This document shows, piece by piece, positions 1-64,000 of a stretch of DNA of 64,000 nucleotides. Position numbers and translations under genes: made by a program. The stretch lies in NCBI GenBank assembly GCA_963693365.1, contig CAVNZM010000005.1, positions 10,749,728 to 10,813,727 on the forward strand, given 5' to 3'. The notes under the pieces were generated by a model. That model had not been told where the DNA came from. It did not search any database and saw only the letters and a program-made list of their open reading frames with translations. Each line of letters starts with the position of its first letter. The stretch's first letter is position 1. The stretch comes from Amoebidium appalachense (Eukaryota > Protista > Ichthyosporea).

Positions 1-606
1 CAAAAGTCAGAAAAGCTTACCAAGGCCACTGGGGCAGCACAACAACAAACATCTCAAGCCGTAAGCTCCCCTTAACCTGTTCATACCGGCAAATGTCCCT
101 AGATAGTCCATTCAGAAACACAGAAACAGATACAGAAGTGTACGAAATAATGGTATTTCCCCCCAAACCAACTTTGAAAGTAGGTAAGGCATAGACGTGT
201 CGATATCCACAAATTATTCGAGCTTTTTCTATCGATTTTGAGCCGCAATAGAGTTGTTTAGAGCTGTTACAGCTGGCCGGCTGCCGGCCAAATCAATTAG
301 TTCCGGCCCGAAGAGTTAAAGGCAACTTACACGTGAGTTACAGCAGCAGAGACGGAGAGAAAGGGGGGGAGGGGAGAGGGGGGACCTTGGCAAGGTGGTT
401 GTGTGTGTGTGTGAGCGGGGAGGGGGGGTTCCGATGCATGCATTAAAGGGTTGGAAATATGCAAGTGAAGCCATCAAAAGACCAAAAAAAACCAAAACGC
501 GGAAGGGGAGGGGGAGGGGGGAGGGGGGGGGGGGGGCACCCTCTAGAAAGCCACATACAATGGTATAAGATGTTTTACTCACTAACGAAGCACAGGAAGA
601 AAGCAC

Positions 607-669
<63 letters not shown>

Positions 670-1487
670 AAACAAAAAAAAAACACAAAAAAAAACAAAC
701 ATAAACACAACAACAACAACAACAAAAAAAAACATACCCCAAAATTCACACATGCACGCATGCAAACACACACACACACACACACACACACCACATTACA
801 CACACTCGCGCGCGCGTGCGCGCGCAAACACAAACACACACACACACACACACCTTCGGCAAACAAACAAACCAAAAATAAACAAACAGCCCCCTCCACT
901 CCCCCGCCCATTAAAACAAAACAAAACAAAAAAAAAAAAAAAAAAAAAAGGGGGAGCCGAAGTTTGAAAAAAGAAAAGAGTAACCCGAGAAACAAAGAAG
1001 TCGATCTCCAAGAAGAAACCTTTGCTTCCTCCCCCTCCCTCCCCCTTCCCCCCTCCTCCCGCCCCCCCCCCCCCCCCCCCCCTCCTTATCAAGGGGGAAA
1101 AAAATCCCCACACCCATACACACCATCACAACCACCACCAGGTCCACCACCACCACCACCACTGCCACACCCACCCACCTACAACCTCCCCCCCTCCCCC
1201 CCCCCCCCCCCCCCCCTTTCCCCTATCACCGTTCGCCCCTACCCTCCACCTCATAGAAAAACACACATACGCGCGCACACAGGCACATACACGAGGAAGC
1301 ACTACGTCCCAAACACCTCCCCCGACCTACCCGCCGAGCCGTCACAAGACAAATAGGGAGGGAGAAAAAAACATAAGTAGGGGGGGAAAAAAAAGGAGGG
1401 GGGGGCGGGGGGAGGGGGTGGAGGGGGGGTGGAGGGAGAAAAATAAAAAAAAACTAGTAGAAAACACAGCTAAATCCACGCACACAC

Positions 1488-1731
1488 CTGGTCCTGCGCG
1501 CAGCGAAGCCAAGTAGACATTCAACTTTTCTGGATCTTTCAGCGTCTCATACGCAGCACTTATCTCATTAAACCTCTTTTCCGCCCTCTTTTTCTCCTCC
1601 GCGCTCATGTTTGGCAGCTTGTCTGGATGGCAGGACCTCGCGGCCTCCCGAAAAGCTTTTTTGATAGCATTTGGATCTCGCGTGCCGTTGGGAAGACCCA
1701 AAACGGCGAAATAATCAGTTACTCCAGTCAT
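1488..1731 (-). CDS. First coding exon of a host J-domain (DnaJ/Hsp40-family) protein; later exons lie toward the window start and were not resolved
   Basis: MTGVTDYFAVLGL...IKKAFREAARSCHPDK...KRFNEISAAYETLKDPEK is a complete J-domain with the HPD motif; ATG at 1731 and GT donor right after 1488 (cag|gtgtgtg on the - strand). Confidence 0.88.
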
Positions 1732-2801
1732 GCTTATCCTGTCAAAATGTTGTAAACAGCGTTCGCAGGAAACCGGGTTAGAGATGTGACGTTTTGACGT
1801 TGACAAGTGAGAGCGCACAGAATGGTTCACAGAGCATGTGGTGGACTGTAAAAGCAAAAAAAAAATCTCTAACAGCAATAATTGCGCCCACAACCTCTAA
1901 TGAAATTCACTGTAAGATGGCCTGTCGACCCCACACAGGCTCAGGAAAGCCACAAACCAAGGCACCGATGTTTTCAACAGTATATCAGTATGCTCTATTA
2001 TCCTTGTAGGTGTATCTCAAGTGGAAAAGTGTTACATGTAAGACAGAATGAACAGAAAAAAATAAAAAGTCCATATTGGCACTTCAAAGAAGTGACTGTT
2101 CCGCACACAGCCCGGCCCCACACCCCGGATCGGAAGAAACGCGACACAAATCGAACGCCTTAGAAAAGGTAGTCTGGCTCCCCTGAGCTATGAAATATAT
2201 GGGGTGCTTAATCTCCCAATAACGTTTAAGGTTTTTGAAAAATTTGGCTTTTAAAGTAGTCAGTATGGACAAATACATAGCTAAAAAACAATATAAATTG
2301 CTTACATTACTATATAGCACGCGAAACGTAATATTTTGACATCCTACTCTAAGCAGAGGCTCCAGTGCTTTATTGTACTGTTTTAAAATATGCGATAAAA
2401 TGATTTTCATGTAGCCATATAAAAGCTCAAGGGGTTTGTAGTGAACGGCCAAAGCGGCTCACTTCGCTCATCAAAATGCTCGTTTTCATTGGGTTTTTTT
2501 GTGTCCTTCAAAATTTTAAACCCAAGATCCTGAAAATGTAAACTTTTTAATGTTTTTAGGTCATGCAATAAAGAGTCGGCGCACGCGGCATATATCAAGT
2601 TGATTGCCATTGAACAACCCCGGTGACCCACAACGGTGACCCCAGGGAAGGCATTTCGATCCCGAGTCCGGGACACCTTTTTTTTTTTTTTTTCCCCCCC
2701 CCCTGTAAAAAGCTGGCTAACCTTCAAACAACCCTGATCTCGTGCCCTACTTCTGCTCATTCTCCAACCACTATAACGGCGGTTTGGCCACACGTGAGAT
2801 T

Positions 2802-2835
<34 letters not shown>

Positions 2836-2954
2836 ACCCACCCCCCGGAGTTCAGTGTTCTTGTTCCGATTCTGAGTCCCGACGCGCCTTATTTTTATGT
2901 TCATTCCCAAGTTGATGTTGTTGCTGCTGCTGTTTTAGAAGGGATCAAGGGGTT

Positions 2955-2996
<42 letters not shown>

Positions 2997-3015
2997 GAGG
3001 AGGAGAAGGAGGCCT

Positions 3016-3049
<34 letters not shown>

Positions 3050-3794
3050 ATAATTATGCAGGGGGGAGGGGGGGGGGGAAGGGGGGGAAAGGGGGGGGGG
3101 GGGGGAGGAAGGGGGGGAGCACCGGAGGGGGGGGGGGGGGGGGGGGGGGTGAACAACTTCTTTATTGTTGTGGGGGGGGGGGGGGGGGGGGAGGGGGGAA
3201 ACAGTTATGGTCGAACTAACCGTTAAGTTTAATAGGAGCTTCAGGAACATTAGCAACCGTTTAAATTTGGGCGCCAAATAGGCGTTGTTCCAGGCCTGAT
3301 GCCTCTGTAGAGTGACCGTATGATAGTTTTAAATCAGAAAATAATTAAAATGGCAATACGGTATCTAATTTAAACACTGCAGCTGCTCTCCCTACATCCT
3401 AGGGGCCCATATATACTAATAGTATGTTCGGGACCCCCTCCCGCCACTGGGACTCCCTCCTTTTGAACCTCAATGATTGCCACCTGCGCCTACCGCACCA
3501 GTCTCATATCGAGTCCGGATGGGGCCAGTGGGAAGGATGGGGAGAGGGGGAGGGGGGGGGGGGGGGGAGGCCCGGGGGAGGGGGGGGGGGGGGGTGTCAT
3601 CCATGGGGTCCAAAAGGGGGGGGGGGGGGGGGGGGATCGTCCAGACCGTTCAAACCCAATAAGCATTACGGTGGTGGTAGTTCCATGTTGTTCCCGGCTT
3701 TGGTCCAGTCACGTAGCAGTCTACGTGCCCACGGCCACTCACCCAGAATGTGGGATTCAATTTGCTGGTACCCCAGTGGCCCACGGACGATCCC

Positions 3795-3834
<40 letters not shown>

Positions 3835-4194
3835 CTGCGCCCCGCCAAAAAAAAAACAAAACAGTAACTGAAATAAATAAATGTACATCACACACTCAGA
3901 CACAAACATAGATCCCCCCCCCCTCCCCCATCGAAAATAAGCAAAAATCATGATGCTGAATAATAATGGAAAGAATGGAACTACTACTATAGCACATTTA
4001 CACTCAGTCTGTGGTCCCAAGCACCCGATATCTTAAAATCACCGTGCCACTGGAGAACACTATACATAACCACGCACCGTCACACACACTTGGTCACGTG
4101 GCACCAAGCAAATCCTCACAACACCGGTATGCAATACATACACAGACACATTGGCGCACGCACTCACACAAACACATTTCACATACGGAACACG

Positions 4195-4239
<45 letters not shown>

Positions 4240-4572
4240 CTTGAAGTTTGGTGCACTCACCTACCTAGCCGGCCCGGGGTGCCCGAAGCTATACTTCATG
4301 ATCAACCTGAAGTGGCGCTTTGTAAGAAACAACCCTGAGGAGGTGAGCTATAGCAAAAATAAGGGCTTCTACGTGCTCAGTGCATCTTGCGTAACACTTG
4401 TCCGTGAAACATCTTTCAGAACTCAAAATTTCGCAAAAAATAACCGAGATATTTGCATTCGACACAAAGAAGTCCAACCCGCTCCGGCGGCCACAGGCCT
4501 GGGGGGAGGGGGGGGGGGGGGGGGGAGGGGGGGGAGGGGGAGGGGGGAGGGGGGTGGGGTGGGAGGGGAGGT

Positions 4573-4604
<32 letters not shown>

Positions 4605-6167
4605 GAGGGACCCACCAGTGGCCACCACCCCTTCCCAGTAGCTGCTGATTGGGAGGCGAGGGTGCTGGGGGGGGGGGGGGGGGGGGGAGAGGGGAGAGAG
4701 GAGGGGAGGGGGAGGGGGGGGGGGGGGGAGCCTCACTGACGGGGGGGGGGGGGGGGGGACAACCCCCCGGAGCAGGTGCGTCCCTTCCCAGGGCCCCTTC
4801 ATAGTCCACCTCCACTTGTAGTAGGAGGGGGTCCGCCAACTCACTGACAGGCCTTGCAAGGAATAAATCATTATTATTAAGTCTGTGTGTCGGGTATCAA
4901 ATTGACATGGCATTTGCACTCTCAGAGGCTCTATATCCTCTTTCTAAGTATCTCAAATTATCAGGCTCCGTGACATGGTTACACTATTCAGGTACCCACT
5001 TCGAAATTTATTCCCCCCTTCCCCCCCTTCCGCCCCTCCCTTCCCCCCCCGTCCCCCCCCCGGCCCTGGACGGTGCTCCAGCTTGTTATTCCGCACATGA
5101 CCTCCCCCAAAAATGATTCCAACCACCGCACTTGACACGTGCAAAAAAAAGTAAAGTTGGCCATGCATATGTGTAATGGTGCACTCAAGAGCTCGAGATC
5201 ATATAGCATGCTGACACCATCACTACATTTTTTAATTTTTTTTAATCCCGTTTTGTTCCCGGAGGTACCCCTAGGGGCCCACAGGGGGAACCACCGTCTT
5301 CCACCTAGCACCGACAGTACTCTAGCTAGGGTGCAACGATGCTAGTAGCTAAACTAACACACCTATTAGTAACAATCCTAACTATATGTACACACTTTGC
5401 CCAGGGTATCAACCCCAGCCACGCCGGTGGGTAACACCATCACTACTACACCACTGTTGCATGTTGGAATCACCAAGCCCACACAGTGTCACCGCACACA
5501 CGCATAGCAGTCCGCGGCACACGAGAGTAGGGGTGCACGCACTCTAGCCAGCACTGACGCACGCGCGCTTACACACACACACACACACACACACACGCCC
5601 CCGCACGCACATGCACACGCACATACACTCATTATGAGCACACACACACACACAGTATTACCACAAGCACGCATGACGTGCATAGCTGAGCGCACGGATG
5701 TGCCACATGTACGGAACACTGATACAACCACAAAGCACACGTGCAACATACACCTTAGTGCACCCACACGGGACACACACTAACAGAGAGCCAGGAGAAA
5801 ATTTAGGCAGAACTGCAAGCACGACTCGGAGACACTTGTACACATTTGAAACATGCACACACGCACACGCGCAGTCACGGCTGCACAGCGCGCGCGCGCC
5901 TACACATACACATAAACACCCACAAAAACACGCACACTCGGACTCGCAGGAGTTGCCCCAGTGTAATACGCTCAAAACTTTTGTGGTACATCATGCATAT
6001 GATGCGGGCACTTACACATGGCGCACTTCATCCCTTTTTCAGCCTCTCTCTTGCTGTCGGGATCCTCCTTCCCCCCCCCCCCCCTGTTGGAAGTAGAGTC
6101 CGCTGTGACTAGGGTCGTCGTGGCGCGCTTGGGCGCTGACCCGTTTTTTACTGCTTTCAGTGTGTTA

Positions 6168-6344
6168 ACTCCATGACTGAACTCCATGACTGAACTCCAT
6201 GACTGAACTCCATGACTGAACTCCATGACTGAACTCCATGACTGAACTCCATGACTGAACTCCATGACTGAACTCCATGACTGAACTCCATGACTGAACT
6301 CCATGACTGAACTCCATGACTGAACTCCATGACTGAACTCCATG
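6168..6344. repeat. 13-bp minisatellite (ACTCCATGACTGA)x13 plus a partial unit, inside the LTR
   Basis: Direct count; the equivalent arrays have 14 units (7006-7195), 6 (7533-7618), 8 (8278-8389) and 6 (8968-9053). Confidence 0.97.
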
Positions 6345-6907
6345 TCTGCACCTGGCAGAGACGTGGTTTATATACCCGTGGGGCAGCAGTCTGGAATGTA
6401 ATCCGGATGCCAGGCGCTAATCGGATTGGTTACTTTTATTTAGAGATCTCTGGGACCAGTGAACCAATCGTTTGCAGTCAAAACACAATTGGCAACATTC
6501 CTCAACTATGCAGATGTGCATGTGGTGATCGAGTGTCAGTGTGTGTCTGTGTACACGGAACCAATTGTAAAGCTAACATACACATATTGTGGAGTGAGCG
6601 TAAGTCTGCACTCCAACACCCCTACCCAATTGGAGAAGTGTACACACCACTGTAGAGAAGAGAGAGTGAGTGTGGCTGCTTGCAGGGTAGACCGGGGTGT
6701 GCATTCCACTGTGGTGCGTGCCCCGCCAATGAAGTGGAATACTTGACGTTGATGTCGCAGGCTGCTGCGGATGGAGTTTGTGGAAGCGAAAGTCTCTACT
6801 TCACGGAAATACGCTCGCGGGTGTAGGGTACAGCCTAGAAGTCGGGTTCTGGCTCCTCCGTTCAAGGCGTCGTAGGGGACGTGAAGTTAGAGGCCGCGGT
6901 GTCGTGT

Positions 6908-6922
6908 CTGGGCCCATAACCC
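6908..6922 (-). promoter_or_regulatory. Primer-binding site of half-tRNA-iMet type (also at 7701-7715 and 8473-8487 on +)
   Basis: GGTTATGGGCCCAG directly 3' of the LTR end matches the PBS known from Drosophila copia and related elements primed by the 5' half of initiator tRNA. Confidence 0.82.
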
Positions 6923-7473
6923 TGTTGGAAGTAGAGTCCGCTGTGACTAGGGTCGTCGTGGCGCGCTTGGGCGCTGACCCGTTTTTTACTGCTTTCAGTG
7001 TGTTAACTCCATGACTGAACTCCATGACTGAACTCCATGACTGAACTCCATGACTGAACTCCATGACTGAACTCCATGACTGAACTCCATGACTGAACTC
7101 CATGACTGAACTCCATGACTGAACTCCATGACTGAACTCCATGACTGAACTCCATGACTGAACTCCATGACTGAACTCCATGACTGAACTCCATGTCTGC
7201 ACCTGGCAGAGACGTGGTTTATATACCCGTGGGGCAGCAGTCTGGAATGTAATCCGGATGCCAGGCGCTAATCGGATTGGTTACTTTTATTTAGAGATCT
7301 CTGGGACCAGTGAACCAATCGTTTGCAGTCAAAACACAATTGGCAACATTCCTCAACTATGCAGATGTGCATGTGGTGATCGAGTGTCAGTGTGTGTCTG
7401 TGTACACGGAACCAATTGTAAAGCTAACATACACATATTGTGGAGTGAGCGTAAGTCTGCACTCCAACACCCC

Positions 7474-9073
7474 ATTACATTCCAGACTGCTGCCCCACGG
7501 GTATATAAACCACGGCTCTGCCAGGTGCAGAAATGGAGTTCAGTCATGGAGTTCAGTCATGGAGTTCAGTCATGGAGTTCAGTCATGGAGTTCAGTCATG
7601 GAGTTCAGTCATGGAGTTAACACACTGAAAGCAGTAAAAAACGGGTCAGCGCCCAAGCGCGCCACGACGACCCTAGTCACAGCGGACTCTACTTCCAACA
7701 GGGTTATGGGCCCAGACACGACACCGCGGCCTCTAACTTCACGTCCCCTACGACGCCTTGAACGGAGGAGCCAGAACCCGACTTCTAGGCTGTACCCTAC
7801 ACCCGCGAGCGTATTTCCGTGAAGTAGAGACTTTCGCTTCCACAAACTCCATCCGCAGCAGCCTGCGACATCAACGTCAAGTATTCCACTTCATTGGCGG
7901 GGCAAGCACCACAGTGGAATGCACACCCCGGTCTACCCTGCAAGTAGCCACACTCACTCTCTCTTCTCTAGTGGTGTGTACACTTCTCCAATTGGGTAGG
8001 GGTGTTGGAGTGCAGACTTACGCTCACTCCACAATATGTGTATGTTAGCTTTACAATTGGTTCCGTGTACACAGACACACACTGACACTCGATCACCACA
8101 TGCACATCTGCATAGTTGAGGAATGTTGCCAATTGTGTTTTGACTGCAAACGATTGGTTCACTGGTCCCAGAGATCTCTAAATAAAAGTAACCAATCCGA
8201 TTAGCGCCTGGCATCCGGATTACATTCCAGACTGCTGCCCCACGGGTATATAAACCACGTCTCTGCCAGGTGCAGACATGGAGTTCAGTCATGGAGTTCA
8301 GTCATGGAGTTCAGTCATGGAGTTCAGTCATGGAGTTCAGTCATGGAGTTCAGTCATGGAGTTCAGTCATGGAGTTCAGTCATGGAGTTAACACACTGAA
8401 AGCAGTAAAAAAACGGGTCAGCGCCCAAGCGCGCCACGACGACCCTAGTCACAGCGGACTCTACTTCCAACAGGGTTATGGGCCCAGACACGACACCGCG
8501 GCCTCTAACTTCATTAGAGACTTTCGCTTCCACAAACTCCATCCGCAGCAGCCTGCGACATCAACGTCAAGTATTCCACTTCATTGGCGGGGCACGCACC
8601 ACAGTGGAATGCACACCCCGGTCTACCCTGCAAGCAGCCACACTCACTCTCTCTTCTCTAGTGGTGTGTACACTTCTCCAATTGGGTAGGGGTGTTGGAG
8701 TGCAGACTTACGCTCACTCCACAATATGTGTATGTTAGCTTTACAATTGGTTCCGTGTACACAGACACACGCTGACACTCGATCACCACATGCACATCTG
8801 CATAGTTGAGGAATGTTGCCAATTGTGTTTTGACTGCAAACGATTGGTTCACTGGTCCCAGAGATCTCTAAATGAAAGTAACCAATCCGATTAGCGCCTG
8901 GCATCCGGATTACATTCCAGACTGCTGCCCCACGGGTATATAAACCACGGCTCTGCCAGGTGCAGAAATGGAGTTCAGTCATGGAGTTCAGTCATGGAGT
9001 TCAGTCATGGAGTTCAGTCATGGAGTTCAGTCATGGAGTTCAGTCATGGAGTTAACACACTGAAAGCAGTAAA
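7474..9073 (+). mobile_element. Tandem TRIM array in opposite orientation: truncated LTR 7474-7700, internal, LTR 8003-8472, internal with deletion, LTR 8693-9073 (interrupted; resumes 38277-38343)
   Basis: Reverse-complement copies of the 6085-7469 element with PBS at 7701 and 8473 and PPT at 7991 and 8681; the last LTR breaks at GCAGTAAA and continues after the virus. Confidence 0.88.
9069..9073 (+). repeat. Target-site duplication GTAAA (second copy 38277-38281)
   Basis: Uninterrupted LTR copies read GCAGTAAAAAACGGG; here GCAGTAAA|virus|GTAAAAAACGGG. A 6-bp GTAAAA reading is possible if A9074 is assigned to the host. Confidence 0.85.
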
Positions 9074-9544
9074 ACTACAATGAGGGGCGCGGCACCCTGT
9101 GGATGTGACGTCATCAAAGATGACGTCACATCCACACGGTCCCGCACCCCTCAGGATATGGGATATGTGAATATGAGATATGTGATATCTGTGTACACAT
9201 ATCGCGATATGGCATATATGTGATATGGGTGGATATATGTACATGAGCACGTGCACACACTGTGTGTGTGTGTAAAACACGTGCAGAGCACGTGGTATCA
9301 ATTAAATGATTAAACAATTAAAGAGAGAGAGGGCGGAACACGTGTACGCGTACGTGTACGCGTACATGTGGTGCGTACGTGTACACAAGTGCGGATCAAA
9401 GGAATGCGAAGGTTTGCGCAAGGCGTCCAATGGGAATTCGAATTCTGAATTCCATGTACAAGGCGTCCAATGGTATTACGGATGCGCAGGGCGGCCAATG
9501 ATAATTCGGCTCAAAAAAGCAAATTGCCGCACAAGGCGTCCAAT
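9074..9544 (+). repeat. Left terminal inverted repeat
   Basis: Reverse complement of 37846-38276, with a few substitutions and a ~40-bp extra segment near 9431-9470. Confidence 0.95.
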
Positions 9545-9870
9545 GAGCATTAAGGACAGCACATTCCATCCCCAAGGCGTCCAATGAGCGCCCGGATCGG
9601 TCAATCTGGGTCTCTTATTGGACGCCTTAGGTACACAGGCGGCCGCCGCGACCACACACACACACACACACAAACAAACACGTACCGACGTTGTTTTTGC
9701 AAGATGTTTGCTTTGGAGATTTATTGCACAGGCACAGGCTTGTTATTTTGCATGCTGTTCTTTATTGAGGCGTTGCCCTGGCACAGCCAGGATTAGCCTA
9801 GTAATTATTAAGTAGATTAATACTTGAGATTTATAAGATTACAGCCTGAGATCTAAGGTTACATTTCAAG

Positions 9871-12800
9871 ATGTTCAGAGAGAGCCAGGAAGAGTTTGAA
9901 GATGACCTGTTGCGGGCACTGGATGCCGACCCGCAACAGACCCTGCAAGCCCACCCGTTTCTGCAGGCCATGTTGGCCCCACCACCCCCACCCCCACCCC
10001 TCCCCGGCCTCCCCCCCGCCCCCGCCCCCATCAACCACCCCGATGACCCCCAGATCATTGCCATGCCCGCTGAGGGCAACTGGCAGCTGCGTTCCCGTGT
10101 CGATGACATGCAGGCACGGGGACTGGGTGTGCGTGGTCACACCCTCGAGTACCAACCCCTGCGCACCCTTGACGTCACCGAGTTCCCCCAGTTCTTTGCT
10201 GCCATGCTGTTTGATGCCATTGCCCGTGCAGATGTGCAGGTGGGGGACATGCTGATTGTGCGTATCATCAGCCTGCACGTGCAGGCCAACGGTGTGGACA
10301 ACCAGGTGGGGGATGACGGCAACCCCAATGCCGATGTGACCAACCGTCGTGTGTTTACGGCCGGCCCCATGGACGTGTTCAATGGTGATGTCAACGCCGT
10401 GGTGCTCAAGCTGATGGAGAACATACGTCAACGTACCCAGAGTGCAGCCGAGACCTTCATGGACGGCCGATCCAGCGTGCATCTGACAGTGGCCCGGCCC
10501 AAGGACATGGTGAGGAGGGGGGCCTGCGGCACCCTGTCCACCACCACGGGGGTGAATGCACGGTGGCTGCAGGATCTGGTGGAGGCCAAGGCCGTGGTGG
10601 ATGTGACCGCCCTGGTGCAGGATGCCTGCACCACCGACGACCCACAGGTGACCGGGGAGACCCGCCTGGACCACCAGCAGCTTCACGGCTTTGCCTACGG
10701 CCCCAACTGTGCCCAGCTGTGCCTGGTGTACTGCATGGTGATGTGGCTCAAGAAGGCAGCCAATGGCAACGAGCAGGCCAACCTGCCCACCGAGCACACA
10801 CGCAAGGTGCTGGGCAAGGGGGGCAACCTCATGGATCGCAAGGACCACCACGTGCTGTGCCACCTGCTGACCCCGGGGGATGTGCTGGGGATGGGCAACA
10901 ACGGGGGTCAGATCTTCGGGCTGTGGGGTGTGCAACCTGCTGTTCCCCCCCACAGATCCAAGGAGCCACTTCAAGGACCGCTACCTGCGGAGATTGGTGA
11001 GGGCCACCCACGTGCTGTGGGCCAAGTACGGCCTGCCCGTGCCTGCAGAGGACGGCCTGACGGCGGATGAGCTGGGTGCAGCCGTGGATGCCCTCAACAC
11101 GGCCATTGCCGAGCGGCCCGAGTCAGTCACCCGCCTGCGGTTGGTGGTGGTGGACATGGACAGCAAGGGCAGGGTGCTACGCCGGTACGGGGACCTGAGC
11201 ACGGCCCTGCCCCCCGGCAAGCTGTGCACCATGTACATGGCCCACTCCCAGAAGCTGGGGCACTTCACGGCCATCACCTCGAGTGTCAGCACGACCATCG
11301 AGCGCCTGCGGCACGACAACCACACGGGGGAGGCACGTCGGAGCCTCAGCACCTGCTTCCACTGCAACCAGACCGTGCAAGCCAAGAACATGGGGGTGCA
11401 CCGTTGTGTGAACCGGTGTGAGAACTGTGGATCAAAGGGGGACCGCAACGACCAGGCCAACGCCTGTGTGTGGACCCCCGAGCGCCGTCTGCAGCTTGCA
11501 CGGGCAGGGGAGGAGGCATGGCCTTACCGTTGTGACGACTGCTGTGGCCTCTTCCCTTCAGCCAAGTGCATGGCCAACCACAGCACCAGGCTCAAGGGGG
11601 CAGGAGCCGGGGCCAGTGGCAAACGGCAATCCTTCTGCGACAACGTGTTCTGGTGCCGGTTGGCCACGTGCACCCACGGCCTGCAGGGGTACAGGGTGGT
11701 GGGCAGTGGGGATGATGCCCGCAGGGTGTGTGTGTCGGGCAACCCTGCCGGCCGGTTCATCTACAAGTTCAAGTACGCCAGCGTGTGCCGGCTACGTCGG
11801 TTGCACACCGCCCAGGAGCAAGGGGGGTACGATGCAGGTGCAGATGCAGGAGCCAACGACGAGGGGGAGGGCTGGGGCTGGGGCACGGACACGGGGGAGG
11901 ACTCGGATGCCGAGGATGCCGACTCAGCCCCCCCACCCAGCCTTGCCGACTCGTCGGACGACGAAGGTGACGATGATGACAACGGCGATGGCATCGACCT
12001 CATGCAGATGTCTGAGGGGGAGGGGGATGACGGGGGTGAGCACGGGGGCAAGAAGAAGGACGACACGTGGACACAGCACCTGTGCACCGACTACGACTGC
12101 AAGGGCTGTGGGGGGTACATGCCCGGCAACCACACGTGCCTCATACGCAGCAAGCGTGACCAGCGACGTGTGTACATGTGCACGCACACGGATGCAGACG
12201 GCACGGCGTGCGGCAGGGTGGCGTGCTACTCCAACGAGCATGGGCAGGGGGAGGAGGGGGAGGGGGAGGGGGATGGGTCACCTGCACGGCAGAGGGCCAG
12301 GGTGGATGGTGCCGACGGCAGGGTGGGTGCACACGTGTGCAAACGGCACGTGCCCGACGACGATGGCAGCAGGGGGCCGTGGAAGCAGACCCGGCAGCCC
12401 ATCAGGGACATCGTGCTGGACTTCGAGACCATGCCCGTGCCCGCCCCCGACCACACGGCCGAAAACCCCCACTTCATCCACATCGTGTACCACGCCGTGG
12501 CCATGTACGTCGAGCCAATGGACGGCCAGCCCTCAACCCCCATCGTCTTCTGGCCGGAGGACTCGGCCGACGGCAAGAACGGGTGGGATGTGCTGATGGA
12601 GGACCACCACCACGTGATTGACAAGGTGGTGGCAAGTGGCTGTTCGACACACCAACCCATGCCGGCGGCCGGGTGTACTGCCACAACGGCAGCGGCTTTG
12701 ACTTCCACTTTGTGACCAAGAGGGTGGTGGGCAGCCAGGACTACGTGTACGTGCCCATCATGGCCAACAGCAAGATCAAGTCCTGCCGTATACGCCACTA

Positions 12801-15490
12801 CGTCAAGAATGCCGGTGCACCAGCAGCCCCCGTGCCCATGCGGGTGGATGGTGATGGTGATGGTGATGGTGATGGTGCCGATGGCCATGGCCATGGCCAC
12901 GATGGCAGATGGCCATGGTGATGGCCATGGTGATGGCCATGGTGATGTGCAGCAGGCAGCAGCAGCAGCAGGCACCGGCCGGAAGAGGAGGCACGGGGGG
13001 CAGAGGGGGGACGGCAGCCGCACGACGGTGGTGGAGCTGACGTTCGTGGACACCCTCAACTTCCTCACCATGTCGCTGTCGGACGCCGGCAAGGCCATGG
13101 GGTGCCAGGAGACGAAGGGCCACTTCCCCCACCGTGCAGCCACCTTTGCCAACTTCAAGGCCGGCCACATCCCCTTCCCCGGGCCCGAGGACTTTGGGGC
13201 CCAGGACATGAAGCCCAAGCAGCATGCTGCCTTCATGCAGTGGTGGCGGGAGGAGCAGGCACGGCTGCAGGGGCAGGCACCGGCGGGCACGTGCTACGAC
13301 ATTGCCCAGCAGTGCGAGGACTACTGTGTCAAGGATGTGGTGCTGCTGCAGCAGGTGGTCAAGGCCTTCATGTCGAAACTCATCGAGCTGACGGGCATCG
13401 ACCCCTTCACGTGCGTCACCCTTGCTTCCCTCGCCATGCACTTCTGGATCACGCAGGCCATGCCCAAGGACGTGGCCGTGATGCGTGACCAGACCATGGG
13501 CAACGTGAACAGCAGCAAGAAGGAGCAGGAGTACATCGACTACGTCACCCACGGCCTGGGGGTGGGGCCAGACGACGTTGCACGGCACGTGGCCACCGGG
13601 TACGACCCCCACGGCAGGGCCACGGCCGATGCCAAGGCCACCCACGACGACGGCACGTGCACCCACTACTTCTTCCACGGGTGTGTGTTCCATGGGTGCC
13701 CCGACTGCAACAGGCACGAGGATCTGACGATGAGGGTGGTGAAGAGGCCGGCCAGGGAGGCCTACGACAGCACCATGGCCCACGAGAGGTACATCCGTGC
13801 CCAGGGGCACAAGGTGCAGAGCATGTGGGAGTGCAGGTGGGACAGGCTGAGGCAGAGCCCCGAGGTCAAGGCTGCCCTTGCAGCACAGGCGGCACGGAGG
13901 GAGGGCACCGGCAGGGTGGCCCCCGTGCCCACGGGCCCGGTGCAGTTCCGTGATGCCTTCTTTGGTGGCCGTACGGAGGTCATCACCCGTCACATCGAGG
14001 TCAAGGAGGAGGACTGGCCGGAGGCCGGGCTCAAGTACGTCGACGTCACCTCCCTCTACCCGTACGTGATGATTGACAAGTACATGCCGGTGGGCAAGTC
14101 ACAGTGGTTCACGTCACTGCCCATCAAGACGGAGGACCACCCCACGGCCATCGTCACGGATGCCCAGGTGCTGAAGGAGAGGCTCGACAAGACGTGCCGT
14201 ATGACCCCCGGCTCCCCCCAGGCCAGGACCAAGGGGTACTTTGGTGTTGCACGTGTGAGGGTGCTCCCCCCCAAGGACCTGTTCATCCCCGTGCTGCCTG
14301 TGCGTATGACGGGTGCCCAGGGGTACGACAAGCTGGGCTTTGTGCTGTGCCGGGCCTGCAGCAGCAAGGAGGAGGCCCGGGCCACCTGCATGGACGAGGA
14401 CGGCAACCCCAGGGTACGTGAGCACACACTGTGCACACACACGGACGAGGAGAGGGCACTGGTGGGCACGTGGACGACGGAGGAGCTGAAGGTGGCCGTG
14501 CGTGATGGGTACACCATCCTCGACGTGTACGACGTGGTGCACTTCAAGAAACGCACCAAGAACCTCTTCCGGAAGTACGTGCAGACGTTCCTGAAGGTGA
14601 AGCTCACCAGCACCACCGTAGATCCAGCCGACATCCCCGCCCTCGTGCACCTGTTCAAGGAACACTACGGCATCACGGTGGCCGCCCACGAGTTCGAGCC
14701 CAACCCGGCCCTGCGTACCATCAGCAAGCTGTTTCTGAACAGCCTCTGGGGCAAGCTGGTGCAGAGGGCAGGGCTGGACACCATCGAGTTTGTCGACGAC
14801 GTCGACAGGCTGAGGCTGCTGGTGACGAACCCCAACCTGCTGGTGCTCGACGTCGAGCCCATCGGCGAGCAGAGGGTGGCCATCAAGTACCGGCCCAAGA
14901 AGGAGACGGCCCCACCCCCCTCCTACGCCAACATTGCCATCGGCACGTTCGTGACGGCCCATGCCCGGCTGCACCTCTACGGGGCCCTCCGGTCCCTCTC
15001 CCCCCAGCAGGTGGTGTACATGGACACCGACTCCATCGTCTACCACTACGACAGCAGGGTGCCCCACCTCAGCCACAACATCGACTCCACCAACGGGGAC
15101 TTGCTGGGCAACTGGAAGAACGAGACGTCGACACCCATCGTCGAGTTTGTGGGGGTGGCCCCCAAGACGTTTGCCTACCGCACCCAGGACGGCAAGACCG
15201 ACGTGAAGGTCAAGGGCATCACCCTGTCCCGCCGGGCGGCCGACATGGTGAACCTCCCCAGCCTGCGCATGCTGGTGCACGGCGAGCTGCCGAGTGTGAG
15301 CGTCACCAACCACCGGCTGCTGCGGGAGCCCGTGCCCGGGGTCCCCCACAACTACCACCTGGCCAGCAAGGACCAGCGCAAGACACAGTCGGGGGCGTTC
15401 GACAAGAGGGGGGTGTTCGAGGCGGCCGACGGCAGTGTACGCAGCTACCCCATCGGGTGGGCGGCACCGGAGGGGAACCTGCAGTTTTGA
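9871..15490 (+). pseudogene. polB: Protein-primed family B DNA polymerase with long N-terminal extension, split by 3 apparent frameshifts (~10920, ~12632, ~12908); true decay versus homopolymer/assembly error is unresolved
   Basis: Motifs lie collinearly over successive frames: putative OTU-like Cys (PNCAQLCL) in ORF 9871; His (LGHFTAI), CxxC fingers and ExoI (IVLDFET) in ORF 10880; ExoII (YCHNGSGFDFHF) in ORF 12673; ExoIII and polymerase motifs in ORF 12809. Confidence 0.8.
12809..15490 (+). CDS. polB: pPolB catalytic segment (exonuclease C-part, VSR-like insert, palm)
   Basis: FVDTLNFL, YCVKDV, FHGCVFHGCPDC, FFGGRTE, YVDVTSLYPYVM, LCRAC...CTHTDEERALVGTWTTEEL, KLFLNSLWGK, YMDTDS, KVKGI are Maverick/adintovirus-type pPolB signatures. 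Confidence 0.96.
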   Translation: MPVHQQPPCPCGWMVMVMVMVMVPMAMAMATMADGHGDGHGDGHGDVQQAAAAAGTGRKRRHGGQRGDGSRTTVVELTFVDTLNFLTMSLSDAGKAMGCQETKGHFPHRAATFANFKAGHIPFPGPEDFGAQDMKPKQHAAFMQWWREEQARLQGQAPAGTCYDIAQQCEDYCVKDVVLLQQVVKAFMSKLIELTGIDPFTCVTLASLAMHFWITQAMPKDVAVMRDQTMGNVNSSKKEQEYIDYVTHGLGVGPDDVARHVATGYDPHGRATADAKATHDDGTCTHYFFHGCVFHGCPDCNRHEDLTMRVVKRPAREAYDSTMAHERYIRAQGHKVQSMWECRWDRLRQSPEVKAALAAQAARREGTGRVAPVPTGPVQFRDAFFGGRTEVITRHIEVKEEDWPEAGLKYVDVTSLYPYVMIDKYMPVGKSQWFTSLPIKTEDHPTAIVTDAQVLKERLDKTCRMTPGSPQARTKGYFGVARVRVLPPKDLFIPVLPVRMTGAQGYDKLGFVLCRACSSKEEARATCMDEDGNPRVREHTLCTHTDEERALVGTWTTEELKVAVRDGYTILDVYDVVHFKKRTKNLFRKYVQTFLKVKLTSTTVDPADIPALVHLFKEHYGITVAAHEFEPNPALRTISKLFLNSLWGKLVQRAGLDTIEFVDDVDRLRLLVTNPNLLVLDVEPIGEQRVAIKYRPKKETAPPPSYANIAIGTFVTAHARLHLYGALRSLSPQQVVYMDTDSIVYHYDSRVPHLSHNIDSTNGDLLGNWKNETSTPIVEFVGVAPKTFAYRTQDGKTDVKVKGITLSRRAADMVNLPSLRMLVHGELPSVSVTNHRLLREPVPGVPHNYHLASKDQRKTQSGAFDKRGVFEAADGSVRSYPIGWAAPEGNLQF

Positions 15491-15954
15491 GTGGGGGGGA
15501 GGGGTAGGGGGGAGGGAGGGGGGTCAGTTAGGAGGTAGTCTAGCAGTGGAAAATTATGTGGTGTGTTTGTTAACTTAGCATTAGAAGAAAGAAAAATGGG
15601 GTGCAGAGTGCACGGGCAGGGGGGTCACCGGCAGAAGAGGAAAAAGATGGTGTTTTTAGGCATACACCACGTGCACCGTATGCACGAGGGGAGGCAGCCA
15701 ATAAATTCAGAGCTTAATGCAAAACCAAGCATGTCCAATGTGTCCTTCGGCAAAAGCAACACCAACACCGGAACCATACACGTGTACAAGGGCGGGAGGC
15801 TTGGCAAAAAGAGCAGGCACCAGCACATATAAAAGGCACACACGTGTGCACAGACACGTCACTTTTTTCCAACACAAAAACAGTCAACATCACGAATTAG
15901 GTGAACTTCGGCCGAAACACACACACACACACACACACTGACACGGAAAAAAAA

Positions 15955-16839
15955 ATGGACGAAGACACGTTGCTAAGTATGGTGGCCAACACCACGGACC
16001 CTGAGAAGCTGCTAGACCTGTGCCCCTTCCTCTACGACATGTACTGCAACACCACCACACAGCCACGGCCACGGCCACAGACACAAGGGTGCTGGTGGGC
16101 ATACTGCAAGGAGAGGGAGACGTGCACGGGGGAACACGACGAATACGAGCACGACGGAGGGGACCAGGAGTACGTGTACGAGGAGGGGGGAGGGAGGGGG
16201 GAGGGGGAGGGGGAGGAGGAGGAGGAGGAGGACTGGGTGTACGACGGGAGGGGGTGGGAGGGCAGCGACGGGGAGGGGAGGAAGACGTATGAGGGGTGCA
16301 CGGCCTTCTGGGACAGAAAGAGGTCACAGCCATACAGACACATTAACCACTTCAAGCAGCTGCTGCAGTCGGTGCAGGGCCTGAATGCGAGTATGGGTGA
16401 CATGCAGGAGGGGGTGGTGGCAGCATTCAGGGGCGTGCAAGGCATAGAGAACGCCGACCAGGCAAGGAGGGTGCTGAGACAGAGCAAACTCACCCAACAC
16501 TACACACGCGTGCCTTACATACTTAACAGGTTGTACGGGCACCCCCTCCCCAGGTTTACGTGCGAGCAGTTGGAGGTCTTGACGGGCATGTTTAAGTTTT
16601 GCTTGTCGTGGCACCGGAGACACAAGGAGGACACACGGAAGAACTTTGTGGGGTACCCCTTCCTGTTGGTGAAAATGGTAGGGTTAGTGCGTGGTATGGA
16701 CGCGGGAGTAATAGCCAGGCTGGTGCCCACGGTCAAAAGCAAAGTGACTAGAGTAAAGAGCGATAGGGTGTGGGCACGGCTGGAGAGGGACCTTAAAAAC
16801 TACCACATGCTAGTGGAACATAACATGTTCTGCCTGTAG
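15955..16839 (+). CDS. Poxvirus VLTF3-like late transcription factor homolog
   Basis: YRHINHFKQLLQSVQG...SKLTQHYTRVPYILNRLYGHPLP...RKNFVGYPFLLVKM...VKSKVTRVKSDRVWARLERDL follows the NCLDV VLTF3 pattern (Y.R.NHF; YY..IPYI; RKNFL.Y.Y.L.K; LKS..K...D.IW); ATG at 15955. Confidence 0.82.
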   Translation: MDEDTLLSMVANTTDPEKLLDLCPFLYDMYCNTTTQPRPRPQTQGCWWAYCKERETCTGEHDEYEHDGGDQEYVYEEGGGRGEGEGEEEEEEDWVYDGRGWEGSDGEGRKTYEGCTAFWDRKRSQPYRHINHFKQLLQSVQGLNASMGDMQEGVVAAFRGVQGIENADQARRVLRQSKLTQHYTRVPYILNRLYGHPLPRFTCEQLEVLTGMFKFCLSWHRRHKEDTRKNFVGYPFLLVKMVGLVRGMDAGVIARLVPTVKSKVTRVKSDRVWARLERDLKNYHMLVEHNMFCL

Positions 16840-16971
16840 GCGGGTAGCCAGGTGCTACCTGCTCTGCATTTAGAGACAACACTGTGCACAATAGAATGGG
16901 GTTGTGGCAGGCGTGGGGTGGTAGTGGGGGTGTGCCAGCACGTGCCCACACTACCGTCGACCCGCCCAGGT

Positions 16972-17163
16972 TTATTTGAACACCACAGGTGCCGTACGAA
17001 TGGGTCTGTTGGCGTTGACGCCGGACAGTTTTACGGTGTAGGCCAGGGGACGTTGCCGAAAGTCCCGTATGGTGGACACGTCCATGACATTCAGGTTGTT
17101 GTTCTGTTCCGGGAAGATAAACGGCCTCTTGCGTGTGGGGGGCCCGCCGGGGTTGAGCTCCAT
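16972..17163 (-). CDS. Small hypothetical viral protein (63 aa)
   Basis: ATG in ACCATCATGG context, non-repetitive sequence, co-oriented with the structural block. Confidence 0.45.
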   Translation of the reverse strand: MELNPGGPPTRKRPFIFPEQNNNLNVMDVSTIRDFRQRPLAYTVKLSGVNANRPIRTAPVVFK

Positions 17164-17202
17164 GATGGTGCTGCAGGCTGTTTACACTAGCACACACAAT
17201 AT

Positions 17203-17424
17203 TTAAAAGTTTTGGAAGGAGCTCTGGTCGGCGGCCACGGGCCACGGTGTGTAGGTGGGGGGTCTGGGCCTCATGGTCCCCCCTGGCCCCTCGACGACGT
17301 TGCCCGGGCCGTAGAACGGGCGGGTCTGTGGTGCGGGTCGGGCGCGGTAGGGTAGGGGTACGGGGAGGGGTGCCAGCGTGTGGGGCAAAGCGTGCATGCG
17401 CATGTGCTCGGTGCTGTGTGCCAT
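17203..17424 (-). CDS. Small Pro/Arg-rich hypothetical viral protein (73 aa)
   Basis: ATG-initiated ORF packed between neighbours in the - strand block. Confidence 0.4.
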   Translation of the reverse strand: MAHSTEHMRMHALPHTLAPLPVPLPYRARPAPQTRPFYGPGNVVEGPGGTMRPRPPTYTPWPVAADQSSFQNF

Positions 17425-17455
17425 GTCTGCCGCCGCTGCTGCCTAATGACGTAGA

Positions 17456-20240
17456 TTATTTGCCGGCACCCTTCTTCCTCTTCTTCTTCTCCTTGCTGGC
17501 TGTCTTGGTGCGGTACACCCCACGGGCAGACTTAGGGACCGGGCCACCCTCGACATACCCGGCGGCATGGCTGGCCGGCACAACCCCTTGCCTGTGCACG
17601 TGTGCACGCACGTGCGGGTGGTGTGGGTGCATGGGCATGTCCCCCCTCCCGTAGTTGGCATGATGGTCACGGTGCACGGCCGCTGCCAGCCCAGGGGTGG
17701 CTGTGGGTGAAGGGGCACCGGTGGGGGTGGGCACGGGGAAGCTCGGACCATGTGGCCACGTGGGGGTGCCTGTGGGGGTGGGGTGAGCAGTAGCCGTGGC
17801 TGTTGGCGTGTACGGTAGGCGTGGTACGCCAGTGTTGTTACCTTTGGTAGCAACCTTCAGCATGTGCAGAGCTACCCCCTTTGCTACCTTCTGGAGTTCT
17901 CCGAGGGTGTCACGGTTCCCCAACACGGCCTCTTGCAGGTTCGGGCCACCGCCACCAACACCGCCGTCAGCAATAGCCGGCTGGCCACCGTCACCATGGT
18001 GGCCCCTTACCACGTTGCCCAGAAGCTGGCGTGCTGCCCCCATGAACACCCCCCTCACGTAGGAGGCCACGGCAGGGTGGTCCCACCCCGTCTGGTCCTC
18101 CCTCACCCGCCTTGTGAACTCCTCCGGGCTCTCCCGCCCGAGCATGTCGAGGTGTTCCCGCAACCCCTGCCAAAAGGGACTCAGCACCCCCTCCTCGTCG
18201 GGTCGGGCGGGGGACGTGGGGGGTCTCCACACGGCGGCAGCACCCCCTGTTTGCGAGACCGCCCTCTTGGTGCTTGGGTACGTCGTCACGTCACCGTCAT
18301 AGCCGATGGCTGCTGGGGTGGGGCTGGGGCTGGGGCTGGGGGTGGGTGTGGTGGTGGTGGTGGGGCCGTCAATACCGAGGGGCAGGTCTGAAAGCTTCCC
18401 CCCTCGCACACGGTACTCATACAGGGCCTGCCTCGAGGCCTTGGGCTCTTCCTTCTTGAGTCCCCAAGCTACGAATTTGATGGCTTGGTACGGGGCGAAA
18501 CCCTGCAGAGCTTGATAATACTCGGGGTGTTTGTCCAACAACTCTTTCTCAAAGTCCCACATGGGCTCCTGGAACTCGTAATTGGCTGGTGCCAGAGCGT
18601 TTGCGACGTCCAAGAGCGTGACGTTGGACAAGGGTAGTTTCATTTTCCACACATCCAGCTCGTTGGTGGGCGTCGGTGTAGGTGTGACTGTGGGGTGGGC
18701 CTGGGACTCGGGCGTTGGGGGCGCAGGCACGAGGGGGAAGGCTTCGGCCCAAATTTGCAACGGCCACCCGCCAGACTTTGGCGGCCGTGGGGGTATCATG
18801 GCCGGCGGGTCGGGTCCACGGTAGGCAGGAGACTGGGGGTACGGCGTTGGTGCCGGTTGTAGTGGTGGGGGGAAGGGTATGGCCGGGGCAGTCGGCCTCC
18901 GCCGTGGCCCGTTACGACCCATGGGCAGGCCGGTACCGTTCCCTTTGGCGGGCGACTGTGGCGGGGGTTGAACCGTCTGCGGCGGGAAGGGTATGGGTGG
19001 TCCGTCCGGCTTGGCCGGCAGGTGGGGGGCCATGGGGGTCTGTGTGTTGAGCTCCGGGGGGAAGGGTATGGGGGTGGCCGGTTCCTTGGGTGCCTTCCAA
19101 TACAAGGACTCTGGCGGGGTGGGCATGGTGGGACCGGTCATATGGGGTGCCAAGACCCCCACATGGAGTGGGGAGGGGCGGTTGGGGTCGTTGCCGGCCA
19201 GGGTAACCGGCCGTGGACGTGGCCAGGCACTGGTCGTTGGCTCGTCGTCGTCGTCGTCGTCATCGGGAGGCGTGTGTAGAGGTTGTACCGGGGCTACGGT
19301 GGGTCCGTGGGCTACCGCAGGCTCCACAACGTCGACGTGCTTGCTTGCCACGGCCACCGGCCCGGGCAGTGACCCAGGACGGGTTGTGCTGGTCCGTGTC
19401 ACCGGCAGACCGGTGCCTTTCCCTTTGCCGGGCACCCTCGACCGGTCCGGCTTGGACGTCGGGAGGGGCCGGCCCGTCGAGGGGGGAAAGGGTATGGGTG
19501 GACCGTTGGGCTTGGCCGGCAGGTGGGGTGCCGTGGGAGTCTGTGGGTCAAGCTCTGGGGGGAAGGCCACGGGGACACGGGGCGGGGGAGGCACCTCCCA
19601 TTTCAGGGACTCTGGCGGGGTGGGCATGGTGGGGCCGGCCACATGGGGCGCCAGGGGCCCGAAGGAGGGTGCGGGCTCGTTATGGGGCCGGCGGCGTGGT
19701 GCGTTTGGGGCAGGGGTTTTGGGCGGTGGAGGTGGCTTGGGAGGTGGGGGGTACGGTATGGCCGGAGCCCGGCCTGGGGGTGTGGCCGGGACAGGTGGGG
19801 GGAGGGGGTGGGGTCGGCAGGGGGGCCACGTCGGGCAAGGGGGGCGGAGGTGCCCTAGGTCTGTTCCACACGTACGTGCTACCGTACTTGTCACCCAAGT
19901 GCTCATAGCCAGGGTGGTAGGCTACGTCTACCTTCACCACCTCCGGCAACCGACCACCCCACCGCTCCAGTGGCTGGTTGGGGTCCAGATATGTGTGGGC
20001 CTTCTTGAAAAATGCCTCAACCCCACCCCTGACCAACGCCTTGTAGCTATGTCGGAGTAGTGAAAGTTTGGGAGTCCCAAAGTACCCAACGGTGGTCTCC
20101 CGCCACTTGCCTGAATGCACGTCTTCCGGGTACTGGTACTTGACAGTGTACCTGCCCAGGGGCCAAACCCTACTCGTCTCAGAGTCCAAGTCATCAGCGT
20201 GCCCATGAGGCTGCTGCACGTTGGGGGACATGGTGGACAC
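17456..20240 (-). CDS. Large proline-rich protein (~930 aa) with an internal ~58-aa duplication and basic C-terminus; one apparent frameshift near 19800
   Basis: ORF 19680-20240 (globular N-terminus) appears to join ORF 17456-19906 across a G run; LAPH..GPTMPTPPESL.W...FPPEL..QTP.APHLPAKP.GPPIPFPP occurs twice. Confidence 0.65.
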
Positions 20241-20264
20241 GGTGTTGTTGTAAACTGGTGTTTA

Positions 20265-20642
20265 TTATTTCGCAGCGTACTGCGCCATGGGTTGCCGGGC
20301 AAAGCTGCCCTGGGGGTCACTGCTGTGCCCCACCCTCACGGGCGTAAAGTCGACATAGTAGGACTTGCTGTTGAGGGGGAGCCCCCTGCTGCCCAGACCG
20401 CTCCTGCCGGGCATGGAGGGCACGTGGTTGTCGGCGGGCAGGTTGTTGAAGGTAGGCAGCCGGCTGAAGGGCACACCGTACACGCCGGCCTGGAAGGTGG
20501 CGTCCGTGTGCCGTGCCCGGTAGGGGGCCGCGTAGGCAGCCTCGTACTCGGCCTCGGGTGCCAGCTTGTAGCCGTACACGGCCGCCTGCGTGGGTGTGGG
20601 CGCCAGTGGAATACCGTTGACGTTGGCCATGGCCGCGTTCAT
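20265..20642 (-). CDS. Hypothetical viral protein downstream of the MCP (possible virion core protein)
   Basis: ATG at 20642, strong C/G third-position codon bias, adjacent to the MCP. Confidence 0.65.
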   Translation of the reverse strand: MNAAMANVNGIPLAPTPTQAAVYGYKLAPEAEYEAAYAAPYRARHTDATFQAGVYGVPFSRLPTFNNLPADNHVPSMPGRSGLGSRGLPLNSKSYYVDFTPVRVGHSSDPQGSFARQPMAQYAAK

Positions 20643-20685
20643 ACTTGCTAGGTGGCCCACACAATTTGCACCTTTGAGTTCAAAG

Positions 20686-22425
20686 TTAAGCCTCCACCGT
20701 CACCTCACGGGCACCGGACAGCACCAGCACGTTCTCGTGGTGCACGAAGGTGTCGAGGGTCAGGTCGTCCTGAACCGTGGGTTCCCCGACCCCGGCGGAG
20801 AACTTTTCCGTGTTCAGGTGCAGCAGAATGGGGGTGGCGTCGGAGCTGGTGTCGAGCCCAGAGTACAGGTCACGGTCCCTCTCGAGGTCCAGGGCGATCA
20901 TGAACTGCTTGTCGGGCCAGGACGTGGAGTTGTACATGCAATCGGCCGTGACGTCACCCAAGAAGTAGAGGGCCTTAGCCAGCTCGGCCCATGCCTCGGC
21001 GCAGTTGTTCTTCGACACACGAATTTCGTCGAGGGGCTTCTGGTAGGGGCCTATCTTGATCTGGTAGCTCGTTATGTTGCTGCGTTCCGACCTAAACGAC
21101 TCGTAGCCGGCCTGGGCCCACGTGTTGCCGTTACGAACGAGGGAGAGCAGGGACTTGACGTTTCTCCCCCGGAACGAAATGTGCAGGTCGGCAGGGCTGC
21201 CCCCCTTGACGTAGCTCTGGAAGTGGGTGAACGTGCTGTAGGGAATGTACACGTTCTTCTCCATCAAGGCCTTTTCGAAGCCGGCCGTGTAGACGGCGTT
21301 CCACTCGATGATTTCGCAGTGGAGGACGGGGTTGATGATCTCGTAGGCGACGTCCTTGAGCCAATTCTCGTTCTCGGTGGGCACGTACAACACTTGGTTT
21401 GCCTCACCCAACGACAGCTCGATCTGCACCTCCCCCATGTACGACAGCGGGAGGTACCGGCCGGACCGCATGAGGCCGAGCTTGAGCTGGTGAATGTAGG
21501 TGAAACCGTCGGTGGCGTCGATTTGGGCCTGGATGTTGGCCTGGTGGGGAGGCCACTTGGCGGCGCGGGCGGTGTAGTCGAGGAAGCGGTCGGCAGGAAT
21601 GCCGTCCTTGCCCGGCAGCTTGTCGACATCGGGGGCAAACAGGGCCTCGTTGGGCAAGGGGTCCGTCCCCCTCGCCTTCTCGATGCCAAAGAGCTTTTTG
21701 AGGGGGTCGGGGTTGAAGCACGAGTACTGGGCGGCCGTGGTGGTGTTCCACTTGTCCGCATACTCCCAGTCGGCGTCCTGCGGGCTGTACGTCCCGTGCA
21801 TGCGGCCGGCGGGGCTGTTGCCGTAGTCGGCCGACGACAGGAACCGTTCCAGGTTGATCATCAGGTGGTTGTAGCCTGAAATGTCCTCGACGGTGGTGCC
21901 GTTGATGGACACACGGGCCCGTTCAAACGGTGCGGCCGAGGAGCAGAGGTGGCCCCCCATCATGGCCATCCCCTCCAGGTTGCGGACCTTGAGGGGGAAA
22001 ATGTCGGTTGCCGCCGCGTTGTTGTTGAGGGTGTTGTTGGCCAACGTCTCGCTCTGGGGCACGGTGGTGCCCTCGTAGTCCCTTATGGTGGTGTCGATCT
22101 CGAGGGGGTGGGCCAGCTGACCGGGGAGGGGGAACCTGCGCAGCCTCTCCACCTTCACGCCCACGTACTCGGGGGCGTTGGGCACGTTGGCCTTGAACTG
22201 GAACGTCATGTAGGAGTTGAGACAGTCCAGGAAGCCCACGGCCGGCAGGGAGAACCGAATCACGCGCTGCCCCTTTGAGCTGTACGTCGAGCCGGTCACC
22301 GGGTAGGTCTTGACCGTCGACCGGCGGTTGATGTGGCTGAGCTCCACGGGCGAGTACGTGCCGGCGTCCGTCAGCTTGTGGTAGGCCATGTTGAGGGGCA
22401 CGGAGGCGTCGTAGGGGGCTGCCAT
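20686..22425 (-). CDS. Major capsid protein (double jelly-roll, PLV type); alternative ATG at 22455
   Basis: ~580 aa; N-terminal VPLNMAY...TYPVTGSTYS...VIRFSLPAVGFLDCLNSYMTFQF, FERARVSINGTTVEDISGYN, YLPL and C-terminal FMIALDLE...SGLDT are typical PLV MCP motifs; next to the packaging ATPase. Confidence 0.88.
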   Translation of the reverse strand: MAAPYDASVPLNMAYHKLTDAGTYSPVELSHINRRSTVKTYPVTGSTYSSKGQRVIRFSLPAVGFLDCLNSYMTFQFKANVPNAPEYVGVKVERLRRFPLPGQLAHPLEIDTTIRDYEGTTVPQSETLANNTLNNNAAATDIFPLKVRNLEGMAMMGGHLCSSAAPFERARVSINGTTVEDISGYNHLMINLERFLSSADYGNSPAGRMHGTYSPQDADWEYADKWNTTTAAQYSCFNPDPLKKLFGIEKARGTDPLPNEALFAPDVDKLPGKDGIPADRFLDYTARAAKWPPHQANIQAQIDATDGFTYIHQLKLGLMRSGRYLPLSYMGEVQIELSLGEANQVLYVPTENENWLKDVAYEIINPVLHCEIIEWNAVYTAGFEKALMEKNVYIPYSTFTHFQSYVKGGSPADLHISFRGRNVKSLLSLVRNGNTWAQAGYESFRSERSNITSYQIKIGPYQKPLDEIRVSKNNCAEAWAELAKALYFLGDVTADCMYNSTSWPDKQFMIALDLERDRDLYSGLDTSSDATPILLHLNTEKFSAGVGEPTVQDDLTLDTFVHHENVLVLSGAREVTVEA

Positions 22426-22438
22426 GTTGGTGGTGTGT

Positions 22439-32257: not shown

Positions 32258-32615
32258 GTGTGACCTGCCCATTCTGGAAAAACCATCCGTCTTGAAAAAA
32301 AACAGAGACGCCCCACCAACCAGCCACCGCGAAAACTGGCCATTTTGGGATGATTGCGCAAACAGGGGACGCCCCACCAACCAGCGACCGCCAAAACTAG
32401 CCCAATTTGGTCGCCTTCCAAATCAGGCTAATCCTCCATGTGCGGACCCCAGGCCCAGGTCCGGATCAGGCCCGTGCGGGTCGGTTCGGGCCGGCCTGGT
32501 CAGATTTGGGTCGCGTCGACCCGTTAACGACCCGGCCCGACCCGACCCGGGCTAATCTGGACCGGCCCGTGGCCCGCGAAATTTTCACAGCACACAGGTG
32601 CGGGACTGTGTGATC

Positions 32616-33161
32616 ATGGGGCTGGGCAGCTGCTGCGGGGTGTACAAGGTCACGCAGGACAAGAGGAAGGCCGGAGTGGACACTGACAAGGTGCAGACAC
32701 CAGCATGGGTGCTGGATGCACTCGAAAAGGAGTTTGGCGCACTCAATGACCCCTGCCCCATCACCTGGCGGGAGGGGGAGGACCCTTGCGCACTCACAGA
32801 CGACGACGTGTGGTCCACCGAGAAAATAAACTATGTCAACCCTCCCTTCTCTGAGATTCCCCCATTTTTACGCATGGCCATACGAATGTACATATCCAAG
32901 GGTAGAAAGAGCGTGCTGCTCGTGCCTGCACGCACGGAGGCACGCTGGTTCCATGACCTGGCCTTCAGGTACGCCGCAGAGATACGCATCCTGAGGGGTA
33001 GGATCAAGTTTGAGGGGTTCAAGAGGCCATCGCCAGAGGGCGTGTGCCTGCTTTTGTTCACAGAGCCTCAGCCTGTCGGTGGCCCGCGTGTAGTGTCGTG
33101 GATGCCTGAGGCATACCCGCGCAGCTCAAAGGCAGGGGCCGTGTTGGGGCTGGATTTCTAG
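32616..33161 (+). CDS. Phage-type DNA N6-adenine methyltransferase (Dam-like)
   Basis: QTPAWVLDALEKEFG..DPC, W....YVNPPFS, VLLVPART...WF and EIRILRGRIKF are signatures of the small phage Dam family. Confidence 0.9.
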   Translation: MGLGSCCGVYKVTQDKRKAGVDTDKVQTPAWVLDALEKEFGALNDPCPITWREGEDPCALTDDDVWSTEKINYVNPPFSEIPPFLRMAIRMYISKGRKSVLLVPARTEARWFHDLAFRYAAEIRILRGRIKFEGFKRPSPEGVCLLLFTEPQPVGGPRVVSWMPEAYPRSSKAGAVLGLDF

Positions 33162-33242
33162 CTTAATGACTAAGATCTACTAGACTAAGTAGGGTCTAGA
33201 TCATAAAAATGTGTGTTAGAGTGTATGTAGTGCGTGCACACC

Positions 33243-33506
33243 ATGGCCAACACCTACCAAATCGTGCTGAACGACCAGTTTCAGCCCCTCACTGCGCGTA
33301 CGTCAAACGCCACGCACACAGACTTTAGCTACTATGGCCAGCAGGCGATGGCACAGGCCGTTGCGGACAAGATATGCCCGCACGGTACCCGCCACCCCTT
33401 CTTCCTCAAACCAAGCACCATGGCAGGGTCTGCAGCAGGCCGATTTGCTCGCCCCAGACCCACCTTTGCGGCACTCAGGCGTGCACATGGCAGGCCCATG
33501 CACTGA
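33243..33506 (+). CDS. Small hypothetical viral protein
   Basis: ATG in ACCATGG context, preceded by the AAAAATGTGTG motif. Confidence 0.5.
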   Translation: MANTYQIVLNDQFQPLTARTSNATHTDFSYYGQQAMAQAVADKICPHGTRHPFFLKPSTMAGSAAGRFARPRPTFAALRRAHGRPMH

Positions 33507-33603
33507 CCGTTAGTGTACGTAGTAGGCCATGGCCAAGCGGGCAATTGGCAACCAAAAATAAAAATAATGTGCATGCATAAGTAAACGTGCAAGTCACGTC
33601 ACC

Positions 33604-34185
33604 ATGGGGGTGTCATCGCAAGGCAGGAGCGGCAACACGCGTGTCATCTACGTGCAGAACCGGCCAAACAAGGCCTCAGAGGTAGCCAAGTGGGTGGGGG
33701 CCCTGGCGGGCGGTGCTGCCTTGGGGGCAGGGGGGTACTATGCATGGAAGCACAAGGGGGACATTGCGAGGGGGGTGGGCAACTACATGTACAACAAGGC
33801 TGCGGATGCTGCCACCTACACTGCAGGGAAGGCGGGGGAGGCGGGGGGGACGGTGTTCAAGGGCCTCAAGGGGGTAGCGCGTGCCACAGGCGATGCTGCC
33901 ATGCAGGGCACGCAGCGTGCAGGGCAGGGCGCGCAGAATGGTGCATTCAGTGCGTGGAAGACCCTGAGGAATGGCACGAGGGATGCGGGCAACTACCTGC
34001 TGCACAACACCCAGGATGCGTTGGGATATGGTCCTTATAACTTGAATGCTGCAGGCACACGCACGGGAAACAGCTACGAGTGGAGAGGGGGTGGAGGGGG
34101 CGGTGCGCAGGTGCTTGTCGGCGGTAAGCCCTACGTCTGGCCGCCAGCCAGGTCGCCAAACGTATCGGGACGCGGCATCCTCTAA
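33604..34185 (+). CDS. Gly/Ala-rich protein with a hydrophobic segment and amphipathic helices (possible membrane-active virion protein)
   Basis: Starts MGVSS; WVGALAGGAALGAGGYYAW followed by A/G/K amphipathic repeats. Confidence 0.7.
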   Translation: MGVSSQGRSGNTRVIYVQNRPNKASEVAKWVGALAGGAALGAGGYYAWKHKGDIARGVGNYMYNKAADAATYTAGKAGEAGGTVFKGLKGVARATGDAAMQGTQRAGQGAQNGAFSAWKTLRNGTRDAGNYLLHNTQDALGYGPYNLNAAGTRTGNSYEWRGGGGGGAQVLVGGKPYVWPPARSPNVSGRGIL

Positions 34186-34470
34186 TGGAACCTTCCGTTC
34201 ATGGTAAGTGTGCAGGGAAAAACCGTTGGCGGGCGGTGCGAGCGGCCAATCAAATTTTGTAGAATTTGTTGACTTGCATTCCATTGGCGCCTCCCCTGCG
34301 CTCCTATTGGACGCCTAGGGCAACAGGAGTCACCGAATTTTGGAGCACGGTAGCGTGTGTGCACCGGAGGGCACAAAAGCCACCTGCAAACGTTCCTTCT
34401 TCAAACACTTTTTCTTATATTCTAAGCCACTCTAGCCTGGTCTTTTTGCAAGCAGCGAACTTTGGAAACC

Positions 34471-35616
34471 ATGGCAGACCTCTCCTTCCTGCCCCCTCTA
34501 GATCTAGACGATGCTGATGTTCTTGCTGCCGCCGCAGCAGCCATTTCTGTGCCAGCCCGCAGGCCTCCTCCTGGCCGCACCTTCTCCTGGCATCTCAAAG
34601 ATTTGGATCTTGACACTGTTCTGCTTCAACCCTTCTACGCATCCTACCGCACGCTTGCTGAGGGGTATGCAGCACAGCCCAGTGTTTCCGCCAACGCAGC
34701 GTCCTTCCTCCTCTCCGCCAAGAAAGGTGACTTCTTCGCTGGCTATGATGCAGGGGGCGAAGTCTACTTCCAAAAACGCTTCACGGGTCTAGATGACTTT
34801 GATGGGGCATGGCTCCCTGAGATGCTGGTGCGTGGTACCATCTCTGAGCCTGCAGAACTGGCTGAACTGCACGGCAAGTCGCTTTTGGCAACACTCGCGT
34901 GCCGCAACGCCCTCATGCTCAAGGGGGTGGCTGCTGCTGTGGTAGACATCCTCCTACCGCAGTTCACAGAGCATGAGAGATCCACTAGGCACAAGGTAGA
35001 GACAGACCCTCAGTTGGTTGGCAACTACATGCAGAGGTACCTGGAGGAGATAGAGGCCAACTGGGAGCCCATCGTCGGGATGTGCAAGGCAGGACTCACT
35101 CCCCACAGGGAGAGAGAGGTGGCCCGCCACTTGGCTCGTGTTGTTGCTGGCTTCCTGCAGACCATGGTGGCCACTGCAAAGGCAGCCAAGTTGAAGTCCA
35201 CGCCCCTCTTCAAAGGGGTCGCCATGGATGTCCTCCATGACATGCAGGCATTGCTGCGTGGGGTTGCGAATGAGCGTATGTATTGTGCAGGTGAGAAGAT
35301 TGTGTTTGCAGGGCTGATCAAGAAAAACATCCACAAGGAGGCACCATCACGGCGCAAGTCCGGCACGTTCATCGACATTGCCCCCAAGGAGAAGGAAAAC
35401 CTTGCCCCCCTCCGCAGCAGCAGCACCAACAGCAACACCCCCTACAACAACAACAACAACATCATGACGGTCGGTGCCCCCTACTTCTACGGTAGGACCC
35501 GGGTGCCTAACTTACTTCGTACCTCAGCGGCACCGCCCCCTCAAGACTGTGAACCAAGGCTACATGGGCTAGTGCACAGGATAGGGGGGCTGTGCCCTAA
35601 ACTTTGCCATTTTTAA
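34471..35616 (+). CDS. Hypothetical alpha-helical viral protein (~380 aa)
   Basis: Long non-repetitive ORF, ACCATGG start, preceded by CCAAT-box cluster 34245-34316. Confidence 0.75.
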   Translation: MADLSFLPPLDLDDADVLAAAAAAISVPARRPPPGRTFSWHLKDLDLDTVLLQPFYASYRTLAEGYAAQPSVSANAASFLLSAKKGDFFAGYDAGGEVYFQKRFTGLDDFDGAWLPEMLVRGTISEPAELAELHGKSLLATLACRNALMLKGVAAAVVDILLPQFTEHERSTRHKVETDPQLVGNYMQRYLEEIEANWEPIVGMCKAGLTPHREREVARHLARVVAGFLQTMVATAKAAKLKSTPLFKGVAMDVLHDMQALLRGVANERMYCAGEKIVFAGLIKKNIHKEAPSRRKSGTFIDIAPKEKENLAPLRSSSTNSNTPYNNNNNIMTVGAPYFYGRTRVPNLLRTSAAPPPQDCEPRLHGLVHRIGGLCPKLCHF

Positions 35617-35703
35617 TTTTTTTAGTAAAGTACCTTAAAGTTTCAAGTTGAGCATGCCATGGCCTCATTAACATAGACACCGTTGTGATTTGTGTATACA
35701 TAG

Positions 35704-36330
<627 letters not shown>

Positions 36331-36709
36331 TGGTGTAACTTCTAAGTGTTGCTACCTAAAAGTGCGAAAAGAGATGATTGTGAAAATGTTTAAGAGTTTT
36401 TTCTAAGTTTTTTCTTCACAAAAAAACGAACGAAAACGAGACGAGACTGAGAGAGCCGACAGCTGATAGAGTGCACATGGGAGAAAAAAGTGTATACGTA
36501 ATATTACGTAACATTCAATTTCGCTTGATTTCATTGGCTCATAAGTTACGCAAAGTTCAAGTTGGCGCAATCATTTACTCTCTCACTCATGTACGTACTC
36601 AGTCAACTCAGTCGCGGCGGCACACAGTGTGTTTTTTTTTTTGGGAAGAAGTTTATTTCGTGGCATCACCCGGAGATAAAGAGATTCTGAATAAACAGAC
36701 ATGTGCCTA

Positions 36710-37627
36710 TTACATCCTGAGCATTTTGGCCTTGTCCTCCCCAGGCATGGGCGTGCCAGCACGCTTAGCCTGCCCCATGTCTACATCACCCCCCTCCCCC
36801 TCACTACCCGCACCATCACTGACCAACTCCATCAGACCATCTAACTCAAACACCTGAACCTTGCGGGCAACGAGCTTGGTGCGCACAGTGTTGTTTTTCT
36901 TGTTGTAGATGACGCTGGTGGCGGCAGCAGACACCCATGCAGTAACCTCACGGCACTTGGCACGCTGGGAGTTCATAAACTCCACAAACTCATCCACAGA
37001 GGCCGCGTTGTTGCCCAGCTTGAAGAGGCAGGGGTTGCGGCCAGTGGGGTTGGGCAATTCCACCGTCACGTTGAAGTAGGTGTCGCCCAGTGCCCCCTCC
37101 ATGTCCGCCTTGCTGACGGGGTTGGCACCCAGCACCTCGTACAGGTTGGGGCTGTGTCTGGACCACAGGCTGCTGCTGGTCTTGACGGCAACGGTGTCCA
37201 GATCAACATCCTTGAGCATCTCGTGGTCCTTGTGCATCCACAGCACGTCCTTGGCCATGCTGCACACGTAGGGCCACAGGCCAACGGCGTAGGCCACCTC
37301 AAAGGGCTCAGGGTGGCGCTGGGACTTGATCTTGATTGTGGTTTTGTCGTAGGCAGACAGGTGGGTGCCCAGTTCAATCAACATCTGCCCGTTGATGTTG
37401 ATGTTGGGCAGGTTGTACAGCTGCACCACCAGCACGTCGTTCATGACCCAGGGTGCACCCATGGTGGCCTTGCCCACACCGTTGAGGAACACCTCCTTGT
37501 ACAGCACCATCTTGGCCCCCTCAACGCTGCTGTTGATGTTTTCTTTGCCACTGCTTGCCGCGGCGATGCTGGTCCTTTTGACGGTGGACAGACCAGTCAT
37601 TTGACGCAGCTGGGTTGGCTTGACCAT
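36710..37627 (-). CDS. 305-aa viral protein, candidate OB-fold single-stranded DNA-binding protein
   Basis: ORF well supported by codon bias; SSB function inferred only from C-terminal beta strands (VTAWVSAAATSVIY...KLVARKVQVF) and an acidic tail. Confidence 0.6.
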   Translation of the reverse strand: MVKPTQLRQMTGLSTVKRTSIAAASSGKENINSSVEGAKMVLYKEVFLNGVGKATMGAPWVMNDVLVVQLYNLPNININGQMLIELGTHLSAYDKTTIKIKSQRHPEPFEVAYAVGLWPYVCSMAKDVLWMHKDHEMLKDVDLDTVAVKTSSSLWSRHSPNLYEVLGANPVSKADMEGALGDTYFNVTVELPNPTGRNPCLFKLGNNAASVDEFVEFMNSQRAKCREVTAWVSAAATSVIYNKKNNTVRTKLVARKVQVFELDGLMELVSDGAGSEGEGGDVDMGQAKRAGTPMPGEDKAKMLRM

Positions 37628-37845
37628 TTTGCTGTTGCTTGGGGGGTGTGGTGAACGTTACTGTGGTGTGCACCTCGACTGTGACTGTCTGGCTCATGTT
37701 TGGTTGGTGAGATGTTGCCTGTGTGCGGCTGTTTATGTACACGGCGGTAGGATGCAGGGTGCGTTTCTGGCCAATGAGGACCGTAATCCCTGTTCCCTGT
37801 GCCCTCATTGGACACCTAGAACCACATGTGCCTGTCTAGATTCCG

Positions 37846-38276
37846 ATTGGACGCCTTGTGCGGCAATTTGCTTTTTTGAGCCGAATTATCATTGGTCGCC
37901 CTGCGCACCCGTAATACCATTGGACGCCTTGCGCAAACCTTCGCATTCCTTTGATCCGCACTTGTGTACATGTACGCACCACATGTACGCGTACACGTAC
38001 GCGTACACGTGACACGCCCTCTCTCTCTCTTTAATTGTTTAATCATTTAATTGATACCACGTGCTCTGCACGTGTTTTACACACACACAGTGTGTGCACG
38101 TGCTCCTGTACATATATCCACCCATATCACATATATGCCATATCGCGATATGTGTACACAGATATCACATATCTCATATTCACATATCCCATATCCTGAG
38201 GGGTGCGGGACCGTGTGGATGTGACGTCATCTTTGATGACGTCACATCCACAGGGTGCCGCGCCCCTCATTGTAGT
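37846..38276 (-). repeat. Right terminal inverted repeat
   Basis: Reverse complement of 9074-9544. Confidence 0.95.
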
Positions 38277-38343
38277 GTAAAAAACGGGTCAGCGCCCAAG
38301 CGCGCCACGACGACCCTAGTCACAGCGGACTCTACTTCCAACA
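38277..38343 (+). mobile_element. 3' remainder of the TRIM LTR interrupted by the virus
   Basis: GTAAAAAACGGGTCAGCGCC...CTACTTCCAACA matches the LTR end at 7634-7700; followed by a C run. Confidence 0.95.
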
Positions 38344-39276
38344 CCCCCCCCCCTCCCCCCCCCCCCCCCCACAACCATTGCCCTTAGATCTCCATCTCGC
38401 TTGTGCAAACACGCCCGCGTTCAAACACACAGATGACTGTACACACATAAACAAGTGCCATGGGGCGGGGCGGGGGGGGGGGGGGAGGCTGGGGGGACTG
38501 GGGGAGAGGGGGGAGGGGGGATGGAGGAAAGGACCACCAGGGGGGCCCGGCCTTGATGTTTACAGTAACTACTGCCCCTTCCCTCTCTCTCCTCCCTCCT
38601 CCCCCCACCCCTTCTCCCCCTCTAGATCTCCCCAAATTCAGTTGCACTGGTACTCCTCAGCAAGTGAAACACATAACTAATTTTCAAATCGCTACCCGCT
38701 GCAATGACGTGCACAGCTTGTAACTTAGTCTTTAAAAACCCACATTTGTTACTAGACACTTGTTATTCATGTGGTTTGAAAGCTCGCAGGTGCACGTGTT
38801 CCCAAATTCGAATTATTAATTACGTTAGCTGATCAACATTACCTAACCACTTAGTAACCAAGGTCAAGTTGTGCCTACATACATGGCACGGGCTGTCGGT
38901 CGAGTAGATGTAAAAAAGCCAAATGTGGCCGTGAGCAGTAAATGGTTTCCGAAGATACCTGTAACTTAGCCATAGAAACTCAGATCAAATAAAAAACATA
39001 GTGGTAATTAGAATACGCATCAGGGTTCTCAATTGACGGAAAAAGAATAGTTCCTATTAGCACTTAGTCGGGAAATACCAACGCTGTGCAGCAAGGGAAA
39101 CAAGCTGCCATGCGGGCAACGAATAGGCCCTGCTTTGATATTCAATCAGACAATGTCGGCCCCGGGCCTTTACATAACAATCATGAAAACATGCACCGGC
39201 TCGTTCAAACTTCCACGCAGCTCTTCTTCCAGTCACACTTGCTGAGTCTGCGTGTAAATTTCTTGAACATAGTTTG

Positions 39277-39753
39277 TTAGGCACGGCTGACCTTGACCAC
39301 GCTAGAGTTTGAGCCAGGCTCGACGCGCTCGGTGTAGGCGGGGAGCATTGTGTACGGTAACCCAACTCCCGGCTGTGCATGATTCATGCGTTGCGCTCTT
39401 GGCAAACCCACTGCCGTTCCCTTCGAACTCGGCTTAAAAGCATGTCTGCACAAGTAACAGCAGCAACAGCAGCAAGAGCCTACTGCGAAGACGAGCCCGG
39501 TCATCATTACGATCACGAACTTTTTCGAAGTGCTTATTTTTTCTGCACCCATGTTGTAGCATTCTCGGCTCTCCCCGTCAAACAACCCACATTTGGACAA
39601 GTAATCACTGGAACAGGCGGATCCGACTATTGCAAGGACGAGGGCAGTCAAAATGAAAAACAGAATTATGTATGGCCCACAGTGACGTTTGGGCTTCTCC
39701 TTCCGCCCGTCGACGTCGGCCATTTCCGGATCCATGCTTGCCCTGGCTACCAT
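39277..39753 (-). CDS. Small two-TM, Cys-rich membrane protein (single exon; start uncertain: 39822, 39753 or 39735)
   Basis: Two hydrophobic helices, CCCCCC after the second, C-terminal LPAY motif. Confidence 0.6.
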   Translation of the reverse strand: MVARASMDPEMADVDGRKEKPKRHCGPYIILFFILTALVLAIVGSACSSDYLSKCGLFDGESRECYNMGAEKISTSKKFVIVMMTGLVFAVGSCCCCCCYLCRHAFKPSSKGTAVGLPRAQRMNHAQPGVGLPYTMLPAYTERVEPGSNSSVVKVSRA

Positions 39754-39977
39754 GTTTTCGTTTGTTTTTTTGTTCTTTAGCGACCTCTGGATTTTTGTTA
39801 CTGTATTGTCGTTTGGTGTCATGCTGTATTGTATTGTCGTTTGGCTGCGGCATACACTGGTTTTTTACATACGCCTTCCAAACAGAATCCCAAACACTGA
39901 GCCCCGCGCACACAAGTTCCGGCGCCCACCAGTGCACGTGGCGCTCCGCACCACCCGCAGGCGCACTGTGTACACAT

Positions 39978-40015
39978 CAAGGCCTCCTAAATGGTGTGCT
40001 ATTTAGGAGGCCTTG
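39978..40015. mobile_element. 38-bp minimal MITE-like insertion (15-bp TIRs, 8-bp TSD)
   Basis: GTACACAT|CAAGGCCTCCTAAAT ggtgtgct ATTTAGGAGGCCTTG|GTACACAT. Confidence 0.7.
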
Positions 40016-41029
40016 GTACACATGTCTGCCCGGCCCCGGGCGGCGGCACGCGGGGCAGAGCTATCATTGGCCGCTGCAGCACCCTTAGATTATTGGATAC
40101 GGATGGCCGTGATATTATACCAATCATAATTTACTTCTCAACAAACTCTCCGCATTTGTCAACATCACTGATAATGCTGACTGTACAGTATGGCTACAGC
40201 CATATTATTACCCAGTTCTAGTTAAAAACAAAAGTTGGTAATAATATTGATAAGCCTCTCTGCCCTTATACGTAAACACGGCAGTTTGGGTCGTACGTAT
40301 GTACTGCAACTCGACAGTCGTTTGGGAAGTTTGTGTCGCTGGACCCGCAATCATTGGACGTCGCAGCACCATGAGAATACCGGTTACATATTACCGTGAT
40401 TTTTTACCAATCATAAATGCATTGCCAATCACATTGCAAGGCCCAGACAGAAGGTGGTGAAAAAAAGACGTGGCTTGCGGCTTGCCACCCTCTACTTTTA
40501 CTATATTCTATTCTTTACTTTTTTTACTTCTATTGCATCATCCTCAACAGTCATTCCGAAAGTAGTAGGCCTACATGTTCAGCTTGGTGTTGACCTACTG
40601 TACATGTAGGCCTAGAACTGGATCTATCCGTTCATTCCGTTGAACAGTGACTCTTTTTCCAAGACACAAGTAAGAGTATCTGATGTAAGACTATCGGTAC
40701 AAATGGTTCCTTGTTCACGTTTTCTCACTAACTAGCTAGGAGCATATGTAGATATTGGATGTGCATAAGAAGCTTGATTCTGAGTCAGACCCTATAACTA
40801 TAAGGAAACTTCATGATCATTGCCATCAATTACTATGTAGATCATGATCATACATAATAGGTGTCCCATTCCCCATGACGTGATTCCGGGATCCTGTTAT
40901 TCCTTTTCGTGCGCAGCTGAAGGAGAACTTTTTTTGGGGGGGAGGGGGGGCCTGGGGCAGGGGGGCGGGGGGAGGGGCGGAGGCGCGTAGGTTGATAAGG
41001 GAGAGCTCGACAGCGAGCGAGAGAGAGCT

Positions 41030-41950
<921 letters not shown>

Positions 41951-42011
41951 CGCCCCGGGGGGGGTGCACGTGGGGGTGAAGGGAGGGAGGAGTGGGGGTG
42001 TGTGTGTGTTG

Positions 42012-42046
<35 letters not shown>

Positions 42047-42611
42047 GGAGGAGGAGGACAGAGGGTCGGGTATGGGAGGCACGCAAAGGGAGTGGTGGTG
42101 ACGGGGAGAAAACTCAGAGGGAGGGGTCGGCCGCGCGGCCGTGTCCCAATAATTCATGTGCTCGCAAATAGGCTTTGCGTTTGCTCAGACTTTGCTGCCC
42201 AAGTTGCCATGCACACGTTTCCATCCAAGGGCTTGTTACATAATCCGACAAATACGTGCATGATCTGTTGAATATACAGCGTCTATGTAAAGGCTTACTT
42301 AAGATGCTTTTTATATTATAACAGCCGAACAAACATTTTAAAGGTTCAATCATGTGCATTGTAAATTTTAATACTTTGACGGACAACTGGTATGTATTAT
42401 AAAAGCTCACTACATGCATTCCTGAAATTTTTTTTTTGAGACGGTCACGGCCGGGCGTGAAGCCGGTGAACTACTGAGTCGAGCGACTCGATCGAGCCTC
42501 GGAGATATCTGAAAGAGAGGTTGAAATAGCAAAGAACCTGCCACCAACCGGAAAAGGAAAAGGAAAAACATTAAGAAAAAACACACCTGAATTTGATAGG
42601 AGGCAAGCAGG

Positions 42612-52847
<10,236 letters not shown>

Positions 52848-53345
52848 AAATGGCGGGAAAATACGATAAAGTTGCAAAAATCGGTGGGGGGGGATGTGGA
52901 AAGGTGCGAATATCGGCGGGTAAAAAATGCAGAGCTTCCAACAATCAAGGTACATGGATGTCGTGATGATGGAGGGTGATGTGGGAAAGTTGAGTTTTTT
53001 TTTTTTTTTTTTTCTTGAAAGGGGGGGGGGGGGGGGGGGGGGGGGGGGGGCTAGATTCTGGTAGCTATTGGGGTAAAGGTCGGTCATATGAGGAACTACC
53101 TGGTAGAAAAATTGGAACAACAGTGGAGTAGTCAGTGCGGTCTGTAATGTGGGCGATGTGCCAGTTTTTTTTGTTTTCTTGTATTTTTCTCTTGCGATGG
53201 GGTTTTAAAGCTATGTCGCAATCTGGTTTATCTTACGAATTATCTGCTGCACAAGCTCTCCGTTGTGACGTATGATGTTTATTTCGCAACCACTAAACAC
53301 GAGTGAGTACGTGCGTGCGTGCACACACAAGCGTGTGCACACAAT

Positions 53346-53469
<124 letters not shown>

Positions 53470-54422
53470 CACACACACACACACACAAACACATACACGG
53501 TTACACACACTCAGGTAATGGCACGTCAGGTTACTCAGCGGTGATCCCATAACGTATATACCTATTTGAGCGTCTTTTTTTAAGGTTTGCGTACTGTCAC
53601 ACATTCATGTTTCCTAGCCACTAACCATTTCGTTTTCTTTCACATTTTTGTTGCATGGCCGTTTCTAGTATCGATCAAATGTGAAGTTTATTAAGTACAT
53701 CGGTACGAGTAGCATCTATGTATGAGTGTGTATGAATGCGGCGTACCCAAAGCAACCCTCAACTTCAATCAAAATAAACCAATCACATGCGAGCATGGAA
53801 CGCGGGGTATGATAAATTAAATAAATTAAATGAAAGAGCCAATCTGATGCGCATGCAAGCATGGAACGTGTGGTGTGTGTGGCCACTGCAGGGCCTGTCC
53901 CGAATTCCTGCAGGCTACTGTGTTCTATTGCCACCCCTCATGCAGATGCACACACACAGAAAGAGATCGACAGACGTGTGCACACACAGCCAGCGTACAT
54001 GTACACAATCTAGAGAGACGCAGACATGCGCACATACGCTCACACATGCACGCACACAGGAAACACATTTACGCACATGACTTGCATGTCCCAGTGTACG
54101 CACACCCACTGCCACCACCAGTACACACATAACCGTTGAGTACTATATATATGCACACATCCAACCTAAAAAACGAAATGATTCTTTGCCAGGATCCTTC
54201 CATGGAGTGTGTTTCTTATGGGCATCGAATTGCATGCCATCATGTGGCTACACGTAGCGCTAGCGGCACATGAAGAGATCATAAACCAGTGAACCGACAC
54301 CATCCACCTCTGCACTGTGCCCTGTCACTTTGTGGCGCATGTACACTGTGGTATCAAGAGTAACGTGGATTTGTAGCACACACAAACATGGTTTGGCTGA
54401 TAGTTACATGTGTGTGTGTGTG

Positions 54423-54457
<35 letters not shown>

Positions 54458-55106
54458 GGAGGAGGAAGGGGGGAACACCCCTGGGCTTTCCAATGTAAAG
54501 TTTAATGACATCACCAGCAGTATATTAGCTGTATACATTCGTGAAGGGAGCCCATATGGAGCTTTGTGTGGACGCTAAACAAAAGGTATGCACGATCAAA
54601 CTTTTTATCAAGTGGTGTGCTTTTATCAACTATGCCAAACAAATAAACAAACACCACACTCCCTATGAGGGATCGTCAATGAATGAATGGGCATCATCGT
54701 GTTTATATCTTCAATCTCTACTCGTCGTGAACCTCTAATTTTGAGTGTTACATGCGTACAAGCAGTCTTTTGGATAAAAGAAACATCGACATATAGAATG
54801 TGTTACATAGCGATTCTGCTAAACCAACATCAACTTCGGATGACCATGGGGTGGGGTGTCGGCTCTGTCGAACCCAAGATGTATCATAGTAGCCCAGGGG
54901 GAGGAGACTTTTAAAATATAGTCAAAGGAGAACTAACATAACCATGCATGCCCAGAAACAAAACTATAACCATTAAACCTATGATGTTTTATCCTCTGAG
55001 CCCGCAAATGCACCCCGAAAGCATTCTAAATGTTTTATGCCACATGGAAAAAATCTGTGCATCCTCTCCTCCCCCCTGCTCCCCCCCTCGCTCCTCTCCT
55101 CCTCCT

Positions 55107-55158
<52 letters not shown>

Positions 55159-55251
55159 ACGCACAGATAATACAACACAACAAAGTTAAATGCACACCCG
55201 GATAATACAACACAATAAACCTAAAATAAAAAAGCCACACAATAATGTGCC

Positions 55252-55842
55252 TCACAACATTCTGGTGGCAATGTCGCGTTGAATTTTGATGAGCGTCTTT
55301 TTGCCATCGGAGAGTCGATCCTGTATGTGTGTGAGTGTATGAGTGAGTTGAGTGAGTGAGCGAGCAAGAGAGTGAGCCAGTGAGAGAAAAGAGAGAGAAA
55401 GACAGAGAGAGGGAAAGTGTGTTTGTCTGTGTGTGTATGCACTTGCAGGTGTGCGTATCGTACGGCTCACTTTGGGTGTGTGTGTGGAAGTGCATAACTT
55501 CTGCAACAATGTTATGGTCGTGGTTTTGGTGAAGGCGGTTGTGGTGTTGGGTGGGTGGGTGGGTGGGTGGGGTTGGGGGAAAGAGGGGGGAGGGGATGGG
55601 TGGAGGGGGGGGGGGGGGGGGGGGGGGGGGGTGGGGTTGCAATAGAAGAGTGCAGGTGAAAGAAAAGAAAAAAGAATGAAAAGAGTGAAAATAAAACACA
55701 GAGAACACGACAAACCTTCAACATCACCCACTAACATGGAGAGATATGTGCACACACGGGACAAGTGAACCAACCCCTTCATCAGCTGAAGTCCATGTTG
55801 GTGGTGGTGGTGGCTGTGTGTGGCATATGGTGGTTGTGCCTT

Positions 55843-55887
<45 letters not shown>

Positions 55888-55922
55888 ACACACACACACA
55901 CACACACACCTTTTTTTTTTTT

Positions 55923-55972
<50 letters not shown>

Positions 55973-56185
55973 CGGCACATACGCCCATGGCCTTTGCCAT
56001 GTGATCAAGGAACACGTTAACGAGATAGTCTTTGTCCACGGCAAAATCCTGGGGGGGAAACAGAGTGTTTGAAAATGGCTTAATTCAAAAATACCTAAAG
56101 GAAAGCCAGAGGGAGAAAAGAGGGGGAAAGAAAAGGAAAAAGAACAGAAAAACACAGCATATCCCTCGAGATCAAGCCATACCCC

Positions 56186-56240
<55 letters not shown>

Positions 56241-56874
56241 ACACACACAACACAAACACAAACACACACCACCACCACCACCATCATTACCACCAACAAC
56301 AACCACCACCACCTAGCCCCACAAACAAAAGGGGGCCAAAAAACAAAAAACAAAAAACAAAAACAAAAAAAGAAAGAAAGAAAAAGAAAAGAAAAGAAAA
56401 GAAAAGAACAAAGAACAAGAATCAATCAACAAATTTCAGGTGACTCCAAGCAATGCAAGGATGAGCAAGATGGCTATCAAACGCCGCTGAATTGCTCCTC
56501 CCCAACACAACCAAGAGGGCGCTCTCCCTTTTGCCTTCGACTTCTTTCAGTCTTCCAACATCTGTCAATTCAAATCACCAACACAATAACTGCGGGCAGG
56601 ATACAGGAGGAATGGGGACAGGAGGGGGGGGGGGGGGGGGGGGGGGGGGGTAGGGATTGAGGTGTTATCTTCCTCTTTTTTCTCTTTTTTTTTTTGTGGG
56701 GGGAGAGAAGGGGGGGGGGGGGGGGGGGGGGGGGGGTCTGTTACCGTGTTGGCGTCTCCCCCCTTTGCTGGGTCCTGCATTAATAAAATGTGCACACGTC
56801 AGTTTACACACCACACGTGATCTTGCAAGTGGATTGCAGCCCCCCCCCCCCCTCCCCCCTCCCCCCTCCCCCCT

Positions 56875-56945
<71 letters not shown>

Positions 56946-57709
56946 ACACACACACACCCACCCACCCACCCACCACCACCACCACCATTCTAGTCCATCT
57001 CTCTTGGCATTACACTCAAACAAATCCACCGTTGTGCCTACATGCCCCTTAACAACATCAACCCACGTCCCCTCCTAAACCCAATGCTTTTTATACATGC
57101 ATGCCTCCTGACCTACACTAACCACATAAGGTGTATTGTGTCACCCCATGCCCCATACCTTTGGTGCGCACATACGCTGGGCCTGAGCATCAAACAGCTG
57201 CCGCAGCTTATCCAGTAGAAAAGGTTCCAACTGTGACAATGTATAAGTTACTGGGGTGGATATTTATGTGGCAGGCAGACCAGTAATAGTATGTAAGCAG
57301 TGTGAGGCATATCGGTAATAGTATGAATTTCAGGATGGGTGTATATATGTGAAACATGTCTTTAATGGTACAAGTTACCATTGCCGTTGTGGGTGAGGCA
57401 TAATAAGTACCATTGTATATATAAGTTTAGTCACTAATGGCAGTTTGTACAAGAACCATAGGAAAATGAATCCACTCCATTTGTAGTAACCGTGAATTCC
57501 GATATAAATCCATTACGTGCCAGATATATAGCGATCCATTCAAAATATCGACAGATTGTTTGGTATGTCTAGCTAAATCGGATACATTTACCAATATTCT
57601 TAGTGTCATTCTATATATATATATTTATATATATATGGTTTTGTGAGTAAAGGCGATGGTAGTACTGGGATAAACACGTTTGCGGGGGGGAAAATCCCCG
57701 TTGATGTGT

Positions 57710-57741
<32 letters not shown>

Positions 57742-57803
57742 AGGAGGGGGGGAGAGGGGGGGGGGGGGGGGGGGGCAGGGGGAAGTGGGGGGGGTTGGGG
57801 TAC

Positions 57804-57847
<44 letters not shown>

Positions 57848-58341
57848 GAATGCGGAACACGGCACGAAGTACGCATACACGATGAGAAGCATGGTGCAGG
57901 ACACATGCAAAGGCAACATTCAAGTATGCAATATCAGCAATGCCCACAGTATGCGTCATAAGCAGAGCCCATCCTCAGGGAGGGCCCAAGTCATCAATTG
58001 CGTCTGTGTTTCGACCCCTTAGCCCGCCCGCGTATATACGACGCTCCAACTCAGACAGCAGCATCAACTGAACTTGGGAGGGTCAACCCGTCTTGATCAA
58101 AGACGAGCAGGGTATGCAAGCAAGGTGAGCAAAACGGTGCAGATGTGTGTGCAAACTAATGCAGTGCAGCGAAAAATGCGTATGTGCTTACAAATGCACG
58201 ACAAAGAGCAACCATGCGCCGGGGGGGGGGGGGGGGGGGGGGGGGGGGACCTCTGGGAAGTCCAGATTGGAGATGTTTGTTACAAATCTTTCCATGGCTG
58301 TACAGAAGGCCTTGGTCGATGGGTGAAGCATCACCTGGTGT

Positions 58342-58381
<40 letters not shown>

Positions 58382-58883
58382 AGTGGATAGAGGCAGGCCA
58401 GGAAAAGTTCTTCGGGGAGAAGACTAGGCAAGAATGTAAGTAATGTTTGGCGCAACTGGGAAGAGTTCGTTTGTGTAGGGTTCTTAGTTTCTAACGTCGA
58501 AAGGTCAATAGATGGATGGTTGGTCGACGTCACCCGTTCTTCTCCTTAGTTTTTACACCCGGCGTTCACCTTCAATTGCACACAGTGACATGCACACAAA
58601 CACACACACACACACACGGTGGTACACACAACTATTGACACACATGCATGTAGCCGTGCATTCACGCGAGCGCCCAGGCCCTTCCCCATCGATTCCAATG
58701 CTCGCTTACCCCCAACCACCATTAGATTTCTTATACTCATCCCTCCCCTCTTCCTGTCTCCATTTCAACCACCATTACATGCTCACGAAATCAAACGTCA
58801 TGTCGGCTTAGCATACATGTAGGTACTCCAGAACATGCAGCACACATACATGTATACATGCACGCACACACACACGTGTGCAT

Positions 58884-58921
<38 letters not shown>

Positions 58922-58994
58922 ACACACGTACACGTACACACACGTACGTACACACGTACACACACACACACATACACACCCACCCACGTGTACA

Positions 58995-59077
<83 letters not shown>

Positions 59078-61407
59078 TACCGCCTGTGGTGTAGGTAGGG
59101 TTGTGTGCTTGTTTGTGTACGTGCTGTGCAAGTGCATCTCTACCTAGAAATACATCTACACATGCACGCGTATACTTCCTATCACCTCCATTGTTGGTAC
59201 AACATGCCGACCGGTACACATCCGTGTGTGTGGGCTTACGTAACCGTACGTGTGCACAGGTATCAACGTTCACATAACGTTCGTGTAGATGTGTAATCGT
59301 CGATGTGATCATGTCTACACGTACACAACCGTGTGCGTACACACACGCATGTACACGTACCCATGTGTACACACGTACAAATGCGTGTACACGTACACAG
59401 GCATGTACACTAACATGTACATGTGCACACGTATACATGTGTGTGAAAGCACGTGTTAAGTGCACATGTGTAACCACTACTCATACCATAAGGGTGGCGG
59501 TAGTACGCCGCCTGCGTAGATGTTAGGCGCTGCATGACTGCTGCATTTATTGCCTCCACCTCGGCATCCACCGCACCCATCAGGTGGGGCCGTACGTGTG
59601 TCTGAACAACATAATGCAGGTTCATCCCTACCTCCTCGAGCTGGGGGGAGGGGGGGGGGGGGGGAGGGGGGAAGGGGGCGGGGGGGGGGGGAGTTAGAGA
59701 GCATTACAGTCTAGCATGCTTCCATGCGCGTATCATGTACGTGTGTGTGGTGCACGTCAATGTGTGTGGGTGCACGTGCATGAGTTGTGGTGCGCGTGAA
59801 GTGGGTGCACGTGTATTTGTGCGCTTGTATGTGCATGTGTGGGTGCACGTGTATTTGTGCGCTTGTATGTGCATGTGTGGGTGCACGTGCATGCATGTTT
59901 TGTGCCCATTCACAGATGTGTGTGCACGTTCTTGAAGTGTGCACGCGTCCATTTATGTACACACCCATGCATATGGTTGTTGCACATCCATATGCCTACG
60001 CTTTCACGTGCATGTGTAGGTGTGTGCGTGCATGTTCCTGTGTGTCTCCACCCACCACGGCCATGTTTCTGCGTGCTGCGTCCAGTGACTCTGTCACCAC
60101 CGTCAGGTCTGTGCCGTGGAACACCTGAACAAAGCGTTAGTTAGCTTGGAAAAAAAAAAACATTACCCGAATATTGGGGGGGTGGGGGAGGGGGGGGGGA
60201 GGGGATGGGGGGAGGGGGAGGGAAGAGGGGGGGGGGGGGGGGGGGGGGGGAGGGAGGGGAGGGGATGTATGAGTAGTGTGGTGCGAGCGATGGTGGTGGT
60301 GATGGTTGGCGGAGGAGGGGGGGCGCACGGGGGGGAGGGTTTGAATGCGTCATAAAGTACGAAGTACACAAGAACAAACGGATAACACGATGCAGAATGC
60401 AAGCCATACATAAAGAGTATGCATAATAAGCAGAGCCCATCCTCAGGGGGGGCCCACGTCATCCACAGTACCCGAGTTTCGGGGGGGGGGGGGGGGGGGA
60501 GGGGGGGGGGCAGGAGAGGGGGGGGGGGGGGGGGGGGGGGGTGCTAGCACCATGACAGCACAGCAGAGATGATCACACACAACCTCCCCCCCGCCCCCTC
60601 CCCCCCCCCTCGCCTCGCCTGCACCCACTAAAAGCTCTCCCTCAAGCCACTGAGAGCACCCACACACTCGCCATGTTCTCCTTTAAGCTTCCCCACCCGT
60701 CGACCTCATGATCACACCCAGGATCCCCCCTTCTCACCCTCTCCGTACCTGCACACTCCTGCCCTCTCCCCCTCTAATCCGAAAGTTGGCCTCCTTCATA
60801 CTATCGTAATCCCCCTTACACCCTATTGACTTCTCCCCCCCCCCCCCCCCCCCCCCCCCCTCCCCCCCCCTCCCCTCCCCCCCCCCCTCGCAATATAGTA
60901 ATAAAAATTCCCACCCATTGAACCTGTTATAGCACCCATCCCCGTAACCCCTTCACCCTTTCTTAACTCTACAAAGACCCCACCCTATTTGTAATATGCG
61001 TGCCATTGAACACCGTCCTTCCTATCATGTAATTAACAATCACCACCACCATCAAATATCCCCCCCCCCCCCCCCCCCCTCCCCCTGCGCCCCCTTCCTC
61101 CTTTTGCCCCCTCCACTTCTTCACCCACCCACCCACCCATACCTACACACCACCCAAATACACACCCACAGGCACACACAACACCCCTCAAAGAGGGATA
61201 TTTATTACGGAGTATCAAAAATGAAAGAGGGAGGTTTGGTTTCAATCTTTGAAAGAAGTATAAAAACATAATGCAAGATCAACATTAAAAAAAAAAACCC
61301 CCCAAAACCCACCTGGCGAATGAAGATCTGCACGAAGTGTTGTACCTCCTTGACTGCCCACACCACAAACGCTGCAGCACACATCATCAGTAGGTGGCAC
61401 GGTATCC

Positions 61408-61501
<94 letters not shown>

Positions 61502-61512
61502 TGCGTGTGTAC

Positions 61513-61606
<94 letters not shown>

Positions 61607-62636
61607 ACGTGTGTGTGTGTGCACGTGTGTGTTTGTGTGCGTGTCTCCCGTACTCTCTCTCACCAACACACACACCCACACAAACACACACACACACACT
61701 CTCTCTCTCTCTCCCTTACTCCTCCCAACCTCCCTCCCCCCCCCCTCCTTTACGTACCATCTCTCTCTCTCTTACTCCCCCCCTCCCCCCCCCCCCACAC
61801 CCCCCTCTCTCTCTCCTCCCCTCCCTCCCTCCTTCCCTCTATCCGTCCCTTTCCCCCCCCCTCCCCTCAGAGTCCCCTCTAAGTCTCTCTCTCACTCTCT
61901 CTCTCTCTCTCACTCTCTCCCTCCCTCCCTCCCTCCCTCCCTCCCTCCCTCCCTCCCTCCCCCCTCTCTCTCTCTCTCTTGCTCTATTTCCCTCCTCTCG
62001 GTCTTTCCTTATTTCACTCCTCTCCCGCTTCCCCTTCCCTCTAGCCCTCCCACACACCCACCCACCCACCCTCTCCCCTCCTTCTTCGCATGAGTGTATG
62101 TGTATATGCGTATGTGTGGTTGTTTGTAGAGAGAGAGAGAGTACGTGTGTGTTGCGGGAGGTGGCGGTAGGCTGGGGTTAGGAGGGATGGATGGGGCCGG
62201 GGGAAGGGGGAGGGGGCAGGGAGGGGGGGGGGGGGGGGGTTATACCCGATCTGTCCTCGATATCAGCAAAACTTGCGAGGAATTCATCCATGACATTGCG
62301 CAGATTAGCAAAGACCATGCGAGACAGCTTGCTGATGTACATCTCAGTGGCACCCTCTACCTTAACACGCCTGCAGGCAGGAAATTATTGAGGGGGTATG
62401 TCTTTTCCTTTCTTTCGTTTTCTTTGCTGTCTCTCTGTTATTTCTACTGACTTTTTTTTCCACTAAGTTTATGTCTTCTCTTTTCCTTCCTTCTTTCTGT
62501 CATTCTCTCTTTCTAATACTTCTAATATTATTACTATTACTACTTTTAGAGTTGATGTGTTTTCTTTTCCTTCCTTCTTTCTCCCCCTCTCTTTCTCTTA
62601 CTACCCCGCCCCCCTCCTCCCCCCCCCCCTCCCCCC

Positions 62637-62703
<67 letters not shown>

Positions 62704-62798
62704 CGCGCGCGCGCGTGGATGGGTGGTTCTTTATGTGTGGATTGCGCACACATTTATGTGGGTGCATCCTTGCATGTGTGTTTGTGCAGGTATGTGGT

Positions 62799-62829
<31 letters not shown>

Positions 62830-62936
62830 TACTTAATGTCTCGTTTCAGGGCATCGCTCCTATTCTTGAGGAACATGTTGCGGGCCTGCACACACAAAGA
62901 GAGTCAGTCTTTGAGTGGTGGGTGGGCAGCCAGTCC

Positions 62937-62975
<39 letters not shown>

Positions 62976-63087
62976 AGGGGGGGGGGGAGAAGTGGGGCAT
63001 TTAGGCATGAAGGGGTGGGAGCCTGGAGGAAGAGAAATAAATCAGAGCTGCAAAACAGCAACTAAACAAGTGTGCCGGAAAGCTTTT

Positions 63088-63122
<35 letters not shown>

Positions 63123-63354
63123 GGTGTGTGTGTGTGGGGGGGGGGGGGGGGGGGGGGGGGGGGGTGCGTGTGTGTGCGTGTGCGTGTGCGTGTGTGTGTG
63201 TGTGTGTGCGTGTGTGTGTGTGCGCGCGCGCATGCGTGTGTGTTTGTGTGTGTGTGTGTGTGTGTCTGAGGGTCATGACGGTGGGGTGGTGATGGTGGTA
63301 ATGGTGGTGTTGGTGGTGGTGGCTTGGGGGGAGAGAGAGAGGGGAGAGGGGTGT

Positions 63355-63399
<45 letters not shown>

Positions 63400-63530
63400 G
63401 AGGGGGGGGGGGGGGGGGTTGACCTTGCTCGTCTGGCCCAGTTTAATGCAGAGTTGGATGGACTTTTGCATCGCCACATTCTTCATGTTGGGGTTTTGGA
63501 GCTCGTGAATGAGAATATCCGTGAGTTCCT
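55252..63530 (-). CDS. EXOC8: Exocyst component EXOC8/Exo84, 3' multi-exon part (5' end beyond the window; downstream exon limits approximate)
   Basis: Exons near 63423-63530 ([10 protein letters not shown]...CIKLGQTSK), 62833-62885 ([17 protein letters not shown]), 62243-62370 ([19 protein letters not shown]), 61313-61390 ([21 protein letters not shown]), 60050-60124 ([14 protein letters not shown]) and 59505-59628 (GMNLHYVV) follow the Exo84 C-terminal domain in order. Confidence 0.85.
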
Positions 63531-63606
<76 letters not shown>

Positions 63607-63703
63607 GGTGTGTGTGCATGTTTTGGTGTGTGTGTGTGTTGTGTGTGTGTGTGTCTGTGATCTGTGTGTGTCAGTGTGTGTGTGTGTGTCTGTGTGTACG
63701 TGT

Positions 63704-63740
<37 letters not shown>

Positions 63741-64000
63741 TGTGTGTGTGTGTGCGAGTGTGTGTGTGTGCGAGTGTGTGTGGGTGTGGGTGTGTGTGTG
63801 TGTGCGTGCGTGTGTGTGTGTGTGTGAGTGTGTGTGTGGGTGTGTGGGTGTGTGTGTGTGTGGTGTGTGTGTGGGTGAGTGTAGGTGGGTGGGTGAATGT
63901 GGGTGGGTGGAGGTGGGGGGGTTGAGTGAATATGCGCTTGTATGAGAGCTCGTACAGTGCCCCCGGTGTGCGCAGTGAATAAGAGAAACTGAGAGCGACC

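What the first reader, a model, noticed from the sequence alone, without database searches (positions are those of the whole stretch)
9074..38276. Complete hybrid endogenous virus: Maverick-type replication and integration, PLV-type capsid, giant-virus late transcription factor
Seen: TIRs, a TSD and about 20 dense ORFs. The pPolB (with FHGC.FHGC insert and LCRAC...ERAL.GTW) and rve integrase resemble animal Mavericks/adintoviruses, while the MCP and penton look PLV-type. The element also carries VLTF3, a Dam methylase, three fibre-module paralogs and a ~7-TM protein. At ~29 kb it is longer than the usual 15-25 kb Polinton. Inference: a distinct lineage of integrating virus with its own late-gene regulation.
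Basis: partly seen in the sequence, partly recalled or inferred. Interest (0 to 1): 0.88.

Follow-up and report, generated by a model that had tools for sequence, protein, structure and literature searches.

The report
Published protist provirus with mixed modules
A complete 29-kb DNA virus sits integrated in the genome of what is likely an ichthyosporean protist; it matches an already published virus family, but its capsid is of the Polinton-like-virus type, so the published label 'adintovirus' is likely wrong.

Summary
The element is real: 29,203 bp (9074-38276), ~480-520-bp inverted ends, and a 5-bp target duplication confirmed against empty copies of the LTR it landed in. It encodes a Maverick-type pPolB with a VSR insert, rve integrase, double jelly-roll capsid, A32 ATPase, VLTF3 and Dam. 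It is not new: Sarre et al. 2024 describe ~30-kb 'adintoviruses' in the ichthyosporean Amoebidium with VLTF3, Dam, both capsid proteins and PolB, and already propose that VLTF3 came from a giant virus. The closest named capsid relative is from the ichthyosporean Sphaeroforma. That argues against the adintovirus label, but such swaps are documented as common, and environmental genomes with pPolB plus VLTF3 or rve on this capsid type turned up here. 'Complete' needs a caveat: pPolB has three frame breaks and the integrase one. Own late regulation is inferred; a candidate promoter (AAAAATGT, 28-41 nt upstream of five genes) is a lead only.

The parts
9069..9073 (.). left target-site duplication, GTAAA
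   Evidence: empty-site copies at 6163, 7001, 7622, 8393
9074..9591 (+). left terminal inverted repeat; begins ACTACAATG; internal palindromes and four GGCGTCCAAT boxes
9871..15490 (+). protein-primed DNA polymerase B gene (N-terminal region with candidate vOTU Cys/His motifs, exonuclease, VSR-like insert, palm), split by three frame changes near 10,930, 12,630 and 12,810-12,980
   Evidence: Pfam 8e-37; frames; 24-33% identity to homologs, the named ones from animal genomes
15955..16839 (+). VLTF3-like late transcription factor, 294 aa, open frame
   Evidence: Pfam PF04947 7.9e-10; alignment with two environmental PLV VLTF3
17456..19906 (-). proline-rich 816-aa ORF with internal duplications, no family
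19680..20642 (-). two small ORFs (183 and 125 aa) downstream of the capsid gene, no family
20686..22455 (-). major capsid protein, double jelly-roll, PLV-type; start may be Met1 or Met11
22439..23242 (-). A32-like packaging ATPase
   Evidence: Pfam 3.7e-9; homologs and tree
23247..24774 (.). four small ORFs (78 aa Cys-rich -, 202 aa +, 96 aa +, 81 aa -), no family
   Evidence: codon score
24831..25976 (-). candidate minor capsid protein (penton)
   Evidence: weak: C-terminal penton motif aligned, hhalign E 0.14
25975..27498 (+). fibre-like protein 1 (shared N-terminal module, coiled-coil repeats)
   Evidence: tblastn to a large S74-bearing ORF of L003, E 7e-4
27517..29523 (+). 668-aa protein with the same N-terminal module (fibre-like 2, inferred)
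29526..30290 (-). multi-pass membrane protein, 6 predicted segments
30342..30917 (+). 191-aa protein with the same N-terminal module (fibre-like 3, inferred)
30939..32257 (+). rve-type DDE integrase; one frame break at a C-run near 31,000
32616..33161 (+). Dam-family N6-adenine methyltransferase (NPPF motif)
33243..35616 (+). three ORFs (87, 193, 381 aa), no family
36710..37627 (-). 305-aa ORF read inward from the right end, strong codon score, no family
37801..38276 (-). right terminal inverted repeat
38277..38281 (.). right target-site duplication, GTAAA
8693..9073 (+). host target: first part of the LTR of a small non-coding LTR element; it continues at 38277-38343

Best explanation
This is an integrated copy of a mid-sized linear DNA virus, likely of an ichthyosporean protist and likely a member of the family published as Amoebidium 'adintoviruses', that joins a Maverick-type polymerase and integrase to a Polinton-like-virus capsid module and a VLTF3 gene. 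Shown: the DDE integrase signature of insertion (5-bp duplication) and the gene set. Inferred life cycle: the virus enters the nucleus; pPolB copies the linear genome from the inverted ends by protein priming; VLTF3 would direct host RNA polymerase II to late promoters, since the element has no RNA polymerase; the ATPase would pack DNA into a double jelly-roll capsid with penton and fibres that matures without a viral protease; the integrase puts some genomes into chromosomes, where host cytosine methylation silences them (published for the family). This copy likely cannot replicate alone unless its polymerase breaks are assembly errors.
For: Gene set, size and ends equal the published description: VLTF3, Dam, minor and major capsid, PolB, ~30 kb, terminal repeats, 44 copies, four clades; Fig. 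S4B legend '29 kb' and Fig. S5B legend on VLTF3. Closest named capsid relative is Sphaeroforma arctica SARC_11267, 37%, 6e-38, sister pair in the tree (SH-aLRT 83). Flanks carry intron-rich eukaryotic genes. Thousands of variant contigs in 4 of 4 laid runs, another flank at 9074 and the empty site show a multi-copy family. Capsid profile hits 40 of 52 environmental loci found by ATPase; 24 of those loci scanned with Pfam carry SF1, SF3/D5 helicases, GIY-YIG, TET-associated glycosyltransferase, S74 fibres and multi-capsid arrays. Maverick control L053 (PF21738 3e-41): capsid not matched (hhalign probability 0.6%; phmmer E 6.6), yet its integrase is the best match of the window's. Protease pattern finds 3 control ORFs (Maverick L053, virophage L063, L061) and nothing in the element's six frames. 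Nuclear replication without RNA polymerase but with VLTF3 is the model for mriyaviruses. Candidate promoter AAAAATGT: 5 of 6 occurrences lie 28-41 nt upstream of a same-strand start; 5 of 23 upstream windows, 0 of 500 shuffles reach 5.
Against: The host was not identified directly and no sequence of the published elements was compared; identity with that family rests on description and on the Sphaeroforma relative. Only one Maverick control was available. The capsid profile was built from this protein's own hits and the loci were fetched with its own ATPase alignment, so the PLV association is partly circular; no named TsV, PgVV or Zephyr reference could be tested. Best structural matches are giant-virus capsids. 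The pPolB tree is unresolved and places the window on a long branch apart from the named animal sequences. The promoter motif was picked after looking, two of the five sites are arms of one palindrome, the capsid-gene site needs Met11 as start, and 3 windows also have it antisense. Published demethylation gave no capsid transcripts and no particles; a Dam from this family gave no methylation in E. coli.
Confidence: 0.65

Rival explanations
1. Same anatomy, but the virus is a satellite of the Medusavirus-related giant viruses of the same host: it reactivates only on giant-virus infection and uses VLTF3 to plug into or compete with the helper's late transcription, as an inducible defence.
For: Giant-virus insertions and these elements share the Amoebidium genome, and the authors raise this idea; capsid genes stayed silent after demethylation alone; several PLV isolates are helper-dependent.
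Against: It has its own polymerase, integrase and late factor; the Gezel-type giant-virus early promoter WWWWWTGWWWWW occurs in the element only 4 times, all inside the terminal repeats and none upstream of a gene.
Confidence: 0.25
2. It is a true adintovirus (Polintoviricetes) whose capsid has diverged and which lost its protease, as the published label implies.
For: pPolB with VSR insert as in mollusc and marine-nematode pPolB2; named pPolB homologs are from animals; integrase closest to a Maverick's.
Against: PF21738 hits the Maverick control at 3e-41 but neither the window capsid nor any of 75 homologs; no protease pattern; in the supplement of Bellas 2023 the rows for six ichthyosporean assemblies have their capsid counts under 'iterative HMM searches' clusters, not under the Maverick-Polinton-Adintovirus columns.
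Confidence: 0.07
3. It is a small relative of giant viruses (mriyavirus, Zora or Zephyr type) that kept VLTF3 from a common ancestor and gained pPolB and rve.
For: VLTF3 was considered diagnostic of Nucleocytoviricota; top fold matches are giant-virus capsids; about 30% of Zephyr VC123/126 members carry VLTF3 and some use pPolB.
Against: Identity to those capsids is 7-13%; none of 75 capsid homologs hits Capsid_NCLDV or Capsid_N; no HUH, VLTF2 or RuvC among the scanned ORFs; the capsid profile also reaches Trimcap-like arrays.
Confidence: 0.1

Closest known systems
Amoebidium 'adintoviruses' (Sarre et al. 2024, PMC11244446)
   Same: VLTF3, Dam, major and minor capsid, PolB; ~30 kb (29 kb in Fig. 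S4B legend); terminal repeats; multi-copy; VLTF3 proposed as a giant-virus acquisition.
   Different: The passages and legends I saw classify them on PolB and do not mention integrase, TSD, missing protease or capsid type. I could not see the figures or compare sequences.
Maverick-Polintons / adintoviruses (Polintoviricetes), pPolB2 with VSR domain (Jeong et al. 2023)
   Same: pPolB with VSR insert, rve integrase, A32 ATPase, TIRs, 5-bp TSD within the 5-8 bp range.
   Different: No adenain/Ulp1 protease found; capsid not of the PF21738 type; VLTF3 and Dam present; 29 kb against 13-25 kb.
Polinton-like viruses (Aquintoviricetes and Trimcap); environmental examples L043, L052, L058/L067, L001
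   Same: Same capsid family and ATPase group, no protease; L043 and L052 pair it with pPolB and rve; L067 (19,988 bp, inverted ends) pairs it with pPolB and VLTF3; L001 has VLTF3.
   Different: None of these loci shows all of pPolB, rve, VLTF3 and Dam; their pPolBs lack the VSR motif; they are AT-rich (23-37% GC) against 60% here; L067 has no rve match.
MELD viruses of non-animal hosts (Starrett et al. 2021, PMC8502044)
   Same: Adintovirus-like PolB and integrase joined to unrelated virion proteins (Blastocystis, fungi, algae); a VLTF3 homolog is listed in a MELD figure legend.
   Different: The VLTF3 entry is in the figure for viruses with non-PolB replicases.
Mriyaviricetes (Yutin et al. 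2024, PMC11253617)
   Same: Small DJR viruses with VLTF3 and no RNA polymerase, inferred nuclear.
   Different: They lack DNA polymerase and integrase and need HUH, VLTF2 and RuvC; none of these three was found here.

Membership tests
Amoebidium 'adintoviruses' (Sarre 2024) | VLTF3, Dam, major capsid protein and family B polymerase in one compact element | tested here: met
   against the text
Amoebidium 'adintoviruses' (Sarre 2024) | minor capsid protein | tested here: inconclusive
   hhalign E 0.14
Amoebidium 'adintoviruses' (Sarre 2024) | about 30 kb with terminal repeats, multi-copy | tested here: met
   29,203 bp; variant contigs and other flank
Amoebidium 'adintoviruses' (Sarre 2024) | ichthyosporean host; sequence kinship with the published insertions | tested here: inconclusive
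   closest named capsid from Sphaeroforma; no host genome held; published sequences not available to the tools
Amoebidium 'adintoviruses' (Sarre 2024) | hypermethylated, silenced | not testable with these tools
   no methylation data
Polintoviricetes (Mavericks, adintoviruses) | pPolB plus rve integrase, TIRs, 5-8 bp TSD, A32 ATPase | tested here: met
Polintoviricetes (Mavericks, adintoviruses) | vOTU domain in pPolB | tested here: inconclusive
   Cys and His motifs seen on either side of the first frame break; their assignment is from recall, no fold was run
Polintoviricetes (Mavericks, adintoviruses) | adenain/Ulp1 maturation protease | tested here: not met
   pattern finds 3 control proteases, none in six frames of the element; a very divergent protease is not excluded
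Polintoviricetes (Mavericks, adintoviruses) | Maverick-type major capsid protein | tested here: not met
   PF21738 hits control L053, not the window or 75 homologs; one control only
Polinton-like viruses (Aquintoviricetes/Trimcap) | capsid and ATPase related to those of aquatic PLVs, no protease | tested here: met
   40 of 52 loci; gene content; ATPase tree; partly circular
Polinton-like viruses (Aquintoviricetes/Trimcap) | assignment to a named capsid group (TsV, PgVV, Dino, SP67, Trimcap) | not testable with these tools
   reference HMMs are in a bioRxiv supplement that is closed; no named isolate among the sequence hits
Mriyaviricetes | no DNA polymerase; HUH endonuclease, VLTF2, RuvC | tested here: not met
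   pPolB present; none of the three by Pfam, PHROGs or NCBIfam
Virophaviricetes | virophage capsid (PF21915/PF22031) and protease | tested here: not met
   control L063 hits both families and the protease pattern; the window hits neither

The most novel reading that the evidence does not exclude
The Amoebidium 'adintoviruses' are a misfiled, ichthyosporean-associated clade of PLV-capsid viruses (with a Sphaeroforma relative) that run a giant-virus-style late programme: VLTF3 recruits host polymerase II to an AAAAATGT promoter about 35 nt upstream of virion genes, giving the smallest system in which VLTF3 could be tested without any viral RNA polymerase or VLTF2.
Probability: 0.3. Interest if true: 0.6.

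Novelty: already known. Interest (0 to 1): 0.3.

Why it matters
As a discovery it matters little: the family, its size and its VLTF3 are in print. Two smaller points would matter. First, the label 'adintovirus' was taken to extend an animal virus family to a unicellular relative of animals; if the capsid is PLV-type and the protease is missing, only the polymerase and integrase link it to animal Mavericks, and that claim needs revising. Second, VLTF3 is a core giant-virus gene of unclear mechanism; a 29-kb integrated virus in a culturable host whose silencing can be lifted, with VLTF3 as its only recognisable transcription factor and a candidate promoter, is a compact test bed for it.

Tried and rejected
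No whole genome held, so sister copies were seen only as short-read contigs. Single-sequence fold of the capsid failed (pLDDT 30). Locus searches with the capsid, ATPase or VLTF3 alone and with alignment A3 found no relative in viral contigs; the metagenome scan gave 3 short loci. Profile search with A1 returned one protein. PDB sequence searches for capsid and VLTF3 gave nothing; the phage collection nothing useful. No RNA holder listed for the left third. Pfam alone does not detect these proteases (it missed control L063), so Pfam silence was not used as evidence. Idea that ORF 36710-37627 is a single-strand binding protein: no support. No earlier scan findings. No PLV or Maverick capsid appears among the listed solved-structure matches, which says nothing about class. 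Targeted insertion into LTRs: one site only, and other flanks look different, so no preference is claimed.
Full report
Observation. The element runs from 9074 to 38276 (29,203 bp). Its ends are inverted repeats, 9074-9591 and 37801-38276, with 455 of 471 aligned columns identical. It is 60% GC against 52-54% in the flanks. GTAAA is duplicated on both sides. The target is the LTR of a small non-coding LTR element, and the window holds four uninterrupted copies of that LTR: three read AAAGCA-GTAAA-AAACGG, one has an extra A, and the two flanks together match a sister LTR at 441 of 445 positions. This is direct proof of an insertion with a staggered cut. The flanks are intron-rich eukaryotic DNA with an ALG2-like and a DnaJ-like gene (names from recall).

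Genes. I genes covering 84% of the element. Pfam gives pPolB, VLTF3, A32 ATPase and Dam. The integrase has D, D and E motifs and matches DDE transposase families. The 589-aa ORF folds as a double jelly-roll (pLDDT 78; Z 27.7, rmsd 3.2 over 362 residues to a PBCV-1 capsid chain). The penton call is weak (E 0.14). Three ORFs share an N-terminal module; only the first has coiled-coil repeats and a weak match to another virus's fibre-like ORF, so 'fibre' is inference. The membrane protein has six hydrophobic segments.

State of this copy. A profile of full-length homologs finds consecutive parts of pPolB in frame 2 (11306-12169), frame 1 (12634-12795) and frame 2 again (from 13031), and codon scores place the start in frame 1, so there are three frame changes. 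Contigs of related copies differ by indels at or near all three places; as these are family members laid at 85% likeness, they cannot tell decay from assembly error in this copy. The integrase has one break at a C-run near 31,000; in 3 of 4 runs the single covering contig differs there by an indel, and in the fourth a contig with about half the depth does, so that break is probably an assembly error or private to this copy. All 4 laid runs hold hundreds to thousands of variant contigs, one shows another flank before 9074 and the empty site: a multi-copy family. Twelve of 24 listed runs hold half or more of the sampled words, under three coded organism labels.

What it is. The closest capsid relatives are unnamed assembly proteins (59%, 39%, 38%) and then SARC_11267 of the ichthyosporean Sphaeroforma arctica (37%, 6e-38). 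Sarre et al. [quoted passage not shown] Their Fig. [quoted passage not shown] After demethylation 144 of their genes (32%) were reactivated, but not capsid genes, and no particles were seen. The window's element fits this description in every listed point that I could test. I did not compare sequences, so membership is likely, not shown.

Is it a hybrid? Yes. pPolB carries the VSR-like motif, as do 25 of 39 database homologs of 700 residues or more; Jeong et al. 2023 (bioRxiv 2023.08.22.554363, passages) report a VSR domain as a mark of mollusc and marine-nematode pPolB2; named homologs are from animal genomes at 25-29%. The pPolB tree is poorly resolved and the window sits on a long branch. 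The integrase's best match among 63 loci is that of L053, a Maverick-like locus (1e-17). The capsid module points elsewhere. An ATPase alignment fetched 52 environmental loci; the capsid profile hits 40 of them at E below 1e-5. Pfam on 230 ORFs from 24 of these loci gave SF1 and SF3/D5 helicases, GIY-YIG nucleases, a TET-associated glycosyltransferase, S74 fibres and multi-capsid arrays, the content described for PLVs. The control L053 has a PF21738 capsid (3e-41) that the profile does not match; PF21738 hits neither the window nor any of 75 homologs. In the ATPase tree the window lies within a 60-row group (support 82) that excludes the Maverick and virophage rows, both long branches. A protease pattern finds the ORFs of L053, L061 and L063 and nothing in the element. 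Limits: one Maverick control, partly circular retrieval, no named PLV reference, and the best fold matches are giant-virus capsids at 7-13% identity.

How unusual is the hybrid? Not very. Bellas and Sommaruga 2026 (bioRxiv 2026.06.19.733378, parts 1-3 of 5 and passages; supplement closed) report frequent replication-module switches and VLTF3 in about 30% of two Zephyr clusters. Barth et al. 2026 (bioRxiv 2026.10.13.758929, parts 1-3 of 5) report extensive pPolB mobility between classes and a stable pPolB-DDE pairing. Starrett et al. 2021 (PMC8502044, passages and section 3.4) already had adintovirus-like PolB and integrase on unrelated virion genes in protists. Bulzu et al. 2025 (PMC12220804, passages) give 14-40 kb for PLVs and many with rve. 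Among my own loci, L043 and L052 combine this capsid family with pPolB and rve, L067 with pPolB and VLTF3, and L001 with VLTF3; VLTF3 was seen in 2 of 63 loci. None shows the full set. Two literature searches aimed at this family listed no paper that re-examines its capsid; of the listed papers I read only those cited here.

How it likely works. Integration by the DDE integrase is shown by the duplication. Protein-primed replication from the ends follows from the family (Krupovic et al. 2024, PMC11161782, passages). With no RNA polymerase gene, transcription must use the host's or a helper's enzyme; mriyaviruses, which also have VLTF3 and no polymerase, are inferred to be nuclear (PMC11253617, passages). 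I favour VLTF3 acting with host polymerase II on late genes. A lead: AAAAATGT occurs 6 times in the element and 5 of these lie 28-41 nt upstream of a same-strand start (capsid, 78-aa, 202-aa, third fibre-like and 87-aa ORFs); 0 of 500 shuffles of the 23 upstream windows reach 5. The motif was chosen after inspection, two sites share a palindrome, and the capsid site needs Met11. The Gezel-type giant-virus early promoter (PMC11502894, section read) occurs only in the terminal repeats. Dam may mark viral DNA with 6mA, an activity mark in ichthyosporeans, but a Dam of this family showed no activity in E. coli (bioRxiv 2026.05.21.726589, passages).

Verdict. Observation confirmed; hybrid reading supported; novelty claim not, as the family is published. 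What is left is a likely correction of its label and a testable promoter lead. Interest 0.3.

Noticed in passing
window 6085-9073 and 38277-38343: Nested cluster of a small non-coding LTR element (LTRs TGTTGG...CCAACA of ~470-545 bp with a variable 13-bp tandem array, ~305-bp internal part, GGTTATGGGCCCAG after the LTR, recalled as a copia-type primer site). Copies lie in both orientations, one inside another; the virus sits in one LTR.
   Followed up: partly
window 22459, 23519, 23549, 30301, 33205 (variants at 24197, 25945): Candidate shared promoter AAAAATGT 28-41 nt upstream of five starts; two sites form a palindrome between divergent ORFs.
   Followed up: partly
window 9422-9585 and 34240-34320: Four GGCGTCCAAT (CCAAT-box-like) repeats in the inner part of the terminal repeat; a similar ATTGGACGCC box recurs upstream of ORF 34471.
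   Followed up: no
window 35700-36330: Non-coding duplicated segment ending in a long GT microsatellite inside the virus, between two convergent ORFs; host-like in composition.
   Followed up: no
window 12820-12980: GGTGAT/GGCCAT repeat expansion inside the polymerase exonuclease region, at the third frame break; related copies have a much shorter stretch here.
   Followed up: partly
L067 (G001, 19,988 bp): Environmental PLV with inverted ends, pPolB, VLTF3 and the same capsid family but no rve match; its capsid and ATPase genes appear split, possibly by introns or frame breaks.
   Followed up: partly
L056:10438-13776, L057:12313-15804: ORFs of 1,113 and 1,164 aa with weak matches to the capsid profile (E 4e-7, 6e-8) next to pPolBs of 1,724 and 1,860 aa; possibly another group with enlarged or fused capsid proteins.
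   Followed up: no
window 42612-52850 (+) and 1500-1730 (-): Host genes: an ALG2-like mannosyltransferase in many short exons with poly-C/poly-G and CA-rich introns, and a DnaJ-domain exon (names from recall).
   Followed up: no

Follow-up and report, generated by a model that had tools for sequence, protein, structure and literature searches.

The integrated virus at this locus of Amoebidium appalachense, a protist related to animals, raises the question of why its DNA, in which CpG is abundant, should be so poor in CGC and GCG. An earlier note had proposed that the virus evolved under, or to evade, a trinucleotide-specific methylation imposed by the host, pointing to a reported preference of 5mC in Amoebidium for CGC/GCG; this preference is indeed published (Sarre et al. 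2024, PMC11244446). As described in passages of that paper, methylation is about 70% at CGC/GCG and about 20% at other CpG. Gene bodies are methylated at CGC/GCG only, transposons at all CG, and silenced insertions in all contexts; active genes carry methylated CGC/GCG as their default mark, and silencing goes with methylation of the other CpGs. Amoebidium is the only ichthyosporean in that work with DNA DNMTs.

The integrated element and its genes

The window, the whole 64-kb stretch of DNA that was analysed, holds a virus whose ends are inverted arms of 205 nt (9074-9278 and 38072-38276) that are 98% complementary. Its flanks carry a duplicated sequence of five base pairs, GTAAA (9069-9073 and 38277-38281). 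The features of the window are as follows.

6082..9073, no strand: array of TRIM/LTR-like repeats, from repeat structure; transposon control
9074..38276, no strand: integrated Polinton-like (MELD) virus, 29.2 kb, within a TRIM/LTR-like repeat
9074..9660, no strand: left terminal inverted repeat region, without CGC/GCG depletion
9871..31888, no strand: core zone with CGC/GCG-specific CpG loss, from changepoint and shuffle tests
9871..15490, plus strand: protein-primed DNA polymerase B (pPolB) region, which in this copy occupies three reading frames
13861..14220, plus strand: stretch singled out by the earlier note, inside pPolB
15955..16839, plus strand: VLTF3-like transcription factor (PF04947, E 7.9e-10)
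20686..22455, minus strand: probable major capsid protein (MCP)
22439..23242, minus strand: A32-like packaging ATPase (PF04665, E 3.7e-9)
24831..25976, minus strand: possible minor capsid protein, a 381-aa ORF with a putative label
25975..27498, plus strand: coiled-coil, fibre-like ORF with 126-nt repeats (family D4) and coiled-coil-type Pfam matches
31205..32257, plus strand: rve-type integrase, with the compositional switch in its 3' part
31889..37627, no strand: right arm, where CpG is lost whatever its context (integrase tail, Dam and four ORFs)
32616..33161, plus strand: Dam-type N6-adenine methyltransferase (PF05869, E 1.6e-13)
starts at 33243, 33604 and 34471, plus strand, and 36710-37627, minus strand: right-arm ORFs
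37700..38276, no strand: right terminal inverted repeat region, 22 CGC/GCG and 13 other CpG, including the right arm of the inverted pair
42612..52847, plus strand: host ALG2 gene, 10 exons; gene-body control

The pPolB region comprises the pieces 9871-11070, 10880-12715 and 12809-15490, each counted on its own; the last matches PF03175 (E 8e-37), and the first two appear to belong to the same gene. Its best relatives share 31-38% identity. The probable MCP is so labelled from its size and its position beside the ATPase; it has a single homologue (P0001) at 52%, a 26% match in a locus (L007) that also encodes pPolB and VLTF3, no Pfam or PDB match, and a predicted structure of pLDDT 29. The putative minor capsid ORF likewise has no Pfam match. 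For the integrase the assignment would rest on homologues, one of which (P0158, 46%) matches rve at E 0.00097, its own profile match being weak (rve_3, E 0.011); a PDB search gave no match. Atlas searches with two right-arm ORFs returned no match for one and unnamed fungal clusters (0.92-0.93, low recognition) for the other. No adenain-type protease was found among the 21 element ORFs scanned against Pfam, a scan that a divergent one could escape, and no close relatives were found by the probable MCP or ATPase in viral contigs, nor by the MCP in metagenome contigs.

Loss of CGC and GCG in the viral core

The count given in the earlier note for the 360-nt stretch within pPolB is right, with 29 CpG of which one lies in CGC/GCG at a GC of 0.65, where 12.9 CGC+GCG are expected from a first-order Markov model. 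Tested against a proportion of 0.54, the shortfall has a binomial p of 6e-9. The stretch is the extreme of a wider effect. It lies below the core rate of 0.255 (p = 0.002), and the tile that overlaps it ranks second from the bottom among 58 of 360 nt, whose median is 0.27. The effect spans 22 kb of the 29.2-kb element, and between 10001 and 31800 CGC/GCG is depleted more strongly than any other trinucleotide (422/797 = 0.53, z -13.3).

The codon-controlled comparison that the note had proposed as a check points the same way. The core genes contain 338 CGC/GCG CpG against 580±14.5 in synonymous shuffles, the lowest of 300 shuffles having 546, whereas other CpG are not depleted (987 against 966±14) and reach an observed/expected ratio (o/e) of 1.15 in the core. 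Both strands are affected after codon shuffling (observed/expected 202/371 for CGC and 164/276 for GCG), and the non-coding DNA of the core is also depleted (30 against 109, ratio 0.29). A pure codon-usage effect is excluded by the depletion under synonymous shuffling and in non-coding DNA. The impression that the effect is weaker in the MCP and ATPase genes holds for the ATPase, the least depleted of the larger core genes (z -1.7), but not for the MCP, which is still clearly depleted (z -5.0). Restriction-site avoidance was rejected, with GCGC at 31 against 27.9 expected, GATC at 23 against 25.8 and CGCG at 16 against 24.6; the CGCG value fits two overlapping CGC/GCG targets.

C-to-T products and mutation models

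After codon shuffling CGC and GCG are the two most depleted triplets, and TGC, CAC, GTG and GCA, their four C-to-T products, rank 1, 2, 3 and 5 of 64 among those gained. At four-fold sites the lost C of the CGC/GCG class is found as T (Mantel-Haenszel OR 2.9, p 1e-5), with about half of the lost C recovered in this way, and there is no significant T gain at other CpG (OR 1.37, p 0.23). In the corresponding G-to-A test one of the controls likewise gave a positive result (Val/Leu/Gly before C, OR 4.5), indicating that the element has junction biases of unexplained origin; scarcity of GA and TCC is a further example. Transitions at CGC/GCG make up 6 of 28 listed core transitions against a background of 12.7%, too few for direct evidence of hypermutation; the variants against other copies are those in 80 of 2615 rows (40 of 2101 and 40 of 514). 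Differences among the copies of the TIR, fibre, proline-rich and TRIM repeats were likewise too few or too badly aligned to give direct evidence of mutation.

Fitted with a no-CpG baseline, an equilibrium model confounded the context effect with a general avoidance of CpG and pointed to selection on the C side; the figures given here come from refitting it against other CpGs. For the C side, the hypermutation of CGC/GCG relative to other CpG is fitted at 4.6 (bootstrap 2.3-9.0), and for the G side at 4.7 (2.0-9.3). The value of ∼4.7-fold is close to the published 70:20 methylation ratio, a match to be read with caution since average methylation fails to predict the CpG mutation rate across species (PMC12994199, in the part bearing on this point). 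On the C side mutation plus avoidance beats the mutation-only model, with an avoidance term S of about 1.0 (0.55-1.53); on the G side S is about 0.

Deamination alters the protein at CpG within Arg codons, and these CpG are less depleted (0.41 against 0.62 expected) than those in synonymous phases (0.26 against 0.51 and 0.20 against 0.38). Conserved Arg residues are encoded by AGR in 5 of 10 cases when they follow G and in none of 14 when another base precedes them (p 0.006). This excess is not predicted by mutation alone, but selection against mutation-prone essential codons could account for it without evasion.

A compositional switch within the element

A new feature is an abrupt switch in composition near 31,890, inside a single element. 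The changepoint lies at 31888 (range 31812-31900), and CpG in CGC/GCG number 340/1377 to its left and 137/215 to its right. The synonymous odds of other CpG against no CpG are 0.12 and 0.10 in the right arm, compared with 0.45 and 0.53 in the core. CpG decay in the right arm thus extends to all contexts, as in a transposon, and likely reflects two zones with different methylation histories. The left terminal inverted repeat region has 27 CGC/GCG and 14 other CpG (o/e 1.71 and 0.68).

Host DNA and control loci

The host controls come from within the window. The ALG2 exons are bordered by AG/GT and together read as a single open frame of 443 codons, and exon 3 matches ALG2-family proteins, with a Sphaeroforma protein best and a Creolimax-type gene id (six matches among 12 candidates). 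These matches place the host among the ichthyosporeans; Amoebidium as the probable genus follows from the viral gene set and from the DNA DNMTs that PMC11244446 gives for no other ichthyosporean. The coding sequence has 17 CGC/GCG and 49 other CpG (o/e 0.36 and 0.93), and its depletion equals that of the viral core (17/66 against 338/1326, Fisher p 1.0). The description of ALG2 exon 3 as rich in CGC/GCG is accurate for that exon (9/16) and does not extend to the whole gene, since the remaining nine have 8/50. The TRIM repeat, described in the same way, has 53 CGC/GCG and 57 other CpG across the array; o/e after masking of simple repeats is 0.70 and 0.60, and with both classes lost its absolute content of CGC/GCG is not high. 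A contrast between the virus and a CGC/GCG-rich host was therefore discarded, since its host side consisted of one atypical exon and a transposon.

Masked gene-body introns contain CGC/GCG and other CpG at 53:139, against 159:229 in intergenic and TRIM DNA (p 0.002); the intron signal needs simple-repeat masking, the unmasked ratios being 1.36 and 1.00. The viral core is more depleted than the host introns (ratio 0.30 against 0.58 and 0.63). Putative exons of a second host gene, whose model is incomplete, show no context loss (19 against 21). The host pattern of gene body versus transposon follows the published methylation map.

The synonymous transition index of the core, 0.16 on both strands, is below that of all 117 pPolB loci (lowest 0.27, median 0.97). 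A shuffle ratio as low as that of the core occurs in 3 of 113 unrelated loci (L064, L102 and L109; 0.52-0.57), and scarcity of CGC/GCG alone is therefore not diagnostic. In the loci examined in detail (L064, L109 and L063), however, the gained triplets differ from TGC/CAC/GTG/GCA. The value of rho(CGC) is 1.18 in L007, the closest control by gene content, and 1.08 in L094, a control at GC 0.61; GC is at least 0.5 in 7 of the 127 control loci.

Origin of the depletion

We conclude that the viral core, which lacks about half of its CGC/GCG CpG and has gained the C-to-T products, probably carries the deamination footprint of long-term CGC/GCG methylation by the host. A host methyltransferase preferring CGC/GCG would have methylated the virus lineage, and so the viral DNA itself, over a long time; deamination of the methylcytosines would have removed CGC/GCG and left the C-to-T products. 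Selection against mutation-prone codons probably added to the loss. That part of the earlier proposal in which the virus evolved under trinucleotide-specific host methylation is upheld by the ichthyosporean host, the adintovirus-like gene set and the C-to-T products.

Its other part, evolution to evade methylation, is at best weakly supported, and direct selection to avoid CGC/GCG, as an escape from host methylation or from a methyl-reader, seems unlikely to be the main driver. Some selection beyond mutation is possible, as indicated by the C-side avoidance term, by the recovery of only about half of the lost four-fold C as T, by the avoidance of G|CG at conserved Arg residues (5:5 against 14:0) and by a loss in the core that exceeds that in host introns. 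Nevertheless, the avoidance term is about zero on the G side, the excess of C-to-T products points to mutation, the host gene and introns share the loss, and the Arg result would have the codon-based explanation given above. Evasion also fits poorly because silencing in Amoebidium goes with methylation of the other CpGs, and these the virus has retained. A generic bias in composition or codon pairs that is independent of methylation (scarcity of GpC, or context-dependent polymerase errors) and matches the motif by chance is decidedly improbable. It could draw on a GpC content of 0.84 of expectation in the element, on the junction biases and on the three unrelated loci with low shuffle ratios; against it, the loci examined in detail gained other triplets, CGC is not scarce in L007 or L094, and the signal in host DNA tracks gene body versus transposon. 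It is very unlikely that the footprint was left during viral replication by an enzyme, a methyltransferase or a nuclease, encoded by a helper giant virus or by the element itself. Giant-virus insertions hold 10 of the 18 Amoebidium DNMTs (PMC11244446, in the passages on these insertions), methyltransferases occur in most PLVs, with a suggested role in protection from giant-virus restriction, and the element has its Dam-type enzyme. However, that enzyme, the only methyltransferase recognised in the element, belongs to an adenine family, the four-base sites GCGC and GATC show no extra loss, CGCG is explained by overlapping targets, and the loss is common to host introns and ALG2.

Under the favoured explanation of host methylation and deamination, the core may for most of its history have been subject to the default regime, in which CGC/GCG alone is methylated, and the right arm may have had a more silenced, transposon-like history. 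It is conceivable, if rather doubtful, that the element records host methylation states in two zones, in which the replication and capsid core evolved mostly as unsilenced nuclear DNA, methylated de novo at CGC/GCG regardless of chromatin by a sequence-specific host enzyme, and the integrase-tail/Dam arm came from, or existed in, an all-CG-silenced state.

CGC/GCG methylation in Amoebidium has so far been known as a present-day snapshot. If the resident virus really shares a scar with the introns and a gene of its host, this methylation would be old and mutagenic, and sequence composition would provide a test of whether DNA had a default-methylated or a silenced history. Such a scar would also bear on a point left open by Sarre et al., namely whether the insertions amount to silenced, dead cargo or represent a virus lineage still replicating in the host. 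The two-zone reading, if true, would have the viruses replicate in the Amoebidium nucleus and not persist as silenced proviruses, and trinucleotide footprints could then be used to date the system of CGC/GCG methylation and to match free Polinton-like viruses with their hosts. Both the virus type and the methylation motif were published before, which limits the surprise.

Comparison with known systems

The relevant passages of PMC11244446, which give methylation levels, report neither sequence depletion of CGC/GCG nor a two-zone composition. As in papillomaviruses (PMC4636234), where loss of methylatable CpG is ascribed to mutation pressure and mirrored in the viruses of the host, and in eukaryote-wide mutation spectra (PMC12994199), where it is similarly ascribed, the loss here can be read as mutational. 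Unlike those systems, as far as they are described in the parts concerned, one flanking class (CGC/GCG) is lost here while other CpG are spared, and the change is abrupt within the element.

The element resembles the Amoebidium adintovirus insertions of PMC11244446, as described there, in its length (∼29-30 kb), integrated state, terminal repeats and ichthyosporean host, and in its set of pPolB (PF03175), VLTF3 (PF04947) and Dam (PF05869) genes; those adintoviruses carry capsid genes, whereas the capsid labels here are putative. With Adintoviridae and Maverick-Polintons, as outlined in PMC8502044 and bioRxiv 10.64898/2026.06.19.733378, it shares pPolB, an rve integrase, a packaging ATPase and terminal inverted repeats. 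It differs from the Adintoviridae as characterised in PMC8502044 in that no adenain protease was found, VLTF3 and Dam are present, the host is a protist and not an animal, no adenovirus-like virion proteins were recognised and the probable capsid protein is not recognisably adintovirus-like. The element fits the wider MELD/Polinton-like category.

Depletion of CGC/GCG in the viral core

The 360-nt pPolB stretch at 13861-14220 lies in the core (9871-31888) of an integrated Polinton-like virus (9074-38276). The count that the earlier note made there is exact, with 29 CpGs and only one within CGC or GCG, where 12.9 CGC plus GCG are expected. This stretch is an extreme case, since an overlapping 360-nt tile ranks second lowest of 58 (tile median 0.27). 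No trinucleotide is more depleted than CGC/GCG over 10001-31800 (0.53, z -13.3), and four-base sites show no loss over the core beyond this trinucleotide effect.

Target CpGs, defined as those preceded by G or followed by C, were compared with 300 synonymous shuffles of 15 core gene segments (6159 codons). The deficit persists under the codon control that the earlier note had proposed, with 338 target CpGs against 580±14.5 in the shuffles, whereas other CpGs number 987 against 966±14. All 15 segments fall below their own shuffle mean, most strongly in pPolB (z -5 to -9); MCP has z -5.0 and ATPase z -1.7. Codon choice is not the cause, as non-coding core DNA shows the same pattern (30 target vs 109 other CpGs). 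We conclude that the depletion is real and element-wide. The CpG model leaves two further features of the core genes (9871-30917) unexplained: before C, the codons GTC (Val) and CTC (Leu) are rare (10/120 and 29/123, compared with 67/189 and 87/173 before A/T), and codon junctions are depleted in GA.

Mutation and probable selection

A single C-to-T or G-to-A change at the CpG of CGC or GCG gives TGC, CAC, GTG or GCA, and these four triplets rank 1, 2, 3 and 5 of 64 by gain in the core (the fourth being CAA). Among codons of one family that do not end in C, the share ending in T is raised at target sites (odds ratio 2.9, p 1e-5), also for Gly and Arg alone (2.8, p 2e-4); other CpGs show no such rise (1.37, p 0.23). 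Where G is lost, the A share goes up as well (2.0, p 0.002), but a CpG-free control is also positive (4.5), making the G-to-A side of this test less clean.

When target CpGs are fitted against other CpGs in an equilibrium model, hypermutation is estimated at 4.6-fold for one strand and 4.7-fold for the other. The additional avoidance term is ∼1.0 for the C side but ∼0 for the G side. In an earlier fit against no-CpG sites, on the C side, selection alone outperformed mutation alone and both combined outperformed either. Depletion is weaker for CpGs within Arg codons than for synonymous CpGs, but at conserved Arg positions AGR is used in 5/10 cases after G vs 0/14 elsewhere (p 0.006), counts that derive from two alignments, one built from 49 of the 150 matches listed. 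Mutation is clearly part of the CGC/GCG loss, and some selection is probably part of it too; we prefer to read the latter as acting against mutation-prone essential codons.

Control pPolB loci

The controls comprised 127 distant pPolB loci, 47 viral and 80 metagenomic (the best 80 of 404, from part of the collection); 123 have at least 50 CpGs, and only 7 have a GC of 0.5 or more. Among the 123, rho(CGC) has a median of 1.04 and a minimum of 0.57, with three below 0.7, compared with 0.53 in the element. Of 113 loci whose coding sequence sufficed for shuffling, three have a ratio matching that of the core (0.52-0.57), so that CGC/GCG scarcity is not by itself a host marker, and it is the gain of mutation products and the parallel with host DNA that bear the argument. 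The triplets gained in the three loci detailed (L064, L109 and L063) differ from those of the core, whose transition-specific index (0.16) lies under all 117 loci tested.

L064 (1-5024), an unrelated pPolB-rve-A32 contig, is low in CGC/GCG and also in CCGG, GCGC and ACGT (0.31, 0.15 and 0.46), a pattern more like palindromic-site avoidance; L063 is similar. The viral contig L007 (1-13340), carrying pPolB, VLTF3 and a protein related at 26% to the probable capsid protein, shows general CpG loss (observed/expected 0.46) without CGC/GCG bias. The pPolB contigs L097, L114 and L125 have the opposite bias, CGC/GCG being strongly over-represented (rho 1.8-2.3), and the closest ATPase relatives among the loci are on L097 and L114.

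Comparison with host DNA

Exon 3 of the flanking host gene ALG2 has 6 matches among 12 candidates, Sphaeroforma being first (65%) and a Creolimax-type identifier third (63%). The full ALG2 coding sequence contains 17 target and 49 other CpGs (observed/expected 0.36 and 0.93) and cannot be told apart from the viral core (0.35 and 1.15; Fisher p 1.0); exon 3 carries 9 of the 17. With simple repeats masked, target-to-other ratios are 0.58, 0.63 and 0.23 in three intron sets, compared with 0.84-1.17 in intergenic DNA and the TRIM array (pooled p 0.002); against a shared loss, the two larger intron sets give 1.36 and 1.00 without masking, the putative exons of a second host gene are free of a context effect (19 vs 21), and a first exon is rich in target CpGs, as follows.

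1488-1731, minus strand: first exon of a DnaJ-like host gene, target-rich (13 vs 3 other CpGs)

The adjoining intron is depleted in target CpGs (3 vs 19), a pairing expected if promoter-proximal DNA is unmethylated.

In Amoebidium, according to the part of PMC11244446 drawn on here, CGC/GCG is ∼70% methylated, by default in active gene bodies, whereas other CpGs are ∼20% methylated, with high levels confined to transposons and viral insertions that are silenced. The overall CpG pattern of host and virus fits this map. The earlier note had proposed that the virus evolved under, or to evade, host methylation. The first part is supported, in that the scarcity is probably a context-specific footprint of 5mC deamination, common to the virus and to host gene bodies. 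Evasion as the main driver is unlikely, because the sites linked to silencing on the published map are those that the core retains.

Two zones

At 31,888 (range 31,812-31,900; log-likelihood gain 61.5), within the 3' part of the integrase gene, the fraction of CpGs that are targets steps from 340/1377 to 137/215, and to the right both CpG classes are lost. The synonymous odds of other CpG vs no CpG are 0.12 and 0.10 in the right arm (31889-37627); the core has 0.45 and 0.53, and ALG2 has 0.25 and 0.41. The right arm is thus similar to the TRIM array, and the core to a gene body with an even smaller loss of other CpGs. Distance from the element ends does not account for the switch, as the gene next to the left repeat is already core-type. 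The zones likely reflect different histories, the core having been mostly outside all-CG silencing and the arm either inside it or derived from a long-silenced element. The boundary at 31812-31900 is a possible module-swap point; diverged copies carry right-arm genes too.

The element and known relatives

The element is inserted inside a TRIM/LTR-like repeat.

9074-9278 and 38072-38276: inverted arms (98%), bounding 29.2 kb with a 5-bp duplication
9081-9153 and 38197-38269: imperfect 73-nt palindrome near each end
9419-9597: five 25-nt repeats containing CCAAT
36710-37627, minus strand: 305-aa right-arm ORF; nearest Atlas clusters unnamed, mostly Basidiomycota proteins (0.92-0.93, low recognition)

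The palindromes and CCAAT repeats are candidate origin or promoter elements. The surrounding array (6082-9073 and 38277-38340) is made up of near-identical units, some in each orientation, and includes a 13-nt tandem repeat; one of the units contains the virus. Encoded families are pPolB, VLTF3, A32 ATPase and a Dam-type methyltransferase, together with an rve integrase of weak score and a probable capsid gene of unconfirmed fold; the labels DnaJ, TRIM, fibre and minor capsid come from inspection or the earlier note rather than family search. The pPolB region (9871-15490) is spread over three reading frames in this copy, through either decay or assembly error; at 12823-12927, contigs from two runs carry a shorter, different sequence. 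Copies in public runs, some near-identical and others roughly 12-14% diverged, extend over genes of the core and of the right arm.

For Amoebidium and its viruses, no account of CGC/GCG depletion in the sequence turned up in literature searches, nor in the portions covered of PMC11244446, PMC12344493, PMC12695648, PMC12994199, PMC8502044 and PMC4636234 and of the preprints bioRxiv 2026.05.21.726589, 2026.06.19.733378 and 2026.10.09.758095; figures S3 and S4 of Sarre et al. or preprint supplements could hold a composition analysis. The virus type and methylation motif are already known; the literature covered yielded neither the footprint in the sequence nor its division into two zones. No adenain was found among the 21 ORFs of the element that were scanned, and we therefore file it as a Polinton-like/MELD virus rather than a strict adintovirus. 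In gene set and size it agrees with the Amoebidium 'adintovirus' insertions, as these are described in the part of Sarre et al. 2024 (PMC11244446) covered here.
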